DNA from: a virus
Taxonomy: Duplodnaviria; Heunggongvirae; Uroviricota; Caudoviricetes
IMG/VR virus record: IMGVR_UViG_3300049044_000033
Coordinates: 94,796-158,795 of that record
DNA: 64,000 bases
Reading direction: 5' to 3' (one strand)
This document shows positions 1 to 64,000 of this stretch, piece after piece. The notes under the pieces are model-generated. The model searched no databases and was not told the DNA's origin. It worked only from the letters and a program-made list of their open reading frames with translations. The translations under genes and the position numbers were made by a program. How positions within the stretch are numbered: position 1 is the first letter of the stretch; each line of letters starts with the position of its first letter.

Positions 1-69
1 TATGTCCCTGCGGACTGCTTCTGCGCCACCAAAAATCATGCTGTGAAACTAACATGAGATAGGTGATTG

Positions 70-735
70 TCAACTGAAGAACACGAGTTCCAACCTAGGA
101 ACTAGATCTTCTTGGCCAATGCTGCGGATCAGTTCAATGACCTTTGCCTCAACACCCTGATATTTAGAATGCAGAACGCTCACAACGCGCTCTCCGGTCA
201 CGGGTGCCTCAGTTAGCCGGACGATGGAATCTTGTGGAAACTTGCAGATACCTGCTCTGCAGAGCGACCAAGCTGCCGAGAGGATCGCGCAAGTGTGTTC
301 CTCATCTCCATTATCAAAGACGTTCTTCAAGCCAATCTTTGACCCACTATCAGTGATAAAGCTCAACACTTTCTTGTTAGCTTTGCGGATAGTCTCCCAA
401 ACTAATCGGCTGCTAGGAAGCTCGCTGATAATAAAGTCAGCCACTGGTCCGAGACGACCCTCAAAGACCACGTGGTCGGGAGCAAGACCACGACGCAGGA
501 TACACCGGATAAACTCATTCACATCCAATGTATTCTCTTTTACGTGTAGATCGTCAATGAGGATTGCCGCCACCACTAAGCTATCAGGATTACTCTCGCG
601 ATCGAGATAGCCCTTCATGACGCTCAGACTTTCATGCTGCTCGTCACCCCATATCTCATCAGCGTAGATGTGGGCAAACTCCACAAACATCTCCGGGGTG
701 GGAAGATTGGGATTATCGGGAAGATGACAGCCCAT
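70..735 (-). CDS. Hypothetical protein, possibly HUP/class-I aaRS-like nucleotidyltransferase fold
   Basis: 221 aa ORF; motifs EFAHIY, ILIDD, CAILSAAW, L..KY..VE recall stand-alone class-I-aaRS-like domains; function tentative. Confidence 0.4.
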   Translation of the reverse strand: MGCHLPDNPNLPTPEMFVEFAHIYADEIWGDEQHESLSVMKGYLDRESNPDSLVVAAILIDDLHVKENTLDVNEFIRCILRRGLAPDHVVFEGRLGPVADFIISELPSSRLVWETIRKANKKVLSFITDSGSKIGLKNVFDNGDEEHTCAILSAAWSLCRAGICKFPQDSIVRLTEAPVTGERVVSVLHSKYQGVEAKVIELIRSIGQEDLVPRLELVFFS

Positions 736-1025
736 CAGGGACGAAACTCCAGCTTCACTGTGCTATCAGACCATGTGAGTTTGAACAGCATTGCGTCCTG
801 TTTGTCCTGAATGAACACTGGTATGGAAATACCTGACGGGACGTTATTTGCAAGGGCCCACTTGCCTTTGACATGTAGCTTCAACCAATCGAGAATGGCA
901 GAATTGTCAATTGCTTCAGCGCGCAACTTTTGTCGATTATAGAAATGACCACCAGGCATGCGGAAGGTGTACCAATCCAAGCACCCCATGGACCACTTAA
1001 CCGGCTCACTCACTGACCACCCCAA
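735..1025 (-). CDS. Small protein of the C-terminal 'DAMLFKLTW' family
   Basis: W...HVKGKW...IQDKQDAMLFKLTW; paralog of 1010..1279. Confidence 0.75.
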   Translation of the reverse strand: MGWSVSEPVKWSMGCLDWYTFRMPGGHFYNRQKLRAEAIDNSAILDWLKLHVKGKWALANNVPSGISIPVFIQDKQDAMLFKLTWSDSTVKLEFRP

Positions 1026-1279
1026 CGAAGCTTAAACGTCATCGCATCTTGCTTGTCTTTGATGTAAAAGGTGACCTTGACAAAATCAACTCTAAAAGTC
1101 CACTGTCCCTTTAGGTTATCGTTACACCAGCGACCTGCATCTCTCCCTCGTTCCCGAGGTTCGATCACGAAGGTATGCCAAGCGGCGTGGCCAAACTTAT
1201 TGCCCTCAATCCTCAGGAGATCAACGAGTGGGCCGGCAGGAGTGGGAAGGCTCAATGGACCGTGTCTCCATGTTCCCAC
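1010..1279 (-). CDS. Small protein of the C-terminal 'DAMTFKLRW' family
   Basis: WCNDNLKGQW...IKDKQDAMTFKLRW; tandem paralog of 735..1025. Confidence 0.75.
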   Translation of the reverse strand: MGTWRHGPLSLPTPAGPLVDLLRIEGNKFGHAAWHTFVIEPRERGRDAGRWCNDNLKGQWTFRVDFVKVTFYIKDKQDAMTFKLRWGGQ

Positions 1280-1635
1280 GCTTCAACAACGGGGAGGGGT
1301 GAGAAGCGACGCTTCAATTCTGCGTCATGAGCTGCCTTGGCTTGGCGTTCTGCGTTCTCGCGCTCCCAAGCTTCGTTGTCCCGACGCTCCTTCTCGTCGT
1401 AATAGTGAGACCAGCTGCGGTACTCGATACCGTCGCGTTCGCTGCGAGCCTTGAGGACAGCGGCTTCACGCTCCAGTTCCTCATTCATGGCCTCCTCATA
1501 GTTGTTCATGAAGAAGACCTGAGCCTCCGGAGTAGTGGGGCAAGCCGAACGAGTGCCATAGAGGCTCTTGGCGAGGTCGGAAATGATATCCTGGACTTCG
1601 TGGATGTTTTCCAGCGTATAAAGATACTTGGTCAT
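1252..1635 (-). CDS. Hypothetical protein
   Basis: ATG directly downstream of promoter/RBS cassette at 1636-1700. Confidence 0.75.
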   Translation of the reverse strand: MTKYLYTLENIHEVQDIISDLAKSLYGTRSACPTTPEAQVFFMNNYEEAMNEELEREAAVLKARSERDGIEYRSWSHYYDEKERRDNEAWERENAERQAKAAHDAELKRRFSPLPVVEAWEHGDTVH

Positions 1636-1693
1636 TTTCCGATCCCTCTTTGTTGCTGCCTATGTTCCAGTTTTAGCACATAGGTGGATAGCG

Positions 1694-1933
1694 TCAACCA
1701 GAATTTTGAACTTTTCCATTTGGGAAGAGTAGCTGAAGTTTAGTGCGAACCTTGCCGTGCTCATCTGAAATGCGACGATACGTTTCGCCGTTTTTGACGG
1801 AACGATTCTTCACAAATTTGATGCGAGCTATTTCCCTACGGATAGCAAGTCGTTGCCTCAGCGATTCGAGTTCATTGAAGTCATTTGTCAGCTTCAGCTG
1901 ATTGAGAAAACGCTGGGATGGCAAATGACTCAC
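1694..1933 (-). CDS. Hypothetical basic protein
   Basis: GTG start after GAGGAG; TGA stop overlaps TTGAC of the next promoter. Confidence 0.65.
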   Translation of the reverse strand: MSHLPSQRFLNQLKLTNDFNELESLRQRLAIRREIARIKFVKNRSVKNGETYRRISDEHGKVRTKLQLLFPNGKVQNSG

Positions 1934-1990
1934 TGGGTCCTCCTCGGTTATTCACCTGTCTAACATTTCGGTGAGGTTTGTCAACCAAAG

Positions 1991-2016
1991 AAAAACCCGA
2001 TCCGAAGACCGGGTTT
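1991..2016 (-). terminator. Rho-independent terminator
   Basis: AAACCCG/CGGGTTT stem followed by a U-tract on the minus strand. Confidence 0.7.
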
Positions 2017-2038
2017 CTAAGCGACCGTCGAGTCGAGA

Positions 2039-2671
2039 TTACTTGGGATTCGTCGGTACCGGAATAGCCTGCTGAAGCTGAGGTTCACCCGGCGTCTGCG
2101 AGGGATCAACGAACGGTTCGGCCGATGCGTTCATGAACTTTGTCCGATTGGGCAACCGAGCATCAGGAGCCAAGCTACCGTCGGCTAGCTTGTAACGGCC
2201 CTTGTTATTGCTACCAGGGCAAGCAAAGCCAGTGGCCGCGAAGAATGCGTCAGCGTTCACGGGATTGCGAGGGTTAGTGTCCTGACACATACGCGCAACA
2301 GCAACGCTACTCAGACCCATTGTGTGCCATGCTGCTGCGTCACTGCGACGGGTGCAGGCTTCGTCTGATCGACCAAGGTTCAGAGAGAACCCGATAGGAC
2401 CACCGGCAGCACCGCCGCCTGTACCGACGAGACAAGGATTGGTACCGCCGAAATAGCTGCCTGCGACGCTCGGCGTAGTCCAAGTGTGGCCGCTATAGTC
2501 GATGTCATTGCGCTGGGGCCCGGTCGGACCTTGCGCGACAGCAACGACATTCACTGTATTGGCTGCATCCGCGTTAGCCGTCTGCTGACCAGTTGCACCC
2601 GTAGTTGTTTGAGCTGCTACTGGCTGCGCAATGCCAACGCCAATAAGCAAAAAGATAGCGAGCCTCTTCAT
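2039..2671 (-). CDS. Secreted protein with signal peptide and conserved cysteines
   Basis: MKRLAIFLLIGVGIAQPVAA-Q signal; PCL...SLNLG..D..C.R...MG....AVARMCQD motif. Confidence 0.75.
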   Translation of the reverse strand: MKRLAIFLLIGVGIAQPVAAQTTTGATGQQTANADAANTVNVVAVAQGPTGPQRNDIDYSGHTWTTPSVAGSYFGGTNPCLVGTGGGAAGGPIGFSLNLGRSDEACTRRSDAAAWHTMGLSSVAVARMCQDTNPRNPVNADAFFAATGFACPGSNNKGRYKLADGSLAPDARLPNRTKFMNASAEPFVDPSQTPGEPQLQQAIPVPTNPK

Positions 2672-2696
2672 GAGATACCCTTTCCCGTTTTAGCTG

Positions 2697-2730
2697 AAAA
2701 ATAAAGGGGTGGATAATTCCACCCCTTTAT
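2697..2730 (-). terminator. Rho-independent terminator
   Basis: ATAAAGGGGTGGA/TCCACCCCTTTAT stem plus U-tract. Confidence 0.75.
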
Positions 2731-2738
2731 CGAGAACC

Positions 2739-3263
2739 TTAGTTCTCGAAGCCGAACGTACCAAACACGCCCTGGCCGGAGAAGTTGACGTTCGCAGCCT
2801 GAGCCTGATTTTCCGAGAACTCGAAGGAGTTTTCACGGCTGTAGTCGAACGTGAACGAGTTGGTGAACTCGCTCTGGCCGAAGTTCACGACCTGGCCAGT
2901 CAGCGAACCATTGCCCTGAACTGCGCCGTTCAGATCCATGTCGTTGCCGCTCAGGCTGTAAGCAGCATTGCCCAGGCTACCTGCGAGCGAACCCGCAATG
3001 CCAGTCATATGAAGCTGAGCAGCTGAAGCGCCGGCGCCGAGGGTCAGGTCACCCACGAAACCGCTGCCCGAAGCAGCTGACAGAGTGTTGTCGATGGAAA
3101 CGTCCAGCGTGGTCGAGTTCACGACATCGAGGCTGGTATTTGCCGAAGTGGCGAGATTGCCATTCAGGTTGCCGATACCGATGGCGCCAACGCCGGTCTG
3201 AGCCAGTGCAGGGGTTGCCATTGAGGCAGTCGCCAGGATGGCGATAAGTGCGAGCTTGCGCAT
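2739..3263 (-). CDS. Secreted Gly/Asn/Ser-rich beta-type protein
   Basis: Start corrected to MRKLALIA (AAGGAG upstream); signal peptide ending ALA-Q; host-like GC3 codon bias. Confidence 0.75.
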   Translation of the reverse strand: MRKLALIAILATASMATPALAQTGVGAIGIGNLNGNLATSANTSLDVVNSTTLDVSIDNTLSAASGSGFVGDLTLGAGASAAQLHMTGIAGSLAGSLGNAAYSLSGNDMDLNGAVQGNGSLTGQVVNFGQSEFTNSFTFDYSRENSFEFSENQAQAANVNFSGQGVFGTFGFEN

Positions 3264-3417
3264 GTTCGATCTACTCCTTGAACCGTTCACAGGTTGTTGT
3301 GAACGCCGTTAAAGTTATATTAATGTCGAAGGTCGTCAACAAGTTTCAGCAAGTTAACTATAATCTTTTGGCGTTAACTTTAAGAAACCTACGTAAACTG
3401 CGACTTCGCTGTAATGG

Positions 3418-3449
3418 AAAAAGCCTCGGGATCTTTCACCCGAGGCTTT
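3418..3449 (-). terminator. Rho-independent terminator
   Basis: AAAGCCTCGGG/CCCGAGGCTTT stem plus U-tract. Confidence 0.75.
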
Positions 3450-3470
3450 ATTTCTAACCTACGTTATAGG

Positions 3471-3902
3471 TTAAGCTGTGGCCATTTCCACATAGCTCAT
3501 ATCAACCTCAGGCTCCTCGCTGACCGGTTCCTTGTTGGGGTCGGTAAATTTGATCCAGAACTCCAAGGGGAAATTGTTTTCGTTGACCATGCGTTCGCTA
3601 ACGATAAAGCCCGGCGAGCAAGGGCACATGGAACAGCCTGCGTAGGACGAGAAGCGCAGCTTGCCCTCAAACTGCGGGTAGGTCTGCTCGATCATCTTGC
3701 GCGCTGCGTTGATCTGCTTCCGGAACGACAAGCCCTCAAAAGCCTCGTCCTCGATCCGAATGTAAATGCGAGAGGGTTTAATCCATTCGCGGTGTAAAGC
3801 GCGACGATCGTAGGCCGTAGTAGCAGTCCGTGGGGCTTGGCGGGCGCTCTGCGTGATGGTAACATTGAACGTACCGAACTTCGTTTCGCAAACCTGACAC
3901 AT
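3471..3902 (-). CDS. Hypothetical protein with AGCSMCPCSPGF motif
   Basis: Start corrected to MCQVCE after CAGGAGATCGAGC; Cys-rich motif suggests metal binding. Confidence 0.75.
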   Translation of the reverse strand: MCQVCETKFGTFNVTITQSARQAPRTATTAYDRRALHREWIKPSRIYIRIEDEAFEGLSFRKQINAARKMIEQTYPQFEGKLRFSSYAGCSMCPCSPGFIVSERMVNENNFPLEFWIKFTDPNKEPVSEEPEVDMSYVEMATA

Positions 3903-3969
3903 GCTCGATCTCCTGTGCTGCATTTCGTGTTTCCACTTTAGCAGAATAGGTGAATGCGTCAACCTCTTT

Positions 3970-5667
3970 TTAGACGCCGGCTGCTTCCAGGAGCATTTTG
4001 AGGTAATATTCACAAAAGGACTCAACAGTTTCCTGACTTCCAAAACCCAAGTAATTGGCAAGGTCTTGGAAGCCAAAGTTACAATTTTGAATCTTAATAT
4101 TAGACCCTTTGAAGAACTTGATGTTGGCTTGCCAGATCACCCGGCTAAGTTCCATCTCAACCTCAGCGGGAACCTTTGCTCTAGCGCGCAGACTCACAAA
4201 GGGCATCAAATAAGGAACCCTCATCATTCTGCCTTCGAGAATAACACTCAAGCCACCATAACTTGATCCAACAAGGAAGTCCCGCAGATCCACAACATCA
4301 AAATACTCTGTGCCTGCATATTCACCAAAGTCGGAAAGAATTACCTGATCGGTAATCTTCACTTCAGGTGGTAGGTTTTCAGTAATGGCGCGAATAGTAT
4401 CGCCCGTTACAGTGTCGTCCTCGACTAGCACATATTCGCCCGCAGGGACCCGAGAGAGCTGTGTCTCGAGGTCAGGGTGACCAGCACGTTGCGCGCGGAG
4501 CAAGGGCTTAAATTGAGCGTTGTAGGGTTCGAAGTAACGCGTCATATCAATATGATAATGACCTTCGAAGAACGGATCCAAAGAGATTGTCTTCCGCTGT
4601 CCGATGACCTCGCGAGCTTTGATTCGCTGATCGCTGACATTCATCAAGCAGACTTTGCTCTTTAGACCGGCGTTTTTAAACAACTGGGCAAAGCCAAGTC
4701 GAACCGCAGATTGGAATTGAACCCGACGCCTCGTTAGCTCTTCCTTGTCAAGCTCAATTGCCCATCCTGCGATCGCAAAGTTCTCCTCATTGCGAATCAA
4801 GTAGGGCAGCTCAGTTGTGTTGGGCTTTTGCCAGTTCTCGAGATAATCCCGAACCCTGGGATCCAAATGATCGTGATGACCTTCGCGAGCCATCTTACTC
4901 GACAGTGAGGTTCGTTCGATCATTATCGAATTATTGGGAAGAGCCTTGCCGAAACCTTCATTGTCTGAACCGTAGACGTAGAAAATTTCTACCCATTCAT
5001 ATTTTAAACAACTATAGAGGTAGTCGAAGATTGCCGTGAAGTTGATTTCAGAGGGCATGTAGCGAGCAGCCCACGGATCGCATTCCAGCCAGTTACTGTC
5101 TTGGACGGCTAGCTCAACCATTGCACAACGATGTTCCGCAGGGATAGCAGCAGTGCCGCCATACTTTTGTCCCACATAACTATCATGCCCAGGGCAGAAA
5201 AACCCACCCACTACGTCGTAGCCCTTGTCTTCCATGATCCTCTTGGCCTCTTCCATCATTTCGATGTGACCATTGTGGATCGGAGCCATACCACCTGTCG
5301 TGAAGAGTACCGCCCTTGGCTTAGAAGAGCCCGCTTTGATGTTTTTGTGGACTTTGCCGAAAGGTGTCACCGTCGTCCGAAGATTGTTAGACTTATATTC
5401 GGAGGGAAGCTTAGGTAGACCATCATCGAAGAACCCTGCATCAAAGAGGGCTTTGGTCGACCTTGTCTCTTTGTAGACTGCGTTGTAGTGACGATCACTC
5501 AATGCCTTCCAAGCATAACGCTGGTCCTTAGACATTCCAGTTTTCCGAAGATCATATCCAAGGAAGATGGCTTCCGTCTGTGAAACATCCTCTCCTACCC
5601 CGAGGATCTCATAGAGGTCACCCTCGGGGCGGTGCATCGTTATGCCGCAGGCGTAAGTGTCTGTCAT
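3970..5667 (-). CDS. Nicotinamide/nicotinate-nucleotide adenylyltransferase (NMNAT/NadD-like) fused to a type I phosphoribosyltransferase, with a degenerate J-like N-terminus
   Basis: TTGGMAPIHNGH (HxGH), P.HDSYV..KY, WLECDPW, YVYGSD, SS..AR; C-terminal PRPP-binding motif VLVEDDTVTGDT. Confidence 0.8.
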   Translation of the reverse strand: MTDTYACGITMHRPEGDLYEILGVGEDVSQTEAIFLGYDLRKTGMSKDQRYAWKALSDRHYNAVYKETRSTKALFDAGFFDDGLPKLPSEYKSNNLRTTVTPFGKVHKNIKAGSSKPRAVLFTTGGMAPIHNGHIEMMEEAKRIMEDKGYDVVGGFFCPGHDSYVGQKYGGTAAIPAEHRCAMVELAVQDSNWLECDPWAARYMPSEINFTAIFDYLYSCLKYEWVEIFYVYGSDNEGFGKALPNNSIMIERTSLSSKMAREGHHDHLDPRVRDYLENWQKPNTTELPYLIRNEENFAIAGWAIELDKEELTRRRVQFQSAVRLGFAQLFKNAGLKSKVCLMNVSDQRIKAREVIGQRKTISLDPFFEGHYHIDMTRYFEPYNAQFKPLLRAQRAGHPDLETQLSRVPAGEYVLVEDDTVTGDTIRAITENLPPEVKITDQVILSDFGEYAGTEYFDVVDLRDFLVGSSYGGLSVILEGRMMRVPYLMPFVSLRARAKVPAEVEMELSRVIWQANIKFFKGSNIKIQNCNFGFQDLANYLGFGSQETVESFCEYYLKMLLEAAGV

Positions 5668-5697
5668 ATCACCACTTTACAGGAAGTTGGACGACAG

Positions 5698-5868
5698 TCA
5701 AGCCTTGGCTTTGGCTTCTTCAGACTTAAAGCCCGCTGCCCAGTTCTTACCGGCGAGGCTTTCCCCATAGGGATTGGATTCGAGATCACGACCGTTAAGG
5801 AAGGCCGCACGACCTTCAGCAGTCGAGGCGCAAAAATTCTGCGATACTTCCCAGATGGGCTTGCTCAT
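5698..5868 (-). CDS. Small Rmf/CrpP-fold-like protein (56 aa, not in ORF track)
   Basis: Own translation MSKPIWEVSQNFCASTAEGRAAFLNGRDLESNPYGESLAGKNWAAGFKSEEAKAKA; G..A...G....NPY......W..GF motif; cassette RBS upstream. Confidence 0.65.
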   Translation of the reverse strand: MSKPIWEVSQNFCASTAEGRAAFLNGRDLESNPYGESLAGKNWAAGFKSEEAKAKA

Positions 5869-5922
5869 AACTGATCTCCTGTTGTTTCCTATATCACCAC
5901 TTTAAAGGAAATAGGTGAGCAG

Positions 5923-6099
5923 TCAAGCGTTTTCTTCGCATTCTTTCTGACACTTGCACTCGCAGGCTTCCGAGATTGTCGGGGCGAGCAGCAAAGCCAC
6001 AAAGAGGAACCAACCCCAACCTGGGCCGTTAATAATGGCAAGAATTGCCGCTGCTATGAGGCAGAAGCTGACTGGCAAGAAGGCAAGGAACTTGGTCAT
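5923..6099 (-). CDS. Small membrane protein (58 aa, not in ORF track)
   Basis: MTKFLAFLPVSFCLIAAAILAIINGPGWGWFLFVALLLAP...; two hydrophobic segments; leaderless start within a promoter hairpin. Confidence 0.7.
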   Translation of the reverse strand: MTKFLAFLPVSFCLIAAAILAIINGPGWGWFLFVALLLAPTISEACECKCQKECEENA

Positions 6100-6129
6100 A
6101 AAGCCACTTTATAGCCCTATGACCAAGTT
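6089..6129 (-). promoter_or_regulatory. Hairpin promoter; 12-bp perfect inverted repeat pairing the spacer with the start codon
   Basis: AACTTGGTCATA-N17-TATGACCAAGTT; -10 GCTATAAA in the loop. Confidence 0.8.
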
Positions 6130-6137
6130 GTCATTAT

Positions 6138-6704
6138 TCAGCCGACGATGAGCTTGGTATAGAGTTGCGTGAACTTTTCGAAGGACGGAACTTCCTTCGT
6201 ATCGAAATTGACGGGGCGCCCTTCGCTCGGAGTCAGGATTGCCCGAACGTAATGGACCATAGAGTCAATGTCGCCCTTATCGTTCAGGACGAATGCCTGT
6301 TGGAAAAATTCCTCAACAGTTGCGCCACTTGCTTTGCCGTCATTCTGAGCAGCCTCGTCCTTGATCTTTGCGACCAATGCCTCGATGTCGGCGTATTTGA
6401 TGCGGCGCTTTGCTTGACGGAAACCATAGGCCGCGCCGAGCGTGATGACGTTGCTGGCGACCAGCTTGATACCTTTGGACGAGAAGAGATCGTCTGTTGC
6501 TTGCTCAACTGCCGAGAGTTTCAGCTGGTCAATATTGTCGCAGTTCACACTGGCGTAGAAGTTATCAGACTCTTGAGCAAGCTCTTCGCCGACGTTGATG
6601 CCGGCTTGCAGGATTTCCACGACCGTTTCGCCAAATGGGCGACCTTGGATCACACCTTCGATGAGAGTCTGCCGGGCATTATCAGTCTCGCGTCCAATAG
6701 TCAT
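6138..6704 (-). CDS. Hypothetical protein
   Basis: 188 aa ORF with cassette RBS. Confidence 0.8.
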   Translation of the reverse strand: MTIGRETDNARQTLIEGVIQGRPFGETVVEILQAGINVGEELAQESDNFYASVNCDNIDQLKLSAVEQATDDLFSSKGIKLVASNVITLGAAYGFRQAKRRIKYADIEALVAKIKDEAAQNDGKASGATVEEFFQQAFVLNDKGDIDSMVHYVRAILTPSEGRPVNFDTKEVPSFEKFTQLYTKLIVG

Positions 6705-6763
6705 TTTCGATCTCCTTGTTGCCTATGTGTCAGTTCTAACACATAGGCAGCTTGCGTCAACCA
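6705..6763 (-). promoter_or_regulatory. Hairpin promoter/RBS cassette
   Basis: TTGACG -35; TGCCTATGTGT/ACACATAGGCA 11-bp IR at 6720-6749; AAGGAGATCGAAAATG. Confidence 0.8.
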
Positions 6764-6765
6764 GT

Positions 6766-7020
6766 TTAATCCTGGAGGGCTTTCATCATCAGCTCATAGA
6801 GTCGAGCCTGGGGCGTATCAGGGTAAGCAAGATTCACTGCCATCCCGCAACGGCCAGTGGTGTGGCACATTGCTGACCAGAGAGCCGTGTGGAGCATTAT
6901 CTCGCCTTCTTTGCGCTCTTCTTCGGAAGGGTTAAAGGCCTTCCCACCACGCTGAAGTTCAGCATAGAGGTTGGTCAGTTCTTCACGCTCTTCGCGGGTC
7001 AGGCTCAAAGTTTCCTCCAT
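6766..7020 (-). CDS. Hypothetical protein
   Basis: Operon-like packing with 7005..7208. Confidence 0.65.
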   Translation of the reverse strand: MEETLSLTREEREELTNLYAELQRGGKAFNPSEEERKEGEIMLHTALWSAMCHTTGRCGMAVNLAYPDTPQARLYELMMKALQD

Positions 7021-7208
7021 ATGTTGAGACCCTTGCGAGTCAGCTCAAGATGAGCACCGGGTTTGTCTCCACTTATTGTCCAGTGGATCAGACCAGCAGC
7101 AACTAGTCGATCAATTCGATAAGCAAAGAAGGGCTTCCAGCTTTTAACGTGGAAGCCCTTGCGGGGCTTCACACGCCGGAACAATTCTATGTCCTTGCTG
7201 CTGAGCAT
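7005..7208 (-). CDS. Hypothetical, possible winged-helix protein
   Basis: IDRLVAAGLI...LELTRKG pattern; TAATG coupling to upstream gene. Confidence 0.6.
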   Translation of the reverse strand: MLSSKDIELFRRVKPRKGFHVKSWKPFFAYRIDRLVAAGLIHWTISGDKPGAHLELTRKGLNIWRKL

Positions 7209-7447
7209 TAAAGCACCTTAGTGCCATCGGGATGAGTCCAAAGCGACCGAACCTTGCCACGAACGCGGGCAACTTCGTCGGCCATATCCTGGTCGCCCAG
7301 CATGGAAAACAGGTCGTGATCCTGCTCACCGTCCAAGACATTGCAGAGTGCGTTGATCAGATCCTGAACCGACACATCAATTTCGTTGCCGTTCGAATCA
7401 ACAAGAACCGCCTTCGTGGGGTTTGAAATATTGTAAATGATGGACAT
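7208..7447 (-). CDS. Hypothetical protein
   Basis: Cassette RBS upstream. Confidence 0.75.
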   Translation of the reverse strand: MSIIYNISNPTKAVLVDSNGNEIDVSVQDLINALCNVLDGEQDHDLFSMLGDQDMADEVARVRGKVRSLWTHPDGTKVL

Positions 7448-7524
7448 GTTTCGATCTCCTGTTTGCTTTGTCGGTAATCTGGTTATAAAGCCTACATTAG
7501 AGGAGTCAACCAGTTTTCCAGAAA

Positions 7525-7713
7525 TTAGGCCTGCGACAATTCCATGCAGATTTCAGTGAGACCATCGATGCGACGCTTACAAGTGTCATATGCTGCCTGG
7601 TTGCAGAGCACTGCGCTGGTTTTCTGAAGTTTCCGCTCAATACGCAGCATCGAGCGCGCCATTTCGAGATCAGCAGCTTTTTGTTCCGCCTTCATCTGTT
7701 CGGTAAAACTCAT
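7525..7713 (-). CDS. Hypothetical protein
   Basis: Cassette RBS upstream. Confidence 0.75.
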   Translation of the reverse strand: MSFTEQMKAEQKAADLEMARSMLRIERKLQKTSAVLCNQAAYDTCKRRIDGLTEICMELSQA

Positions 7714-7778
7714 TTTCGATCTCCTGTTTGCTTCTGTTATCCAGACTTTAGCAGAACTGGTGAATGAATCAACCAGTT

Positions 7779-8168
7779 TTAGACTTCTCGCCAGATAAAT
7801 TCCCTGGGGTTCCAGTATGCTGACTCAAACTTGCCCGGATTTGTCACAAGACCATAGAACTCAAGGGCTTTTTCTTCGGCCTTTTCAAAGTCCGGTTCGT
7901 TGGTCCGGAAGTCAGGCAGGTCGTTAACTGTGAATCGATATTCTGGTGGATTGCTAAAGGTGCCATCGTCAGCAGTAACTGAGCCGATCGTGATCCTCTG
8001 GCCTTTCTCGTTCCTTGCATCAAGGAGGAAATCGGTGCTTCCGCTTTCGATTTTATCTGCAACCATGCGGAGCATCTTTGCGATGTAGGCTTTACTCGAA
8101 GGTGCGATGCTGGATGAAATATGCTCATCCAGCAGGGAAAATTCGACCATAACTTTCTCGCGCATCAT
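7779..8168 (-). CDS. Hypothetical protein
   Basis: ATGA overlap with upstream gene. Confidence 0.7.
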   Translation of the reverse strand: MMREKVMVEFSLLDEHISSSIAPSSKAYIAKMLRMVADKIESGSTDFLLDARNEKGQRITIGSVTADDGTFSNPPEYRFTVNDLPDFRTNEPDFEKAEEKALEFYGLVTNPGKFESAYWNPREFIWREV

Positions 8169-8608
8169 CCCAACACCACAATCATTCCAAAAACCTTCCG
8201 ACCCTCAGGGATCTCAGGAACGACCATTGCGGTCCACCAGTCCTCTGTGTCGCTGAAGCAATACTTCTTCGACGCGTAGGCATTCATATCAACTGCGTCG
8301 GGCTTTTCCAGCTTGTGAGTGATGATCTTCTCCAACAGCCCATCTACGTAGTTGAGCTCGCCATCGGGGATTAGATCCAGCTTCTCCAAATCGAGCAGCG
8401 CATGATAATCGCGAAGGACGGTATCTTCCTCGTAATCATCTTCGCCCTCGAGGACCCACTTCTCGCTAATATCTAGCACGGGGAAATAGCCAAAGACTTC
8501 AAGGATCTTCTCCTTGATCGCGAGACCGAGATTCTCTTCAACATCCTCAAACATCGGCTTGCGCCCGATAACTGTAATTCCGTGCTTGCTCACGTAGCTG
8601 TTAAACAT
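8165..8608 (-). CDS. Hypothetical acidic protein
   Basis: Start corrected to MFNSYV after GAGGAGATCGAG. Confidence 0.75.
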   Translation of the reverse strand: MFNSYVSKHGITVIGRKPMFEDVEENLGLAIKEKILEVFGYFPVLDISEKWVLEGEDDYEEDTVLRDYHALLDLEKLDLIPDGELNYVDGLLEKIITHKLEKPDAVDMNAYASKKYCFSDTEDWWTAMVVPEIPEGRKVFGMIVVLG

Positions 8609-8667
8609 CTCGATCTCCTCATTTCTTGCTTCCAGTTTAGCAGAAACTGGAGATAAGTCAACCCCTC

Positions 8668-9141
8668 TTAGCGTTCTCCAGTTCTCTCGAATGCGATATG
8701 GCCACGATACCCAGGCACTGCGGTGTCGGATACAAAAGTCTGACATTCTCCCGGATCTTTGGGCATTTTGTATGAGGGATCGGTAGCTGCTCGCGCTTCG
8801 TAATAGGACCGCCTTGCTTCGTATTTGTCCATTTCTTTACGCTTTAGCATAACAGCTAAATAGAGCAGACGAGCTTCCCGGTTGGTGAGCTTTTTGTCTT
8901 CCATGAAAAGGGCAAAAGGCTTTTTGTAACTGGGGCAATACTTGGACATGAATACCATATCCTCGTAGTCACGAGCATCGGCTTCGAGATTTGCCGGCCC
9001 ACGAGTCTTGTAACCTGCTGCTACTTCGTCAGCGGCCTCTTCCCTCTCCTGTTTGCCGAAGCCGTGAGCTCGATGATCATTACTGTCGCCGCAAGCCGCG
9101 AGACCAACGGCCAGAACCAACACCATCATTCCGATCTTCAT
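8668..9141 (-). CDS. Putative lipoprotein
   Basis: Lipobox LAAC after a hydrophobic signal. Confidence 0.75.
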   Translation of the reverse strand: MKIGMMVLVLAVGLAACGDSNDHRAHGFGKQEREEAADEVAAGYKTRGPANLEADARDYEDMVFMSKYCPSYKKPFALFMEDKKLTNREARLLYLAVMLKRKEMDKYEARRSYYEARAATDPSYKMPKDPGECQTFVSDTAVPGYRGHIAFERTGER

Positions 9142-9216
9142 GTCTATCTCCTTTTGTTGTCACCACTTTAGCAGATATGGGAATGGGGTCAACCATTTAG
9201 GTGACCCCATTTGCCT

Positions 9217-9420
9217 TTACTTCTTGATAATATCGAATTCGCATTGATCACTATTCGTCTTGAAAATATGAATTTCCAAGCCATGCTTCTTCAACATTTG
9301 GTCGACGATTTCCAAGACGCTTTCTGGATCTTCCTTCCAATCCACAATGCCTATAGAATCATACCACGCATCTTCAGAAGCTGCATCAACATGTTGTGGA
9401 GGCTTCACTTTGCGCTTCAT
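9217..9420 (-). CDS. Hypothetical protein
   Basis: GGAGG RBS upstream. Confidence 0.7.
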   Translation of the reverse strand: MKRKVKPPQHVDAASEDAWYDSIGIVDWKEDPESVLEIVDQMLKKHGLEIHIFKTNSDQCEFDIIKK

Positions 9421-9433
9421 TTTACTGCCTCCC

Positions 9434-9763
9434 TTAGTGCCGAGTGTTAAGCTGGCCGCGCGACATTGCGCTGTAATACTGGCGGGGCATATCGCGCTCC
9501 AGTTCAGGAACCAGGGCGGCCATGCTGTTCGGACCCATTTCCATGTAGCCCTTCTCCAGCTTGCTGCCGATCAGGTCGTGCGGGATGCCGTTGATTTCGG
9601 TCTTGAACTTCAGTCCACCGTTGCGACGACCCCAAAAGCGAACCATTGTCGTGCCGACCTTGGCCAGACCCCAGACCTTATCATTTTTCGGAGCGCCGCC
9701 GTTACGACCACGTGCGCCTTCGTTGTAGAAGTGGGCTGCTACGAGAATCTGAACCTGTGCCAT
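9434..9763 (-). CDS. WGR-domain-like protein
   Basis: DKVWG...FWGRR...KLEKGY pattern. Confidence 0.6.
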   Translation of the reverse strand: MAQVQILVAAHFYNEGARGRNGGAPKNDKVWGLAKVGTTMVRFWGRRNGGLKFKTEINGIPHDLIGSKLEKGYMEMGPNSMAALVPELERDMPRQYYSAMSRGQLNTRH

Positions 9764-9836
9764 TTTTCGATCTCCTTGTTTGCTGTCTACTCACCTGTTT
9801 TAGCATATAGGTGAGCATAGTCAACCAGTTTCTGGA

Positions 9837-10034
9837 TTATTTCTGCTCGCGATCGATCTCGCTGATCGCTTCGAACGTAACGTCGTAGGTGATGAAGTAT
9901 TCAGGGGTTTCAACAGTTACGATATAATCATCGAAGTCCTGACACTTAACGAAATCGAATGCCGCTGCTTCAGGAGTATCAGTGTCAAACTCTAGCTCTT
10001 CGAGACCTTCACTCCGAACAACAAACTTGGTCAT
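9837..10034 (-). CDS. Hypothetical acidic protein
   Basis: Start corrected to MTKFVV after cassette RBS. Confidence 0.7.
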   Translation of the reverse strand: MTKFVVRSEGLEELEFDTDTPEAAAFDFVKCQDFDDYIVTVETPEYFITYDVTFEAISEIDREQK

Positions 10035-10091
10035 TTCGATCTCCTGTTTTTCTCTTCCGATAAAACAGTGATAACAGAAATAGGTGAGCAA

Positions 10092-10511
10092 TCAACCAGT
10101 TTCTGACAACAAGGTTAGAATTTCATCCCAATCTGTCTCGGGATCAAAACCCGCTTTGTCATCGAGGAGGATGCTGAAGTAGAACTTCTTCTCAAAATTA
10201 CCCGAGGGAGTATTCTCAATCTCAGGATTCTCGTTGAAATAGTCAACAGCGATTCCGTGCTGCTCGAGGAACCCAATGATCGCTGAGTATTCCTCAGGAT
10301 GACACGACGACCATAAGATGAGTCGATTGTCCGGCACTTTGGAGATAAGTTTCAAAGCTTCGATGGCGCTCGGGGTGGTGAATGTGTAGCCACCTTGTTC
10401 GTAGTTGGAGCAGAAGACCACCCCGTGTAGATCAACCGCCCAATAGATCAAGGGCTCGTTTCGTTCAACTGAAATGCGCAAAGCGCGCTTAATGGCTTTG
10501 ATAATGCTCAT
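10092..10511 (-). CDS. HAD-superfamily phosphatase-like protein
   Basis: WAVDLHG (motif I variant), LILWSS, NENPE, LLDDKAGF. Confidence 0.65.
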   Translation of the reverse strand: MSIIKAIKRALRISVERNEPLIYWAVDLHGVVFCSNYEQGGYTFTTPSAIEALKLISKVPDNRLILWSSCHPEEYSAIIGFLEQHGIAVDYFNENPEIENTPSGNFEKKFYFSILLDDKAGFDPETDWDEILTLLSETG

Positions 10512-10521
10512 TTCATTCTCT

Positions 10522-10710
10522 TTATCGTTTAGAAAGGCTAGCAGCTTTGGCGTCACGCAGACCATCAACGATCTCGGTCAGGTCAATACATTTGCGACGG
10601 CGGCTTGCCCTCATAGTTGCCATATCGTCCTCGTTCAAGAGAACGACCGTTGAGTCATGGATCCGGTTGAGGAAGTCTGTGAGTTCTCCAACAGTGATAT
10701 GGACGGCCAT
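10522..10710 (-). CDS. Hypothetical protein
   Basis: TAATG coupling with upstream gene. Confidence 0.6.
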   Translation of the reverse strand: MAVHITVGELTDFLNRIHDSTVVLLNEDDMATMRASRRRKCIDLTEIVDGLRDAKAASLSKR

Positions 10711-10919
10711 TATCGACTGAATCCTTCCTTGATGGAATGGATGGAGATGCCCCGACAGAGACGACGGATTTCCGTTGGAGTGGTCTTCCGAACCTGGATG
10801 GTCCGATGAAGCGCATAAACGACCTCTAGTCCAGCATCCTCGAGGGCGCCGACCACCGCCGCACGATCACCTGCGTTAAAGTGCTTGATTGTGATTTCCA
10901 GGCTGCGCTTCATTCCCAT
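10710..10919 (-). CDS. Hypothetical protein
   Basis: Cassette RBS upstream. Confidence 0.7.
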   Translation of the reverse strand: MGMKRSLEITIKHFNAGDRAAVVGALEDAGLEVVYALHRTIQVRKTTPTEIRRLCRGISIHSIKEGFSR

Positions 10920-10990
10920 CGTTGATCTCCTCTTGCTGACCTCTTGATAGCAGGATAGGTGATAATGTCAACCACATTATCACCTATTTG

Positions 10991-11335
10991 TCAGTCGAGG
11001 CGGCTTTGCGCAAAGGCCTGAATATCGTAGCGGCGCAAGATGGTAGCAGCTACTTCAGCGCCGGCGAGGTGGACGTTCACGTTCTGTGCGTTGATTCGGC
11101 CGGGCATGTAGAGTTCGTAAGCCTTGCCATCCCAGGTCTTCTCAAAACCTAGAGCCTGGAGAGTTGCCCGTTCAGTGCGGCCCAGCTTAGTGTTGCCCTT
11201 GTGGGTGGGAATAACCTTCACCCATGCAAAGCCACACATTGGGCGATCCTTGCCTTCCAATACCTCATTCAGGTATTTGGTCGCAGCTTCTTTGGCTTCG
11301 AACTGAATCAGGTTCTTGAGGTCTCCGAGTTCCAT
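10991..11335 (-). CDS. Phage hypothetical protein with CGFAWV motif
   Basis: CGFAWV...GA..A..L......A.SRLD pattern; cassette RBS. Confidence 0.75.
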   Translation of the reverse strand: MELGDLKNLIQFEAKEAATKYLNEVLEGKDRPMCGFAWVKVIPTHKGNTKLGRTERATLQALGFEKTWDGKAYELYMPGRINAQNVNVHLAGAEVAATILRRYDIQAFAQSRLD

Positions 11336-11387
11336 GCCGATCTCCTTTGTTTCCTATGCTGTCATGATAACAGAATAGGTGAAAGTG

Positions 11388-11585
11388 TCAACCAGTTTTC
11401 TTCGGGGATTCCTGGAGGGAGGCTAGAAAGGCCCACATGCCGATGGCCATGAAGATCGCAATCGCGTAGGTCGGACGGTTCAAACCGTAGGCCGGAGGTA
11501 GCGGAGGAAACAAAATGAGCATAGCGGCCAATCCCAATGAGGTCCACTGGAACAACCAAATGAGGTTCTGGATAGCTTTACGCAT
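11388..11585 (-). CDS. Small two-TM membrane protein
   Basis: Two hydrophobic segments; cassette RBS. Confidence 0.7.
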   Translation of the reverse strand: MRKAIQNLIWLFQWTSLGLAAMLILFPPLPPAYGLNRPTYAIAIFMAIGMWAFLASLQESPKKTG

Positions 11586-11654
11586 GTTTCGATCTCCTTC
11601 CTAGTCACGATAACAGAACTGGAAGGATTGTCAAGCCTATTCTTCCAGTCATGA

Positions 11655-11682
11655 TTATGGGGAGGATTGCTCCTCCCCATAA
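11655..11682 (-). terminator. Stem-loop, probable terminator
   Basis: TTATGGGGAGGA-TTGC-TCCTCCCCATAA. Confidence 0.65.
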
Positions 11683-11685
11683 GAC

Positions 11686-12039
11686 CTACGAGCACCAGTA
11701 AGATTCACTTGCCACCGAGCAAGCATAAGATGTATTTTTGTCTTCCTGGACCCAGACCTGGGTCATCATGTTCCGCACCCACTTGTTGCCGTTTTCCAGC
11801 GCGGGCAGATCTTCCTGCTTGGTTTCCTTGGGCATCGTCGAAGGCGGGATGGGGCGTTCGATATCAATGCAGGAAACCGTGTAACCCTTGCCCTCAGCAT
11901 ACCGCTCCCAGCGGTGGAAGGTCGCAACGTCTGTGAATTGCTTTTCGCGTTCGATCAACCGGCTCGGAGTCATGTAATGGGCGGTGATGCGCTCGACCGT
12001 TGCGGGATTTTCGATCTCGGTCTTTACAAACTTGGTCAT
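11686..12039 (-). CDS. Hypothetical protein (TAG stop)
   Basis: Cassette RBS; C-terminal RNMMT...CSVASESYWCS. Confidence 0.75.
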   Translation of the reverse strand: MTKFVKTEIENPATVERITAHYMTPSRLIEREKQFTDVATFHRWERYAEGKGYTVSCIDIERPIPPSTMPKETKQEDLPALENGNKWVRNMMTQVWVQEDKNTSYACSVASESYWCS

Positions 12040-12125
12040 TTGCTATCTCCTGTTTTCGCTTCCGATAAACCCAAGATAGCAGAAAGAGGTGAAACGTCAA
12101 CCGAAGATTCACCTCTTTTTAAATT

Positions 12126-12359
12126 TTAGAAATCCATCATAAAAGCGCCGTCTTCGTCGACAAGGTGCCAGCAAACCTTCCCATCGAGCGTCTCCCGGCC
12201 TACAGCCCACACGGGATAGGTCGTCCCATCCTCCCGTTCGAAGGTGTATTTCTCGCCCATCTTAAAGTCCTGGCCTGCGACGTGACAAGACCAAGCAAAG
12301 CCCAAATAGTCCGAGCCGGCGCGCACGAAGTCCAGTTCTTTGATCTTAAAAGTGGTCAT
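12126..12359 (-). CDS. Hypothetical protein
   Basis: Cassette RBS. Confidence 0.75.
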   Translation of the reverse strand: MTTFKIKELDFVRAGSDYLGFAWSCHVAGQDFKMGEKYTFEREDGTTYPVWAVGRETLDGKVCWHLVDEDGAFMMDF

Positions 12360-12422
12360 CGTCGATCTCCTGTTTGCTTTGTTGTCCTCATAATAGCAAA
12401 CTGGATAAACGTGTCAACCACT

Positions 12423-12710
12423 TTAAGCGGTACCGGCGACCTCCCACTCAGGTTTGAGAACCAATGTTGGAATACCTTGTGGTTGCCCGTCGAGCATCGC
12501 ACAGTAGCCATGGCTCTTTGGGGAGTCCATAGTGTGCCAGCCGCGATCACAAGCCGTGCAGGTCGATTGCATCTTTTCCCGGCTAGACCAAATATCAGCA
12601 CCGATACAGCCACAGGGAAGCTGCCAAGTTGTGCTGATCCGTTCCCATTCGGAACGAGTTTCGGTAACCTCAGTCACCACTATAGTCATCCGATCTTTAA
12701 CCACAATCAT
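12423..12710 (-). CDS. Hypothetical Zn-finger-like protein
   Basis: LPCGC...CTAC motifs; GGAAG upstream. Confidence 0.65.
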   Translation of the reverse strand: MIVVKDRMTIVVTEVTETRSEWERISTTWQLPCGCIGADIWSSREKMQSTCTACDRGWHTMDSPKSHGYCAMLDGQPQGIPTLVLKPEWEVAGTA

Positions 12711-13077
12711 CTTCCTTTACTCCTTTGATCCTCAGATACTCAGCAAAGGGATCTTCAAAGAGAGCAGCGGGACAGATATCATCCTCGCCGTATTTGCAGG
12801 AAAACCGATGAAGGCCATATTCGGGGGTTCCGTAGTCGTCATCGACTAAGCCGTAACAATGGCTCATATGAACCAAGTAGTGATGGCCGTCCGGCTTGAT
12901 GCGATCCCCTGCGGTCTTCTGTGCTTCAACGACGCGGAGTTTGTTTGTTATATCCGCCCTGACTACTGACAAGTTGTTGATAAGGGCTTTGAGGGCTTCT
13001 CGCTGTCCTTCCAAGCCGTTCTCCTCAATTACGCCGGTAGCTTTGAGGAAGAGGTGATAGCGCTCTTGGTCGTTCAA
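12697..13077 (-). CDS. Hypothetical protein
   Basis: HC...CKYGEDDICP motif; overlap coupling. Confidence 0.7.
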   Translation of the reverse strand: MNDQERYHLFLKATGVIEENGLEGQREALKALINNLSVVRADITNKLRVVEAQKTAGDRIKPDGHHYLVHMSHCYGLVDDDYGTPEYGLHRFSCKYGEDDICPAALFEDPFAEYLRIKGVKEDDCG

Positions 13078-13634
13078 CGCAGGCGCTCCTCACAATAAGC
13101 CTTGTAGCGACGTTCGAACTCATCCATATCATCGCGGTGGATGCGGACGCTGTGGTAGTCGCTTGCGTCTAGATCTCGGGTCTGACCATTATAACCCTTG
13201 CCGTTGTTGAAGCGCAGGCCCTCGCCTAGGTTGGGATATCCTTCTAAGCGCCCGTCGATATAGCGCGAACCGTATTGACATTGCTGTCCGAGTCGCGACC
13301 GGCAGAAGTCGCCGAAGGAACTGTAGCCGCCGTCGTTGAACTCGGGATGGATAATATTGCAGAGCACTGCGCCGCCATCTTCGCTCTCGTCGGTTTCTTC
13401 CACCACCATATTGGGGCCATCCATAACTGGCTCCACAATACCGGCGTCGTGGAACATGATCAGGAATTCACGAAGCAACCAGCACTGATTGGGTTGTTCA
13501 ACGCGGAGTCCACGGGCACAACAATATGCCAGGATTACACCGTTCATTCGGCTTTCGAGGGTAAACATCGATCCCAATTCATTGAATCCGACCGCAACCT
13601 GCTGACCTTCATCGAGCGTATAGGCAATCTGCAT
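13074..13634 (-). CDS. Hypothetical protein
   Basis: Start corrected to MQIAYT after cassette RBS. Confidence 0.75.
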   Translation of the reverse strand: MQIAYTLDEGQQVAVGFNELGSMFTLESRMNGVILAYCCARGLRVEQPNQCWLLREFLIMFHDAGIVEPVMDGPNMVVEETDESEDGGAVLCNIIHPEFNDGGYSSFGDFCRSRLGQQCQYGSRYIDGRLEGYPNLGEGLRFNNGKGYNGQTRDLDASDYHSVRIHRDDMDEFERRYKAYCEERLR

Positions 13635-13822
13635 TTTCGATCTCCTGTTGTTTCTTGCTGTCACGATAGCAAGATAGGTGAACTTGTCAACCTATTTGTC
13701 GCGGAGGAGATTCTCATAGAATGCCGCAGTCTTGGGCATCCCACGTTCTCTTGCGCTTTCGGCGTTCTGTCTCCAGAGGCGCCGCCGTTTGGCTTTGTGG
13801 GAGATTTCAGAGAGCCAGCACA

Positions 13823-14065
13823 TTAAAGGGCATCCTTGCGTTCGTAGAGCCAGCCCATGATGAGCTCAATGTCAGTGGACCGAAAGCCTTCCATTTCCAG
13901 GCAGTTCTTCAAGTAGGCGAGGAAACGGACTTCGTCATCAAACATCTGCGGCATCGTCTCGAGAGTATGCAGGATGCCGTTTGCCTTCCAGGTCTTGAGG
14001 TAGCCTTGACCAAACGAATTTGCGTAGGTCTTGAAATCGACGATCAACTGTTCCATATTGCTCAC
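13823..14065 (-). CDS. Hypothetical protein
   Basis: GTG start after CAGGAGATCAAAG. Confidence 0.7.
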   Translation of the reverse strand: MSNMEQLIVDFKTYANSFGQGYLKTWKANGILHTLETMPQMFDDEVRFLAYLKNCLEMEGFRSTDIELIMGWLYERKDAL

Positions 14066-14127
14066 CTTTGATCTCCTGTTGTTTCTTATCACCACATTAG
14101 CAGGAAAGGTGAACTTGTCAACCGCTT

Positions 14128-14412
14128 TTAGGAGTCAGCCCCTGCTGCGTCGAAACCTTGGCGAAATGGGCCAAAACGGCCCAACCATTCGTCCTTCATA
14201 GGGACTCCATTCATATGGTATTCGCGACCGGAATCGTAACCCTCTTGGTATTCGTCTTGCTCGCGTTCCCAGTTGCGGATATCATCCTCGAGTGCGTTAA
14301 TGTCGCTCTCATAGTTGTTGACATCCTCCTCCGAGAGTTCTCCCATCATTATGGCGAACTGCTTCTCCTGAATCTCTTCGCGAGCCTGCTCGATCTCTTG
14401 ATATCGGATCAT
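14128..14412 (-). CDS. Hypothetical acidic protein
   Basis: YQEGYDSG...FRQGFDAA; GGAGG RBS. Confidence 0.7.
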   Translation of the reverse strand: MIRYQEIEQAREEIQEKQFAIMMGELSEEDVNNYESDINALEDDIRNWEREQDEYQEGYDSGREYHMNGVPMKDEWLGRFGPFRQGFDAAGADS

Positions 14413-14413
14413 A

Positions 14414-14623
14414 TCAGCCTCCCTGACTCATCATCCGAACATACTCAGGATCGAACTGCTCAACGGGTTCAGTCCGGATGGAACGAACGCTAAACACTTC
14501 AGCATAGGGGCCAGCAACTTTGCGAACTTCAGCTGCTGGATTTGCGTCGTCCTCGATAGTGATCCTCTTGGATCCTTCGGCGTCTGCGTAACCCTTTGGC
14601 CAGTATTCGACAATCTTGCTCAT
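14414..14623 (-). CDS. Hypothetical protein
   Basis: AGGAGG RBS and hairpin promoter. Confidence 0.7.
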   Translation of the reverse strand: MSKIVEYWPKGYADAEGSKRITIEDDANPAAEVRKVAGPYAEVFSVRSIRTEPVEQFDPEYVRMMSQGG

Positions 14624-14673
14624 GCTGTCCTCCTGCTGTTGTGCTCACCAGTTTATAGCAAACTGGTTAGAAG

Positions 14674-14847
14674 TCAAGCCAGTTTCTTGTTCTCCACTCG
14701 AATAAAAACATCACGGGCTCTCTGGGCCTGTCGACGATTGGCCTGATATACTGCTTCGTCAGCGTTAGGTTTCACAGCAAAGCCTTTGAGTTCGGTTTCG
14801 CTCTGTGCCCAGTAGGCACCACGTTCGTAACCTGCTCTCTTCCACAT
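14674..14847 (-). CDS. Hypothetical protein (57 aa, not in ORF track)
   Basis: MWKRAGYERGAYWAQSETELKGFAVKPNADEAVYQANRRQAQRARDVFIRVENKKLA; cassette RBS; stop overlaps next -35. Confidence 0.65.
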   Translation of the reverse strand: MWKRAGYERGAYWAQSETELKGFAVKPNADEAVYQANRRQAQRARDVFIRVENKKLA

Positions 14848-14898
14848 AGTCGATCTCCCGTTGTTGTGCTCACCAGTATAAAGGAATAGGTGAACTTG

Positions 14899-15312
14899 TC
14901 AACCACCTCTTTCCTGGCTATCTTGGTATTTCATCCAAGTCTTCATATTGTGAGAATTCATGCTCTTAACACGATGTGCAGGAACGTTAATGAGCTTCAC
15001 ACGATCTATGGATTTCAACACGATATACTTTTCACCATCCCACCTTGCGAGTGTCCAACAACGATTATTCTTAACCGGAACATCAGTTGGGCAGTGAACT
15101 TTACCGTGGCTCGTGAAGTTCCAGTGGTCACTAACCCTCAAGCTGCCTAGTGGGGTATTGTGCCAGTCCTTCTCACCAGCATTCACGTTATAGTAGGAGT
15201 GGCTATAGGGAGACTTACATTTGGCCTCCCATGACATGATCTCTAGGATGAGCTCTTCCGGCATGTGCCAGGGAATGTTATTTTCGTGGACAACTTGCTG
15301 GGGATTGCTCAT
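14899..15312 (-). CDS. Hypothetical protein
   Basis: KSPYS.SYY...LRVSDHWNF....HC.TD motif; cassette RBS. Confidence 0.75.
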   Translation of the reverse strand: MSNPQQVVHENNIPWHMPEELILEIMSWEAKCKSPYSHSYYNVNAGEKDWHNTPLGSLRVSDHWNFTSHGKVHCPTDVPVKNNRCWTLARWDGEKYIVLKSIDRVKLINVPAHRVKSMNSHNMKTWMKYQDSQERGG

Positions 15313-15368
15313 TGGTATCTCCTGTTCTTACCACCTTAATAGCAAGATAGGTGAGCACGTCAACCACT

Positions 15369-16583
15369 TTAGAAGGAAAATGCGCAACCCAGCTGCTCGA
15401 GGATTTCCTCAGCCTCATCAAAGTCCATGTCGAACTCATCGATCAGAAAAAACAAAGAGGGTTCCTGATGGGTTTGACGAAGACGCAGCTTAACCTCATC
15501 CAGCTTAGAGGGCTTCTCAATTGGCTTGGGAGGGGCAATCGGGGTCCGACCCTTCCGGGCTTCAACAATACCCTGAACCAGTTCATCGCTCACGAACGCA
15601 CCATGGACGCGCTTCAAGCTGTTGCCCTCCATGAGCAACATGTCGCCCTTGCCTAAGAGGTTCTCTGCGCCTTCCTCTCCCAAGATTGTCCGGCTATCAA
15701 AGCCGCTTGCTACCTTGAAGCTAATCCGAGTGGGGAGGTTGGCTTTGAGGACGCCGGTCACAACGTCCACAGAAGGCCGCTGTGTAGCCATAATGAGGTG
15801 GATACCCGCTGCCCTTGCCTTCTGCGCAATACGCTGGACGAGCCCTTCTAGGGCTTTGCCGGCCATCTGTATTAGGTCCGCAAACTCGTCAATGACCACA
15901 ACGATGTAGGGCAGCTTGTCGGTATGGTTTTCATTGTAGTTCGCTATGTTGCGAACCTTTGCGCTTGCGAGCAGTCGATAACGATCTTCCATCTCCTGCA
16001 CGATCTCGCCCAGTGCCTCTATGGCAACTTTGGGATCGGTGATCGTCGGGCGGAGCAAATGTGGAATACCATCATAAACTGACAGTTCCAACATCTTTGG
16101 ATCGATAAAGAGGAATCGACATTGCTCAGCGGAGAACCTGTAGAGCAGGCTGAGAATCATGCTGTTAACCCCGACACTCTTGCCGCTGCCGGTTGTACCT
16201 GCGACCAACAAGTGGGGCATCGTTGCTAGATCGCTCACGATAGCTTCTCCCGTGATCGCTCGACCAAGGATGATCGGGAGAGCAGCACTGGAACGCATAA
16301 ACTCAGGAGACGCTAAGAGGTCTTCGTAGGGGATAGACTGGCGCTGCTCATTGGGCACCTCAACCGAGAGGCTGTTCCTCCCAGGAGTGGTAATAATCCG
16401 AATGCCCTGAACTCCGATACAGCGCGCCACATCGTTGGTCAGCGCCACGATCTTGTTAGCCCGAACACCGCGCTCAAGTTGGATTTCGTAAGTTGAGACG
16501 AGGGGACCGCTCTTCACTGATATGACTTCAACGTTGAAGCCAAAGTCCTTGAATGCTTGCTCCAATGTGTTGGTGCGGCTCAT
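15369..16583 (-). CDS. ftsK: FtsK/SpoIIIE-family DNA translocase (motor domain only)
   Basis: MPHLLVAGTTGSGKS, IDPKMLELS, VIDEFADL, ARAAGIHLIMATQRPSVDVVTG, DSRTIL...GAENLLGKGDML. Confidence 0.95.
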   Translation of the reverse strand: MSRTNTLEQAFKDFGFNVEVISVKSGPLVSTYEIQLERGVRANKIVALTNDVARCIGVQGIRIITTPGRNSLSVEVPNEQRQSIPYEDLLASPEFMRSSAALPIILGRAITGEAIVSDLATMPHLLVAGTTGSGKSVGVNSMILSLLYRFSAEQCRFLFIDPKMLELSVYDGIPHLLRPTITDPKVAIEALGEIVQEMEDRYRLLASAKVRNIANYNENHTDKLPYIVVVIDEFADLIQMAGKALEGLVQRIAQKARAAGIHLIMATQRPSVDVVTGVLKANLPTRISFKVASGFDSRTILGEEGAENLLGKGDMLLMEGNSLKRVHGAFVSDELVQGIVEARKGRTPIAPPKPIEKPSKLDEVKLRLRQTHQEPSLFFLIDEFDMDFDEAEEILEQLGCAFSF

Positions 16584-16643
16584 CTCGATCTCCTCTGTCT
16601 TGCTTCTTTTCTAGCACAAAACAGGTGAGCGTCAACCAATTTT

Positions 16644-16880
16644 TCAGTAGCTTATGTCAACGATATACTGACATTCGTTGTTGCTGCCGACCTTGATCGT
16701 GCTATTCGCAGTTGCGAATATATTAGTATCCCATTTCTCGATCTTGGCCAGCTTTCGAACGTGGAATAGATCTTCACGAGGATGGCCGAGCAGTTGGCGA
16801 ATTGCTTCGATTAGCATATCAGCCTGGGCATGACGATCACACATAATGAGGATCGGAAACTTCATTTCCTTAATATTCAT
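16644..16880 (-). CDS. Hypothetical protein
   Basis: Cassette RBS. Confidence 0.7.
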   Translation of the reverse strand: MNIKEMKFPILIMCDRHAQADMLIEAIRQLLGHPREDLFHVRKLAKIEKWDTNIFATANSTIKVGSNNECQYIVDISY

Positions 16881-16937
16881 AAGTCGATCTCCTATTCAGT
16901 TGTCCTCATTTTAACACAGAATAGGAGAGTGTCAACC
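16881..16937 (-). promoter_or_regulatory. Hairpin promoter/RBS cassette
   Basis: TTGACA; TCTCCTATTC/GAATAGGAGA 10-bp IR at 16888-16928 covering the SD. Confidence 0.8.
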
Positions 16938-16938
16938 G

Positions 16939-17304
16939 TTATTCCTCAGCAGCATCTCCGAAGAATTGAACCTCGATATCATCAACGTCGTGGAGTAACC
17001 AGGCACGAATCTTCTTCATCGTAGTGTGCCATTCGTCGACAGGCTGAACGATTTCGTCAGGGGTATCGGGTATCCAATTACTCTCAAAGGTAACTTGGCC
17101 CTCCGAAATATCAGTGACCTTGAAAGTATGCCATCCCTTACTGGTTGATTCAAGAGGAGACATTCGAGCGAACGCCCATACCTGGCCTACTTCGGGATTC
17201 TTATACGTAGACGTTTTCCAGCGATAGAATGAATACGGAACCCTCCAAAACTTCCATACGGCACCCACACCTGTGAGGATGGCTCCGGTGGTCAGAAGAG
17301 GCAT
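16939..17304 (-). CDS. Hypothetical protein with N-terminal anchor
   Basis: TGATG coupling; hydrophobic N-terminus. Confidence 0.7.
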   Translation of the reverse strand: MPLLTTGAILTGVGAVWKFWRVPYSFYRWKTSTYKNPEVGQVWAFARMSPLESTSKGWHTFKVTDISEGQVTFESNWIPDTPDEIVQPVDEWHTTMKKIRAWLLHDVDDIEVQFFGDAAEE

Positions 17305-17498
17305 CAGTCAAACACATCAAGGAGGTCAAGTTCGCCACCGGTCCACACCAATAGGCCGATGATCACACCGATGATGGTAGGAAGCCAAGCGAAGAAACCT
17401 GCTGTTGCTAGGGTGATGTTGGGGTTAATTCCCACAATCGCCGCAGTGATCAGGAAGCCCACAGCCATACAAAACAAGCCGCCTAGAAATTGTCCCAT
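17304..17498 (-). CDS. Small two-TM membrane protein
   Basis: Strongly hydrophobic 64 aa. Confidence 0.7.
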   Translation of the reverse strand: MGQFLGGLFCMAVGFLITAAIVGINPNITLATAGFFAWLPTIIGVIIGLLVWTGGELDLLDVFD

Positions 17499-17500
17499 TT

Positions 17501-18262
17501 TTATGCCTTCTCAAACATGATGTCAGTGCGGATGATGATCTTCTCAGGATCACCTTCATTGAGTGGTTCGCTATCGTGGAGCATACGATGACCGAACATC
17601 AAAGCCTTGCCAGGATGCGGCGCCACCCGCAGCAAGACTTCGTCGTCATTTCCTGCCCGATCCCAATCAGCGAAATCATATTCACTCATCGGTTTGCCCA
17701 ATTGTTTATCAACTAGGAAGCGGGTAGCACCACGTTGATTGTGAGTCAAGTAGATCACCAGAGACATCAAGGTTCGACGAGTATCACTTTCCTTGAAGGT
17801 CTCATCATAGTGGCCGACCAACTTGCCACCGTCAGCATACCTGATGTAACGGAAGAGGGGACTGACGCCCACAGGCTTCCAACGAGCATGTCCGTCATGA
17901 TCTGTTGGGCTACGTGCGTCGCAGATCGCATAGTCGGGGAAGAACTCTCTAAGGCGCACCCAGAGACGATCCGCAAAGCCGGGATTCCAGTTAGAGAGTC
18001 GATAGTTGCCGATCTCATCGTAGGTATGATCAGCACGACCGTCCAAGCCAACAGCTTGCCACTTGTGTTTATCGAGTTGCTTCCGCAGCATGACAGCAAT
18101 CCGAGGCGTCAGCAGACCATTCACAACATCGATCCCAGTGTCAGTCTGACCGATCTCGAGGATTTGTCTGTTGGGAAGACGACCTTCCCAACCACCCTCG
18201 AGTGCCGTCTGAACCTCAGGATCAATTTCGAAGTGGTTGACGAAGTTGCTCTTGTCGACCAT
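17501..18262 (-). CDS. 2OG-Fe(II) oxygenase (prolyl-4-hydroxylase-like)
   Basis: FRYIRY..GG.L..HYD, SLVIYL, GATRF, P.PGKALMF.H..LHDS, IIRTDI. Confidence 0.9.
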   Translation of the reverse strand: MVDKSNFVNHFEIDPEVQTALEGGWEGRLPNRQILEIGQTDTGIDVVNGLLTPRIAVMLRKQLDKHKWQAVGLDGRADHTYDEIGNYRLSNWNPGFADRLWVRLREFFPDYAICDARSPTDHDGHARWKPVGVSPLFRYIRYADGGKLVGHYDETFKESDTRRTLMSLVIYLTHNQRGATRFLVDKQLGKPMSEYDFADWDRAGNDDEVLLRVAPHPGKALMFGHRMLHDSEPLNEGDPEKIIIRTDIMFEKA

Positions 18263-18513
18263 TAGAGCTGCGCGATTCCTACGAGCAGCTCTGCGTCGTC
18301 CCAGGTGTTCTCATGATCAGCAGCACCGTGGCGATCAAGACCCATATCGATCAGGACGTTGACCGACGAAGTTTCTGAACCGTTGCCGTCATTAACGATA
18401 TCCAGGACGGTCGAGGCATCTGTCGAAGTGCCTTCGAGTTCCGATTCCTTCACGTCGCGGCTGATATAGATGAGTTCGATCGCTCGGGTGAGGATTTCCT
18501 GCTTCGTCTTCAT
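18262..18513 (-). CDS. Hypothetical protein
   Basis: Coupled within the nadE operon. Confidence 0.65.
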   Translation of the reverse strand: MKTKQEILTRAIELIYISRDVKESELEGTSTDASTVLDIVNDGNGSETSSVNVLIDMGLDRHGAADHENTWDDAELLVGIAQL

Positions 18514-18830
18514 GCCAACACTACCTTTCCGAGACCTTTAGATTTTTCAACTTCGACCACAAAGTCGGTGAGTTCGACTGTATAATCGCCGCGGATTACA
18601 TAGCAGCGCTCACCGAGATCACGAGCGTCCTCCGGGGGAGGCATATTGGTTGCTGGATCACGATCCTGAAATGCGCTCCCAGTTGATTGCGGAACGGGAT
18701 AAATGCTGAGGGATTCCTGTTCGATCTCTACCGTGCTCGTCGGAGCATGATGAGGAAGAGCCGAGAATCGTCCATATTCAAGTTTCACCTGCTGGATGAT
18801 CTTGAACAGTTTGACACAGACTGTGGTCAT
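18510..18830 (-). CDS. Hypothetical protein
   Basis: ATGA overlap with nadE stop. Confidence 0.6.
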   Translation of the reverse strand: MTTVCVKLFKIIQQVKLEYGRFSALPHHAPTSTVEIEQESLSIYPVPQSTGSAFQDRDPATNMPPPEDARDLGERCYVIRGDYTVELTDFVVEVEKSKGLGKVVLA

Positions 18831-19831
18831 TCGGGCCTCCACGCTGGATTGTTCCATCCGTTAGTAACACCAGTTTGGAGAATGTCAAGGTGAACTGCGG
18901 GCGACCGCCCCAGATATTTGTGGGCGTTATAGCGATGCATCCGCTCCAGGTTCTCGACGAACTCATCATACTGTCGATGCTCGTCTTCGCTTGCGAGCTC
19001 CTCCATACACTGGTCAACCATCGCACAAGCATTGGCGTCCCACTTCATGTGCGTGAAGAGCTCGACGAAATCGTAGGGCGCGCCGAAGACCACCTCGTCA
19101 GTGGTTGCATCAAACATATCACCGGTCGGCGCACGATCGAGCACTGCCTGCGGCACCCCGAGGAGACGACCGACTTCGTAGACTTCGCTTTTGAAAAGGT
19201 CGCTGATCAGCTGAATGTCGACCATGCCGTCGCTGGCCTTGCCGAAATATCCCAGGTAGCCGCCTTCGCTGAGGTTGGTAGTGCCGATGACCAGACCAGG
19301 CTTACCCTGTGCTGCTAGGACGCTAGTCACATAATAGTAGGTTGGGGTTCGGGCATAGCTAGTGACCTGACCTCGGCACCAATCTTCCTTGTCTTCCTTG
19401 GGAAGACCAATGCCGCTGTAGAGTTCGACTTCCTTGATGATCGCGTCAGTGATGGCGCTCATATTGACTTCGAAGAATCGGACGCCAAATTCCTCACAGA
19501 CTTCCTCAGCCAGTGATGCTGCTTCGTCCTGCCCCGTAACGCCTTCATTCTGTCGATCAGGCATTGTGATCGCTATGACGTTCTGGATTGGGCTGTCTTC
19601 CTGTCGGCTAGCCATGTCCACAATCCCTAGGACCACTGCGCTGTCGATCCCGCCCGATACTGCGACTACAGCACTCTTCAGACCAGCCTGTCGGTAGTAG
19701 GCATTGAGTAGATTGATCTTCTCATCCACATAAGTCGCGGGGGCAAAATTGCGCTCTTTCCGCACCATCTTGAGTGCTTCCTTGAGGGCCGGGCCGAGAA
19801 CCATGTCGGTCGAGTGATTACGAATTTCCAT
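18827..19831 (-). CDS. nadE: NH3-dependent NAD+ synthetase
   Basis: VVAVSGGIDSAV (PP-loop), GTTNLSE...GYFGK.SDG..DIQLISDL.KSEV, APTGDM. Confidence 0.92.
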   Translation of the reverse strand: MEIRNHSTDMVLGPALKEALKMVRKERNFAPATYVDEKINLLNAYYRQAGLKSAVVAVSGGIDSAVVLGIVDMASRQEDSPIQNVIAITMPDRQNEGVTGQDEAASLAEEVCEEFGVRFFEVNMSAITDAIIKEVELYSGIGLPKEDKEDWCRGQVTSYARTPTYYYVTSVLAAQGKPGLVIGTTNLSEGGYLGYFGKASDGMVDIQLISDLFKSEVYEVGRLLGVPQAVLDRAPTGDMFDATTDEVVFGAPYDFVELFTHMKWDANACAMVDQCMEELASEDEHRQYDEFVENLERMHRYNAHKYLGRSPAVHLDILQTGVTNGWNNPAWRPE

Positions 19832-20064
19832 TAGCGGTTCTCCTCAAGGAATGCTTTTGCGGCTTCAACGTCTCCGCCGCGGCGCTCGACGCGACGAAGG
19901 AAAAGTTTCTCGCAGTCGCCGTCGCTGATAGGACCACCTGCATAGCCTTCATGCTCCTCGAGGTAAACAACCTCGCCGTCCTTGAACTCAAGGTGGAACC
20001 AGACCTTGCTTTCCGGTGGATTTGCGAAACGCGGCTTGTCGATAGTGAAAGTTTTCAGGTCCAT
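19831..20064 (-). CDS. Hypothetical protein
   Basis: Start at MDLKTF after AGAGGT; TAATG coupling to nadE. Confidence 0.65.
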   Translation of the reverse strand: MDLKTFTIDKPRFANPPESKVWFHLEFKDGEVVYLEEHEGYAGGPISDGDCEKLFLRRVERRGGDVEAAKAFLEENR

Positions 20065-20065
20065 T

Positions 20066-20251
20066 TTAACCTCTTTCGATCTTTGTGGGAACAAACTGAT
20101 CTGTTATTGCGAGACGTTCTCGAACTTGTGATTCAGTTCGAAGCTGGCGATCTCGGAATGTGAGTTGGAGACGTTCGATTGAATCATGGAAGGAATAACC
20201 GTAAACCTTCCATTCTGGTCCGTAAAGTTTATCAATTATTCTACGGAACAC
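20066..20251 (-). CDS. Hypothetical protein
   Basis: GTG start after cassette RBS. Confidence 0.65.
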   Translation of the reverse strand: MFRRIIDKLYGPEWKVYGYSFHDSIERLQLTFRDRQLRTESQVRERLAITDQFVPTKIERG

Positions 20252-20310
20252 TTCGATCTCCTGTTTGCTTCTATTGGATCACAATAACAGCAAACAGGTT
20301 TGCGTCAACC
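20252..20310 (-). promoter_or_regulatory. Hairpin promoter/RBS cassette driving the nadE operon
   Basis: TTGACG; CCTGTTTGCT/AGCAAACAGG 10-bp IR at 20260-20298. Confidence 0.8.
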
Positions 20311-20313
20311 AGT

Positions 20314-21063
20314 TTATCGGCTTCCGCTGAGCTTCATCATAAGAGCCGTATCCTTCAAGGTCATAGGCATCTTCATGATCTTGTCAGTCTGATTTTCGAC
20401 GAGAGGGATGCGCTCTAAGGCACCATTTTCGCAGCTTTCGAGAACTACTCGCTCATGATCACTGTAGCCCATAACCTTACAGACATCCAAGCCAGCACCA
20501 TAGAGTCTTGCAACGACTACTAGGTCCCCAGCGGCAACGTCTTGACCTAGTCGGTCTTCAAAAGTCGCTGGGCGCTTTGTCTCATCCAAACAGAAGACTT
20601 CGGGGCCATCATAGTCAATCAAGAGACTGATCGAATCAGTAACATCGCTGTTCATGAAGCCTGGGAACAAAATACCCCCATTCATCTTCATCATTTCTAA
20701 GCTACGATCAGACCAAAAATAATAGGTTAGCCTCCTATCGCAGTATTCATATTCCTTCTTTGGATCATACTTCTTGCCGTAATCTCTGAACTTATAACCA
20801 CGACTAGGGCGATAGTCTTCTGGATTAAACCACCAGCCCCTGACTGCATCTCGATCAGTCTGAGCTTTGACGATGGTTCCCTTATTGATACCTTTAGTGA
20901 ACTTGACGAAGACTTCAGACTTCTTTGCCTCATTGATCACTAAATCGATATTAGCATCACGCTCGGCAAGCTTCTTAATCTCGCCAGGGGTGAGGTTTTT
21001 CGTGGGAAGAACGTCCGAGGTTAGACTGAAGGTCCCTGAACTTTTGAGCTTGATTTCTTTCAT
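20314..21063 (-). CDS. Hypothetical protein with SH3/KOW-like C-terminal domain; paralog of 57633..58394
   Basis: KFTKG.NKGTI and DRLGQDVAAGDLVVV shared with paralog; leaderless start. Confidence 0.75.
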   Translation of the reverse strand: MKEIKLKSSGTFSLTSDVLPTKNLTPGEIKKLAERDANIDLVINEAKKSEVFVKFTKGINKGTIVKAQTDRDAVRGWWFNPEDYRPSRGYKFRDYGKKYDPKKEYEYCDRRLTYYFWSDRSLEMMKMNGGILFPGFMNSDVTDSISLLIDYDGPEVFCLDETKRPATFEDRLGQDVAAGDLVVVARLYGAGLDVCKVMGYSDHERVVLESCENGALERIPLVENQTDKIMKMPMTLKDTALMMKLSGSR

Positions 21064-21099
21064 AAGAGATAGGTAGCGAACCACCTATCTCTACGTCAA
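21061..21099 (-). promoter_or_regulatory. Leaderless hairpin promoter
   Basis: TTGACG then AGAGATAGGTGG-TTCG-CTACCTATCTCT, then T-ATG. Confidence 0.75.
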
Positions 21100-21102
21100 T
21101 AT

Positions 21103-21189
21103 TCACGCGCTAGTGATATTCAGGTCCGGGATAACAACACCGTAGAGAACGAAAGCACCGACGATCAGGGTAAGGATTGAACCAAGCAT
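21103..21189 (-). CDS. 28-aa single-TM peptide (not in ORF track)
   Basis: MLGSILTLIVGAFVLYGVVIPDLNITSA; TAAGGAG RBS. Confidence 0.55.
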   Translation of the reverse strand: MLGSILTLIVGAFVLYGVVIPDLNITSA

Positions 21190-21239
21190 TTCGAACTCCT
21201 TAAGTGACTTCTTCCCACCTTTTACTGTATATTAGGTGA

Positions 21240-21797
21240 ATGTCAAGGTGGGAATATGTTCTGTTCGATCTGGAGTGCGACGGGTTCAAACCCAAGCGCA
21301 TCTGGGTGATTTGTCTAATCGACCTCATCACTCGTGAACGCAAGTCGTTCGTTGGTCCTGACGCTATAGCAGAAGCGATTATGATCCTGCAAGCAGCAAA
21401 ATTGCTTGTGGGTCACAATATCAAAACCTTTGACGTGCGGGTGATTGAGAAGATCATGGAAGGTGCGGTTACATTTGATCGCAACCTCGTCCTCGATACG
21501 CTTCACTTGAGTAAGGCTCTCGTGAATATGTCCAATCACAGCCTAGAAGCTTGGGGAGAGATCCTCGGGGTTCCCAAACTCGACACACCTTTTGGCTGGT
21601 TCAAGTTTGATCCCCGAATGGTTCCCTACTGTGAACGCGACGTAGACTTAAATCTACAGGTCTTTCTTGCCCTGTGGGCTATCATGGAGAACCGCCATGG
21701 GGACAAGATCCCACCCAAATGGCAGATGCTTACAGAGTATCGCAGCGCAATTAGCGCGCCACTAATCCAACCCCTCCAAGGATCTTCCCCTCTTTGA
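21240..21797 (+). CDS. Stand-alone DEDDy 3'-5' exonuclease (family A polymerase-type)
   Basis: FDLECDG (ExoI), GHNIKTFD (ExoII), DTL.LSK, HSLEAWG, YCERDV (ExoIII). Confidence 0.88.
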   Translation: MSRWEYVLFDLECDGFKPKRIWVICLIDLITRERKSFVGPDAIAEAIMILQAAKLLVGHNIKTFDVRVIEKIMEGAVTFDRNLVLDTLHLSKALVNMSNHSLEAWGEILGVPKLDTPFGWFKFDPRMVPYCERDVDLNLQVFLALWAIMENRHGDKIPPKWQMLTEYRSAISAPLIQPLQGSSPL

Positions 21798-22200
21798 AGA
21801 GGAGGTCACCTAGTTTAGCATCAGACCAGTTTGGTGCACCAGAATGTCCGTTCATGATCTGAAGCACAAGTTTCCATTCCCACAAACTACGCAGCGGACG
21901 GAAACATACTGGCATCTCTCCGCCTTCACGGACGATAGACAACCTGCTGATATCCATAACAGTCAGGTCTTTGAGATCCGCATCGCGCCAATCAGTTCCA
22001 TCCCTAGCTGACCAGAAGTCTTGTCCATAGGTAGCCTTCTTGTATTGCTCGCATTGTTCCTCAATTTGAAGAACGAGAACCGGCTCCTTCTGAAACATCT
22101 TCTTGAGGAGACGAAACCGAACCTGTCCAGTCATGAAATATCGAAATCGAGTGTTGTCGATTTCTGAATAACGATAGGAACGGTCTTGCTTAGTGGCCAT
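21751..22200 (-). CDS. Hypothetical protein with internal tandem duplication
   Basis: FR...LVLQI...W.DA.L.DL occurs twice. Confidence 0.7.
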   Translation of the reverse strand: MATKQDRSYRYSEIDNTRFRYFMTGQVRFRLLKKMFQKEPVLVLQIEEQCEQYKKATYGQDFWSARDGTDWRDADLKDLTVMDISRLSIVREGGEMPVCFRPLRSLWEWKLVLQIMNGHSGAPNWSDAKLGDLLFKEGKILGGVGLVAR

Positions 22201-22808
22201 TATGGGATAATCTCTACAAATGCGCGCTTCTTGCGTGGTCCAAGTTCATGACGACCGAGCTCAAGCGGCTTGTCCCAACCGTTCTTGCGGGCCTGACTCA
22301 CTGAGGGAAAGAAGCCTAGGTCGACCATCAAGTGAGCCATCAAGGGCTTGCCCTGAGCTGTCATCTCCTCGATGCTGACCTTCTCTGCCAGCTTCTGAGG
22401 ATCACCGTTTGCGTCAATGTCCCACCAACCACGCTCGGCACCTTCCTTGATGTCGAAGGCATTGCGGCGCTTCAGATCCTCAAACCACTGCGCTTTTGTG
22501 CGCGGGTTGCCGTCATCGTCTTCGCCCCAGAACTGTAGGTCATCCTCGCGGACGATCGTGACAGTCTTATCATGGAATGAGAAGTTTCTCCGCAATGGCT
22601 CAGAATTATCCTCAGCCAAACCAGGATCAGGCATGTCGAAGAAGTGAACCTCATTAATCTTCTCAACCGAAGAGTCGATCAATGTTTCGCCTTCCCACTG
22701 CTCAGTAGTGATCTCCTGAACGGTGTGAAACTCCCTCATACCAGGCGTGACAAAATTTCCAGACGGGAAGGTAACGCGAATGGGTCCTTTTATTTTACGT
22801 TCCTGCAT
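22200..22808 (-). CDS. Protein with C-terminal S4-like (TyrRS-type) RNA-binding motif
   Basis: LMVDLGFFPSVSQARKNGW resembles the TyrRS S4 motif. Confidence 0.6.
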   Translation of the reverse strand: MQERKIKGPIRVTFPSGNFVTPGMREFHTVQEITTEQWEGETLIDSSVEKINEVHFFDMPDPGLAEDNSEPLRRNFSFHDKTVTIVREDDLQFWGEDDDGNPRTKAQWFEDLKRRNAFDIKEGAERGWWDIDANGDPQKLAEKVSIEEMTAQGKPLMAHLMVDLGFFPSVSQARKNGWDKPLELGRHELGPRKKRAFVEIIP

Positions 22809-22853
22809 TACATTCTCCTTTCACACCTGCTCTATAGGCAGAAAGGTTAGATG

Positions 22854-23060
22854 TCAATCGGATTTAGATTCCCGATGAACGTTAACTAGAACGATCAGAG
22901 CGAACATCAAAGATGCAAAACCGAGGCCAATTTGCAAATTAGGAAAGGGACAAGTTGCAACCACGAAAGACCAGATTCCCGAAACCACTGCGACCTGTCG
23001 AAACTCCCAACGGGTCATGTCTTCTAGTAGCTTGCGCTTTTTGGGTTCTTTTAGATCCAT
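22854..23060 (-). CDS. Small two-TM protein
   Basis: Hydrophobic segments. Confidence 0.65.
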   Translation of the reverse strand: MDLKEPKKRKLLEDMTRWEFRQVAVVSGIWSFVVATCPFPNLQIGLGFASLMFALIVLVNVHRESKSD

Positions 23061-23431
23061 GGATTGAGTCCCTTCAAAATGTCTTCACGGTCGTCAACAT
23101 CAATCGGCCCAATACCAAGAGCCGTAATCATCGGCCTAGGGAAGACTGTCTTCCCTGCATCCTTAATCAACGCCGTGCCACACTTGTCTTTGTAGAGACG
23201 GGACAATTGATGTAGAGTCTCCTCATTGGCAATTAGGCAGATCTTAGGCGTACCTGATCCGAGGATATAGCGGACAGCCAATTCAATGGCTTTGAAGTTG
23301 AGGCGAAGGAATGGAGAGACGAGAGCGCCGCAGAACGCATGGCCAATCTGGGCTCCCATTTTGCCACGATTGCCGTTAGAAGCCTTTACCGCTTCCTCAC
23401 TCACAACACAGTAGAGCCTAATATCTTTCAT
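23051..23431 (-). CDS. pth2: Peptidyl-tRNA hydrolase, Pth2 type
   Basis: GKMGAQIGHA, PKICL, IKDAGKT, TALGIGP. Confidence 0.88.
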   Translation of the reverse strand: MKDIRLYCVVSEEAVKASNGNRGKMGAQIGHAFCGALVSPFLRLNFKAIELAVRYILGSGTPKICLIANEETLHQLSRLYKDKCGTALIKDAGKTVFPRPMITALGIGPIDVDDREDILKGLNPWI

Positions 23432-23742
23432 TTTCTGGTAAGACTTTCCATGATAAGTTGCTGCGCGAGTTTTGGGTTTCGAGCACTATAGAGTTTGGCA
23501 CCAGTTCTAAAGACCAACATGTCAAGACGATGCATCTCATCATCCATCCATCTTTCCCTGAAATTGTCTTGGAAGGACCTCACGTAGAGATGGGTAAGGT
23601 GCCACAATTGACGCATTGGCATCCGCTCATACAATCGAGCAATCCGTCTATCGCCGGCACGTTTATTGTGGTAAGAGCGGTATTCCCTCATTACCTCTTT
23701 GAACTCTTCCCTAAGGGCAGTGATGTGATTAGGACGGGCCAT
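23428..23742 (-). CDS. Hypothetical protein
   Basis: Leaderless-type promoter; ATGA coupling to pth2. Confidence 0.65.
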   Translation of the reverse strand: MARPNHITALREEFKEVMREYRSYHNKRAGDRRIARLYERMPMRQLWHLTHLYVRSFQDNFRERWMDDEMHRLDMLVFRTGAKLYSARNPKLAQQLIMESLTRK

Positions 23743-23773
23743 TACGTCGCTTTAGCGGTAGAATTCCCGTTAG

Positions 23774-23929
23774 TCAATTTTTGAGGAAGTCTGCGACCTC
23801 TTTACAGCATTGGCCACATTTGATCTCGCAACCAAGCATCCTGTAAGCCACACACGGGCTCTTTGCGCCGGCTGCTTTCACCCTAGTGAGCTTCTTGTCA
23901 TTGATGTTATTACAGGAACAGATGATCAC
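23774..23929 (-). CDS. bfd: BFD-like [2Fe-2S] ferredoxin (51 aa, not in ORF track)
   Basis: Own translation MIICSCNNINDKKLTRVKAAGAKSPCVAYRMLGCEIKCGQCCKEVADFLKN; CxC...CGxC motif. Confidence 0.8.
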   Translation of the reverse strand: MIICSCNNINDKKLTRVKAAGAKSPCVAYRMLGCEIKCGQCCKEVADFLKN

Positions 23930-23937
23930 AAACCTAT

Positions 23938-24222
23938 TTACTCTTTAGTGAGTCGCCATTCTACTGCGGCCTTGATGCCGTGTTTCTTAGCATAATAATA
24001 GAGTTCACCGTCTTTAGCAAATTTCACAATTAAATTGTGATACTCTTCTCTGAAACCAACTCTCCAAACATCTGGTTGCTCGAGATCATCTACATATTTC
24101 TGAGCAAAGACCCAAAGTTCCCGCATGTTCTTATGAGCAGGATTGAATTGGTTCTGTTCATACCAAAATCGAAGATCAGTGTAGCTCTTCTTCAATCGTT
24201 CCCGTAGATCGTCAATTGTCAT
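23938..24222 (-). CDS. Hypothetical protein; tandem paralog of 24212..24496
   Basis: YYYAKKHGIKAAVEWRLT. Confidence 0.7.
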   Translation of the reverse strand: MTIDDLRERLKKSYTDLRFWYEQNQFNPAHKNMRELWVFAQKYVDDLEQPDVWRVGFREEYHNLIVKFAKDGELYYYAKKHGIKAAVEWRLTKE

Positions 24223-24496
24223 AGGAAAGCTTCATCAACATAGCAGACTGTAACCCGTACTTCTTGGCGTGATAGTAGATCTCACAGGCGCGATCTAGCT
24301 TCGACAGAACTTCATTGTAGTGATCAGCGTTGAGGTGACTATTGAGAACGCGCTTATTGCGCTTCCAAACCTGTCGCATTGTGCCAGGTCTCTTCGGTTC
24401 CGGTTTATACATTAGGACATTTATTTCTTTGCGGTACTCCATAAAGTCTGCAAATGCGGCAGTGGCGTTATTCCGCAAATCCTGAAGAGTAGTCAT
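24212..24496 (-). CDS. Hypothetical protein; tandem paralog of 23938..24222
   Basis: YYHAKKYGLQSAMLMKLS. Confidence 0.7.
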   Translation of the reverse strand: MTTLQDLRNNATAAFADFMEYRKEINVLMYKPEPKRPGTMRQVWKRNKRVLNSHLNADHYNEVLSKLDRACEIYYHAKKYGLQSAMLMKLSYDN

Positions 24497-24777
24497 TAGA
24501 TCTTACCTGACATGCGTAGACGCCGAGCGCGTCGAAAAGCCCAAGATTCAAATCGAGCGAGACGATTATCCCAAACGAGCCAACTCTCTGTTAATCGCTT
24601 CATTTCCCGCTTGTAAGGTTGATACGCACGAGCAACTCGTTTGTATTCCTCACTAGTGGGAAACTCTGTAGAATAAGATGGTCGACTAGCTCTAGCGGCG
24701 GACCAGAAGCGATCCAAATAATCCTTGCGGGCTTTTTTCCGCAAACGATATGCTAGAGTCAAGGGAGAAAAATACAT
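24496..24777 (-). CDS. Hypothetical basic protein
   Basis: Leaderless hairpin promoter at 24778-24816. Confidence 0.65.
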   Translation of the reverse strand: MYFSPLTLAYRLRKKARKDYLDRFWSAARASRPSYSTEFPTSEEYKRVARAYQPYKREMKRLTESWLVWDNRLARFESWAFRRARRLRMSGKI

Positions 24778-24811
24778 CACTCTACCCAATTATGTAGGTA
24801 GAGGTGAACTG

Positions 24812-25033
24812 TCAAGAGCTTTTTGGACGAACCTTATCTGCTTCTTCGGCCAGTTTCTCGGCGGCCATATGGATCCACATCGCAAGCCGGAGCATTTTCT
24901 CATACGGCTTCATGTCAAAACTGGATATCAGAGCCTTGGAGTCATTCTGAAGTTGGATCTCAACATTGTTGTCGAGAGTCCTCACAAGGGTAAAACTTGC
25001 GAGCACTTGCCCCTCAGAATTACTTTCCGCCAC
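24812..25033 (-). CDS. Hypothetical protein
   Basis: Packing; stop overlaps next -35. Confidence 0.6.
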   Translation of the reverse strand: MAESNSEGQVLASFTLVRTLDNNVEIQLQNDSKALISSFDMKPYEKMLRLAMWIHMAAEKLAEEADKVRPKSS

Positions 25034-25271
25034 TTCTCGCTTCCTTGTTGGTCTTAACTGCGACCACTATAGCATGGTAGAGAAACTTTTCTAGCCCCGG
25101 CCGTGCGATACTTTTGAGCTTCTCTTCCAAGACAGCTTTGACCTCAGGGACCATCCCGTCGCCATTCTTTATATAAGTGGCAAGGTCTATTTGAGACACG
25201 ATAGCAAAGCGGAGCATGTCGTCGCTTTCGTTCTTGAAACCTTCAAGAAGAGGATGGTCCCGATATTCCAT
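25020..25271 (-). CDS. Hypothetical protein
   Basis: TAATG coupling. Confidence 0.65.
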   Translation of the reverse strand: MEYRDHPLLEGFKNESDDMLRFAIVSQIDLATYIKNGDGMVPEVKAVLEEKLKSIARPGLEKFLYHAIVVAVKTNKEARSGGK

Positions 25272-25873
25272 TAGATTCCAATCCCACGCCTAGGAGTAAC
25301 AGGCGCTTCGCTTGGGGTAAACTTCGGTTCCTCGTCGGGAGCGTCGCCGGCAAAAGGATCACCCTTTGCACCAATGGACCGCATACAACGCGCCATCGCG
25401 AGTGTAGCAGCACGAGTTCCAGAGAGACTCAAGTTCGCGATCGAGGTGCCGTTCCGACGAATGTGGATAGTATTCGAAAGCGCAAATTCGTAGAGGAAAT
25501 TGTCGCCATCGCTGTTGGTCTTGATGCTGCGAATAAACACCAAGCCGGGACCGTCACTGTCGATCCTCTTTGAGGCAACCGATGTTACTGTCCATTCGCC
25601 CAGGTTGTCGAACTCGATATCTAGCTTGTAGACACCTTTGTCTGTAAGTGACGTCCACTTGTGGTTCTGAACTGCAAAAGTGAGCTGTTCCTGTGCGACG
25701 TCATCGGCTTCGGCGAGAACTGAAAAGGTGCTGCCACCCTCAAACGATGCCCAGAGGAAACACGCATCCGACGAGCGCCTGAGATTCCATCCGCCTACTT
25801 CGATAACATCAGCAGATGCGGGTACTGAAGCAAGCAGAACTGCTGCGGCAAGAATGCCCTTTACGATCTTCAT
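25271..25873 (-). CDS. Secreted/periplasmic protein
   Basis: Signal peptide MKIVKGILAAAVLLASVPASA; GGW...C...LSGTRAA...C pattern. Confidence 0.75.
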   Translation of the reverse strand: MKIVKGILAAAVLLASVPASADVIEVGGWNLRRSSDACFLWASFEGGSTFSVLAEADDVAQEQLTFAVQNHKWTSLTDKGVYKLDIEFDNLGEWTVTSVASKRIDSDGPGLVFIRSIKTNSDGDNFLYEFALSNTIHIRRNGTSIANLSLSGTRAATLAMARCMRSIGAKGDPFAGDAPDEEPKFTPSEAPVTPRRGIGI

Positions 25874-25919
25874 AAAATCCTCCTTTGTTACCTATGTGGT
25901 AACACGAATAGGAAGGATG

Positions 25920-26108
25920 TCAACCTTTTGGTTGGGACATTCTTTTGAGGATTTCAGCTTGAATTAGAACTAGTCGGGTAAACCATGCTTGAGCTTGCTT
26001 ATTAACATCAGCCCCAATTTCCCAGCCTTTGGCAAAAAGCAGATCATCGATTAATTCCAAGTTAGACCGACTCTCAACATCGTAATCCTCGTCAGGCATT
26101 ACAGTCAT
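25920..26108 (-). CDS. Hypothetical protein
   Basis: GAGGA RBS. Confidence 0.6.
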   Translation of the reverse strand: MTVMPDEDYDVESRSNLELIDDLLFAKGWEIGADVNKQAQAWFTRLVLIQAEILKRMSQPKG

Positions 26109-26117
26109 AGCTTTTCC

Positions 26118-26384
26118 TCAATCCAAGAAAGCTGGGCCAGCATTTCGAAGGCCATTTTCCTTCGCAAGCTCGCGCATATATTCCTGAGCATCATATTCGT
26201 AAATGAACGTCTCACGCGAGGCGAGGTCCCATTCATCCTTTTCGTAATCGCGCACCTGTGCAATGTCGAGACACGACCGATTGCCGCGAGGATAGATCAC
26301 CATCCAAGGACACGAATGGGAAGCCTTAAAGCCTCGGTCCTCGGTGAGGTTCTCTTCCTGCTCAGAATAGCGACGAGTAGCCAT
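26118..26384 (-). CDS. Hypothetical protein
   Basis: Start at MATRRY after GGAGG. Confidence 0.7.
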   Translation of the reverse strand: MATRRYSEQEENLTEDRGFKASHSCPWMVIYPRGNRSCLDIAQVRDYEKDEWDLASRETFIYEYDAQEYMRELAKENGLRNAGPAFLD

Positions 26385-26629
26385 TAGTCTACCTCCCTGA
26401 GATAACCACCCATGAAGCATTCGACGGGTGAGGCATCTTCAGGAGACCGAATAGGCTGCGCTCCAGGATGAGGTGCTTCATCCTGATAGCCTACACGTTT
26501 CCAAGCTTTGTCCCAACTGATGAATTTGCCCTTGTTAGGGAAGTCCTCAGGAAACGGAACAAACGTGACTTTCTTTCCGGGTCCTGACAAGAGGAGTTCC
26601 TTGATCTGCTGCTCGACACCATCGTTCAT
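26384..26629 (-). CDS. Hypothetical protein
   Basis: TGATG coupling to the HD gene. Confidence 0.6.
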   Translation of the reverse strand: MNDGVEQQIKELLLSGPGKKVTFVPFPEDFPNKGKFISWDKAWKRVGYQDEAPHPGAQPIRSPEDASPVECFMGGYLREVD

Positions 26630-27261
26630 CACACTAAATCCCAATCCGAATCCTTGACATCCTGGCGAGCATCAAACTTCGCAAACATGACCCGCATATC
26701 ATCGAAGAGCTTGGGATCGCCCTGCGTGAACCCCTGCCACTGATCCTTCTTCTCCGCTACCCACTTGCGCGCAAAGCCCGGATCGTTAGCCACGATGCTC
26801 GGCATGTTGGACTTCATATCCGCCAGCTTGACAGTCTGCTGCGCTGGATCAGCCCTCCAAGAATGCTCTTTATCCTTGTTTTTACGGAAAGCACGGTTGC
26901 CATCAGCGAGATCGCTAATGTCAGTGACCTGATAAACCCCTGCGACGATCTTTTGCGCAACATCACTGCCATACTGTGCAAAGGCTGCACCCACATCGCC
27001 AAGCGTTTTGTAGGTGTCCTCGACCACATCGTGACAGATCGCAACCGCAACCGTGATTGCATCGCCGTGAATGCTCCGGGCAACCATCTTAGCGACTTGG
27101 ATGGGGTGAACCATATAGGGAGCACCACTATACTTGCGACGCTGGCCGCCCAACACTGGGTCCGGCTTGAGAGCGTGGTTCTCATGTGCGTCTGAGGCGA
27201 AACCAATCGCGGTCAGCACAATGGGATCCTGCATTACATCATATGTGGTATCGTTTGTCAT
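26629..27261 (-). CDS. RelA/SpoT-type HD hydrolase (Mesh1/small alarmone hydrolase-like)
   Basis: FA..AH...RKYSGAPYMVHPIQVA, AICHDVVEDT, VTD, VKLAD..SN. Confidence 0.88.
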   Translation of the reverse strand: MTNDTTYDVMQDPIVLTAIGFASDAHENHALKPDPVLGGQRRKYSGAPYMVHPIQVAKMVARSIHGDAITVAVAICHDVVEDTYKTLGDVGAAFAQYGSDVAQKIVAGVYQVTDISDLADGNRAFRKNKDKEHSWRADPAQQTVKLADMKSNMPSIVANDPGFARKWVAEKKDQWQGFTQGDPKLFDDMRVMFAKFDARQDVKDSDWDLV

Positions 27262-27291
27262 GTAGCCACAATAACACAGGTGGCCAGTTTG

Positions 27292-27567
27292 TCAACTGTA
27301 TGTCAGCTTAAAAAGCATCGCTGCCTTTGGATCATCGAAAAAGAAATGAGCCACACGCTGTTGACCCATAAGCCACTGATTACTGTATTCGAAATGTTTA
27401 ATCCGTCCATCATCTATCCAAGTCTGAACCTCATCCACTGGGATCGTTTCAAAAAGCAATTTCTGCATACTGAACGAACTTCCCGGCTTCTGCGGAACAT
27501 CGACTATGGTCTGTTTGCTCTTCATGGTTTTATGAAAGGGCACGGAAATTTGAATAAGGTCATCCAT
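27292..27567 (-). CDS. Small protein of the 'AAMLFKLT' family
   Basis: C-terminal FFFDDPKAAMLFKLTYS. Confidence 0.72.
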   Translation of the reverse strand: MDDLIQISVPFHKTMKSKQTIVDVPQKPGSSFSMQKLLFETIPVDEVQTWIDDGRIKHFEYSNQWLMGQQRVAHFFFDDPKAAMLFKLTYS

Positions 27568-27598
27568 ATTCTGACTTAACGGCTAGAAAGGTGTATTG

Positions 27599-27799
27599 TC
27601 AACCCCAAGCCAATTTGAAGTGGATAGCCCGCTTACGATTAAGGAAACTAGCACAAAGGACATAGGTCAGAGGTTCAACGCTCATAAGCGAGAAGGATGT
27701 AGAGGCCGCATAGTTGTCGGCAAACTCAGAGGCTTCTTGGTATTCTTCCTCCGACAATACTCGGCTTTCGAGGATAAAGGACTCAGACAAAATGTTCAC
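27599..27799 (-). CDS. Small protein of the 'FKL.W' family
   Basis: C-terminal FLNRKRAIHFKLAWG. Confidence 0.65.
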   Translation of the reverse strand: MNILSESFILESRVLSEEEYQEASEFADNYAASTSFSLMSVEPLTYVLCASFLNRKRAIHFKLAWG

Positions 27800-28202
27800 T
27801 CCAAGTCATCTTGAACCACGCTGCTGTGCTCTTATCATTGAGGGTGATTACAAAGACTTGAGTTGTGAGGTCTCCAAGAGCAATTCCCAAAACACCTAAG
27901 TGATTGGAATTCGCCGGATCAGGTTTTACATCTCGCTTCTCGACTCGAAGCCCGTAGAGAAAGTTCATAGCCTCAAGCCACTTAACAGCGGGATGAGTTT
28001 TTGCGGCAGCTAGACGGGCTTCTTCCCAGCCCTGAGGATTACTCTCCAGGTTGCGAATATGTCTCAATTCGGAGACCGCATCGGGTAGAGGCATTTTGAG
28101 GTACTTCGCCTTCTTAATGAGGGCGCGTTCCATTTGTTCGATCTTAATTTTCTTAGGAGGTTTGACGACAGTTTGGTCTAACCGTAACGCAAACTCATAC
28201 AT
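27783..28202 (-). CDS. Protein of the 'FKL.W' family
   Basis: C-terminal LNDKSTAAWFKMTWS. Confidence 0.7.
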   Translation of the reverse strand: MYEFALRLDQTVVKPPKKIKIEQMERALIKKAKYLKMPLPDAVSELRHIRNLESNPQGWEEARLAAAKTHPAVKWLEAMNFLYGLRVEKRDVKPDPANSNHLGVLGIALGDLTTQVFVITLNDKSTAAWFKMTWSEHFV

Positions 28203-28226
28203 GATAGTTGCTCCACTGGTAGACTC

Positions 28227-28892
28227 CTAACCCGAATTAAGGATCTCTTCAGGCTTATCTCTCAAGATAGTCCGTTCCAGATCCAAGTTTGCGATTGCGT
28301 GATGAACCAACTGTCGAGCCTGATGGGTGTAAAACATCGACTTTGGATCAACAGTATCGAGGAATGCTTGGCGACCTTTCAGATAGGCTTCCTTACCAAA
28401 GCCCTGATATTCCCGCCAAACATTCTTCGCATAGTCGAGGTAATGATGATCAGGGCACAGGAAGATGTGCATGTCTGCGTCACTCATCATCTTGTAGATC
28501 AAGGACGCATTTGCCTCGACCTTGTGAGCAGCGGTCATACGAATCAAGTCAGCTACTTTGTGACTACCAAGGAGCAGCTTGCCATTCAACCCGGAGGCTT
28601 TTGAATATTCCTCCCAAGCCTGAGCCGACAATTCCTCGTTGTCTTTTCGATTCACATCGTAGAAAATATCGTGATAGAACAGAGCGAACTTGACCAAAAC
28701 GGCGTCACTGCCTGATCCATAATTGCGATTTACGAATCGGATACATTCGGCAATATGCTGAAATGTATGATAGAAACGACCAGGCTCACTATAGGCCTTC
28801 TTGAGTTTCTTAAACTCGCTCAGGGAGGGCCAAGCACCCACGTGGCGATGTGCCTTATACCACTCCCAGAAAAGAAACAAGTCGTTCTTCAT
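28227..28892 (-). CDS. HD-superfamily metal-dependent phosphohydrolase (TAG stop)
   Basis: YSEPGRFYHT..HI, ALFYHDIFYD...DNEELSA, T..H, DAD, VWREY. Confidence 0.85.
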   Translation of the reverse strand: MKNDLFLFWEWYKAHRHVGAWPSLSEFKKLKKAYSEPGRFYHTFQHIAECIRFVNRNYGSGSDAVLVKFALFYHDIFYDVNRKDNEELSAQAWEEYSKASGLNGKLLLGSHKVADLIRMTAAHKVEANASLIYKMMSDADMHIFLCPDHHYLDYAKNVWREYQGFGKEAYLKGRQAFLDTVDPKSMFYTHQARQLVHHAIANLDLERTILRDKPEEILNSG

Positions 28893-28928
28893 AATCACTC
28901 TCCGACCCATTATAAGTCTTTTTGGACT

Positions 28929-29270
28929 TTATTCAATAGGCTTTTCGCCTATGCTATTAAGCATGTTGTCTTGGTCTGCTAGAAAGCGTCGATCCCTGAT
29001 CGCGGAAGTCATATCCATAAGATCGTGGCACTCCCTGTTGGTAAAGACTTTGTCGGCCTTTGCCTTCAGGATAAACATCCTTACCTCGGGGTAGGCCTCG
29101 TAGGATGACTCGAAGATACTGTAGCAGGAATAGTCTGCTCGTTTGTTGTCATTCTTATGCCTTGCCAAATAGTTGATTCCAGCAACAGTGCCGATAATCA
29201 CAGCAGCAACACTCAGACCTAATGCAGGCGGCCAAAGACACCAAATCAAACCACGAAACGACGACTTCAT
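28929..29270 (-). CDS. Membrane-anchored hypothetical protein
   Basis: N-terminal TM helix. Confidence 0.65.
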   Translation of the reverse strand: MKSSFRGLIWCLWPPALGLSVAAVIIGTVAGINYLARHKNDNKRADYSCYSIFESSYEAYPEVRMFILKAKADKVFTNRECHDLMDMTSAIRDRRFLADQDNMLNSIGEKPIE

Positions 29271-30848
29271 TTAACAACTTTCCTCGACTGTATATTGGCG
29301 CAATAGACCAATGGTGTTTTCCAAACCATAGGCTTCGACGAATGCGCCGAACCTCGGACCATCGCTCGAACCAAGTAGACATTCATAAAGTGCCTGGAAC
29401 CAGGAGCGTAGAGGAGAAAAGTTATGTGCCTTTCCTACTTCATAGACTTGGAACTGGAAATGCTCAGCTGACATATTGGGCACCATGCCCTCTAGTCGAT
29501 TAGCTAGGTCTTCAAACGCAGCTCGCTCTTGTTCCGTTGGTGCTCGACAATCGCGATCATACAATCCACAATCAGCAGCATAGCGACAAACCCGCTCAGC
29601 TAGTGAATTAAGGATGACCTTTTCACTGTGAACTAGTCCCCGACTAGTTGCTAGATAGGCCAACAAGGTCTTGGCATCCCGACTCTGACTCACAATAGCT
29701 AGGTTGAGAAGGAGGCCAAAGTTTACATTTTCGACCGTTCGCCAGCCAGTATAGGTTGCCCTCCAGAACCAACTTGCGTCGTTGGGAGAAGGCTCACCTT
29801 GCTCCTTCAACTTGATCGCCGTATCCTCATTTTGAGGAACAAGGTTAATATGGAGAGGCTTGGCAGCCTTGGGGTTCTGGAACAGGAAGGTCATCAGAGA
29901 TTCCTTGGAACCATAGGTCAGCCACTCCTCCATCGAGAAGCCATTGCCTACAGTCTTGCTGATCTTCTTGCCCTCTGCGTCAAGGAAGAGCTCGTAGGTC
30001 ATTCCAGCCGGAGGGGTCCCGCCAAGAATGCGACAAATCTTTGCTGACGCCTTTACGGAATCGATAAGGTCCTTGCCTGACATTTCATAGTCCACATCAA
30101 AGTGGACCCAGCGCATTGCCCAGTCGACCTTCCACTGAAGCTTGGTCTGGCCATCGTGGATGCTGAGTGCAGCGCCATCGAGGGAGTCCAAAACGATATA
30201 GCCAGGATGGTCATCCAGCTTAACGCCACAATCAATGACCTTGCTACCAATAACCGGCATGAAGGGGCTATAGGCGGCACGACGCTCCTCACCTAAAGTG
30301 GGCAGCATTACAGCCTGAATCTTATCGTAATTGTCCCACACGCGATCCAGCATAGCATTAAACTTGCCGGCCTTGTAATACTCAGTTGAGCTCACAAAGG
30401 AAACACGCGAACGTTCAGGGGATGAGCCGACTTGACTACCATCATAGTCCTTCAGGATATCATCCACAAATTCCAAGAGCTTCATGTTATTGTCGGATGC
30501 GAATGTGCCAGAACTCAAAGGGTCTGGACTGGGCACAGATGACAGCGGCTTACCTAAGTGGTCATTCATCCACTCGGGCAATCCTTCAGGGACCTTCCGC
30601 ATTGCGTCATAGTCGTCAGAGAACAAGATCAGACGAGTCTTGTAGGCAGATTCCGTAAGGGTATCAAATGCCTTCATAACCCAAAGGGTGCGGATCACTT
30701 CTGCGAACGTGCCAATATGCGGAGGACCGGAGGGTCCATATCCTGTCTCGAAGGTCACAACGTCGCCAGGCTTCTTCCCCTTGCGCTCGATATGAGCCAA
30801 TAGGGTTCGGGCTTCCTGAAAGGGCCACGATCGAGCCGGTTCTGTCAC
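29271..30848 (-). CDS. lysK: Class I lysyl-tRNA synthetase (alphaproteobacterial type)
   Basis: SWPFQEAR, ETGYGPSG.PHIGT, FSDD.D..RKVP, KLQWKVDWAMRW, DYEMSGKDL, KISK..GNG, WF.ALYE.LLG...GPRFG. Confidence 0.95.
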   Translation of the reverse strand: MTEPARSWPFQEARTLLAHIERKGKKPGDVVTFETGYGPSGPPHIGTFAEVIRTLWVMKAFDTLTESAYKTRLILFSDDYDAMRKVPEGLPEWMNDHLGKPLSSVPSPDPLSSGTFASDNNMKLLEFVDDILKDYDGSQVGSSPERSRVSFVSSTEYYKAGKFNAMLDRVWDNYDKIQAVMLPTLGEERRAAYSPFMPVIGSKVIDCGVKLDDHPGYIVLDSLDGAALSIHDGQTKLQWKVDWAMRWVHFDVDYEMSGKDLIDSVKASAKICRILGGTPPAGMTYELFLDAEGKKISKTVGNGFSMEEWLTYGSKESLMTFLFQNPKAAKPLHINLVPQNEDTAIKLKEQGEPSPNDASWFWRATYTGWRTVENVNFGLLLNLAIVSQSRDAKTLLAYLATSRGLVHSEKVILNSLAERVCRYAADCGLYDRDCRAPTEQERAAFEDLANRLEGMVPNMSAEHFQFQVYEVGKAHNFSPLRSWFQALYECLLGSSDGPRFGAFVEAYGLENTIGLLRQYTVEESC

Positions 30849-30916
30849 TTTTTCCTCCTTAATCTACCAAAGCAACGTAAAGCTATTATGTGAGCTGTCA
30901 ACCAATTTAGGGCAAA

Positions 30917-31363
30917 TCAGAGGATTTTACGTAACCGTTTGGCGCGGCCCGCTCGCCTCATATTATAATCCTTATCCGACTTATAAGCTTTGAATTCCGA
31001 CATAGTAAATTCAATTTCAGGCCATTTAGCCAGCTTCTTCATTATATGGGCTTCTACCCTTTTCGCGTAGGTGCGGTAGATTACCTCATTGGCTGTATGA
31101 ATCCTAAGGCTCTTCTTAAGGCGTATAACCTCACGCTTTGAAGGCTTAGCCTTCCTTCCCTTGTATTCTGGATCAAGCCTCCTTAGACCACGGTTTCTAT
31201 CCCTAGTCATAGACTGGCTATAACGGTGATAACTGTAGTAGGTCAACATGTAGCCCATGAGGCTCACGACCTTTGCGTGGGCGTTTTCCATACCTGCTTG
31301 CTCAAGTAGAGGGATGAAGAATGTTGGCTTCTTATAAAGCTGCTCAATAGAAGGTTTCATCAA
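30917..31363 (-). CDS. Hypothetical highly basic protein
   Basis: ATGA coupling. Confidence 0.65.
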   Translation of the reverse strand: MMKPSIEQLYKKPTFFIPLLEQAGMENAHAKVVSLMGYMLTYYSYHRYSQSMTRDRNRGLRRLDPEYKGRKAKPSKREVIRLKKSLRIHTANEVIYRTYAKRVEAHIMKKLAKWPEIEFTMSEFKAYKSDKDYNMRRAGRAKRLRKIL

Positions 31364-31656
31364 ACTACCTTTGTCAAAATGCCGTAAATGTTTTTACGAG
31401 CCGTCCAGCCATTCACATGACCGTGGTTATTGGAGATCTGAAATTGGTCCCCACGAACAGCAGAAACTAAGTGAAGGTATTGATTACCTCGCACCCTGCA
31501 GAGCACAATGTCTCCTTTCTGAGGATCCCTAGACGCTGGCTCCACGGTGCAGAGTTGCCCGGAGGAAATCTTGCCAGTCATAGAGTTTCCACGGGGACGA
31601 AACTCAACGGTTTTGCCCTCTTGGAGATCCTTAATAAGATGTGTTGCCCAGCTCAT
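31360..31656 (-). CDS. S24/S26 peptidase-like protein
   Basis: GNSM...GDIVL......HLV pattern. Confidence 0.7.
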   Translation of the reverse strand: MSWATHLIKDLQEGKTVEFRPRGNSMTGKISSGQLCTVEPASRDPQKGDIVLCRVRGNQYLHLVSAVRGDQFQISNNHGHVNGWTARKNIYGILTKVV

Positions 31657-31835
31657 TTGGCTTTAACGACCTCCACACAGCGATAGCTGCCGACCATCTG
31701 ACTAGCTTTCTCCCATGACCTACCAACTCGGTGACAGTCAGAGACGCTAGCCAAGTTATCAACAGCAGTCACAGTAGGACTATAGCTACCGCCCATGCTT
31801 GCGTAATAGAGGATACAGACCCATGCTTTTATCAT
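31653..31835 (-). CDS. Small hypothetical protein
   Basis: Leaderless promoter; two Cys. Confidence 0.6.
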   Translation of the reverse strand: MIKAWVCILYYASMGGSYSPTVTAVDNLASVSDCHRVGRSWEKASQMVGSYRCVEVVKAK

Positions 31836-31868
31836 AAGACCTACACTAAAGGGTAGGTCAGCTATGCG

Positions 31869-32333
31869 TCAATTTTTGTCCAAATAATGCTCAAGCATGT
31901 TGGTAATACCTAGCTTGATATTACCCTTTCCCGCTGCGGCTTCCATGAGCTGGAAGGTAGTTTCGCTAGGGCTGAAAAGCTGATCACATCCATAACCCTG
32001 TGGACCAGAGTTCTTGTGACGTTTAACGACTACTCCTGAATCAATCAGCAATTTTAGTGCCTTATCCACTTCAGGACGAGTTAGCCAATAGAAGGCAAAG
32101 CCCTTAAAGTCAGGGTCTAGGACCCGTTGGATCTCCGCACCGTCTGCATAATAGCTCATTTCACCCATCAGCATCTTACGGATTAAAATCAGTCGGATAG
32201 CCATAAAGATGGTCACCGCGAATCCGATTTGATGATGTGATCGACGTTTATACCAGAAATCATCCGAGTAGAAAACCCTACTCGATAACATCTTCCGGAA
32301 GAATGCTTCGTCGATCTGAACTGTTTCACTCAT
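31869..32333 (-). CDS. Hypothetical, possible winged-helix protein
   Basis: EVDKALKLLIDSGVV pattern. Confidence 0.6.
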   Translation of the reverse strand: MSETVQIDEAFFRKMLSSRVFYSDDFWYKRRSHHQIGFAVTIFMAIRLILIRKMLMGEMSYYADGAEIQRVLDPDFKGFAFYWLTRPEVDKALKLLIDSGVVVKRHKNSGPQGYGCDQLFSPSETTFQLMEAAAGKGNIKLGITNMLEHYLDKN

Positions 32334-32459
32334 AAGTTAGCCGTAGCACATTTCGTCGCTTTGTCAGCCTTTTTCTTCCTAGAATACCCAATTTATTGAA
32401 AAAGGTGAATCGGAAATGTATAACTATATTAAGAAAAAGAGTTAACCAAAGAAGGTACC

Positions 32460-35400
32460 ATGAAGTTCGCCCCTAAACAAATTGACTTCACAAAACCGAT
32501 CGAAATGCTCGGTGGGCAGATTCTGCTCAGCAGTGGCACGGCAGCTGACCCTGGTTTAGCGTTTGATGATAGTTCAGATTCTGGACTTTACCTCGAAGAT
32601 GGCAGCGTATGTCTATCAGTCGGCGGGGTTCAAGTCTTAGAAGCAGCAGAAGATGGTATCCTTCGCTTTACTGGCAACAGGGCGACTAAGGTTTCTGTCG
32701 GCACTACAGAACAGAGACCGATTCCTGAAAATGGTATGATTCGCTATAACAGCGATACTGATACCTATGAGATTGTTAGGGATGAATTATGGGATACTTT
32801 GGTCCTAAGTTCGGACAGTCGTCTCAGTAACGCGGGACAGGTCATTGTTTGTAAGAACCCCGGTGCTGGAGAATTCTCTAGCGTTAAGGCAGCAGTTGAA
32901 TCAATCGACGCTGAGGTTCTTTCCCCATCCTCGCAGGTTCAGATTAAAGTCTATCCTGGTGTTTATGTGGAAAATCCATTTAGTGTGCCTCCATATGTTC
33001 ACATCACCGGTGAACAAGCTGACAACTGCCAGCTTGTAGCAGCAAATCCTGATGCCGATTTCATTGTTGTTAAGAACGCTTCGTCATTCGAGAACTTAAT
33101 CATCTATGGTGCCAACGGTGTTAATGGCGCTGGTATGCACATCACTGGTGTAATCGATCCCATCCCTGGTATTGATGTTTCTTATCCAGTTTCTCTGCGC
33201 AATGTTAGCTTTGCAGATAATATGGTTCATCTGCAAGTTCACAATCACAATAGTGACCTTCAAACTTCAGTTACAGCATCCAATCTCTCGATTACCTTTG
33301 TGGATGGCAACAAGCGTGGTATTGAGGTTCTGTCCGATGATGGGAAGGCTTGTAAGCTTTTAGTCAATGACCTCAATATCGACAGTGGTTCGGAAGATCT
33401 AACTGAAGCAGTCTATGTTAGTGGCGCTGGCGCAGTTTGCGTCATAAATGGCTTCTCTGTCTCCAATTCAGTCCCTAACCCCACTCCAGTAGAATCTTAT
33501 GACAAGTATCTGCCGATTGGTTCTGGTATTAGACTACGTGATGGCGCTATAGGACAGTTTTTCTCCGGTGCAATTGATTCTTTCGAGAAGAACATCTGGG
33601 TTGAAAATGCCGGTGCAGCACCAGTCCTAATTGCTCAAGCAGTGTCGGTCCCAGGTTCTGGCTCCTATAATTTGCTTGTTGAGCATCCACTAACTATTGG
33701 ATCATTCAATGGTAGCGCTCTCAAGGATAAGATCTTTGTTGAGAGTCCTTCTGATCCTAATATTGATAGCCAATTTAATCTATCGTTTCAGGATCCTGCG
33801 AGTGGAGATTTTGTAAATCTCGGCGGATTGGTTCTAGGAAATAGCTATGACAACTTAGTAGATGTAACTGAGATGATCACTCAGGGTGCTCCTATGGGCA
33901 TCGTGACCGGTGGTGTTATGTCTGCTGGTGATCCCTTCGAAGTAAATGTCTCAGCAGGCTATGGTTATATCGATGCAGGTGGCACCGCAGCGCCGGGCCA
34001 TGTAAAGAGGCTCGAATGGGATGATACCTCAATTGCCCTTACTAGTGAGAGTGTAAACTTCGTTTACTTCACCGCCAATGGGGTTTTATCGGCCTCTTCT
34101 ACAATCCCTGCTCCTTTGGAAGCAATCGTCCTCGGTCGAGTTATTATGACAGGCGATGGTATTGGCCCAGTGATTGAGAATGTTCCAACGAACGCTCGCC
34201 ATCCTACCAATAGCATGAACCGCATGATGCGTCAGGTAGCTGGTTCGATTTATCAATCAGGTAGCGTAGTCTCAGAAAACGCTACAAATCCTCGCAAGAT
34301 TGATGTCACACCTGGTATCTATTGGTATGGAGATAAGCGCATAACACCGCAGGGTGGAACAGCCCTAACGATCTACCAAGTCATGAGTGGAGATGGATTC
34401 ACTTATTCACCGATTACAGTTATTCCAAACAACATCTATGATCTCAATGGGGTCTCTACCCCATTGCCTACTGGCAAATATGTAAAACATGCCCTCTGGA
34501 CTGTAGGTGAGGGAACTGGCGAATCTTGGGCTTTGTCGCCAGGTCAGGTTGTCTTTGACACTGTTTTGGAAGCTGAGACTGGAGTGGTTCCTACACCTCC
34601 TGCTACTTTTGGAAATAGTTTTGCTCTAGTAGCCTTGCTGGTAATGCAGGAAGGCGTAAATGAGATCGTGCAGATCTATGATGCGCGCTCTACCTTTGGT
34701 TTCAAGTCGCCAACTTTGAGTGCTAGTGCAACTCACGGAAACCTACTAGGTCTAGAAGCTGATGATCATCAACAATACCTGCTAGCTAATGGCGGCCGTC
34801 CTATGGCTGGCAACCTCGACATGGACAGTCACAACATCACAAACGTTGGACTGATCAATGGTTTGGATCTATCCACCCACGGTAGTCGCCATAACCCAAA
34901 TGGTGCTGATCCATTAGCCACTGGTGCACCTAATAGTGCCTTGACGCCTACGAGTCAGAATGGTGCAGGTATTGCTAACTCTTATGCGAGAAGTGACCAT
35001 ACACACCAGATCACTGGCTTCCAAGCTGAAAGCCTAGAACTGACTGGTATCTCAAACCTATCCACTCTGGGTTTGATTACAAGAACAGCTAGTGGCACAA
35101 TTACCACTAGGGCAATCACGGGAACAACTGATCAGATCAGCATCACCAATGGCAATGGTGTTAGTGGTTCTCCGACTATTGGATTGGCCAACAATCCAGT
35201 GGTTCCTGGTTCGGCTAGCATTACTTTGCCCGGGGGCACTTCTGCACTTAGACCTTCCACGCAGGCTGCTGGTATGTTGCGCTGGAATAGTACCCTTGGT
35301 GGACTAGAGTTCTCCAACGGTACTGCTTGGACCTCTGTTGAGACTCAAAAGACTTGGTCGTTTACTGGAGATGCTACTGGTTCAGGCAATGGTTCAATCG

Positions 35401-36506
35401 CCTTAACTCTAGCCAACGTAGCTACTGCGGGAACCTATAAGAGTGTTACCGTCGATTCTAAGGGACGAGTAACAGCGGGCACTAATCCAACTACTCTTGC
35501 AGGATACGGGATCACAGACGCCCTATTAGCTACCGAGGCAACTGCGACTGCCACAGCTAACAAATTGCTCAGGTTGGACGCTAACGGGCTTCTCCCGGCA
35601 TCTGTGACAGGAAATGCCGCTACTGCTACGAAGTTAGCTGTGGCTCGCACATTGTCCTTCACTGGTGATGCCACTGGATCTTTGACTTTCGACGGCTCTG
35701 CTAACGCAAGTGCCGCTCTTACATTGCCGAATACTGGTGTGATTGCAGGTAGTTATACTAGAGTCACAGTTGATGCTAAGGGTCGAGTCACTGCTGGTGC
35801 GGCAAGAACTATCACGGGAACAGCAAATCAGATCACTGTGACAAATGGTGATCAGTCGATTGGTAATCCCACTTTGTCGCTAGCTACCGATCCTATCATT
35901 CCAGGAACGGGAAGCTTGACTGTGCCATTGGGCACAACTGCTCAGCGACCCGCTTCTCCGACAACGGGCATGGTTAGATACAATTCTACCACTGACCGAC
36001 TCGAACTTTATAGGGCCGGATCTTGGAAGAATATTCAGGCGTATGATCCAGGACAGGGCGTAGTGGTTCAGGTCGATGCTGGTAACATTCCGGCTCTAAC
36101 GACTACTGGTCGTATTCCATATGATACATCTGTTCCTACAGTATCGGAAGGGACACAGGTGTTTTCCACGAGTTTCACGCCTCTGAGCAGTACCAGCATG
36201 ATCTCGATCAATATGGCTTGCACTGTTACCAGCAACGCATCTAGCGTTAACGTGGTTTTTGCATTGTTCCGCAATAGCACTTGTATCGGTGCAACAGTGG
36301 CTAGCTTCTCATTCAAGGCTAGTAACAATATGCAGTCAGTGGCTTTGCAAGTTCGAGACTTGCCAGCTTCAACAAACGCGGTTACATATAGTCTCAGGGT
36401 CGGTGCAGATGCTGCTTCGACTACCTATATCAATACAGCTCAAACAAATGTCTTAGGTGGCATGTTGTCTAACTCAGGCTGGGAAATTAAGGAGATCACA
36501 CAGTGA
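32460..36506 (+). CDS. Tail fibre/spike protein with pectin-lyase-like beta-helix region and repeated fibre modules
   Basis: GTT.QRP...GMIRYNS-type modules, FSSVKAAV...IKVYPGVYVE, YARSDHTH, GTYKSVTVDSKGRVTAGTNPTTLAGYGITDA. Confidence 0.88.
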   Translation: MKFAPKQIDFTKPIEMLGGQILLSSGTAADPGLAFDDSSDSGLYLEDGSVCLSVGGVQVLEAAEDGILRFTGNRATKVSVGTTEQRPIPENGMIRYNSDTDTYEIVRDELWDTLVLSSDSRLSNAGQVIVCKNPGAGEFSSVKAAVESIDAEVLSPSSQVQIKVYPGVYVENPFSVPPYVHITGEQADNCQLVAANPDADFIVVKNASSFENLIIYGANGVNGAGMHITGVIDPIPGIDVSYPVSLRNVSFADNMVHLQVHNHNSDLQTSVTASNLSITFVDGNKRGIEVLSDDGKACKLLVNDLNIDSGSEDLTEAVYVSGAGAVCVINGFSVSNSVPNPTPVESYDKYLPIGSGIRLRDGAIGQFFSGAIDSFEKNIWVENAGAAPVLIAQAVSVPGSGSYNLLVEHPLTIGSFNGSALKDKIFVESPSDPNIDSQFNLSFQDPASGDFVNLGGLVLGNSYDNLVDVTEMITQGAPMGIVTGGVMSAGDPFEVNVSAGYGYIDAGGTAAPGHVKRLEWDDTSIALTSESVNFVYFTANGVLSASSTIPAPLEAIVLGRVIMTGDGIGPVIENVPTNARHPTNSMNRMMRQVAGSIYQSGSVVSENATNPRKIDVTPGIYWYGDKRITPQGGTALTIYQVMSGDGFTYSPITVIPNNIYDLNGVSTPLPTGKYVKHALWTVGEGTGESWALSPGQVVFDTVLEAETGVVPTPPATFGNSFALVALLVMQEGVNEIVQIYDARSTFGFKSPTLSASATHGNLLGLEADDHQQYLLANGGRPMAGNLDMDSHNITNVGLINGLDLSTHGSRHNPNGADPLATGAPNSALTPTSQNGAGIANSYARSDHTHQITGFQAESLELTGISNLSTLGLITRTASGTITTRAITGTTDQISITNGNGVSGSPTIGLANNPVVPGSASITLPGGTSALRPSTQAAGMLRWNSTLGGLEFSNGTAWTSVETQKTWSFTGDATGSGNGSIALTLANVATAGTYKSVTVDSKGRVTAGTNPTTLAGYGITDALLATEATATATANKLLRLDANGLLPASVTGNAATATKLAVARTLSFTGDATGSLTFDGSANASAALTLPNTGVIAGSYTRVTVDAKGRVTAGAARTITGTANQITVTNGDQSIGNPTLSLATDPIIPGTGSLTVPLGTTAQRPASPTTGMVRYNSTTDRLELYRAGSWKNIQAYDPGQGVVVQVDAGNIPALTTTGRIPYDTSVPTVSEGTQVFSTSFTPLSSTSMISINMACTVTSNASSVNVVFALFRNSTCIGATVASFSFKASNNMQSVALQVRDLPASTNAVTYSLRVGADAASTTYINTAQTNVLGGMLSNSGWEIKEITQ

Positions 36507-37066
36507 GCGCGCCTAATCCTCTCTATTTGGAAATTATCGCAAGGTATTATCCAGATGCTAAAGTCTACACTAATGTTCCAATCAACTATGCTTATTCTGA
36601 TCTCATTTGGGAAACTGACCCTATACCAGAAGCCGATTTATTGAATCTGCGTTTGCAGATGATTAAGGATATTATGAAAGATATCCTTAATACTAGACGT
36701 GAAAGGTTCTTGAAGACTGGTTTTTGGTATCAGGGTTATCTCTATGACTGTGATGATATCTCGAGGACCAACGTAACTGGTGCTTGCGCGGGTATTCTCT
36801 TAGGAGAAGATCTCCCATCAGGCTTTACTTGGAGGGACAAGAACAATAATAACCATCCCTTCGATACAGCTAGGATGAAGCATTTTGCTCTTCAAATGCT
36901 CAAATGGATCACAACAGTGTATCAAACTTCATGGTATGTAAAAGAGCAAATCCAAGCCATGACTGATGCAGAAGCCATCAAGTCATTCCCACTTGATGCC
37001 TACTGGCCTGACAATAACTTTGACAATTCTAAACCTGCTCCGGGAGATCCCGCTCCTCCGCTTTGA
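36503..37066 (+). CDS. Tail-fibre-associated protein (DUF4376-like)
   Basis: GF...G..YDCD..SR.N....WRDKNN...; follows tail fibre with GTGA overlap. Confidence 0.7.
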   Translation: MSAPNPLYLEIIARYYPDAKVYTNVPINYAYSDLIWETDPIPEADLLNLRLQMIKDIMKDILNTRRERFLKTGFWYQGYLYDCDDISRTNVTGACAGILLGEDLPSGFTWRDKNNNNHPFDTARMKHFALQMLKWITTVYQTSWYVKEQIQAMTDAEAIKSFPLDAYWPDNNFDNSKPAPGDPAPPL

Positions 37067-37107
37067 CTCAATAAATATGACGTAACTCTATGTGAGGAGA
37101 TCGTCAT

Positions 37108-37629
37108 ATGGCTACTGTCACTTTTCGTTTCGTTAAGCCTGATGCTTGGTATGGTAGGGTTATTTGCTGGAGGTTAGGCGAACCCTGGAGTCATGTCTCT
37201 ATCCTGTTTAGTGATTGTGCCTACAGTGCCGAGATACCAAGAATTCGTAAGCTTCCCCTGACCCATAAGAATGTCTCAATGCCGCCACGCGAGGGCAAGG
37301 ACATTGTGGTTCATGTTTCGGATGCCGATGAAGCAAAGATGCGCAAGTGGTGCGAAAGCAAAGTAGGCCAGTGGTATGACTTCCTCAGCCTATTTGGTTG
37401 GCTGCTTGGCTGGGAGTGGCTCCAGAGCAAGATGAATACCTACTGCTTTGAGTTTGTGAGGGAATGCTTGGAGCACATGGGCTGGCTCAAGCCTAATGAT
37501 GACCTCGTTAAGGGAAACAAGCTCATTGAGGATATAGACTGGCTTGTTGCCATACATGTGCTTAGTAGCAATGATAACGCTGAGAGGTCTTCTGAGGGTG
37601 CTGAAATCGTTGCCGTAACTTCACACTAA
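37108..37629 (+). CDS. Permuted papain-like (NlpC/P60, YaeF/YiiX-type) enzyme
   Basis: WSHV, G..YD, YCFEFV (His before Cys). Confidence 0.7.
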   Translation: MATVTFRFVKPDAWYGRVICWRLGEPWSHVSILFSDCAYSAEIPRIRKLPLTHKNVSMPPREGKDIVVHVSDADEAKMRKWCESKVGQWYDFLSLFGWLLGWEWLQSKMNTYCFEFVRECLEHMGWLKPNDDLVKGNKLIEDIDWLVAIHVLSSNDNAERSSEGAEIVAVTSH

Positions 37630-37654
37630 CGGTCAGCATCTTCATGGTACCTCC

Positions 37655-38164
37655 TTACAGGCTGCGGTCTGCGTCGTATTTTACTCGACGGACATTCATC
37701 TGAACTAACAGGTTGGACGACTCGGGCATTTCCTGATAGTTGAAGGAAACAAGCTGGTGATTCCGATAAAGGAAGCCCGGGAATTGTTTGGTGCGGAGTT
37801 CTATGGGAGTAGTGGAGAGCGCCTGACAACGTTCTAAAACAGGGATACGATCCTGGCATTCATACAGTATCGCATCAATCTCCATAACTTCCATAAAGTC
37901 TTTCGAGACGTTCTTGACTTCCACATCGACCCAAAACTCGGGCCGGGAAGAATAATCAGTTCGCTCGATCTTTGTTATGTTAAATTCATAACCCGACGAA
38001 TCAGTGCCGTCGATCCAAGTCTCGCTCCACGAGTCCTTGGCATATAGGAAGACGCCCCACAGCACCAATCCAATGATTATGAAACGGAAGATTCGGAAAG
38101 AGCAGAGGATACCCAAGAGGGCCCCGGCTACCATGAAGCCAAAAATGCTTCCATTTCTTTCCAT
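37655..38164 (-). CDS. Membrane-anchored hypothetical protein
   Basis: N-terminal TM segments; cassette RBS. Confidence 0.7.
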   Translation of the reverse strand: MERNGSIFGFMVAGALLGILCSFRIFRFIIIGLVLWGVFLYAKDSWSETWIDGTDSSGYEFNITKIERTDYSSRPEFWVDVEVKNVSKDFMEVMEIDAILYECQDRIPVLERCQALSTTPIELRTKQFPGFLYRNHQLVSFNYQEMPESSNLLVQMNVRRVKYDADRSL

Positions 38165-38224
38165 GTCCGATCTCCTGTCCTGTTTCGTAAGTAGACAATA
38201 AAACAGGATAGGAAATTGTCAACC
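38165..38224 (-). promoter_or_regulatory. Hairpin promoter/RBS cassette
   Basis: TTGACA; TCCTGTCCTGTTT/AAACAGGATAGGA IR at 38173-38213. Confidence 0.8.
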
Positions 38225-38237
38225 AGTTTGTCACAAA

Positions 38238-38268
38238 GAATCCCGCCAGCATTACACTAGCGGGATTC
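38238..38268 (-). terminator. Probable terminator
   Basis: GAATCCCGC/GCGGGATTC stem followed by TTT. Confidence 0.6.
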
Positions 38269-38287
38269 ATTCCTCTAGGCTTGTTGA

Positions 38288-38476
38288 CTACGCAGTCGCG
38301 CTCTGTGCAGATTGGGACTGCTGATTGGTCACCTCCAGCGGAGTACCTAGGGAATCTGAGCTCTTGAGAAGCTGTTGAGCTTGCTGAATTGCTGTCTGCT
38401 CGTCAGAAGCCTTGACAGTGAGGGTTGCAGTGTTCTGACCTTCATTGATGTTGAATTGGTAAGACTTCACTGTCAT
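38288..38476 (-). CDS. Small hypothetical protein (TAG stop)
   Basis: Start at MTVKSY after AGGAGATCGGAC. Confidence 0.65.
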   Translation of the reverse strand: MTVKSYQFNINEGQNTATLTVKASDEQTAIQQAQQLLKSSDSLGTPLEVTNQQSQSAQSATA

Positions 38477-38637
38477 GTCCGATCTCCTAACAAAATTGTT
38501 CGGTGCTGTTCTGCACATCAGCAAACTGCGCTTGTAAGACCCTCCAGTCAAATGGAAGCCAAAACAGGTAAGCGCAGAGCAATAACGTTTCATCCAATCA
38601 CAAGAATGGGCCCCGGAGGGCCCACCTTGTTGTCTAA

Positions 38638-39000
38638 TCAGCTGACTAGATTGAAATTCAGAGTCAATGCGCCGCCATTAGCGCCACTGATCTTGACATC
38701 ACTACCTAGACCCGCAGCAGCAATCTGATTCGCAAAATCTAAAATCTGTGACAATGGAATGCCATAAGCATCAGCGGCGATCGTGACCTCGGCAGTTGAA
38801 CCGTCGATCATCAGAGAATGCGAGTTCCAAAGATCCAAACCAGTCTTGCTCAAGATCAGCTTGATGTGCTTTTCCAAGTAGCTAGTGTCTTGATCTTCGT
38901 TCATATTAGACTCGTCATCAGCTTCAGCAGCCGTAGCTATACGCTCAACTTCATCATCGGGCAAGCCTGCATGTCGTAATAGGGTTCGATAGTCAGCCAT
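38638..39000 (-). CDS. Hypothetical protein
   Basis: GGAGG RBS. Confidence 0.7.
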   Translation of the reverse strand: MADYRTLLRHAGLPDDEVERIATAAEADDESNMNEDQDTSYLEKHIKLILSKTGLDLWNSHSLMIDGSTAEVTIAADAYGIPLSQILDFANQIAAAGLGSDVKISGANGGALTLNFNLVS

Positions 39001-39020
39001 TTTAGTCCTCCGTCGTCCAA

Positions 39021-39452
39021 TTACTTATCGGACTCCTTTGGCTTTGTGCGCTGATAGGTAGAGCTAGGAGTGCCCTCAGAAGCCTCACGAGCTTCGATAA
39101 TTGCCCGGTAGGCCTTGTAGGTTTCTCGCCCTTCCCACCAGTATTTGTTGTAACCTTGGCCGTTTAGCGGATCTTTACTGTGGTGGGCAAACAACTTGGG
39201 CCGTAGGCTCATGATCAAAGTTCGTAAGTCGGATAACCGCAAGCACTCTCCAACACTATGATCCATCTGACGAGCTGCCCAAGCATTGAGTTCATCCTCA
39301 GGGATCCTCGCAACTGTGCCCTCTTCAATCCAATATGCGATAAACGTGCGTTGGTATTCACGGTAGATCCGAATATGGACTGACGTATAGAGCGTCATGA
39401 GGTGCTGGTCAGAAAGACCACGGGCGAGAAGACGTAGTAGGAACTTTTTCAT
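39021..39452 (-). CDS. Hypothetical protein
   Basis: Leaderless hairpin promoter at 39453-39487. Confidence 0.7.
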   Translation of the reverse strand: MKKFLLRLLARGLSDQHLMTLYTSVHIRIYREYQRTFIAYWIEEGTVARIPEDELNAWAARQMDHSVGECLRLSDLRTLIMSLRPKLFAHHSKDPLNGQGYNKYWWEGRETYKAYRAIIEAREASEGTPSSTYQRTKPKESDK

Positions 39453-39492
39453 ACCATCCTCTTAGCGGGTTAAAGGAGGTATGTCAAAGACA

Positions 39493-39520
39493 GAAATGGG
39501 GTGGACTAGCCACCCCATTC
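39493..39520 (-). terminator. Probable terminator
   Basis: AATGGGGTGG/CCACCCCATT stem. Confidence 0.65.
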
Positions 39521-39537
39521 GTTAAAATCGACGATTG

Positions 39538-39903
39538 TTAGGCGTCGGTCTTTTCCGTGACCTCGACTTCCGCCTTGGCCGTCACGGCCACTTCTGCGCC
39601 ATCGACATTGTTGTCGGCGCCGGCTGCGGTCAGGGCGAACCAGCCATACTTGTCGGGACGCAGGCCGAAGGTCGAAGCATCCGCGATCGCATTGGAAGCG
39701 CTCATCTTCTCGACCAGCGAATCAGCGATCTCAACACTGAAGCCCTTGCTCTTCGAGCCCTTCAGGTCGACGAGGTGCGGCGAAGCCTTGCGGTCAGTGG
39801 GACGAACAAACATCACGCCATCCTTAACAGCGAGACGCAGCTTGGTGCCGCTGCGAGCCGAGAGGGCGCCTGATGCCTGGGAATTGAAAGTCAAAATACG
39901 CAT
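39538..39903 (-). CDS. Hypothetical protein; paralog of 43247..43540
   Basis: ILT.NS...VKD..F.RPT.R...DKYGWFAL; strong GC3 codon bias. Confidence 0.8.
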   Translation of the reverse strand: MRILTFNSQASGALSARSGTKLRLAVKDGVMFVRPTDRKASPHLVDLKGSKSKGFSVEIADSLVEKMSASNAIADASTFGLRPDKYGWFALTAAGADNNVDGAEVAVTAKAEVEVTEKTDA

Positions 39904-40133
39904 TTACCGATCTCCTTCTACAGCGCCGCGACCATGCGTTGCTGTTGCTTTCCAACTTAATGGATAGGATCCAAACGTCAACATCAAAGACCAAGAAAAC
40001 TTGAAATTTTTGGAATAGGTTAAGCCTGTCTTGAGCAAGAAATCAATGATTTCAACAGGTTATGTAATCATTACGCTTGCCTAGTGTAGGCGAAAAAGAT
40101 TTATTAGGTGATGTCTAGTCAAGCATTCATGGT

Positions 40134-40162
40134 TTTGGCCCGGAATGACTTCCCGGGCCAAA
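40134..40162 (-). terminator. Stem-loop terminator
   Basis: TTTTGGCCCGG...CCGGGCCAAAA. Confidence 0.65.
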
Positions 40163-40166
40163 GTTG

Positions 40167-40529
40167 TTAGCGGCAGTTGCGGTCGATTGAGCGACCAGCA
40201 AGGGCGCCGGCACCAGCGCCAAGGATCGTGCCAGTTGCGCGATCACCTTCCGTGTCGATGGAACGTCCCAACAGACCGCCAGCTATTGCGCCCAGAACCG
40301 TGCCGGTCGAGCCGCTGCGGCAACGCTCGCGATAACCATAACGATATGGACCGCGACGATCATAACGATCATAGTCGCGATAGCGGTAGTCTCGGTATCC
40401 GCGATAATCCCGATAGTCACGATCATAATAGCCGCGATCATGATGGTGTCGATAACCATGACGGGCTTCAGCAGCAACCGGAGCCAAGACAGCAAGACTT
40501 GCCAACAGGCCAAGAACAATCTTCTTCAT
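40167..40529 (-). CDS. Glycine-zipper 2TM (17-kDa-antigen-like) secreted protein with Arg/Asp/Tyr repeat
   Basis: Signal peptide; RCRSGSTGTVLGAIAGGLLGRSID...GTILGAGAGALAGRSIDRNCR. Confidence 0.85.
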   Translation of the reverse strand: MKKIVLGLLASLAVLAPVAAEARHGYRHHHDRGYYDRDYRDYRGYRDYRYRDYDRYDRRGPYRYGYRERCRSGSTGTVLGAIAGGLLGRSIDTEGDRATGTILGAGAGALAGRSIDRNCR

Positions 40530-40592
40530 AATTCCCTCCTTTGTAACTTGACCTACTATATAACAGGTCGACTATTAACCAAACCTGTATGG

Positions 40593-41081
40593 TTACTTCT
40601 TTTTCTTCTTAGTGGACTTTGCCTGCTCCGCGCGGATTTCTTCGGCTTGTTTGTCCAAATCTTTCAGATGTTGATTGAACAGATAGCTTTGGATGCCTGC
40701 TTCCATAATATGTTGTTCCGGCGGCATTAGGGAAACCGCACCGTCCCGGAGTTGCTCTGCTGCTCGCGTGTCGTAGTAGGGCAGAGGAATGTCTGCTTCA
40801 CCATTACCTTCTTCTTGCCCGGAGAGATCATGATCAAGCATGACCACAAGGCTGTAGACTTCATCGTCGCCCGGAGTCACATGAGCAATACCAGTCGAAA
40901 TGCCATGACGAGCCTCGCCATCAAGAGCCTTATTGAGAGCATCTCGGAGAGCCTCAAGACCTTTTCGTCCGCCGATGATATAGGCGTTGTGATGAAACGA
41001 CTTCTGTGGGAAGATTCCCACAATCTTGTCCTGGGCTTCGTGATAATAGTGCTGACTATCAACCCATCCATCAAGTTCCAT
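40593..41081 (-). CDS. Hypothetical protein
   Basis: H.NAYIIG...GL.ALRD...D.E.Y.L...LPYYD; AAAGGTG RBS. Confidence 0.7.
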   Translation of the reverse strand: MELDGWVDSQHYYHEAQDKIVGIFPQKSFHHNAYIIGGRKGLEALRDALNKALDGEARHGISTGIAHVTPGDDEVYSLVVMLDHDLSGQEEGNGEADIPLPYYDTRAAEQLRDGAVSLMPPEQHIMEAGIQSYLFNQHLKDLDKQAEEIRAEQAKSTKKKKK

Positions 41082-41134
41082 TAGTCACCTTTTAATATTG
41101 ATTGCGTGTTGGCTCCTATGTATAACAAGGACAG

Positions 41135-41432
41135 TTAGAGAGCAAGTCCGAAATGGCATACTCCCTAATTAGACTAGCATCCCTGCTCAGTGGGCCCTTT
41201 CAATTAGGGTGACAAATTGAACGTTGTCTGGCCATCGTTAAAGCCCAGGGCTTAATGGGATTGAGCTTATCAATCCTGGGTGTGGGGATCACCGGATTCC
41301 CCTAGCACGCTCATTGCTATAAGGGGCGAAGTTTAGTCACCTTCTAAAACGTGACTGCGGGGCAATCCGCCGAAGGCAACGTACCTTCTAGAACCGGGTA
41401 ATAGTTTAGTCAGCTATTACCCGGTTCGCTTT
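41135..41432 (+). ncRNA. Candidate ~300-nt structured ncRNA
   Basis: TTGATT/TATAAC promoter at ~41098-41126, consecutive hairpins, no long ORF, ends at a 14-bp stem plus U-tract. Confidence 0.5.
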
Positions 41433-41433
41433 T
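41391..41433 (+). terminator. Terminator between convergent units
   Basis: GAACCGGGTAATAG/CTATTACCCGGTTC followed by GCTTTT. Confidence 0.75.
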
Positions 41434-41608
41434 ATCGCATTGCGTTCATTGTTGCGTTTGTGAGTATAGCAGCGGTTTGATCCATGGTATCTCGTCTTAC
41501 AGCTTGGTTACCAGTATCTATCTTATGAAGTTCGTTCTTGATGAACTTGAAGATACCTATTGCTCGAGAAGCTGAAGCTTCGTCAGTTTCACTGATAATA
41601 TTTGACAT
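41432..41608 (-). CDS. Hypothetical protein (58 aa, not in ORF track)
   Basis: MSNIISETDEASASRAIGIFKFIKNELHKIDTGNQAVRRDTMDQTAAILTNATMNAMR. Confidence 0.45.
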   Translation of the reverse strand: MSNIISETDEASASRAIGIFKFIKNELHKIDTGNQAVRRDTMDQTAAILTNATMNAMR

Positions 41609-41629
41609 AAATTTCTCATAAATAGAAGT

Positions 41630-41721
41630 GACAGAGACGCCTAATTGGTATGGGCGCTTTCACACATCGGGCAGGCGTATCCAGTGAAAGAGTGTAGAGG
41701 GTTCAAATCCCTTCCCTGTCA
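41630..41721 (+). tRNA. tRNA-like RNA with non-canonical, expanded anticodon loop (undetermined/pseudo)
   Basis: Acceptor GACAGAG/CCCTGTC-A, D arm GCCT-AATTGGTAT-GGGC, stem CTTTC/GAAAG with 24-nt loop, T arm GAGGG-TTCAAAT-CCCTT. Confidence 0.65.
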
Positions 41722-42018
41722 CATATAGAAGTCTTCTCGGGGTCCAATATCAGAGAATGAAGGACCATCCGGGAGCAATGTTAACATCACTTGCGGAGAA
41801 GCAAAGTTCGGTTGATCTTCGGCTGTGACCTTAATTGACCAAGCCCGATCCAGGATATAATAATTTTCACCGTTGATGAAAATGTATTCGCCCTTTGGCG
41901 GAACACAATCCATCATCGTTTCACCAAGGCTGATAAACCGACCAGCATTAGTGCCGTCACGCTTCATCTCTCGATGTGTGCGTTCGCGCCGGAAATGCAC
42001 TACCGTGGGATAGCTCAC
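41719..42018 (-). CDS. Hypothetical protein
   Basis: GTGA coupling. Confidence 0.65.
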   Translation of the reverse strand: MSYPTVVHFRRERTHREMKRDGTNAGRFISLGETMMDCVPPKGEYIFINGENYYILDRAWSIKVTAEDQPNFASPQVMLTLLPDGPSFSDIGPREDFYM

Positions 42019-42242
42019 GAGGCAAAATCCGGATCAATGGCTCGGGGCTCTTCCTTAGCAGCATCAAAGCCTAGCCGATAGTCGGACGAGCCACTTTCAT
42101 ATCGACTGTAGAGTTCAGAATGACCTTCGCCATAATAGCGGAGACCATCAAGACGTCCGGTCTGATATTCGACTTGGTTGACTGGTCGGGCGGTTTGTGA
42201 GAGCATCTTGTTCATGAGTCGATGATATGTCCTATCGGGCAA
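42015..42242 (-). CDS. Hypothetical protein
   Basis: EYQTG...DYRLGFDAA; similar to the tail of 14128..14412. Confidence 0.6.
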   Translation of the reverse strand: MPDRTYHRLMNKMLSQTARPVNQVEYQTGRLDGLRYYGEGHSELYSRYESGSSDYRLGFDAAKEEPRAIDPDFAS

Positions 42243-42492
42243 TTGTCAAGTCCCTGCTATAACGAGTGCCTTCACGATCTCCAAAGATGATCAGACCATG
42301 GGCAAAGACAGAGAACATATCCCAGTCGTCGCGGTTCTTCGCTTCCAAATAGGCAAGGCGGAAAACGCCATCATCCTTGACAAAACGCGGATCAGTTGCA
42401 GGGAAAGAGACCTCGCCGATAATCTTCCCTCCCCTATAGAGGGAAACGGTATGCGCCGAAGCCATCGAGCGAGGTCGAACAAGACGTTCCAT
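42232..42492 (-). CDS. Hypothetical protein (TAG stop); paralog of 42875..43144
   Basis: G..IG......D.RF..D pattern. Confidence 0.65.
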   Translation of the reverse strand: MERLVRPRSMASAHTVSLYRGGKIIGEVSFPATDPRFVKDDGVFRLAYLEAKNRDDWDMFSVFAHGLIIFGDREGTRYSRDLTIAR

Positions 42493-42806
42493 TATCGGAC
42501 CTCCACTTCCACAGCTTCATAGCTGACATTCGCAACATCGGAATAGTTTTCCTCGTCAAAGCGTTCTTTGTCAACTTGGATGATCTTCTTCATCCATTCC
42601 ATGTAGTTGGTAGAATTGACGACCGAATTGTCTACCGGCCTCGTGTGACGCTCGCGCAGAGCATGACGGGCCGCCTCAAGTTCAGCCGTTGCTGCCTCAA
42701 CCCAAGAACGAGCAAGTTCTTCCTTGTCCGTTGCGAAAACAAGTTCAGTAGTTTCGCCGCCACATTCATAGCAGCCAATGTCATGCTTGCGAATCACTAG
42801 AAACAT
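42492..42806 (-). CDS. Hypothetical protein
   Basis: Cassette RBS; GCYECG. Confidence 0.75.
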   Translation of the reverse strand: MFLVIRKHDIGCYECGGETTELVFATDKEELARSWVEAATAELEAARHALRERHTRPVDNSVVNSTNYMEWMKKIIQVDKERFDEENYSDVANVSYEAVEVEVR

Positions 42807-42874
42807 TTTCGATCTCCTGTTGTTAATTCTGGGTATAAGTCCAGAATCCTATTTGTCAACAGGAAATCCACCTA

Positions 42875-43144
42875 TTAGGAGAGACGTCCGAAACGGCCAA
42901 TAGGAATGGTCAGATGAGGATTGACTTCAATCTCTGCCGTGTCCCATTCGGGAACATCACTATCGTCGACACGACGGCTATATTGGGTACGAAGTGCAAT
43001 ATAACGCATGACCTTACCGACGATCTCATCCTCGTCGATGAAACGCTGATCAACAGGTGCCATATCAAGCTGGCCTACGTATTCGTCGCCTTTCTTGAAC
43101 TTAATCTTCATACCATGGTGTTGTTTGCGACGATCATTAATCAT
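42875..43144 (-). CDS. Hypothetical protein; paralog of 42232..42492
   Basis: G..VG......DQRFIDED. Confidence 0.65.
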   Translation of the reverse strand: MINDRRKQHHGMKIKFKKGDEYVGQLDMAPVDQRFIDEDEIVGKVMRYIALRTQYSRRVDDSDVPEWDTAEIEVNPHLTIPIGRFGRLS

Positions 43145-43246
43145 TATGTCTTTGAACCCTATGTATCTTCCTGTTGCCTCCTTTTAGTCATGATTACGGC
43201 GCCAGTCAATACCAGCGCCGTAATAAAGTTGGGTTGGGATCGCTTT

Positions 43247-43540
43247 TTAGGCGATCTTGACCGCCGGACCGCGACCCTGATGACCCGGAACCAGGGCAAA
43301 CCAGCCATACTTGTCAGCGCGGATGCTGTAGGTGCCGGCCGGCTGTTCCATGCCTTCGAGCTCGATCTTGCCGCCGTTCAGTGGGACCAGGCGTTCGGTC
43401 GACTTGTCTAGGTTCACTGCGGAACCACGATGCGTCGGCCGAATGAAGAGCATATTGTCCTTCACATGAGCGCGGATCTTCTGTGCGCCCGAGAAACGAT
43501 CCAGAGCGCGAGCTGCGCTATTCAGAGTAAGAATTGCCAT
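43247..43540 (-). CDS. Hypothetical protein; paralog of 39538..39903
   Basis: ILTLNS...VKDNMLFIRPTHR...DKYGWFAL. Confidence 0.8.
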   Translation of the reverse strand: MAILTLNSAARALDRFSGAQKIRAHVKDNMLFIRPTHRGSAVNLDKSTERLVPLNGGKIELEGMEQPAGTYSIRADKYGWFALVPGHQGRGPAVKIA

Positions 43541-43822
43541 TTTCGATCTACCTTCTGTTCACTGTTCAGTTACAGGAGCGGGATTGCCCCTGCTTGTGAA
43601 CAGCGAAACTTGCCGTTCACAGCCTGAATATATGTAACAGATTTTATTTGTCAACACCGCCTCGAGCAGATTCCTACGATTTTCTGCTGTTTTGACGGGG
43701 TGTCAAGCAAAAAAGTCAAGGATTACTGTGGTTTTTACACCTAAAAATTTTTAGATTTTTCTTGCCCTATACAACAGATATACTACGTTGCAGGTATATT
43801 TCAAGAGGGTGAAAGCCTTTTT

Positions 43823-44206
43823 ATGACCCAAAGTTCAATGTCAGAGTTGATGAAATTCACGACTGACGAAGAGATCGATGCCTATATTATTAAGCATGCC
43901 AAACACTTCACAGTAGTTCAGATGAACCTTGGTGGCTTTGTGAATGGCAGCAGAAACTATCTACATCATGTTGCTGACACAGTTGACAAAGCCAGAGACA
44001 TGGCTAGGTCAATATATGACTCTGATGTAAATCGTCGCGGTATAGTGATCTATGCTGTTGCGGATATAGGCTACGTGAAAAACATGAGCAGACCGGTCGA
44101 AACCTACCCGGCCATGAAGCCCTATTTGAGCAGAGCTGCTAGAGCCCAATTGGAAAAAGACAAACGCGCCTTAGAGCGTCAATCAAAGCGCAAAAGTAAG
44201 AGCTAG
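43823..44206 (+). CDS. Hypothetical protein (TAG stop)
   Basis: Divergent promoter region upstream; 127 aa. Confidence 0.65.
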   Translation: MTQSSMSELMKFTTDEEIDAYIIKHAKHFTVVQMNLGGFVNGSRNYLHHVADTVDKARDMARSIYDSDVNRRGIVIYAVADIGYVKNMSRPVETYPAMKPYLSRAARAQLEKDKRALERQSKRKSKS

Positions 44207-44268
44207 ATGCTATTACCCTGCAGCATTTTTACTTGCTAGCAGGGCTTCCTAGGGCAGACTAGATACTA

Positions 44269-44637
44269 TTAAACCTGCGATAGTTTCTTAGCAGCTTTGT
44301 ATTCCCTGCGAACCTTCAACAACACGTCTTTGTCCTCTTGTGTGAGTTGACCTTGTCGACTCAGTTCCTCACAACGCGCCCGCTCTGCTTGATACTTTTG
44401 AAAAAGTGGAGTGAGGAAAACATCATCTTCCTCGGGAGGGACTTCAAGATTAATCGAGGAACTTTTGATGATCTCATGCCAAGGACGGCCTACGAATCCT
44501 TGTCCCAACATACCACTGTCTACGAGGGCCTGAAAGCCTTGGCTAATGGGCATATCAGCCATAGGACCAAGCTCTTTTAGTGTGAACACACTGTCAGCAA
44601 TGAAAAAGAGTATATGGTCACTGAGCAGTTTGGACAT
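44269..44637 (-). CDS. Hypothetical protein
   Basis: Start at MSKLLS after AGGTG. Confidence 0.6.
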   Translation of the reverse strand: MSKLLSDHILFFIADSVFTLKELGPMADMPISQGFQALVDSGMLGQGFVGRPWHEIIKSSSINLEVPPEEDDVFLTPLFQKYQAERARCEELSRQGQLTQEDKDVLLKVRREYKAAKKLSQV

Positions 44638-44650
44638 GTGTTCACCTAAA

Positions 44651-44694
44651 TTGACTATAGGGTTAGTATGGACGTATTCTAACCTATATGTCAA
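44651..44694. promoter_or_regulatory. Palindromic face-to-face bidirectional promoter
   Basis: TTGACTATAGGGTTAG...CTAACCTATATGTCAA with a TTGAC -35 at each end. Confidence 0.65.
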
Positions 44695-45014
44695 ATCAGA
44701 ACACAAGCATTTACGTTATTGGTCCAGAGGGTGGTCCATTTAAGATCGGCTATAGCGCCAGCCCTAGTCACAGACTTTCCAGCCTACAGACTGGAACGAC
44801 TGAATACCTTATGCTTCATTATAGTGAAGAGACATCTACCGAGAAGGCAAAGGTCATCGAGAAGATGATTCATCGGACCCTTGGTCACAAGAGGATTAGA
44901 GGAGAGTGGTTTGCTGTAACCCTCGAGGAAGCAATCGCAGAGGTCAAGTTCGCATTCATGACATGGGAGGGAGAAGATGACCTCGCCCTCCGATTCAAGC
45001 ACAAGCTAATTTAG
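44688..45014 (+). CDS. GIY-YIG/T5orf172-family protein
   Basis: IYVIG....FKIGYS..P..RL..LQTG...E..IH..L...RIRGEWF. Confidence 0.85.
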   Translation: MSNQNTSIYVIGPEGGPFKIGYSASPSHRLSSLQTGTTEYLMLHYSEETSTEKAKVIEKMIHRTLGHKRIRGEWFAVTLEEAIAEVKFAFMTWEGEDDLALRFKHKLI

Positions 45015-45248
45015 GATAAGATATCCTAAAAGTATGATAATGACCACTTTGAGCAAATCTGAGACCGTATCCCATTTGCTCCGAGTAATCACAATCTCAA
45101 GGGGTGAACCACATTCGTCAGTGATCTGCTGTTTCAGCTTATTGGTCGCAAGACCAGAGCCGAAATAAACGTAGAGGTTCACCCCAGTGTAAGCAACAAT
45201 CGCGAAGCCCACTATGACCTTCGCGATTATCACAATAGCGTCCATCAA
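45006..45248 (-). CDS. Small two-TM protein (TAG stop)
   Basis: Two hydrophobic helices. Confidence 0.65.
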   Translation of the reverse strand: MMDAIVIIAKVIVGFAIVAYTGVNLYVYFGSGLATNKLKQQITDECGSPLEIVITRSKWDTVSDLLKVVIIILLGYLILN

Positions 45249-45697
45249 GCCGACAGCGCCTGCTTCACGACCGCACTAGCCTTTGCCTTGTCGAGCGAGG
45301 TTCCGAACGTGACTGCCAGGTGGGCCATTACGCTGCCCATCTGCTTCATCGTCTTCTCCGGCAGAGTTGCGATGAACGTTTCGGCTTCGCCACGAATCTC
45401 ATCTTCGCTTGCCATCTTAGGCAGGAGCGCCTCGAGGACTTCCAGTTCCCGCAGGCTCTTCTCGTCAGTGGGCGCGAGTGCCAGAGTGTCACGAACCTGC
45501 TTGATAGCCTTCTGGATAGCCCGCAGAGCATCTTCGTCATCGGCCTTGACCGTCGACAGGTCTGCGCCAGCCTTGATCGCACGTTCCTTTGCGTTCGCAG
45601 TAGCCAGTGCCTGAACCGCCTGGAACGAGCCGGCGAGCGGATCGCGGGTCTTCCGCAGCTCGAGGGTTTTCGCGTTCAACGCGGCGAGAATGCTCAC
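45245..45697 (-). CDS. GatB/YqeY domain protein
   Basis: IQKAIKQ.....E...ELEVLEALLPK..SEDEI...MKQMGSVM..L.......D...S..VK..L. Confidence 0.85.
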   Translation of the reverse strand: MSILAALNAKTLELRKTRDPLAGSFQAVQALATANAKERAIKAGADLSTVKADDEDALRAIQKAIKQVRDTLALAPTDEKSLRELEVLEALLPKMASEDEIRGEAETFIATLPEKTMKQMGSVMAHLAVTFGTSLDKAKASAVVKQALSA

Positions 45698-46137
45698 TTG
45701 GGATCTCCTTCTATTAAGTGGACGCTAATTTTGACGTCCAGTTCGCTATAATGGTTTTTGAGCCGTTCGCAAGCAGATTCAGCCAAATCTTTTCGCCTAT
45801 ATTTCTTGGCCTCTTTAGTCTTATCAACTAGCTTGGGGAAGAGCTTTCCCGTTAACTCTTTACGAATCACCAATTCAGGTCGTTTGCGAGGTTTGAGATA
45901 GGTCGCAGTGGTTTTCTTGCGTGAATCCCTAGCTTCCCTGGCACTTTGAGGCCAACGATTGAACCAATATCTATCCACGCTTCCCAGCTTACCTGATGGT
46001 GGAGGCACTACCACTTCGCGGGTTTCGGCCGTCTCTCCTGCGTAGAAACGATGACCTACTCCAATAATGTAGTGAGAGCCGTCGTGGAGTTTCTCATTGG
46101 CTTTGAAGCTCTTACCCATAGGAATGACTCGGATCAA
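45694..46137 (-). CDS. Hypothetical basic protein
   Basis: Packing within the operon. Confidence 0.6.
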   Translation of the reverse strand: MIRVIPMGKSFKANEKLHDGSHYIIGVGHRFYAGETAETREVVVPPPSGKLGSVDRYWFNRWPQSAREARDSRKKTTATYLKPRKRPELVIRKELTGKLFPKLVDKTKEAKKYRRKDLAESACERLKNHYSELDVKISVHLIEGDPK

Positions 46138-46411
46138 AAGTTAGCTTAGTGAGCACCGGATCGAATTTACATGCGATCCAGCATTTAACAAAGTTCACCA
46201 CAATATCATGAAGATGAAAGTCGAATCCTGCATCAGGGTAGGGGAGTTCCACTTTGTCATTATCGTTGGCTGCGTTATGCTCAAGCCATGGATGATTCTC
46301 AATGGGAGCATCACAATGCCAGTTCAGCAGCCTCTGGTTCAGCACGAAGAGAACGAGGAAGTTCTTCTCCCTCGGAGTCAACTGCTCAAACTCACTTAGA
46401 CCAAATTGCAT
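46112..46411 (-). CDS. Hypothetical protein
   Basis: Hairpin promoter upstream. Confidence 0.6.
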   Translation of the reverse strand: MQFGLSEFEQLTPREKNFLVLFVLNQRLLNWHCDAPIENHPWLEHNAANDNDKVELPYPDAGFDFHLHDIVVNFVKCWIACKFDPVLTKLTFDPSHSYG

Positions 46412-46506
46412 CTGATAAGCCTCTAGATATCAATTGGTCATATAGGCTTTGACTTACCTAGTCAACAATGGGAAGGGCACCAAGCTTAACTCAGTGCCCT
46501 ATTGCC

Positions 46507-48588
46507 TTACATGCCGAAACCGATGTTGGACTTCCGATAGCCAGGCTTGACCTTGAGTTCATCTTCAATGAGGTCGAGAATTTCCTCAGGAGATTCAATC
46601 CCAAGAATCTTGACCTTCTTGGTCACTGTTGCGAAGTCACCCGGAGCAAGGTTGTCAAACCGCTGGATACGAGCAGGGGCAGGTAGCTTGAAATACTTCT
46701 CAAACAGCTGGACGCTCTGATCCGGACGCATGAAGTCAAACTTCATCTTGAACGTAAACCGGCGAAGCGATGCTGCGTCCAAGTTCTCCATCAAGTTAGT
46801 GGTAATAATGAAGGGCTGAGTGTGGTTCTCCATCTGACTCAACATTTCATTGACCTGGCTGATCTCCCAGCTGCGCTGTGCCTTTGAGCGATCCTGCAGG
46901 AAGCTGTCGCCTTCGTCGATGATCAAGACCTTCCCACCCTCACGGGCTTCCTTGAAAGCCTTTGCGATATTCTTTTCGCACTCACCGAGCCACATGCTCT
47001 GTAGGTCTGATGCCCGCTTGTAAAGAACCTGTTTACCGAGTTGCTTGGCGAGATAACGACCATATTCGCTTTTGCCTGTACCAGGTGCACCATAGAGGCA
47101 GAGCGAGAATGATGGATCGGCAGACTTGAGACGCTCAGTGAATTTGTCTAGGTCTAAGTCGGTGTTGGCACAGGAAACATCATAAGGAGTATCCTTCATC
47201 CCAACTTCATTAAACTTACGGGTTTCGCCGAAGTTCATCAAACGGTCAAGACTAATAATGACTTCCGAGATGTCATCGCCCTGAAGATTTGCCATCCCGC
47301 TGATTTTCATAGAGTTGTTGATCAAAGCCGGCACAATGTCAAAGCTATTACCAAAGCTTTCAACCATCTCTTCGGTCAAGTTGACATTATACTTTTCAGC
47401 AGCAGTTGCCCACATTAGCTTACGAGCTTCGACGGGCGGCACTTCGAAATGAATATTATAGACCATACGACGCAAGCAAGCATTGCCCATGGCCATAACG
47501 GAATTCGTGGTCCAAATAATAGGTACAGTAGTGGTCTCGATAATCCGATTGATAAAGGCCTTGGAGAAGGTCGCATTGTTGTCAACCTTAAACAAATCCT
47601 CCATTTCGTCAAAGAGAATAACGGCCTTGGGATCCTTCTTGAACAGCTTCAAAGCCAGCTTTAAGGACGTCAAACGCTGAGCGCGGCTCTTTTCACCGTC
47701 GTCATTTTCAGAGATGTCACCGACAATGTGGAGGTTCCAATTGTTTTGCTTCGCGAGGGCTAGTGCGAGTTCGGTCTTACCAGTACCTGGAAGACCCCAA
47801 AACATCACGTTAGTACCCTTGTTCCCTGATTCCAAGCTAGTGTTGATGATCCGAACAGTTCGGTCAATTTCCTTGGAGAGGTGTGGGTAGCTATCCAGGC
47901 TAAGAGTAGAGCTCACATTGCTAGGGAAGAGCTTCTCTTCTAGGGTTTCAAGAGAAAAGTTATTGCTACAGAGGGCTTCTCTGAGTTCAGAAGCAATAAT
48001 ATGAAACTTGCTGGATTCAAGTTCAGTCAAAAGACCAGTACGGAACAAAAATCCTTTCTCCATCTTTTCCATTTCTTCAATTGGAATGTCGAGGAGGATA
48101 TTGTAACGCTTCGAGATTTCCTTCATGTCAGGACGCAAACCGAGAACGTCGAAGGTATGTGTATAAGACCATTCAACACTCTGGCGATAACGAATCGCCA
48201 GATCAAGAACTACTGCTTCGTATTCGTTGAGATCCAAAAGATCAGCAAGTGCCTTAGTATTGCTAGTCAACTCAAAGGGTTCAAGCAAATAAGGGTGGGC
48301 TTCGGCCATCGTGGCTGCTACCTTTGCCATGTCTTCTTTCGACATGTAGGTTTTCAGCGAAGCGTAACCTGCATACTCCTTCTTGTCTTCAGGAAGGGTT
48401 TCTACCCATTCTGTACGACGCTGGTTGATCAGATCGCACCATTGTTTTGAGAGCGGGTCGTCCATCATAATATTACGACTCATACCGTTTTGGATTACGG
48501 TATCCTGAAACCCACGGCCTTCCCACTTGCGAACGAGGTTGTAGAAAATCTTATTGTAGAAGTGAGTGTTCATAAATGGTCCCAACAC
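46507..48588 (-). CDS. Double-domain AAA+ ATPase
   Basis: GLPGTGKT...ILFDEMED and GAPGTGKS...LIIDEGD...TTN...LD.A.LRRF. Confidence 0.92.
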   Translation of the reverse strand: MLGPFMNTHFYNKIFYNLVRKWEGRGFQDTVIQNGMSRNIMMDDPLSKQWCDLINQRRTEWVETLPEDKKEYAGYASLKTYMSKEDMAKVAATMAEAHPYLLEPFELTSNTKALADLLDLNEYEAVVLDLAIRYRQSVEWSYTHTFDVLGLRPDMKEISKRYNILLDIPIEEMEKMEKGFLFRTGLLTELESSKFHIIASELREALCSNNFSLETLEEKLFPSNVSSTLSLDSYPHLSKEIDRTVRIINTSLESGNKGTNVMFWGLPGTGKTELALALAKQNNWNLHIVGDISENDDGEKSRAQRLTSLKLALKLFKKDPKAVILFDEMEDLFKVDNNATFSKAFINRIIETTTVPIIWTTNSVMAMGNACLRRMVYNIHFEVPPVEARKLMWATAAEKYNVNLTEEMVESFGNSFDIVPALINNSMKISGMANLQGDDISEVIISLDRLMNFGETRKFNEVGMKDTPYDVSCANTDLDLDKFTERLKSADPSFSLCLYGAPGTGKSEYGRYLAKQLGKQVLYKRASDLQSMWLGECEKNIAKAFKEAREGGKVLIIDEGDSFLQDRSKAQRSWEISQVNEMLSQMENHTQPFIITTNLMENLDAASLRRFTFKMKFDFMRPDQSVQLFEKYFKLPAPARIQRFDNLAPGDFATVTKKVKILGIESPEEILDLIEDELKVKPGYRKSNIGFGM

Positions 48589-48664
48589 TGATTCCGATCT
48601 ACAGGACCTTACTCACACCTTTTAGTTTGAGGTGATAGGGACGTCAAGTATGAAATCCACCTAC

Positions 48665-49012
48665 CTAATAACCTTCATGCCAGGCAAGCTTTGCCCTAAC
48701 CATATTACAATCATGGTCCACATAGCAGCGAACCATTCGACCATGTGCCTTTCGATGACTTGGATCGTGTATGAAGCGCTCTAGACTGTGGATCAATTCA
48801 CCAATGAGCAACACCTGATTCCTATCATAACGATCTATAACGAACCGAGCAACCTCTCTTTCGCCACATTCCTTACCAGCATCTTGCTCCTTGGTCCCCC
48901 ACACTAGCGCGGATCGAACTAATTCGGGAAGTTGCTGGAAGGTCTTGAAGTCAGGTTTAGAGGGAGGGACGGGAATGAATTCAGAAACTCTAACCATCAC
49001 CGTCCCTTCCAA
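48665..49012 (-). CDS. Hypothetical protein (TAG stop)
   Basis: Overlap with the 2H gene. Confidence 0.6.
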   Translation of the reverse strand: MEGTVMVRVSEFIPVPPSKPDFKTFQQLPELVRSALVWGTKEQDAGKECGEREVARFVIDRYDRNQVLLIGELIHSLERFIHDPSHRKAHGRMVRCYVDHDCNMVRAKLAWHEGY

Positions 49013-49797
49013 TATGGCGTGAAGATCCGAGGATCCTGCGGTTCAGCAGCCCAAGTGTCGTTGAACTTGCCGAAAGTCATGTGCAGGTTCCAGTTCGTCG
49101 GAATATCAAATTCCTCACGGATCTGCCTCAACTTCGGTGCGTTCACGACAATGAACCAGTGAACTGCCTTACGATCGCCGGTAGTGTCACCGGTGAACCG
49201 CAAGTCAGGCACATAAGTGAACTCGACCTCTTCACCCTCATACTTGCCCCAAAGGGCATGACGCTCTTCCTTGGGTACGTCGATGAGGTCATTGACACCA
49301 CGGGTAATCGTAATGTGCGGGATATGACTCGGAGCAAGCAGTCCTTGCCCTTCGACGCCCGTCACGTTGAGGAGTTCACGATCTACGAACCAGCGGTACA
49401 GTCGGGCAAGATCCATGTCTACGGTCGCCACAGCCCAATAGTGGTACTGATTGCGATACCTTGACATGAACTCCAATTGATCACGATATTCGTTGCCGCC
49501 ACGCAGCCTCAGAAGAACCCGCGCAAGCTTCCTTGCAGCCAACTGCGCGTCAACTACGTCAGCGTCCGTATAAGCATAGTGGATAGCTCTGATAGCATCG
49601 TTAACCGATAGGATGTCGCTCTGCTTCATCGTGAACTTGCTGAGGTCAAGTTCGTTGACCGCAAAGTTATGAAACTGAGTTGCGATTCGATCTTCTCTCT
49701 TTGAGAGAGTAGGATTGCGGTAGGGTTCGTAGTGGATCACACCGCGTCCCACTAGAGCGTCCTTGGGTCGGACCGAAAGAAGAGTTCTCGTTGTCAT
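48997..49797 (-). CDS. 2H phosphoesterase-family protein
   Basis: Two HxT motifs: PHITI and LHMTFG. Confidence 0.75.
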   Translation of the reverse strand: MTTRTLLSVRPKDALVGRGVIHYEPYRNPTLSKREDRIATQFHNFAVNELDLSKFTMKQSDILSVNDAIRAIHYAYTDADVVDAQLAARKLARVLLRLRGGNEYRDQLEFMSRYRNQYHYWAVATVDMDLARLYRWFVDRELLNVTGVEGQGLLAPSHIPHITITRGVNDLIDVPKEERHALWGKYEGEEVEFTYVPDLRFTGDTTGDRKAVHWFIVVNAPKLRQIREEFDIPTNWNLHMTFGKFNDTWAAEPQDPRIFTPYWKGR

Positions 49798-49900
49798 ATC
49801 ACCTGTTTAGCAGGATAGAACTGCATGTCAAGCGAAAAGGGGCCAAGATTTCTCCTGACCCCTCCCCCGCAAAAGATCTAGCCAGGCTAGATCTAACTGA

Positions 49901-50218
49901 TCAACGTTTGGGTTTCTTAGGCCGCTTAGTGGGCATTTTGATCCCACCATACCCCACACGTTGTATCTGTGCCCCGTGACTCACTACTGCTAGGTCGTGA
50001 TCACAAGCATTCAAAAGAGCTCGAACGGTAGCCAATTGAGGGAAACGGGTTTCCCTATAGAGCCATTTACTGATGGTCCCTGGCGTTGGGCCGCCACGTT
50101 CGTGAACCCGCTTGAGCGTTTGTCCGCTGTTGATCATTACCGCGATGCTGTCATCGCGTATATCCTCAAGATCAACGAGAGGCTTGCGCTCTGTCTTTTC
50201 TTCTTTCTTCCTTGCCAC
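49901..50218 (-). CDS. XRE-family HTH DNA-binding protein
   Basis: GTG start after AAGGAGATC; GPTPGTISKWL...TRFPQLATV..LL.A. Confidence 0.75.
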   Translation of the reverse strand: MARKKEEKTERKPLVDLEDIRDDSIAVMINSGQTLKRVHERGGPTPGTISKWLYRETRFPQLATVRALLNACDHDLAVVSHGAQIQRVGYGGIKMPTKRPKKPKR

Positions 50219-50228
50219 TACGATCTCC

Positions 50229-51533
50229 TTATAGTTTTGGCAATTCCCATTTGATGCGAATACCGCGTATTGGCTTGTTTTTGCGGAAGGCCATAAAGCC
50301 ACGCATCAATACTTCTACCTTCTGCTCCCTCACGAATGAGCTAAATTCAAGTAGCTTCTCGCGAGTGACATAAGCCGGACTCTGGGCATCCAGACCGATG
50401 CCAGTAATGACTTGATCCAAGAAGGCTTCTGCGGCTACTGGATCGGCTTTGCTCATAATGTAGTGGCAAAAACCAATAACGCTAGGAGGAGCAAGTCGCT
50501 TGCTCTTGTTACCGTGTCGATAAGGATACTGGCTAGACTTGTCTAGAAGTGCGTCTGCCTTGGCGCGCTCGTAGATCTCGGAAGCTGTGACTCGATTCAA
50601 GTGGGCAAAGTTCTGTCCCTCATTGCGTTCATATGCAAGAACAAACCGTGTCAAAGCCGCAAGGGTTGTGGGCTGAACAAAGCCATCGACACTTAGATGA
50701 TCGTGGGCCCCACGATTAGCCCCGGTATCCACTGTTCGCCTCGACGCACGTTCCACGCCAAAAACAAAGAGAACCGGAATTGCCTTTTGCGTGTCCAAGA
50801 CCGCGAGGCTTCGATGCTGGCCATTGTTGACAAGGCCTTCCTTACTGATGATGATTGTTTCGCCATTGAAGTCCCAGCGATCTTCCTTGATATCGCTGAT
50901 ATATTGGTTCAACTTGGCTTGTCGGATTGGTCGATTGCCCTCATTGTGCTCCAACATGATGGTAGCCAGTTCCGGCGTCATATCGACTTGAACTGTATGT
51001 ATGGATTTAGATCCGCGCTTTACTTGAGCAGCATACCAAACCCTTGCCTGGTCTATGTCTGTTAGGTCGGCTGCATCTGCGCCGAGTTCCATCTGGAGGT
51101 CTTCTTGGAAATGGGTCGCCGGGAAGTGGTGCTCAGGAGAAGCTTCCTCCTTAAGACCTTCCAAGTCCACGAATGCATCTGTGACGAGTTTCGGAAGTTC
51201 ACTTGTGACTTCGATCTCTTTCGTCTCAGGGTCGAATACACCTTTGAGGTGTTGGGCACCCATCTCACTTGTCGCTACAGTCATGCCCGATAAGTGGTGC
51301 TCTCCTAGCGAACTAGCATAGGCAAACCTTCCAGCTTTGTCTGAAAGCTTAACCCCTTCCTGGCCAATCCGAATGATCAGCTTGCCTGACCTCTGATCAA
51401 GCCGAGCATTCCTATACGGTTCTGGGATACGTTCGATGAATTCTTTGTGAACGCCGAGACTCCATACTAGCCGAGGATTGGCTTTGCTTCCCATCCTCAA
51501 ACTGCTGAGCCTCAAATCAACTGCCTGGTTCAT
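50229..51533 (-). CDS. ParB/Srx-like domain protein
   Basis: TPELA..ML..N..NRP.....Y..DI....W...GE.I......NGQHR..A...VDTG..R. Confidence 0.75.
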   Translation of the reverse strand: MNQAVDLRLSSLRMGSKANPRLVWSLGVHKEFIERIPEPYRNARLDQRSGKLIIRIGQEGVKLSDKAGRFAYASSLGEHHLSGMTVATSEMGAQHLKGVFDPETKEIEVTSELPKLVTDAFVDLEGLKEEASPEHHFPATHFQEDLQMELGADAADLTDIDQARVWYAAQVKRGSKSIHTVQVDMTPELATIMLEHNEGNRPIRQAKLNQYISDIKEDRWDFNGETIIISKEGLVNNGQHRSLAVLDTQKAIPVLFVFGVERASRRTVDTGANRGAHDHLSVDGFVQPTTLAALTRFVLAYERNEGQNFAHLNRVTASEIYERAKADALLDKSSQYPYRHGNKSKRLAPPSVIGFCHYIMSKADPVAAEAFLDQVITGIGLDAQSPAYVTREKLLEFSSFVREQKVEVLMRGFMAFRKNKPIRGIRIKWELPKL

Positions 51534-51536
51534 CTT

Positions 51537-51770
51537 CTACTCCGATCTAACTGTAGCAATAACTCGATCCATAAAAACCCGTTCGGCGGTCTGTCTATCA
51601 GAAGTAAATGCGCTCAACGCTTCAGTAAGCTTGGGGTTTATTTGTGGATCGAAGAAAAGCTTTATTACTGTGCTGGCAAGATATTGCTTGCTCATACCAG
51701 TTTGTTTTGCCACTAGATCGAGGGCACCACTAGCTTCTTTTGTTATAGCCACACTTGTGGTCAATGACAT
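51537..51770 (-). CDS. Ribbon-helix-helix (CopG-like) regulator (TAG stop)
   Basis: TTSVAITKEASGALDLVAKQTGMSKQYLASTVI. Confidence 0.65.
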   Translation of the reverse strand: MSLTTSVAITKEASGALDLVAKQTGMSKQYLASTVIKLFFDPQINPKLTEALSAFTSDRQTAERVFMDRVIATVRSE

Positions 51771-52007
51771 ATTTGCCTCAATTCTGATGCAAAGTAGGAG
51801 ACGATTGAAGCCCGGATGACTAACCACCCAGGCTTATTTGCTTTATAGTTACGAGCTGTGTCTCTATTAACCACAGGACGTCCGATCTACGAAATGTTCG
51901 TAGACAACTTATAGAACGTTTATAGAAAGTCAAGATAGCACTTATAAGTCTTTTAACTACTTGAAAGGCAAGCAGAATGCTTATAAGATATAGCTAATCC
52001 GGTAGTC

Positions 52008-52205
52008 AAAACAACGGGGAGGCCCCGTTGCTGGTTCCTCCCCGTTGGTAGTCGCCAGGGCTATGGATCGTTTATGGCAGGGTCGCTACAACCATATTCT
52101 CTCCATCGCGAGCTGCGCTTTGTCGCCGTCCCCCGTTAAAAGCCGTGGCCCAAACTAGGTAAGCGTCTTTGTCCAAGAAGAGCGCGTCCAGCAAACTACA
52201 GAGTG
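52008..52205 (-). ncRNA. Candidate structured ncRNA with own promoter and terminator
   Basis: TTGCAT/TGCTAAAA promoter; closing stem GTAGTTTGCTGG/CTGGCGACTAC; terminator AACGGGGAGG/CCTCCCCGTT-GTTTT; no credible ORF. Confidence 0.5.
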
Positions 52206-52270
52206 AATTTTTAGCAGAAATCCACTAGAATGCAAGAACTTTACGCACTAGTAATGAAATATTCTGTGGA

Positions 52271-52729
52271 TTATTTGAACCGCTGCTTAATAGTCGCGAA
52301 TATCAAATAGATAGTCATTAGACCATTGAATGCAAGATAACCTATAATGTCATATCGGACAGAAGCGGTTATGAAGTTGTTCAATTGGTTAAAGGAGATA
52401 AACTCTCCAATGTTAGCCAAGATGGCACCGAAGACCAAAATGGCCAAACCTACCAATCCAACAAAAGTGGAAAGGATAAGTCCAGTTGTCCACCAACCAA
52501 AAGGAGTAGAGGGCAATCCGGACTCTTGATCGAACGTCCAGCCGGAATCTATGAGATTCTTCTCTAGCGAATCCACTATGGCCTTGTTGCCAGTATGATA
52601 GGTTACAGAAACCTTAACATCTGAAGCTATGTAGCGTCCCTCATATGTGGAGGGCGCATCAGCTGCCGGATTATAATCCGGCATGATAGTAACGCCGCCT
52701 TGACCATTTGGAACCGTCATAACATTCAT
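52271..52729 (-). CDS. Membrane protein
   Basis: AAGGAGATC RBS; C-terminal TM helices. Confidence 0.7.
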   Translation of the reverse strand: MNVMTVPNGQGGVTIMPDYNPAADAPSTYEGRYIASDVKVSVTYHTGNKAIVDSLEKNLIDSGWTFDQESGLPSTPFGWWTTGLILSTFVGLVGLAILVFGAILANIGEFISFNQLNNFITASVRYDIIGYLAFNGLMTIYLIFATIKQRFK

Positions 52730-52775
52730 AAGATCTCCTTCCTGACCGCTTTAGTGAGTGGTAGGAAAAAGTCAA

Positions 52776-53075
52776 CTAAATGAATGTGATTCTCAGATAT
52801 TGTGTGAAGTTCGCTGTGTGCTTGGCATTATCTACCACCGGACCAGTAATGCTCTCGAGGTAGGCAAACGTGTAGGTCTGATCCTTGTCCCTAACTGTAG
52901 ACATAGTGAGCTCTCTGAGCTGCTGACGGTCCAGTTCGGGATCCACTAACATACGGAACACCCTCTGTCCGTTATGTTCTGTAAAGTTCGCTACTTTGAC
53001 ATAAACGCCCAACTCGTCAGAGACGACCTGAGCGTATGTGTAATCTGCGGGATATGTTCGACAATCTAGATGCAT
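52776..53075 (-). CDS. Hypothetical protein (TAG stop)
   Basis: GAGGT RBS. Confidence 0.65.
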   Translation of the reverse strand: MHLDCRTYPADYTYAQVVSDELGVYVKVANFTEHNGQRVFRMLVDPELDRQQLRELTMSTVRDKDQTYTFAYLESITGPVVDNAKHTANFTQYLRITFI

Positions 53076-53126
53076 TCTCGACCTCTAAGTAGGAAGTTGC
53101 CTTCCTACTTATCTGTCATTAGCGCC

Positions 53127-53615
53127 TTAGGCTTGAAGGATCATAGCCTGGTAACGAGTAGCAAAATCATTCCAGCTCTTCATGCCTGAAGGGCTAAAAG
53201 TAACCTTATGCTTGGCAAGCAGGTTCCGCATTACCGCGACCGGAACGACCACTTCAAAGATCTTCTTCAGACCTTCTTCAGTCATCGTGTCAGCGTAGTC
53301 CCGATCATTAAACAATTTACGGCACTCTTCAAATGCCTCGGCCGAATGATAGTCGCCAGTGAAATTGGCCATCGAGAAGGTCAGAATATTGTCAACCTTG
53401 GGGGACATCGTTTCCATATAACGCTCATCCCGATAGTAGGGTCCAGTAGTCTTTTCGATCATGAGCTTATGGATTGCAATCACATCCTGCTGCATTCGAA
53501 CCATTTCGGCATACTTGTTCAGGCCAGCAGCCTTGGCAAACGATTCAGTGGCTCCGAGAGCGGCACCGGTAATTGCGGCCTTGAGGATGTTCTTCAGAAT
53601 TTCGCGGCGGTTCAT
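53127..53615 (-). CDS. Protein with Tat-like signal peptide
   Basis: MNRREILK...AAITGAALGA...AKA. Confidence 0.7.
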   Translation of the reverse strand: MNRREILKNILKAAITGAALGATESFAKAAGLNKYAEMVRMQQDVIAIHKLMIEKTTGPYYRDERYMETMSPKVDNILTFSMANFTGDYHSAEAFEECRKLFNDRDYADTMTEEGLKKIFEVVVPVAVMRNLLAKHKVTFSPSGMKSWNDFATRYQAMILQA

Positions 53616-53675
53616 ATTCGATCTCCTGTTTCTGTCTATGCCACACGGATAGCAGCAAACAGGAGATGATCAACC
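53616..53675 (-). promoter_or_regulatory. Hairpin promoter/RBS cassette
   Basis: ATCTCCTGTTT/AAACAGGAGAT 11-bp IR at 53621-53667 covering the SD. Confidence 0.8.
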
Positions 53676-53706
53676 TATTTTTCACCTTTGTTGAGAAAAA
53701 GGTGAC

Positions 53707-55254
53707 TTATGCGGGAATTTTGACCTGGCCATACCAATCACCAACATACTTGCCCTTCACAAAAGACTTCTTAGCTTCGAAGACTGCTATGACTTCTGGA
53801 ATATATTGGAACGCTAGGTGAACCTTCCCATTGCTATCGAAAATTTGCCGACCGACCTTTTTATTAGCTGCGGCCTGAATTGAAGGATTATTAATGGCCA
53901 TTCGGATAAACGGCGCAACTTGCTGGAACTGAGTGTGGTTCATTCCCAACAGTGAGGAAATGTAGACATCTACGGTTGAGATTAGATCCAAGACATGGAC
54001 CTTATTACACACTCCACAGGTTTTGGTTTCCTTCATATTGAACACATGGCCGCAGCTCGTGTTCTCACAATGCTTCCATACCTTATCACGCTTTTCGTAG
54101 CTCTTAGCACACATCTCGCGCTCTTCGCGTTCAAGCATAAAGCCCTTTGCAGCGCGGGGCCATTCGATAGCTTCAACCCTGCCATGTTCCTTCAGATTTC
54201 CAGCAAAGTCGAAGATATAACCATAGGGCTTGTCTTCACACTTACGAAGCACTCGTCCGACCATCTGCTGGTAAAACGCAATGCTGCCGACTTTACGGGT
54301 GAGGAAGCAGAACTTAGCTAGCTTCTCATCAAAACCTTCACAGAGAGCATTTACGCTGATCAAAACCTCAGTCTTGCCCTCATGGAAACGCTTAAAGATA
54401 GCATCACGTTCCTCAGGGGTTTGACCTTTAACATAATTCACATCTCCGACTTGACCCTTACCGGCCGTAACAACTTCGCATCGGATATTTAGGTTCTTAA
54501 ACTGAGCTTCCAGTTCCTTGGAATGGTCAGTGTCGTCAGTGAACACGATTGTGCGCTTGTTGGAATGACTAGATGTTACCGTTAACCAGGTTTTACCAAC
54601 GTGGGTATTATGGTCTAGTTCGTCATATTCAGGTTTTGCGAGGTCACCACGTTCGATAAGATCGCTCATCGTGGCTGCAATAATAATACGGTCACCATAC
54701 CATTCCTCGAGGCTTTCACCGGGTTTATCAGTACCTGCGCGATAAGGAGTAGCAGTAAAGCCGACAATTTTAGCATCAGGCCAATGGTTTCTGATCTTTT
54801 GGAATTCTGCCGATGTTGCCTTGTGAGCTTCGTCAAAGATGATCATCGTAGGCACAAAGTTCTTATCGAAGTGCAGGTTATTAGATTTATCAGTAAGACC
54901 GAGGGTGTTGGTCATTGTCTGAGGTAAAGTTACCAGAAGATTACGTCCGTAATCACAAACAATAGGGAGTGACTTGGAACCAAGCAAGTAATTCTTAATA
55001 CCATCATGAAGGGCGGAGGTTTCAATTCCGAAGCCATGTTCCATCGTTGCAACAGTCTGCCCCAAGAGCACCTGCAAGTTTACAATAACAAGAACCCGAC
55101 CACCTCGGCGAATTTCTTCCTCTGCGGTATCACCCATAACAACCGTCTTACCATAACCCGTAGGGGCTACAACAAGAGCAGACGTGTTATTTGCTAGCAA
55201 GCTGTAAACTTGCTTTGTTACGTTGCGCTGTTCTTCGCGGGGTTTGATTCGCAT
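53707..55254 (-). CDS. Superfamily 2 (DEAH) helicase, RadD/UvsW-like, with Zn ribbon
   Basis: APTGYGKT, DEAH, TATP, EGFD, QQMVGRVLR, C....C...C..C. Confidence 0.92.
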   Translation of the reverse strand: MRIKPREEQRNVTKQVYSLLANNTSALVVAPTGYGKTVVMGDTAEEEIRRGGRVLVIVNLQVLLGQTVATMEHGFGIETSALHDGIKNYLLGSKSLPIVCDYGRNLLVTLPQTMTNTLGLTDKSNNLHFDKNFVPTMIIFDEAHKATSAEFQKIRNHWPDAKIVGFTATPYRAGTDKPGESLEEWYGDRIIIAATMSDLIERGDLAKPEYDELDHNTHVGKTWLTVTSSHSNKRTIVFTDDTDHSKELEAQFKNLNIRCEVVTAGKGQVGDVNYVKGQTPEERDAIFKRFHEGKTEVLISVNALCEGFDEKLAKFCFLTRKVGSIAFYQQMVGRVLRKCEDKPYGYIFDFAGNLKEHGRVEAIEWPRAAKGFMLEREEREMCAKSYEKRDKVWKHCENTSCGHVFNMKETKTCGVCNKVHVLDLISTVDVYISSLLGMNHTQFQQVAPFIRMAINNPSIQAAANKKVGRQIFDSNGKVHLAFQYIPEVIAVFEAKKSFVKGKYVGDWYGQVKIPA

Positions 55255-55345
55255 AAACTTTTCCCTGTTGTTTTACCGATCTCTTACCTGACTTATAGGA
55301 AAGACAGACAAGCGAGTCAACCAGGAATTCACCTATGCTCGATCT

Positions 55346-55489
55346 TTTTGCTAGGTTGGAAGCCCCGCTCGTCATCCAACACCGAGGTCCAAGCCCACGC
55401 AGGCATACCACGTGACCCCTTCATCCCTCCGACGCACCAGCCGTCCACGCTACTACCTGCAGGACCTCGTGTATTCAGCTCTAGCAAAG
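55346..55489 (-). ncRNA. Candidate rod-shaped structured ncRNA (~145 nt)
   Basis: Nested stems TTTGCTAG/CTAGCAAA, ACACGAGGTCC/GGACCTCGGTGT, GCAGGTA/TGCCTGC; TTGACT promoter upstream. Confidence 0.55.
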
Positions 55490-55534
55490 GTGAGCATATG
55501 GTAGGAGAAAGGTAGAGTCAATACTAGATATGAG

Positions 55535-55562
55535 TATGGTCTGGAATTTCTCCCAGACCATA
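55535..55562 (-). terminator. Stem-loop after the spanin genes
   Basis: TATGGTCTGG/CCAGACCATA. Confidence 0.6.
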
Positions 55563-55566
55563 AACC

Positions 55567-55857
55567 TTACTTAATGGAGCCGCCGCAGCCAATAACGCCT
55601 GCTTCCAAGGCCTTAATGTAAGCCTTCTGCTCAGCAATAGTCTGACGAAGCATTGCGTTCTGCTCTTCTAGCTTTAAGCCTTCCTCAGCTTTGTCAATGG
55701 CAATCTCAGCCTTTGCGATTTCAGCCTTACACAATACAGGGACGGGCACATCATTCTTAATGACCTGACTATTCTCTGGAGGTTTAGGTAGCTTCTCTAC
55801 GTGATCTCCACCACATGCCGCTAGGGCAAATAGAGTTAAGACTAATAGGTTCTTCAT
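55567..55857 (-). CDS. Putative o-spanin (Rz1-like lipoprotein)
   Basis: Lipobox LAAC, Pro-rich segment, coiled coil, terminal Cys; ATGA overlap with i-spanin. Confidence 0.75.
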   Translation of the reverse strand: MKNLLVLTLFALAACGGDHVEKLPKPPENSQVIKNDVPVPVLCKAEIAKAEIAIDKAEEGLKLEEQNAMLRQTIAEQKAYIKALEAGVIGCGGSIK

Positions 55858-56384
55858 TCTGCCTTCCTCCAATCCTTGATGAATTGATCAGTGGTCTCTT
55901 CCTCACGATTGATTCGCTCCTGAGGTGTTCCAGTGCTTGGGTTGGCTGCTTTGTATTTTGCCGCAAGAGTCAAATACTCCTGACGCTTTGCTTCGACTTT
56001 AGCCGCTTCCTTGCGAGCATTTGCCTGTGCCTTATCAGCAACCTTCTTCAGATTAGCCACTGCCTTGTTGTTGGTCTCGATAGTCTTGTGATGAAGGACC
56101 TTCTCCTTCTCAAGAGCCTTTACATAGACCTTGAGCGTCTCACCCTGTTCCTTGATGAAGGTTTCCTTGTTCTTCACAACAATGCGAACTTGTTCAAGCT
56201 CGTTGTGAGTCGCAACAGCGTACCAGCCCAGGAAGACCAAAACGGCCGAAAGAAAGAGGGTTAAGAACTGGAAAGGATATTTGACAGCAAACTTCACAAT
56301 ACCCTTGATGAATTCAAATAATAGAGTTAGCAACAGCTTTCCAAAGCCAAGGGCCTTGAGCGCGATACCCAGAAATAATCCCAT
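55854..56384 (-). CDS. Putative i-spanin (Rz-like)
   Basis: N-terminal TM followed by a long coiled coil; paired with the lipoprotein gene. Confidence 0.75.
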   Translation of the reverse strand: MGLFLGIALKALGFGKLLLTLLFEFIKGIVKFAVKYPFQFLTLFLSAVLVFLGWYAVATHNELEQVRIVVKNKETFIKEQGETLKVYVKALEKEKVLHHKTIETNNKAVANLKKVADKAQANARKEAAKVEAKRQEYLTLAAKYKAANPSTGTPQERINREEETTDQFIKDWRKAE

Positions 56385-56443
56385 GTGGCTCTCCTTTTAG
56401 GTAATCTCTTTACCCTATTTAGCCACATAGGAGTTTATGCAAG

Positions 56444-56878
56444 TTAGCGACTCTTCAGTTCAATCCTAGCTTCATCTGACTTCCAATGATCGTGAAGCCG
56501 GTGGAAGGAATCATTATTTAGGTATTTGCTAATAAAGCCTCTACCAGGATCGACGACCTGTTGCTTTTCTCCCAGGTTCTCAACCAGATCAAGGATAAGT
56601 GCTTCGTTGGTCCAGATATCCTTAGTGAAGAATTCCTCGTCCTTGAAGACATCATAGGCGCGGTGCTGAGTGGGATAGAGCTTCTGATCTGCGAAGTTCA
56701 TCGCATAGCCGGAAACCGCGCTTTCAACGAGGAGCATCCACCCAGTGTTACCGTTGAATGTCCGCTTGACCAACTTGACCTTGCTGCTGAAACGCAGCTC
56801 AGTGACCGCAGCGAGATGCCGGGCAATCATTGCATGATTGAACGCTTCATCAAACTTCGGGTCATCTCGCTTTGCCAT
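56444..56878 (-). CDS. Hypothetical protein
   Basis: Cassette RBS. Confidence 0.75.
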   Translation of the reverse strand: MAKRDDPKFDEAFNHAMIARHLAAVTELRFSSKVKLVKRTFNGNTGWMLLVESAVSGYAMNFADQKLYPTQHRAYDVFKDEEFFTKDIWTNEALILDLVENLGEKQQVVDPGRGFISKYLNNDSFHRLHDHWKSDEARIELKSR

Positions 56879-56935
56879 GTTCGATCTCCTGTTTCTGTTA
56901 TTTAGGTGATAGCAGAAACAGGAGACTTGTCAACC
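56879..56935 (-). promoter_or_regulatory. Hairpin promoter/RBS cassette
   Basis: TTGACA; TCTCCTGTTTCTG/CAGAAACAGGAGA 13-bp IR at 56885-56925. Confidence 0.85.
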
Positions 56936-56939
56936 GCTT

Positions 56940-57584
56940 TTAGAGCAGCGACCTAAAGGTTAGGCTAATCCGTGCCTTGCTCTCAAAGCCAGCTTTGGGA
57001 ATGCGATGCTGATATGTAGACTGAAAGCCAGCTGGCATCAAACACAGGCTACCATGTTCTAAGGGCTGGTCGATGATTTCCCCATAAGTAGGCTTGCCGT
57101 CGACTTCGCCTAACTTCTCACGAAACTGAATGCTGCGAGGCTTATCAACACCGGGTCCACCATACAGCGTCACAACCGCGATGGGTTTTGAGTGATCAAT
57201 TCCTGGATCATCATCTTCGTGCCAGCCCAACCAATCGCGCGCATCTTCGTAACCATTGAGGAAACAACCCTCGAAGAACGTAGAGACGCGAGGATCCTGG
57301 TTCAGTGATTCACTAACTGTTAATATCTCGCGAGTGATCGGCTGGGCGTCGTAGGTCCGAGTACCAGCACCGCGGCCGTAGGTATAGGACCGGTCATACA
57401 CGTTCGTCCAGTATTCCCGACGGGGAGCATCAGGTCGACGTTCCCAGTTGAGTTCGTTCCACAACGTGACAAACATTTCGTCGGCCGTCAGGGCAGGGGT
57501 TCCAAGGTTCCTATCTGAGAGGTGGCGCTTGGATTCCACAAACCTGTTGTGGTTCACAAAGTCGGGAATATAGACAATCGACAT
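56940..57584 (-). CDS. alkB: AlkB-family 2OG-Fe(II) dioxygenase (ALKBH2/3-like)
   Basis: CFLNGYED..D.LGWHEDD, IAVVTL, L.HGSL.LM.AGFQ..YQHRIPK, RISLTFR. Confidence 0.9.
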   Translation of the reverse strand: MSIVYIPDFVNHNRFVESKRHLSDRNLGTPALTADEMFVTLWNELNWERRPDAPRREYWTNVYDRSYTYGRGAGTRTYDAQPITREILTVSESLNQDPRVSTFFEGCFLNGYEDARDWLGWHEDDDPGIDHSKPIAVVTLYGGPGVDKPRSIQFREKLGEVDGKPTYGEIIDQPLEHGSLCLMPAGFQSTYQHRIPKAGFESKARISLTFRSLL

Positions 57585-57632
57585 TTTGAATCCTTTCACG
57601 CCTTTGTAACAGAAAAGGATCCTATGTCAACC

Positions 57633-58394
57633 TCAGAGCATCTTAAGCTTTTCCATCATCAGCACTTGCTTGATGTCGTCGCTGAGGAGAAGGACTTGGT
57701 CGTCCATAACGCCAGGAATCTTAGCTTCTTCCTTGGCGCCAATATGCTTGATCTTAACCGTTCGAGCATCACTAATGTGGGTGATCTTACCCACAATCAA
57801 GTGGCCATATCTCTGACCAACGATGACTAGATCCCCGGCCGTTACATCTCGACCGTAACGATCCTTGATAGAGATGCTTGGCTTGACCTTAGAAGGCTTA
57901 CCCTTAACGAGAACTTCGCCACCAGTATATCCGATGAGCAATACGGGACGAGCTGTCTTCATAGACGAAGAACTGGGGTTCCATTCCAAAACAACTTTGC
58001 CGTCAACTGAAGCTTCGCACATTCCATGACCGCCCCAGCGACTAGAGCTCAGTAGGATATTGCCATAAATGTGTGCCGAACCGCCCTTATTGTTCCAGCC
58101 TTTGTGCGTAACAATTTTGACCTTGGAGGGAGGGTTATTATCGTCATCACTGTGGATAATATTGCCGGGCTTCTTTGTGATTCGAGCAATTGTGCCCGCT
58201 TTAGCGCCTGCTGTTAGCTTGACATAGATTGGTCCAGTTTCGAAAAGATCGCGAATCTCTTGGAGGAGTTCTCGAGCTTTCTCAGCTTTCTCCATCATGG
58301 ATTCATAACTACCTGAGGTATCCTCATAGTAGAATGAAGTGTCATTATACTGATATCCGCTAGGGAACAGTTCGGTCCAAAGAATCTCTTTCAT
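57633..58394 (-). CDS. Hypothetical protein; paralog of 20314..21063
   Basis: KLTAGAKAGTI; DRYGRDVTAGDLVIV. Confidence 0.75.
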   Translation of the reverse strand: MKEILWTELFPSGYQYNDTSFYYEDTSGSYESMMEKAEKARELLQEIRDLFETGPIYVKLTAGAKAGTIARITKKPGNIIHSDDDNNPPSKVKIVTHKGWNNKGGSAHIYGNILLSSSRWGGHGMCEASVDGKVVLEWNPSSSSMKTARPVLLIGYTGGEVLVKGKPSKVKPSISIKDRYGRDVTAGDLVIVGQRYGHLIVGKITHISDARTVKIKHIGAKEEAKIPGVMDDQVLLLSDDIKQVLMMEKLKML

Positions 58395-58437
58395 ACCTCA
58401 TTGCTAAGAGGGTAGAAAGAGAGTTGTCATTATTCTT

Positions 58438-58743
58438 TTAGGATAATAGAGCTTGGTCCGCTAGCTCTTTCCAAACTGGCTTGAGCTCTTCGATGATTGC
58501 GTCGATCTGATATTGCTGAACCTCACTGGGAACGTTGATGCTCATAGCAGCCTTCAACTCTTCAGCCATGATCTCAAGCATGTAGAAAGGCCAGTTCTTC
58601 TCAATCCATGTTGGAACCACATGAGTGACCATGCCTACCACGATAGCGTTGACGGCTTCCTCAGGTGTGAGAAACTTCTGAGCTTTTTGCTCAGGGGTGA
58701 GGGGTTTTTCCGCAAGCGCGGGAAATTGTATAACCTTTGCCAT
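58438..58743 (-). CDS. Hypothetical protein
   Basis: MAKVIQFP N-terminus; CTAAATA just upstream. Confidence 0.7.
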   Translation of the reverse strand: MAKVIQFPALAEKPLTPEQKAQKFLTPEEAVNAIVVGMVTHVVPTWIEKNWPFYMLEIMAEELKAAMSINVPSEVQQYQIDAIIEELKPVWKELADQALLS

Positions 58744-58786
58744 CCAATATTTAGTGGCAAAGTGCGCAGTTAAGCGTTTTTAGGGA

Positions 58787-58863
58787 TGGTGGACACAGTG
58801 GGATTCGAACCCACGACGCAGGGTGTTAGAGACCCCCGCTCTTGACCGCTGAGCTATGCGTCC
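58787..58863 (-). tRNA. Amber suppressor tRNA (anticodon CUA)
   Basis: GGACGCA-TA-GCTC-AGCGGTCAA-GAGC-G-GGGGT-CTCTAAC-ACCCT-GCGTC-GTGGG-TTCGAAT-CCCAC-TGTGTCC-A-CCA; anticodon at 58827-58829; own TTGACA/TATAAAT promoter. Confidence 0.92.
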
Positions 58864-58905
58864 ATGTTCTCATTTATAAGGCAGAGAACGTACCTTGTCA
58901 ACACC

Positions 58906-59448
58906 TTATCGGTTGTATCCGCCGCGGTTAGGGAAGGCAAGACCTGGGATCATGATGATTGTCTTATCATACCAATCGTTTACTGTCTTGAGAAGCTCGC
59001 CCTCTGCCCCTATGACTTCGTCCAAGTATTCAGTCATAAGCCTGTTAGGGCACATTGCCGGACTGAGTAGCTTGACCTTCTGCAGGGCATCTGCGGGGCT
59101 CATACCATGTAGAACCAAGATAGCCATCGCAATAGCAGTGGATCGGCTCTTACCAGCAGAGCAGTGAACGAGAACCTTTGACTCATCAGTGAGTTCCCAG
59201 CTCTTCACTTCGTCAATGATCTCTTGCATGACCTTCAGGGAGGGAGGCGTCAGGTCAGCATATTCCTCCGGATCATCTGCCTCAACATCATGGAAATTGT
59301 AGATCCCATGATTGTTATGCTGGCGATCAATATAAGTACCGGGCCAATTAGGGCCAGCATCGTTGATCACGCTGATGATGTGAGTAGGCCAATCCTGAGC
59401 GATCAGGGTCTTGGCTTTGTGGATTCCCATTACTTTGATTTCAAACAT
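58906..59448 (-). CDS. Protein-tyrosine/dual-specificity phosphatase
   Basis: LVHCSAGKSRS (CX5R), FHDV, PN. Confidence 0.9.
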   Translation of the reverse strand: MFEIKVMGIHKAKTLIAQDWPTHIISVINDAGPNWPGTYIDRQHNNHGIYNFHDVEADDPEEYADLTPPSLKVMQEIIDEVKSWELTDESKVLVHCSAGKSRSTAIAMAILVLHGMSPADALQKVKLLSPAMCPNRLMTEYLDEVIGAEGELLKTVNDWYDKTIIMIPGLAFPNRGGYNR

Positions 59449-59455
59449 ACGATCT

Positions 59456-59480
59456 ATAGGGTGAGTTGCCCCACCCTATT
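59456..59480 (-). terminator. Stem-loop
   Basis: ATAGGGTG/CACCCTAT. Confidence 0.5.
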
Positions 59481-59483
59481 TCC

Positions 59484-59858
59484 TTAACGGTAGTTAGCCG
59501 GACCCATGGCGCAAACCATGTTGGCCTTCACTAGAGCCTGAAAAGTTACGTCCCAGTCCTCATTGGTCCTCGTCCAAGCATAATCGAGGATTTGCTTAGG
59601 GATAACATACACGCCGGTGCCTGGAGCCGCGATAGCGTAGAACAGATCATTGTCAGTCCAAGAAACTTCACAGCCACTGATGGTCACATTCATGACCTTG
59701 TTGTCAGCTGTTGAGATTGGCACAATGCCGTTTACCATGTGACCAACGCGGATGAGGGTCATCTTCACATGGGAGGGTGGAGTAACGGGAGCCGCAAGTG
59801 CAGGGGTAGCAACAAGGGCAGTGAGCGCAGCTAGTGCGCCGATGAAAAACTTCTTCAT
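59484..59858 (-). CDS. Secreted protein
   Basis: Start at MKKFFIG after GAGGAGG; signal ending ALA-A. Confidence 0.75.
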   Translation of the reverse strand: MKKFFIGALAALTALVATPALAAPVTPPSHVKMTLIRVGHMVNGIVPISTADNKVMNVTISGCEVSWTDNDLFYAIAAPGTGVYVIPKQILDYAWTRTNEDWDVTFQALVKANMVCAMGPANYR

Positions 59859-59934
59859 GGATACCTCCTCGACGCCTAGAGGAATATCAAAGCGTCCATG
59901 TATCCACAATACAGGAATTACAACCCAGGAATCA

Positions 59935-60315
59935 TTATTCTTGTTCGATTAGTTCGCCATCTTCTCCGAGTTTGAAAATGCGAACGTTAGCACCAGGTTG
60001 GGCCATGATCCCCTGGACTTCATTGAAGAAGTTTTGGAGGAACTCTTCCGAAAGCTTATGAGAATTATCTTCCCAATAAGTTCCAGGTGCCGGCGTTACG
60101 GGACGAACCCATCCCGTTGAGTCAGTTACATGCTTCCTCAAAGCAGTGCGCCAATCTGACTGTTTTGTCTGAAGACTGTTATAGACGTCTTCCATCGACA
60201 TCTCGGTATGCTCATTGGCCAATTCAGCATCATGAGCACGACGGGCTTCTTCATATTCAGGGAGGAGCAGGACGTCGCCGATGATTTCGAATACGGGAAG
60301 ATTTCTGCGAACCAT
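59935..60315 (-). CDS. Hypothetical protein
   Basis: Start at MVRRNL after AGGAGG. Confidence 0.7.
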   Translation of the reverse strand: MVRRNLPVFEIIGDVLLLPEYEEARRAHDAELANEHTEMSMEDVYNSLQTKQSDWRTALRKHVTDSTGWVRPVTPAPGTYWEDNSHKLSEEFLQNFFNEVQGIMAQPGANVRIFKLGEDGELIEQE

Positions 60316-60387
60316 ATTTGACCTCCTGCTGTTGTTACCTATAAGTAACAGAACGAGAGATCGAGTCAACCACATTTCGGTGAACCT

Positions 60388-60801
60388 ATGATCCTCTATA
60401 TTATGTCGGGCCTTCCTGGTTCCGGTAAGTCAACCACAGCTAATGAGATAGTTGAGAATACAGGTGCTATCCTCGTGAGTAGGGATGAACTTCGTGTGAG
60501 CTATCGTAACTTACCTGATGAAAGCCATCTCTCCCAAGCCCTAGGAAATAATGTAAAGTTCTTCCTTGAGCGTGGTTATGACGTTGTGGTCGATTCGTGG
60601 AATCTTGAGGTATGGGACGAGAAACTTTGGACTGAGATGGCTCGTAGATTTGGTGCTACATTGTCTTGGAAGCACATTGATACTGATGTTGAGACTTGTG
60701 TGGCTAGAGACGCAAAACGCCCTCAACCGATTGGGGCTGAGAGCGTTAGAAATGCGGCAGAACGTTACAGCGAACGTCTAAAGGTATTGGAGGAGGGCTA
60801 G
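60388..60801 (+). CDS. P-loop kinase, T4 polynucleotide-kinase-like (AAA_33) (TAG stop)
   Basis: GLPGSGKST, SRDELR, VVVDS.N, C..R...R. Confidence 0.85.
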   Translation: MILYIMSGLPGSGKSTTANEIVENTGAILVSRDELRVSYRNLPDESHLSQALGNNVKFFLERGYDVVVDSWNLEVWDEKLWTEMARRFGATLSWKHIDTDVETCVARDAKRPQPIGAESVRNAAERYSERLKVLEEG

Positions 60802-60879
60802 GTACTCGAAACCTAAGGGGCTACAAACCCCTCCATCTGTTTTCAAGGCAGCGCCGGCGCCCTGGCCGGTCAACCCTCC
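60788..60879 (-). tRNA. tRNA-Ser(UGA), atypical (long D stem, U73)
   Basis: GGAGGGT/GCCCTCC-T-CCA acceptor, loop CTTGAAA, long variable arm GGGG..CCCC, T arm TAGGT-TTCGAGT-ACCTA. Confidence 0.8.
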
Positions 60880-60912
60880 ATGTAGTCTATTTAGCAAGTT
60901 GTAGACTAGAAA

Positions 60913-61098
60913 TCAACTTGCTTGTCGACGTTCTTTTCGAATCTCGCGACTATTAATCACAGCCACGATACCCTTGTTGAGTGTCTCTGTGCAATCGCGA
61001 TCAATACGCATAAGGCGCTTGAGACGACGATTATCCATTGGCACGCCGTCATAGACTGCGGCATACATTTCCGAAAGAAGCTTATCTAGCAATGCCAA
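60913..61098 (-). CDS. Hypothetical protein
   Basis: Stop overlaps -35 of the tRNA promoter. Confidence 0.55.
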   Translation of the reverse strand: MALLDKLLSEMYAAVYDGVPMDNRRLKRLMRIDRDCTETLNKGIVAVINSREIRKERRQAS

Positions 61099-61110
61099 TG
61101 GAAGTCTCGC

Positions 61111-61194
61111 TTAGAAGATGAAAGCACCAGCGACGAAAGAAATCACAGCAGTGATAACGGGATGCTCGTGAACAAAACGCTGAACCTGATCCAT
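61111..61194 (-). CDS. 27-aa tail-anchor-like peptide (ElaB/YqjD C-terminus-like; not in ORF track)
   Basis: MDQVQRFVHEHPVITAVISFVAGAFIF; AAGGAG RBS. Confidence 0.55.
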   Translation of the reverse strand: MDQVQRFVHEHPVITAVISFVAGAFIF

Positions 61195-61247
61195 AAAAAC
61201 TCCTTTGTTGCCTGTCTGCTATTAGGTTAGTCTGACCTACTTGTCAA

Positions 61248-61754
61248 CTACCTTTGTTCCTTCATTACCTCACAGGCATGAAGATAGATTGCGAGACGTT
61301 GTGGATCTAGCTCTGCTTCTGCTAATTCGCGCGAAAAGAAGAAGGGCTGAAGACATTCGTCATTGACCTCATATGGGTCAATCCAATCCACAAAGCCTGC
61401 GTAGAACTGCTGGTAGGAAACCGGATGAGGATATTTCCAATCCTCTGGGACCTCACCCTCACTGGTCATTCTCAGATATCCAATGGGAACGACCATTGTC
61501 ACGTGACAACCCGTTTCCTCGAGACATTCCCGCTTGGCTGCTTGCTCAAGCGTCTCACCGACTTCTACGTGCCCTCCGGGGACCTCTAAGCCCCTCCTTG
61601 AGTTGTTGGCAAACACAACCCGCTTACCTAAGACAAAGGGCATGAGAAACGCTGTAGAGGTCAACTCCAAGGGAGCAGGGCTACTATCAGCGATGAACTC
61701 TACCTGATTAGGGAGAGGGAGATACTTAACGTCTGTAATGGTATGAAGAATCAT
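61248..61754 (-). CDS. NUDIX hydrolase (TAG stop)
   Basis: PGGHVEVGETLEQAAKRECLEETG Nudix box. Confidence 0.92.
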   Translation of the reverse strand: MILHTITDVKYLPLPNQVEFIADSSPAPLELTSTAFLMPFVLGKRVVFANNSRRGLEVPGGHVEVGETLEQAAKRECLEETGCHVTMVVPIGYLRMTSEGEVPEDWKYPHPVSYQQFYAGFVDWIDPYEVNDECLQPFFFSRELAEAELDPQRLAIYLHACEVMKEQR

Positions 61755-61759
61755 ACCTT

Positions 61760-62119
61760 TTACTTAAGGTTAATCACACTCTTGTCAAGCTGGTATTCAA
61801 TTGTGGTGATTCGCTCGTTGAGCTGACGCTGAACGGTTAGCAATCGACGTTGGTTATCTCGAACCTCACGGAGTATTTCTTTAATCTCCTGAGTGTCGCG
61901 GTTCTGGGTGTTCTGTAGGAGGAAGACCATTAGGAAGGTAGCAATCGTTGTACCAGTGTTAATGATCAACTGCCATGTGGCCGAGAAGCCCGCAAAGGGT
62001 CCACACGCTGCCCAGATGAAAACCAAACTCAACGCTATGATGAACGCCAAAGGTTTACCAAGACTATCTGCGATCCACTCAGAGAATAGGTCAAAACGGT
62101 CTCGTAGAATCTTGGTCAT
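61760..62119 (-). CDS. Low-affinity iron permease (Fet4-like) family protein
   Basis: W...GP..GFS.TWQLIINTGTTI.TFLMVFLLQNTQNRD. Confidence 0.88.
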   Translation of the reverse strand: MTKILRDRFDLFSEWIADSLGKPLAFIIALSLVFIWAACGPFAGFSATWQLIINTGTTIATFLMVFLLQNTQNRDTQEIKEILREVRDNQRRLLTVQRQLNERITTIEYQLDKSVINLK

Positions 62120-62200
62120 AGCGTGTCACTCCCGCGACTAATTTGGTGTCATAGGACTCCCTAGTGTTGTTTGGAATTGTGAGCAAACTCACGTGATTAT

Positions 62201-62530
62201 TTAGTTAGCGGACACAAAAGCGTATGGTTTACCCTCTTGATACCAATCCGCCGTCCATATCCGGTTGTAGTTAGAGTCATTCACAAAGGCAGGAATGAAC
62301 CGAGTGGTCATTGGGCTATCTTGAGTCATAGCAAAAGCTAGAAATTTAGCCATATATTCAGGCGATGGGAAGTAGCCTAGCCGGGCTTCAAACTGTTTGA
62401 TCTCATCCAGATCATAGTCCTTGTAGGTCAGAATACCTCGGACGCCAGGGCGACAAATCCTAATATCCGGCGGGGACTCTACGAATATCCTATAGCCATT
62501 GAAGGCCAGCTTATTATAGAGTGAGTTCAC
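62201..62530 (-). CDS. Hypothetical protein; tandem paralog of 62527..62814
   Basis: LYNKL.F.G...L..FPS.E..A. Confidence 0.7.
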   Translation of the reverse strand: MNSLYNKLAFNGYRIFVESPPDIRICRPGVRGILTYKDYDLDEIKQFEARLGYFPSPEYMAKFLAFAMTQDSPMTTRFIPAFVNDSNYNRIWTADWYQEGKPYAFVSAN

Positions 62531-62814
62531 GGATAGTTATTCATAGATTCATAGAGGTCGTTCATTTCGTCCATGTTGTCAAACAGGACATTACCAGCGT
62601 TGTCGGTCACCTTCCCCACACAGTCGCCGTAGACATTGAAGAGATCTTCGGCAAAATCTTCAGCAGAGGGAAACTCCGCAAGGGTGAATTTACGAGCTAA
62701 AACCGATTCAACTGTAGGGAAGTTTTGATGTTCTATAATACGACTTTCATGGTTATAGAACGTTACACAAAAGCCGGAGAACTGAAGCTTATTATAGAGG
62801 GGATCAGTCGTCAT
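62527..62814 (-). CDS. Hypothetical protein; tandem paralog of 62201..62530
   Basis: LYNKLQFSG...LAEFPSAEDFA. Confidence 0.7.
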   Translation of the reverse strand: MTTDPLYNKLQFSGFCVTFYNHESRIIEHQNFPTVESVLARKFTLAEFPSAEDFAEDLFNVYGDCVGKVTDNAGNVLFDNMDEMNDLYESMNNYP

Positions 62815-63172
62815 CGCCGAGGATCTTCCGCTCCATCAAGAGCTCTATGGTCGCTACCTCATTGTCGGGAGCCATCATACATTCGTGGTTGCCAGCAGCA
62901 TAACCCCACTGGTGCTCCCGATGATCGATCCGAACCTTGCCAGTCTCAATTGCTTCCTGGATCACGCGAGCATCACTGACTCGGCTTTCCTTACCCGTCG
63001 ACACGCTCTTGCCATAGGTCGTTAGTTCGCCCCGGTAGTAGGTCAGGAAGCCTGCACTGACGAGTCGATGGGCGCCACCAACATCATGAGCGAGAGTCGT
63101 GTGTTCCACGCCGGTCATCTTGTTGATCAGCGCAAACTCGCCTTCATCGTTCATCACATACTTGGTGGTCAT
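62804..63172 (-). CDS. Hypothetical protein
   Basis: H......VSAGF......YG.S.S......D pattern. Confidence 0.7.
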   Translation of the reverse strand: MTTKYVMNDEGEFALINKMTGVEHTTLAHDVGGAHRLVSAGFLTYYRGELTTYGKSVSTGKESRVSDARVIQEAIETGKVRIDHREHQWGYAAGNHECMMAPDNEVATIELLMERKILGDDD

Positions 63173-63190
63173 CTTTGTCCCTCTTGATAG

Positions 63191-63215
63191 AAAAGGGGGA
63201 GGGTTTCCCCTCCCC
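63191..63215 (-). terminator. Rho-independent terminator
   Basis: GGGGAGGG/CCCTCCCC stem plus U-tract. Confidence 0.7.
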
Positions 63216-63225
63216 GTATTAAAAC

Positions 63226-63918
63226 TTAGGCTGCGTAGTAGAAGCTGCCCTGGTAGTCCTGGCCGCCGGTCTTGATCCGGAGGATGCTGGCCAGTCCGAT
63301 GCTGCGGACGATGATCTGATTCTCGACCTTCAGACCGCCCTGGACCTTCTCGCTCTGCTTGGCTTCGGGCTTCTCATAGCCCTGGATGTTTGCTTCGTCG
63401 ATGGGCTTGCCGTCGAGGAAGAATTCCGTCTTACCAGCGCGCAGGAAGATCGTATCGAGGTAATAGTTGGGCTCTGCTTCGCCGGCCTTCACATGCTCGA
63501 TAAACGGGCTGTTGGGAACGCGCTCGCCCCACTTGCGCGGCTTGACCCGGAAGCGCTCTTCAGCTTCTTCGCGACGCTCTGCCTCACCGGCTTCCAGTGC
63601 TGCTTCGATCTTCGCGGCCAGTTCGTCGATTTCCTCAGCCGACAGCACATCGAGCAGTAGTTCCTGCGCCTCGTCGGCCTTCGCAGTTGCGTCTGCGAGG
63701 ATTTCGCCGCAGATTGCGTTGCGGACCATATTCTGGTACGTATTGGTATTCTTGTTCTGGCAGATCAGCACAGTCGATCCTGACACGCGCTTGGTCACGC
63801 GATCCTTCATCGGGTTGGCCTTGCCGCCCTTCAGCGGGACGATGGTTTCGATGTCGAGACCGATAAAGCTTACACCGCGCAGCTTGGAAAGCACTTCAAC
63901 TACATTATGCATCTGCAT
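63226..63918 (-). CDS. Phage hypothetical protein
   Basis: Start at MQMHNV after cassette RBS; L.GGK.NP...RVTK...Y.NMV...PRKWGER...PFIEH; strong codon bias. Confidence 0.8.
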   Translation of the reverse strand: MQMHNVVEVLSKLRGVSFIGLDIETIVPLKGGKANPMKDRVTKRVSGSTVLICQNKNTNTYQNMVRNAICGEILADATAKADEAQELLLDVLSAEEIDELAAKIEAALEAGEAERREEAEERFRVKPRKWGERVPNSPFIEHVKAGEAEPNYYLDTIFLRAGKTEFFLDGKPIDEANIQGYEKPEAKQSEKVQGGLKVENQIIVRSIGLASILRIKTGGQDYQGSFYYAA

Positions 63919-64000
63919 TCTCGATCTCCTTGTTTGCGTTTCGTGTATCCACATTAGCAGATAATAGGCATGCGTCAACCGCTTTTTGGAAAATAGGTGC

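Follow-up and report, generated by a model that had tools for sequence, protein, structure and literature searches.

The 64,000-nucleotide stretch analysed here (the window) belongs to a jumbo phage of the T4 superfamily (462 kb), a relative of Sinorhizobium phage Phosso, with T4-like core genes detected that include a weak gp55-like match, and a polymerase gene of gp43 type. About 50 repeated sigma70-type promoter cassettes lie in the window, most densely at 1.7-21 kb; the genome-wide list has 83 cassettes, the majority of them within genome positions 60-120 kb. From 5' to 3', a cassette consists of an A-tract (presumably an UP element), GG, TTGAC, an extended -10 TG, TAnnnT at a hexamer spacing of mostly 16 nt, a further GG that we take to be the sigma70 discriminator, a predicted +1 A, and an A-rich leader followed by a AGGAGATC-type SD and the start codon. 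Enrichment of A upstream of the -35 box is modest (0.73-0.76 at three positions), and the G+C content of the cassettes is 0.41 vs 0.475 for the genome. The late-promoter motif TATAAATA was absent from the cassette region, where promoters are of the TTGAC/TAnnnT type. All ten of ten proteins downstream of cassettes lacked a PHROG match, a search for loci related to ORF 56444-56878 found none, and an Rfam search returned tRNA only.

The 12 inverted repeats that a first-pass annotation had placed at these promoters were all recovered, each on a minus-strand promoter (Table 1), and several are longer than annotated when folded as coding-strand RNA (19 bp at 6089, 13 bp at 6720). Other details changed: the promoters at 6089 and 53621 do not share the TTGAC ascribed to every member, the -10 box, described as looped out, is frequently inside the stem in RNA folds, and the downstream arm lies over the SD or ATG at 6089, 16888, 20260, 38173, 53621 and 56885 but ends earlier at 6720, 8631, 14647 and 21065. 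The predicted +1 is the A of the ATG at 6089 and 21065, which are apparently leaderless.

Table 1. Promoter cassettes and associated hairpins in the window.
Position	Strand	Feature	Promoter	z	Downstream gene and folding (kcal/mol)
62..63978	(-)	About 50 repeated sigma70-type cassettes	PWM and lists; start sites predicted from geometry		
1991..2018	(-)	Terminator-like canonical hairpin with U-tract (third geometry)	directly upstream of promoter 1984		
11655-11682; 38238-38268		Further third-geometry hairpins			
6089..6129	(-)	RNA hairpin, 19 bp continuous, 4 G-U pairs	-35 ATGACA 6134-6129, -10 6111-6106, +1 6099; predicted leaderless	-5.7	in ORF 5923-6099 the 3' arm spans the AUG and first codons; -25.3 coding strand vs -16.3 other strand
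6720..6749	(-)	Inner hairpin, 13 bp	-35 6760-6755, -10 6738-6733, +1 6726	-5.4	stops short of SD of ORF 6138-6704; RBS predicted open on read-through RNA (2.6 vs 3.4)
8631..8651	(-)	Inner repeat, 8 bp, around -10	8661		alternative, weaker fold extends to SD
10955..10987	(-)	14-bp hairpin, -35 box in loop (second geometry)			
9182-9211; 12083-12118; 43193-43224		Further second-geometry hairpins (-35 in loop)			
14647..14667	(-)	Inner repeat, 8-9 bp	14677	-1.3 (singly not significant)	
16888..16928	(-)	SD-covering hairpin	16935, -10 16913-16908, +1 16901	-4.6	ORF 16644-16880; RBS opening cost 13.2 vs 4.3
20260..20298	(-)	Irregular 16-bp hairpin over SD	20308		ORF 20066-20251; 21.7 vs 9.1
21065..21092	(-)	12-bp hairpin, UUCG loop	-35 21099, -10 21075-21070, +1 21063; predicted leaderless	-4.0	hairpin ends 2 nt before AUG
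38173..38213	(-)	Repeat overlapping SD, one coding-strand A-C mismatch	38222		ORF 37655-38164
53621..53667	(-)	SD-covering hairpin, long, irregular	-35 TTGATC 53673-53668	-5.2	ORF 53127-53615
56885..56925	(-)	Perfect 13-bp SD-covering stem, 16 bp extended	56933, +1 56899	-5.1	ORF 56444-56878; RBS opening cost 20.1 vs 4.8
57588..57622	(-)	G-U-rich SD-covering hairpin, overlooked earlier	57630		-19.7 coding vs -9.0 other strand
58866..58889	(-)	6-bp repeat	promoter of tRNA(CUA) 58787-58863	0.3 (chance level singly)	
60883..60908	(-)	7-bp repeat	promoter of tRNA-Ser 60788-60879	-1.9 (weak singly)	

Stem length between each cassette's own spacer and its downstream sequence was compared with that of chimeric cassettes: the window has 6.10 against 5.14 bp (n=41, z=5.2) and the genome 6.07 against 5.00 bp (n=138, z=12.1), and direct, mirror and complement-only control repeats had no excess. 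Pairing is therefore retained although the arms differ, as had been claimed, and it exceeds what the CACCT/CAGG consensus provides. The within-genome excess over chimeras recurred in six of seven clade genomes, which as relatives are non-independent samples, and was not significant in the seventh (z=1.2). It is also present at non-cassette promoters and at tRNA promoters pooled over the clade (n=25, z=3.8), although neither of the two tRNA-promoter repeats reported in the window is significant singly. T4, RB49, phiM12 and Atu_ph07 share the excess, which amounts to +1.02 bp (z=5.9) at T4 early promoters, whose architecture is described in PMC2988021, and +1.06 bp (z=6.6) in RB49; the small sets from T5 (n=30) and phiCbK (n=18) had no clear excess, and that from KVP40 was small too (n=8). 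Stems of at least 8 bp are found at about 22-25% of promoters, roughly half of them reaching the SD or AUG, and in the window at eight of the 41 TTGAC gene promoters, or about 11 of about 50 once 6089, 53621 and 14121 are added. Most promoters are without a strong stem, so the hairpin is a minority feature and not one of many cassettes as proposed; folds at -15 kcal/mol or better are formed by 39% of cassettes vs 16% of chimeras.

Repeat centres fall at promoter positions 20-32, hairpins are enriched in three zones relative to the promoter, and most terminal loops have 3-8 nt. Register differs from copy to copy with no fixed stem length or loop, and the arms change in sequence, in spacing and even in orientation; the suggested test of covariation across aligned cassettes yielded only noise at fixed register (the best of thousands of pairs reaching z 4.1), and the cassette consensus contains no polyG/polyC stem. 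The excess across the -35 box is far smaller (+0.27 vs +1.07) and has no G-U bias, and no excess is seen where both arms lie within the promoter's own transcript. Perfect repeats are in excess over the whole genome, coding DNA included.

The excess depends on the orientation of the upstream gene. Co-directional promoters have +1.28±0.11 bp (n=378) and 86 of them (23%) have stems of at least 8 bp, whereas divergent promoters have -0.05±0.16 bp (n=40) and a single such stem (Fisher p=0.0009; score-matched paired t=5.5), with the limits that the divergent set is few, lower-scoring and possibly constrained by the opposing promoter, and that gene calls are automatic. The contrast persists within the major strand alone and is seen in Atu_ph07 (21/103 co-directional vs 0/21 divergent). 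The excess is maximal (+1.69) where the upstream stop codon is 1-15 nt before the -35 box and minimal (+0.38) at distances of 40-100 nt, where half of the promoters have canonical terminators, and stems of at least 10 bp occur at none of 49 promoters behind a canonical terminator vs 41 of 329 others (p=0.005). Strong upstream hairpins counted irrespective of a U-tract did not predict weaker stems. A U-tract follows just 3 of 68 stems read as the coding strand and 1 of 68 read as the opposite strand, so the stems are not canonical intrinsic terminators.

Wobble pairs also discriminate between strands. In 9-bp stems of the clade, interior coding-strand G-U pairs number 21 vs 4.7 expected and A-C pairs 7 vs 5.7 expected (contrast p=0.002, at one of several stem lengths run, 7 bp being not significant and 8 bp borderline), and Atu_ph07, T4, RB49 and phiM12 together have 12 G-U vs 1.7 expected and two A-C vs 1.6; keto skew at four-fold sites is small (0.50-0.53). 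In this genome's cassettes alone the bias is weak (two G-U vs two A-C at 9 bp; six vs two in a wider set), and flanking mismatches are symmetric (15 G-U vs 19 A-C). Of the single repeats for which mixed wobble evidence had been reported, 6089 folds better as the coding strand and 38173 and 56885 as the other; the pooled bias is towards coding-strand G-U. RNA-type features include the four G-U pairs at 6089 and the UUCG loop at 21065.

By folding, opening the RBS is predicted to cost 9.4 kcal/mol on read-through RNA, 5.2 on the promoter's own RNA and 7.9 in chimeras (t=6.6), and at least 6 kcal/mol would be added at 31% of co-directional promoters vs 14% of chimeras (p=2e-9). These models support, for a subset of promoters, an SD or AUG that is buried in the long RNA and accessible in the short one, which is as far as the suggested hiding of the RBS of the T4 e, soc and I-TevI type extends. 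A systematic translational insulator, also proposed, does not fit most cassettes being without a strong stem and about half of the stems missing the RBS; nor does an insulator for every gene fit tRNA promoters sharing the excess and orthologs not keeping hairpin strength. The idea that inner hairpins are decoys holding the RBS open was rejected (fully open in 21% of real cassettes vs 29% of chimeras).

Computation thus establishes copy-specific pairing, dependence on upstream co-directional genes, a coding-strand G-U bias and predicted RBS occlusion. Three tests, the excess confined to co-directional promoters, the stop and terminator dependence, and the coding-strand G-U pairs, point to read-through RNA over DNA, and roughly one in four to one in three of these tightly spaced promoters encode a hairpin that is possible only on upstream-derived RNA and that, judged from the sequence, would probably end or mute the RNA of the upstream gene. 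We consider it likely, at a probability of about 70%, that these are composite promoter/3'-hairpin cassettes of the PeSL kind acting on read-through RNA, and the best reading of the folding models is that some may also conceal the RBS in the manner of T4 gene e. What is seen here is a broader use of devices already known in the T4 family, not a new kind of DNA hairpin promoter or of promoter recognition.

PeSL are the promoter-early stem-loop cassettes of RB49/phi1, PST/T4 and nt-1/KVP40 (Arbiol 2010, PMC2839356; Comeau 2014, PMC4122927), with stem-loops that overlap the -10 box, one being a strong terminator (PMC2839356). Shared features are a repeated sigma70-like promoter with A-rich upstream sequence between small ORFans in a variable (hyperplastic) region, stem-loops that lie 5' to the promoter or overlap its -35 or its -10 box, a 3' end formed by the SD and start codon, and the effect size in RB49. 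The positions taken by PeSL stem-loops also include the space between the two boxes and the stretch immediately before the start site. PeSL elements differ in each carrying a stable, often polyG/polyC stem-loop, whereas here the arms are copy-specific, a minority are strong and the promoter is of alphaproteobacterial type with 16-nt spacing; the subtype with a spacer pairing to the SD or AUG falls outside the five published subclasses. PeSL stem-loops terminate or attenuate upstream transcription, and PeSL cassettes recombine with one another, shuffling genes and forming mini-circles. The first-pass annotation had overlooked both this closest known class and the excess at T4 and RB49 early promoters; a literature search for inverted repeats at T4 early promoters found nothing, and an older description may exist.

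Transcript-specific RBS occlusion is known for T4 e, soc, 49 and I-TevI, as well as mobE and segB (PMC3014915), and is similar in that the SD or AUG sits in a helix with its 5' arm upstream of the internal promoter's start, leaving only the short RNA open. T4 has a late gp55 promoter in the internal position, with a timing role at a few genes, and similar leaders are predicted in close relatives, whereas here the promoters are sigma70-type like the upstream ones, the genes concerned number dozens and the hairpin state is gained and lost between relatives. Promoter/stem-loop elements at two small T-even IP loci (Repoila 1994, as described in PMC2839356) have early promoters and weaker, AT-rich stem-loops of variable size without polyG/polyC, and the passage of PMC2839356 describing them makes no mention of RBS masking or read-through dependence.

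The selected effect may be termination, RBS hiding or processing. That the stems are mainly host RNase III or RNase E signals, cutting polycistronic early RNA to gene size and possibly releasing the RBS, is unlikely. T7 early RNA is processed by host RNase III, processing likewise requires read-through RNA and would account for tRNA-promoter hairpins, and long irregular stems, of 19-22 pairs, do occur at 6089, 53621 and genome position 176980. Many are just 8-13 bp, however, with at least 14 spanning pairs at 32% of co-directional promoters vs 15% of chimeras, absence behind terminators is explained no better than by PeSL-like cassettes, and no RNase III gene was found in the phage, so that processing would need a host enzyme. 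Quite improbable, too, is a neutral origin in which template switching during T4-type replication, possibly aided by transcription, turns quasi-palindromes into perfect ones, and hairpins persist at promoters for the sole reason that the 5' arm is missing from the promoter's own RNA. Template switching is documented in T4 and proteobacteria (PMC5941160), the phage has a gp43-type polymerase, and the genome-wide excess of perfect repeats, the variable registers, the lack of ortholog conservation of strength and an excess tracking the T4 superfamily but not clear in T5 all agree with it. It fails to predict the absence at same-strand divergent promoters, the stop-distance and terminator dependence or the retention of interior G-U over A-C, and the small excess across the -35 box, with its lack of G-U bias, also speaks against it; template switching may still be a source of new stems that selection then retains.

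The promoters of N4 virion RNA polymerase, a phage-encoded enzyme of their own, form a template-strand hairpin with a short fixed stem and a 3-nt loop, set at a constant distance from +1 and independent of upstream genes. A comparable DNA cruciform or single-strand hairpin that RNA polymerase or some phage factor would read, also suggested earlier, is very improbable here: the inverted repeats centre near the melted region, many are perfectly Watson-Crick and tRNA promoters share them, yet such a signal should ignore upstream gene orientation and divergent promoters are without repeats, while the free geometry, full sigma70 elements and strand-biased wobble are also unlike N4. Degenerate operators of a dimeric repressor or activator, hinted at by the CC..GG symmetry around the extended -10, are scarcely credible given copy-to-copy changes in arm sequence, spacing and orientation, no fixed-register covariation, and a GG and A-tract that fit a sigma70 discriminator and UP element.

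Promoter activity, start sites, in vivo hairpins, termination, polarity and benefit are what we infer for the PeSL-like cassettes, as follows. In the early array each host-sigma70 promoter lies a few bases past the previous gene's stop codon, which leaves no space for a separate terminator. The -35/-10 spacer would be the freest sequence in upstream-derived RNA and is missing from the promoter's own RNA, so that it could evolve into one side of a hairpin, the 5' arm, with the discriminator, leader, SD or first codons supplying the other. Such a hairpin would mark the 3' end of the upstream message as a pause, a U-less or Rho-assisted termination site or an exonuclease barrier, and at about a third of promoters would also conceal the next RBS; the gene would then be fed mainly by its own promoter, with untranslated read-through exposed to polarity. 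The likely benefit would be no build-up of expression along about 80 tandem strong promoters.

These cassettes connect two T4-family devices described apart, PeSL stem-loops and gene-e-type RBS hiding, could offer phages with dozens of tandem strong promoters a route to escape cumulative over-expression without room for terminators, and suggest compact promoter parts insensitive to upstream transcription. Read-through dependence and G-U bias form a test that needs sequence alone and picks out the early promoters of T4 itself as well, which makes the idea testable in E. coli (T4, RB49) or S. meliloti (Phosso). Doubtful, though conceivable, is a stronger version in which spacers throughout the T4 superfamily, T4 included, are a systematic anti-RBS code: translation of each early gene with a hairpin would depend almost wholly on its own promoter, Rho polarity on muted read-through would take the place of terminators, and tandem early arrays would thereby have an undescribed control of dosage at each single promoter.

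Over 146 ortholog pairs hairpin strength shows no conservation (r=0.03 for energy and 0.09 for length; p=0.32 and 0.10), although a few loci retain an SD stem, with altered sequence. Gene gain and loss relative to relatives are frequent in the cassette region; by crude gene calls, 22 of 55 cassette-led and 32 of 77 other genes are missing in the relative G001, in which the ortholog of ORF 56444-56878 has a 12-bp SD stem of other sequence and register.

The cassettes, which are repeated promoter units, were identified using a promoter model, which placed 83 in the genome (mostly on the minus strand, genome 60-120 kb); about 50 such promoters fall in the window. Read 5' to 3', their consensus has an A-tract and GG before TTGAC, a 16-nt interval between the hexamers, TG, TAnnnT, GG and then a conserved A at the expected +1 (all +1 positions are predicted start sites), followed by an A-rich leader and a AGGAGATC-type SD, and these elements match a strong sigma70 promoter (PMC2988021). 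A 16-nt spacing of the -35 and -10 hexamers was found in 101/138 promoters here, 60/114 in Phosso and 83/137 in Atu_ph07, and could reflect an alphaproteobacterial holoenzyme or a phage factor; the spacing in T4, T5 and phiM12 is 17 nt.

The first-pass annotation described inverted repeats pairing the spacer (between -35 and -10) with sequence over the SD or AUG. All 12 repeats are present, including those at both tRNA promoters, neither significant alone, and the downstream arm lies over the SD or AUG in 6 of 10 gene examples, the others not reaching it. Copy specificity was assessed by joining one cassette's spacer to another's downstream part (chimeras) and comparing the longest perfect stem, which was 6.34 bp for real cassettes against 5.34 bp for chimeras (z=8.0), with 8 bp reached in 25% vs 6% and 10 bp in 12% vs 1.5%, respectively. 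Values for the window alone are 6.10 vs 5.14 bp (z=5.2), with at least 8 bp in 8/41. Direct, mirror and complement-only matches between spacer and downstream part had no excess (real minus chimera stem length), nor did the spacer against coding sequence. The 61 promoters that do not belong to the cassette family show just as great an excess (+1.00, z=8.8); the background level is +0.16 in coding DNA and, for intergenic DNA lacking promoters, +0.24 to +0.49. The stem excess is thus real, promoter-centred and confined to a minority of promoters. A proposed covariation check of the aligned cassettes failed to find a fixed register. Across the whole genome, perfect inverted repeats are over-represented even within coding sequence (82 against an expected 26 for arms of 8-9 bp and loops of 3-7 nt, using a crude coding mask).

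A two-dimensional pairing map of 342 cassettes from seven genomes has three zones: terminator-like hairpins 5' of the -35, hairpins that surround this box (about 2-fold enriched) and, strongest, pairing between the spacer and the stretch that runs from -10 to SD (2.5-3.5-fold). No excess was found on this map with both arms within the promoter's own transcript, and structure within that transcript is depleted in the source genome (z=-3.7). In RNA folds many stems are lengthened by G-U pairs and bulges, closing loops are 3-8 nt, and the -10 is often in the stem. The 6089-6129 hairpin has 19 continuous pairs as RNA, four of them G-U, and the 21065-21092 hairpin is capped by a UUCG loop. Both of these promoters look leaderless, with the predicted +1 (window 6099 and 21063, minus strand) falling on the first base of the start codon, an A, inside a strong hairpin in each case. 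Hairpins whose loop contains or adjoins the -35 box (see table) are, as a class, about 2-fold enriched, without G-U bias. Between divergent ORFs, an imperfect inverted repeat at 44645-44700 with an inward-facing TTGAC at each end forms two face-to-face promoter candidates within one hairpin (-17.2 kcal/mol), and overlapping face-to-face candidates with a common -10 region lie at window 60318 (+)/60369 (-) and genome 320972 (+)/321020 (-).

Three independent tests, performed on genomes related to each other, favour action of the hairpins on read-through RNA (RNA arriving from the upstream gene and carrying the spacer) rather than on DNA. By automatic gene calls, excess is +1.28±0.11 bp at promoters behind a co-directional gene (n=378) vs -0.05±0.16 at divergent promoters (n=40), with stems of at least 8 bp in 86/378 vs 1/40 (p=0.0009); the gap survives promoter-score matching (paired t=5.5) and restriction to the major strand, and recurs in Atu_ph07 (21/103 vs 0/21). 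On the same calls, excess is +1.69 for an upstream stop codon that precedes the -35 by 1-15 nt and +0.38 for a distance of 40-100 nt, a class of gaps of which half contain a canonical terminator; stems of at least 10 bp occur at 0/49 promoters behind a terminator vs 41/329 others (p=0.005). Wobble pairs, previously judged mixed by strand, show a coding-strand G-U surplus across the clade in 9-bp stems with one interior mismatch (21 vs 4.7 expected; A-C 7 vs 5.7; p=0.002), a signal that varies with stem length and is weak in the source genome's cassettes taken alone. Outside the clade such stems have 12 G-U vs 1.7 expected and 2 A-C vs 1.6. The keto fraction at four-fold sites is 0.50-0.53, and strand mutation bias is therefore small.

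Folding puts the cost of opening the ribosome footprint at 9.4 kcal/mol in read-through RNA, 5.2 in the promoter's own RNA and 7.9 in chimeras (t=6.6), with an increase of at least 6 kcal/mol in 31% of promoters behind a co-directional gene, compared with 14% for chimeras (p=2e-9), which points to RBS hiding that is enriched yet partial. It cannot be the only job of the hairpins, because inner stems short of the SD are enriched at least as much (+0.73 vs +0.44) and tRNA promoters also show excess (n=25, z=3.8). Common to the stems is a hairpin just past the upstream stop codon, the usual place of a terminator, and a U-tract follows only 3/68. On this basis we read the hairpins, with a probability of about 0.7, as structures at the 3' end of the upstream message that would act as a pause, in U-less or Rho-assisted termination or as a nuclease barrier, and that in about a third of cases may additionally mute the next gene on read-through RNA. 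Processing sites for host RNases are an unlikely alternative. Slightly less likely still is a neutral product of template switching, for which there is a precedent (PMC5941160) and which the genome-wide excess of inverted repeats would fit. DNA hairpins at the promoter, against which the three tests speak, are highly improbable, and operators are the least credible reading of the repeats.

Own-vs-chimera excess recurs within the relatives' genomes G001, G002, G003 and G004 (z=5.7, 9.3, 6.0 and 5.6, respectively) and Phosso (z=4.1), and is not significant in G005 (z=1.2). Under one uniform promoter rule, excess was found in T4 (+1.02, z=5.9), RB49 (+1.06, z=6.6), Atu_ph07 (+0.58, z=6.3) and phiM12 (+0.59, z=3.1), and was not clear in T5 (+0.11), phiCbK (+0.29) or KVP40 (n=8). 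By folding, several early promoters of T4 form hairpins over the SD, with much greater stability for the coding strand than for the other strand. Stem strength is uncorrelated across 146 ortholog pairs (r=0.03 and 0.09); a few loci, such as window 56885 and its G001 ortholog, retain an SD stem despite altered sequence. A Phosso promoter with TATAAATA is surrounded by a 10-bp repeat (L001:5161-5200), an arrangement resembling the T4 late-promoter-in-hairpin layout.

Promoter-early stem-loop (PeSL) cassettes of RB49/phi1, PST/T4 and nt-1/KVP40 contain an SD, a sigma70-like promoter with an AT-rich region upstream and a stem-loop that may extend over the -35 or -10 (PMC2839356, PMC4122927), and one such stem-loop was demonstrated to be a strong terminator (PMC2839356). 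The cassettes here may work alike, but a stable stem in every element is a PeSL feature that they do not share, and they add an SD-covering subtype. This subtype would work like T4 e, soc, 49 and I-TevI (PMC3014915), except that its internal promoters do not belong to the late class and individual genes do not retain the structure. N4-type hairpin promoters do not match the cassettes. The cassettes are a variation on already known T4-family devices; we did not find, in a search that covered the older T4 literature in part, an earlier description of dependence on read-through, of the bias to G-U or of the extension to T4 early promoters, which are apparently undescribed.

Coordinates of hairpins and early genes (window positions, except T4)
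Feature	Coordinates	Strand	Remarks
Hairpins with -35 box in or beside loop	9182-9211, 10955-10987, 12083-12118, 21212-21254, 43193-43224	-	10-14 bp
T4 early promoter candidates	NC_000866 8217, 53942, 62796, 65412, 73938	-	13-18-pair hairpins by folding, 4/5 reaching SD region
Cytidylyltransferase-like fusion	3970-5667	-	among early genes
FtsK alpha-plus-ATPase protein	15369-16583	-	among early genes
NAD synthase	18827-19831	-	among early genes
Class I lysyl-tRNA synthetase	29271-30848	-	among early genes

The virus record is 462,455 bp with terminal repeats (the window being positions 94796-158795) and contains 62 tRNA genes. T4-like core genes, which we presumptively name from T4 coordinates and lengths, include a gp43-type polymerase, helicase, gp46/47, portal, terminase, sheath and gp23-type capsid; a gp55-like match is weak. 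The capsid protein and its counterpart in Sinorhizobium phage Phosso share 86.6% identity, which makes an alphaproteobacterial host likely. Three tRNAs have CUA (amber) anticodons (window 58787-58863 (-), genome 185829-185902 and 394833-394908; labelled Pyl by ARAGORN), and one lies behind a promoter in each of G001, G003 and Phosso. Just past the window end, genome 165026-165316 holds a pair of inverted repeats with long loops, separated by about 290 bp; both are preceded by TTGGTT/CTGGTT and followed by the same 13-nt word.

Follow-up and report, generated by a model that had tools for sequence, protein, structure and literature searches.

A probable lysine-type amber suppressor tRNA in a giant phage that uses the standard genetic code

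The genome of an uncultured giant phage includes a 77-nt tRNA with the anticodon CUA (tRNA #1, window 58787..58863, genome 153582-153658, minus strand), which, judged from sequence comparisons, is best explained as an amber suppressor that selection has kept in a standard-code phage for the reading of a few placed UAG codons (probability about 0.55). The window is the whole 64-kb stretch of DNA that was analysed, bases 94796-158795 of a 462,455-bp record that has direct terminal repeats and is rated complete. Relatives of this phage (G000) were retrieved through their class I lysyl-tRNA synthetase (LysRS1) and include G001 (277 kb), G002 (417 kb), G003 (465 kb) and G004 (455 kb), among others.

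According to the preferred explanation, the host RNA polymerase would transcribe tRNA #1 from the tRNA's own promoter, and an operon may begin with it. The tRNA would have been derived from a tRNA-Lys(CUU) by a U36-to-A change that left a host-like lysine acceptor stem and A73 in place, and would most likely be loaded with lysine by a class I LysRS, either that of the host or that of the phage. It would be the A73-type half of a set of two tRNAs, of which the G73 partner probably carries another amino acid, and would help to read a small number of deliberately placed UAG codons with no genome-wide recoding. The sole clear codon of this kind is codon 8 of pth2 (peptidyl-tRNA hydrolase 2), beside the G73-type tRNA; tRNA #1 may read this gate, back up its G73 partner, or act on UAG stops of the host or the phage.

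Structure, promoter and neighbourhood of the tRNA

ARAGORN predicts a total of two tRNAs in the 64-kb window. One of them is tRNA #1, which is matched over its full length by Rfam model RF00005 (model positions 1-71, 63.8 bits, E 1.6e-11; gathering score 29). Its 7-bp acceptor stem (GGACGCA/UGUGUCC) contains a single G5-U68 pair, its D arm (GCUC/GAGC) has a loop with GG (G18 G19), its anticodon stem has 5 bp (GGGGU/ACCCU), its variable loop has 5 nt, its T arm is GUGGG-UUCGAAU-CCCAC, and its 3' end consists of A73 followed by an encoded CCA. The anticodon loop (C-U-CUA-A-C) has U33 and A37 and places CUA at positions 34-36, the sole canonical register. Both the Rfam match and the cloverleaf are those of a canonical elongator tRNA, and the original prediction of a canonical cloverleaf with CUA, A73 and an encoded CCA agrees with ARAGORN, with the Rfam score and with a direct reading of the sequence; synteny (below) further supports the assignment. 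The label tRNA-Pyl given by ARAGORN was rejected. The CUA anticodon is all that the two have in common: tRNA-Pyl has a 6-bp anticodon stem, a 3-nt variable loop and a small D loop without GG, whereas tRNA #1 has GG in its D loop, a T loop of the TPsiC type, five base pairs in its anticodon stem and five nucleotides in its variable loop. Since every compact feature of tRNA-Pyl is absent, the name evidently derives from the anticodon alone.

A putative sigma-70-like promoter (58873..58901, minus strand) can be read in the sequence upstream of tRNA #1, consisting of TTGACA (58901-58896), a 17-nt spacer, and TATAAA (58878-58873), the end of which lies 9 nt from the mature 5' end of the tRNA. It is missing from the list returned by a consensus scanner because the -10 box ends in A instead of the usual final T, and with this caveat the earlier claim that the tRNA has a strong promoter of its own stands. 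A relaxed TTGACA/TATAAA pattern has nine matches genome-wide, two of which are directly 5' of CUA tRNAs. No terminator was found 3' of tRNA #1, so the promoter may also serve downstream genes.

Directly downstream of tRNA #1 is the gene of a 101-aa protein (58438..58743, minus strand; 73% identical in G003 and 63% identical in G001, at the same position) that has no match in Pfam, NCBIfam or PHROG and no early in-frame TAG. Directly upstream of the promoter is the gene of a 180-aa dual-specificity phosphatase-like protein (58906..59448, minus strand; PF00782, E 2e-10; phrog_32716) that is 82-87% identical in G003 and G001. The surroundings also include a NUDIX protein, an AlkB-like oxygenase, a tRNA-Ser(UGA) and, on the plus strand, the kinase domain of a polynucleotide kinase (60388-60801), which together with the phosphatase-like protein make up a group of genes for the repair or processing of nucleic acids. 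A 253-aa protein and a weak match to DUF2514 also lie here and, like the phosphatase-like, 101-aa and AlkB-like proteins, are in the standard code. A 'code change module' of the Jade type was considered for this locus and rejected: no synthetase or release factor adjoins tRNA #1, the LysRS1 gene being 28 kb away.

Conservation of the tRNA and genetic code of the phage

The G003 ortholog of tRNA #1 is 90% identical and occupies the same place, between the genes of the 101-aa protein and the phosphatase-like protein, and this gene order is kept in G001 as well. The G003 tRNA differs by three paired stem changes (28-42, 30-40 and 50-64) and is identical in the CUCUAAC loop and in A73-CCA. More diverged A73-type CUA tRNAs are present in G001, at the same locus, and in G002, and G004 has a rearranged one that adjoins an AlkB-like gene. 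An alignment of seven A73-type CUA tRNAs, orthologs and homologs together, has compensatory changes at 12 of 20 pairs, with UCUAA and A73-CCA invariant throughout. The -35 box is equally spaced from the tRNA in diverged flanking sequence, reading TTGACA in G000-G003 and TTGACT in G004, and a -35 box with the same spacing is also found 5' of a second, G73-type class of CUA tRNA. Syntenic retention of CUA together with compensatory stem changes indicates, at the level of sequence, that tRNA #1 is under purifying selection. The same retention of CUA in relatives with covarying stems rules out an assembly error in the anticodon, a concern raised with the original prediction.

Several other searches added little to this comparison. 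An exact-pattern search of IMG/VR with the anticodon arm returned only chance matches inside genes, neither megablast (phages) nor blastn (E. coli genomes) produced a match, and single-protein searches with the phosphatase-like protein found no relatives; a helicase alignment search recovered G003 and G001 plus two weak matches.

The genome of this soil-type giant phage as a whole (47.5% G+C, 62 tRNA genes by ARAGORN) is in the standard code and is not recoded. It contains three CUA tRNAs: tRNA #1, tRNA #2 (genome 185829-185902, inside a large tRNA array) and tRNA #3 (genome 394833-394908, G73). Under code 11, ORFs of at least 100 aa span 88% of the genome, and ORF coverage under four codes revealed no gain specific to TAG as a sense codon in any 10-kb region. 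A crude codon-usage caller (664 genes genome-wide, 117 in the window) assigned TAA to 369 genes, TGA to 243 and TAG to 52, with TAG ending 11 of those in the window. TAG is the rarest stop, as an earlier count of 12 among about 150 genes had indicated, and at 7.8% of stops it is not depleted beyond what is usual, judged against cellular genomes.

The behaviour of TAG is that of an ordinary stop codon. In-frame extensions beyond TAG are similar in length and coding character to those beyond TAA and TGA, a second stop follows within five codons in 33% of TAG genes compared with 33% and 32% for TAA and TGA, respectively, and in 15 of the 52 TAG genes the stop that comes next is also TAG. No backup-stop adaptation of TAG-terminated phage genes is apparent from these figures, which fits weak suppression or none. 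All four of the long same-frame extensions beyond TAG have a start codon within eight codons of the stop and are therefore neighbouring genes. Neither the scoring of both sides of every stop nor the comparison with the complete G003 genome found a conserved in-frame coding TAG besides the pth2 gate, the structural and lysis genes have no in-frame TAG, and the release factor family PF00472 has no match in the 462-kb genome, although it was detected in 10 of 14 control genomes.

Code 15 was rejected for this phage, which lacks the many in-frame TAG codons, the poor code-11 density and the RF2 of stop-codon-recoded phages. A candidate fusion at window 51537 (a 96-aa ORF, TAG, and a 434-aa ORF) was also rejected: a separate ribosome-binding site serves the downstream ORF, and the stop at this point is TAA in G003. 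ORF coverage under alternative codes and a search for a phage release factor, which answer two of the checks proposed with the original prediction, both came out in favour of its central description, an amber-suppressor tRNA in a non-recoded genome, together with stop usage. The read-through fusions that it also envisaged were not encountered in the extensions, the coding potential or the G003 comparison.

Amino acid identity and the class I lysyl-tRNA synthetase

Among the phage's own tRNAs, the nearest paralog of tRNA #1 is tRNA-Lys(CUU), which aligns with a score of 36; all the others stay at 20 or below. Since the phage LysRS1 is of the alphaproteobacterial type, tRNA #1 was compared with five alphaproteobacterial-type genomes, in which its full-length matches were to tRNA-Lys(CUU) only. 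The Sphingomonas tRNA-Lys(CUU) (GGACGCA/UGCGUCC, A73) is the same as tRNA #1 at 13 of the 14 acceptor stem bases and at A73. The best partial matches (positions 7-68), in two Sphingomonas genomes, were to tRNA-Trp (76-78%); G30-C40, U31-A39, C32 and the body of tRNA #1 are Trp-like, and its anticodon stem and loop flanks are as Trp-like as they are Lys-like, in keeping with the Trp-like anticodon stem noted at the outset. Acceptor stems differ among A73-type orthologs (GGACGCA, GGCCGUU and GCAGGCG), with only G1-C72 and A73 constant, so the match to the host tRNA-Lys is specific to G000 and G003.

In E. coli, the core of lysine identity is U35 plus A73, several amber suppressors with U35 insert lysine, and the change of A73 to G73 makes a lysine amber suppressor partly glutamine-inserting (PMC9976931). 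Both A73 and U35 are present in tRNA #1 and invariant in the A73 class, but U36, a determinant for both LysRS classes that is stronger for LysRS-1 (PMC9976931), is replaced by A36 through the very definition of CUA. The sole LysRS-1 studied, that of Borrelia, relies on U36 more than class II LysRS does (PMC9976931). In a host whose only enzyme is LysRS1, a CUA tRNA may be lysylated poorly. The laboratory tRNA-Lys(CUA) suppressors of E. coli (McClain 1990, Tamura 1992; PMC9976931) likewise have a lysine body or acceptor, U35, A73 and CUA. They insert lysine, and their shift towards glutamine upon change of A73 to G73 mirrors the A73/G73 split of the phage tRNAs, but these rules are those of a class II LysRS, whereas the likely host here has class I only.

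The Lys-like acceptor stem, A73 and the tRNA-Lys(CUU) paralog make a lysine-type suppressor the most likely identity of tRNA #1, and the lysine origin first proposed is the best reading of the 13/14 acceptor match and the top paralog. The assignment is kept conditional because the acceptor stems of the orthologs vary around the constant G1-C72 and A73. It is a good deal less probable, though worth serious consideration, that the Lys-like acceptor stem is incidental and that tRNA #1 carries tryptophan, glutamine or glutamate by mischarging, or leucine. The anticodon arm and body resemble alphaproteobacterial tRNA-Trp, CUA is one base away from the anticodons CCA (Trp), CUG (Gln), CUC (Glu) and CAA (Leu), the phage's own leucine tRNAs have no long arm, and the variation of acceptor stems among orthologs also favours such an identity; however, bacterial tRNA-Trp, tRNA-Gln and tRNA-Glu have G73, which never replaces A73 in the class of tRNA #1, the matches that span both acceptor strands are to tRNA-Lys(CUU) alone, and tRNA-Lys(CUU) is the top phage paralog by a wide margin, with the leucine tRNAs scoring far lower.

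The candidate charging enzyme is the phage LysRS1 (window 29271-30848, minus strand; PF01921, 284.6 bits; NF001968, 537 bits), correctly recognized in the original prediction as a class I lysyl-tRNA synthetase. It is of the alphaproteobacterial type, with its best cellular matches (45-46% identical) in Sphingomonadales, Rhodospirillales and Caulobacteraceae. The host of the phage, judged from LysRS1 and tRNA similarity only, is probably an alphaproteobacterium, in which any lysylation of tRNA #1 would proceed via LysRS1, either the host's or the phage's. In an alignment with 72 cellular LysRS1 sequences, the phage LysRS1 enzymes keep 138 of 146 conserved columns (conservation of at least 95%), among them 23 of the 24 that fall in the C-terminal region (residues 344-525), which lies beyond the Pfam catalytic match and which we take to contain the anticodon-binding domain; nothing in this comparison points to remodelling of the anticodon site. 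The LysRS1 enzymes of the relatives are only 49-66% identical to that of G000 (49% in G004). LysRS1 is absent from the cultured phages Phosso, XacN1 and CBB, and the sole match among cultured phages is in Halogranum tailed virus 1. The phage has two tRNA-Lys(CUU) genes and encodes other synthetases: bacterial-type GluRS, CysRS, and a 271-aa class II GlyRS-type core adjoining tRNA #3. This core was considered as a PylS-like enzyme and rejected as GlyRS-like, and no class II synthetase of the Lys/Asp/Asn type was found in the genome.

A dedicated, orthogonal-like pair, in which the phage LysRS1 would have evolved to charge the CUA tRNA with lysine, formed part of the original prediction and now appears improbable. 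In accord with such a pair, the near-complete LysRS1-encoding relatives (G001-G004) all carry an A73-type CUA tRNA, the likely alphaproteobacterial hosts use LysRS1, LysRS1 is very rare in cultured phages, and the acceptor stem of tRNA #1 copies that of tRNA-Lys from a LysRS1 host. However, the co-occurrence is biased, since the relatives were retrieved through LysRS1 itself, and the gene of the enzyme, 28 kb away, is not co-transcribed with tRNA #1. The two cognate tRNA-Lys(CUU) genes account for the enzyme, which is not special in a phage with genes for GluRS, CysRS and a GlyRS-like core as well, and which is ordinary in its conserved columns; the greater weight that Borrelia LysRS-1 gives to U36 also speaks against it. 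Furthermore, Phosso has both CUA tRNA classes and a gated pth2 with no LysRS1, and XacN1 and CBB lack the enzyme as well. The pairing of LysRS1 with tRNA #1 is conceivable, though nothing requires it.

The suppressor pair, the gated pth2 gene and possible roles

Exactly one A73-type and one G73-type CUA tRNA are present in each complete or nearly complete relative. The two types are represented in G000 by tRNA #1 and tRNA #3, in G003 by tRNAs at 441571 (A73) and 222209 (G73), in G001 by supB (A73) and supA (G73), and in G002 by y (A73) and x (G73); both classes are also found in G004, Phosso and XacN1, although the statistics of the pair are modest, only about four independent lineages being represented. 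In G000 the two classes are 241 kb apart, each with its own promoter. The body of tRNA #3 (positions 7-61) is 87-89% identical to host-type tRNA-Lys(CUU) genes, and its G73 and an acceptor stem unlike that of tRNA #1, placed on this Lys-like body, suggest that it probably carries another amino acid. An acceptor stem shared between the 5' end of tRNA #3 and tRNA-Val was rejected as the product of a merely shifted alignment. In XacN1 the two CUA tRNAs are in tandem; their D, anticodon and T arms are the same, but their acceptor stems differ and one has A73 where the other has G73, a contrast in sequence that argues for two identities being wanted. From the recurrence of the pair, these phages would seem to require two ways of reading UAG, or two routes to it.

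A single clear UAG target was found in the genome, pth2 (genome 391728-392186, outside the window), which has an ATG with a ribosome-binding site and a TAG at codon 8, followed by 33 codons with a positive coding score and no start codon that lead into the conserved N-terminus of the Pth2 domain. The TAG is at codon 8 in G000, G003, G001 and G002, and the ortholog in Phosso, a cultured Sinorhizobium phage (74% identical), begins ATG AAG TAT TAG, with the gate at codon 4. In all five genomes in which both were located (G000-G003 and Phosso), a distance of 3-5 kb separates the G73-type tRNA from the gated pth2, whereas the A73-type tRNA is far from it in the same five, 238 kb away in the case of tRNA #1. 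An ungated Pth2-like paralog of 126 aa is encoded in the window (23051..23431, minus strand; identified by tblastn and translation). A search for a gated gene beside tRNA #1 found none in the window, nor in an additional 1 kb of G003, which holds an intact 326-aa ORF, and a 1.3-kb ORF-free stretch after the Phosso tRNA contains no convincing gated frame. The pair and the gated pth2 together point to deliberate stop-codon read-through on a small scale, not to recoding of the genome.

An extended version of this explanation, which is speculative and unlikely as a whole, treats the two CUA tRNAs of giant phages of proteobacteria, one lysine-type with A73 and one otherwise charged with G73, each under its own host-type promoter and each perhaps served by a phage synthetase (LysRS1 for the first, the minimal GlyRS-like core for the second), as the two keys of a translational checkpoint. 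If it were true, the gated Pth2, and perhaps other targets, would report that the phage's tRNAs are intact and charged, for example as a checkpoint against host nucleases that cut tRNA-Lys. A role directed at the host or at its defences, in which the tRNAs would read host UAG stops or override a UAG-dependent factor of the host or of a rival phage, is a long shot. It would agree with a promoter of the host RNA polymerase type, with the failure to find a UAG target near tRNA #1, and with the robust read-through that two suppressors of different identity could give, but no specific target is known, and the conserved pth2 gate offers a simpler purpose. Strong global suppression would, moreover, also strike the phage, in which 52 genes end in TAG with no backup stops.

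An early stage of TAG recoding, which the original prediction had suggested and in which the suppressor is gained before in-frame TAG codons build up, is very improbable. Suppressor tRNAs occur in recoded phages and in some of their standard-code relatives (Borges et al., 10.1101/2021.08.26.457843), as the model of these authors has it, and TAG is the rarest stop in the present genome. Recoded phages in which TAG is read as Gln (code 15), such as crAss-like, Lak and Garnet phages, likewise combine a phage tRNA(CUA) with a standard-code host. Unlike those phages and the Jade module, G000 has no in-frame TAG in structural or lysis genes and no release factor; compared with code-15 phages, the identity of its suppressor is probably Lys, not Gln, and its G+C content is not low. 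The usage of TAG is not unusually depleted, in-frame TAG is confined to one early gate, and the same two tRNAs are found with no recoding in Phosso, XacN1 and the standard-code G004, whose LysRS1 is only 49% identical, which indicates an arrangement that is stable in diverged relatives. Equally hard to credit is an inactive relic or a decoy such as bait for a tRNA-targeting nuclease. Anticodon nucleases are known to target tRNA-Lys, a target near tRNA #1 was not found, and G5-U68 departs from the host-like stem; against this, the cloverleaf is intact, with compensatory changes and an invariant anticodon loop, the promoter is kept in relatives, and a decoy for a lysine-specific nuclease would be expected to retain the lysine anticodon.

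Orphan CUA tRNAs in standard-code jumbo phages have already been published for XacN1, which has two such genes, designated tRNA-Sup (Yoshikawa et al. 2018, PMC5852040); according to the available portion of that paper, 18 amber stops were read through in silico and no target was found, and the A73/G73 split is not mentioned there. They have stood since then with no explanation. The present case adds a selected tRNA with a conserved promoter of its own and the look of a host-type lysine tRNA that has been converted; it is one half of a recurring suppressor pair differing in the acceptor stem and discriminator, the parts that synthetases read. The A73/G73 pairing and the host-like lysine acceptor stem appear to be new, neither being described in the available portions of the XacN1 and Borges et al. 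papers.

The best matches to tRNA #1 among cultured phages are likewise CUA tRNAs of jumbo phages (Phosso, XacN1, Xoo-sp13, CBB and Milchi), 80-88% identical over 55-72 nt, and these phages, like G000, use the standard code and have many tRNAs. Unlike XacN1, G000 is uncultured, has three CUA tRNAs with the two classes 241 kb apart, and encodes LysRS1; a synteny with XacN1 suggested by flanking ORFs of similar size proved false, the neighbouring proteins being unrelated. Since the cultured Phosso has the whole set, the proposed read-through can be tested at the bench, and natural suppressor tRNAs that work alongside an unchanged host code may interest genetic-code engineers. In the Pseudomonas phage Milchi, the suppressor tRNA adjoins a gene annotated as RNA ligase.

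Suppressor tRNA pairs in cultured phages

The two published tRNA-Sup genes of Xanthomonas phage XacN1, arranged in tandem (AP018399.1 36047-36205; L087:3994-4152, in our numbering of the XacN1 stretch), do not differ from each other in the D, anticodon or T arms, and have acceptor stems of GGCCCGU versus GCUUUCG and discriminators of A73 versus G73, respectively. To judge from these sequences, it is as if an exchange had been confined to the identity-bearing end of the molecule. Approximately 1 kb downstream of both suppressor tRNAs, ARAGORN identifies a permuted tmRNA-like gene (L087:5148-5568) with the tag ANANTFDYALAA.

The cultured Sinorhizobium phage Phosso likewise possesses both an A73 copy and a G73 copy of the CUA tRNA, together with an ortholog of Pth2, peptidyl-tRNA hydrolase 2 (PV764938.1, at approximately 176.5 kb; L239:~1410-1900, 74% identical), the frame of which begins ATG AAG TAT TAG behind an AGGAG ribosome-binding site. 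Thus, with this opening of the Pth2 frame and both types of CUA tRNA in one phage, Phosso is a ready laboratory system. The A73-type CUA tRNA of Phosso is immediately followed by a stretch of 1.3 kb without an annotated gene (PV764938.1 446807-448102; L086:6072-7367), in which no convincing ORF was found, even with TAG read-through allowed.

In addition to the gated pth2 copy with TAG at codon 8 (genome 391728-392186, outside the window), the phage genome to which the window belongs encodes a second Pth2-like protein of 126 amino acids (window 23051-23431, minus strand). This gene opens with an ordinary ATG, and therefore the Pth2 copies of this phage comprise one that is gated and one that is free.

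A third CUA tRNA and other phage tRNAs outside the window

Outside the window, the phage tRNA array includes a third CUA tRNA (genome 185829-185902, minus strand; Rfam score 51 bits) with A1-U72 and A73, flanked by tRNA-Met and tRNA-Trp, and its T arm is almost the same sequence as that of the phage tRNA-Trp. At the corresponding position in the array of G003, a complete 465-kb relative, ARAGORN calls no CUA tRNA; the tRNA-Trp there adjoins an odd "tRNA-???" call.

For lysine, the phage genome contains a pair of tRNA-Lys(CUU) genes (genome 188801-188875 and 189621-189707, likewise outside the window) and no tRNA-Lys(UUU). The D stem of one of the pair is irregular (GCUC...GCAGC); the other gene measures 87 nt and carries an insertion 3' of the anticodon arm. 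Of the eight phage genes that ARAGORN calls tRNA-Leu, six (genome 172991-188276, also beyond the window) measure just 74-78 nt, and so lack the long variable arm typical of bacterial leucine tRNAs.

An ORF-free stretch of the window and the surroundings of the A73-type tRNA

Within the window, positions 41085-41718 (approximately 640 bp) contain no ORF of at least 60 amino acids, and neither ARAGORN nor Rfam reported a tRNA-like element at 41630-41721. The A73-type tRNA(CUA) (58787-58863, minus strand) sits amid a cluster of genes for nucleic acid repair or processing (56940-61754). Encoded at 56940-57599 is an AlkB-like 2OG-Fe(II) oxygenase, at 58906-59448 a dual-specificity phosphatase and at 61248-61754 a NUDIX protein. 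A plus-strand gene at 60388-60801 specifies the kinase domain of a polynucleotide kinase, and the 3' end of this gene overlaps a tRNA-Ser(UGA) encoded on the opposite strand (60788-60879).
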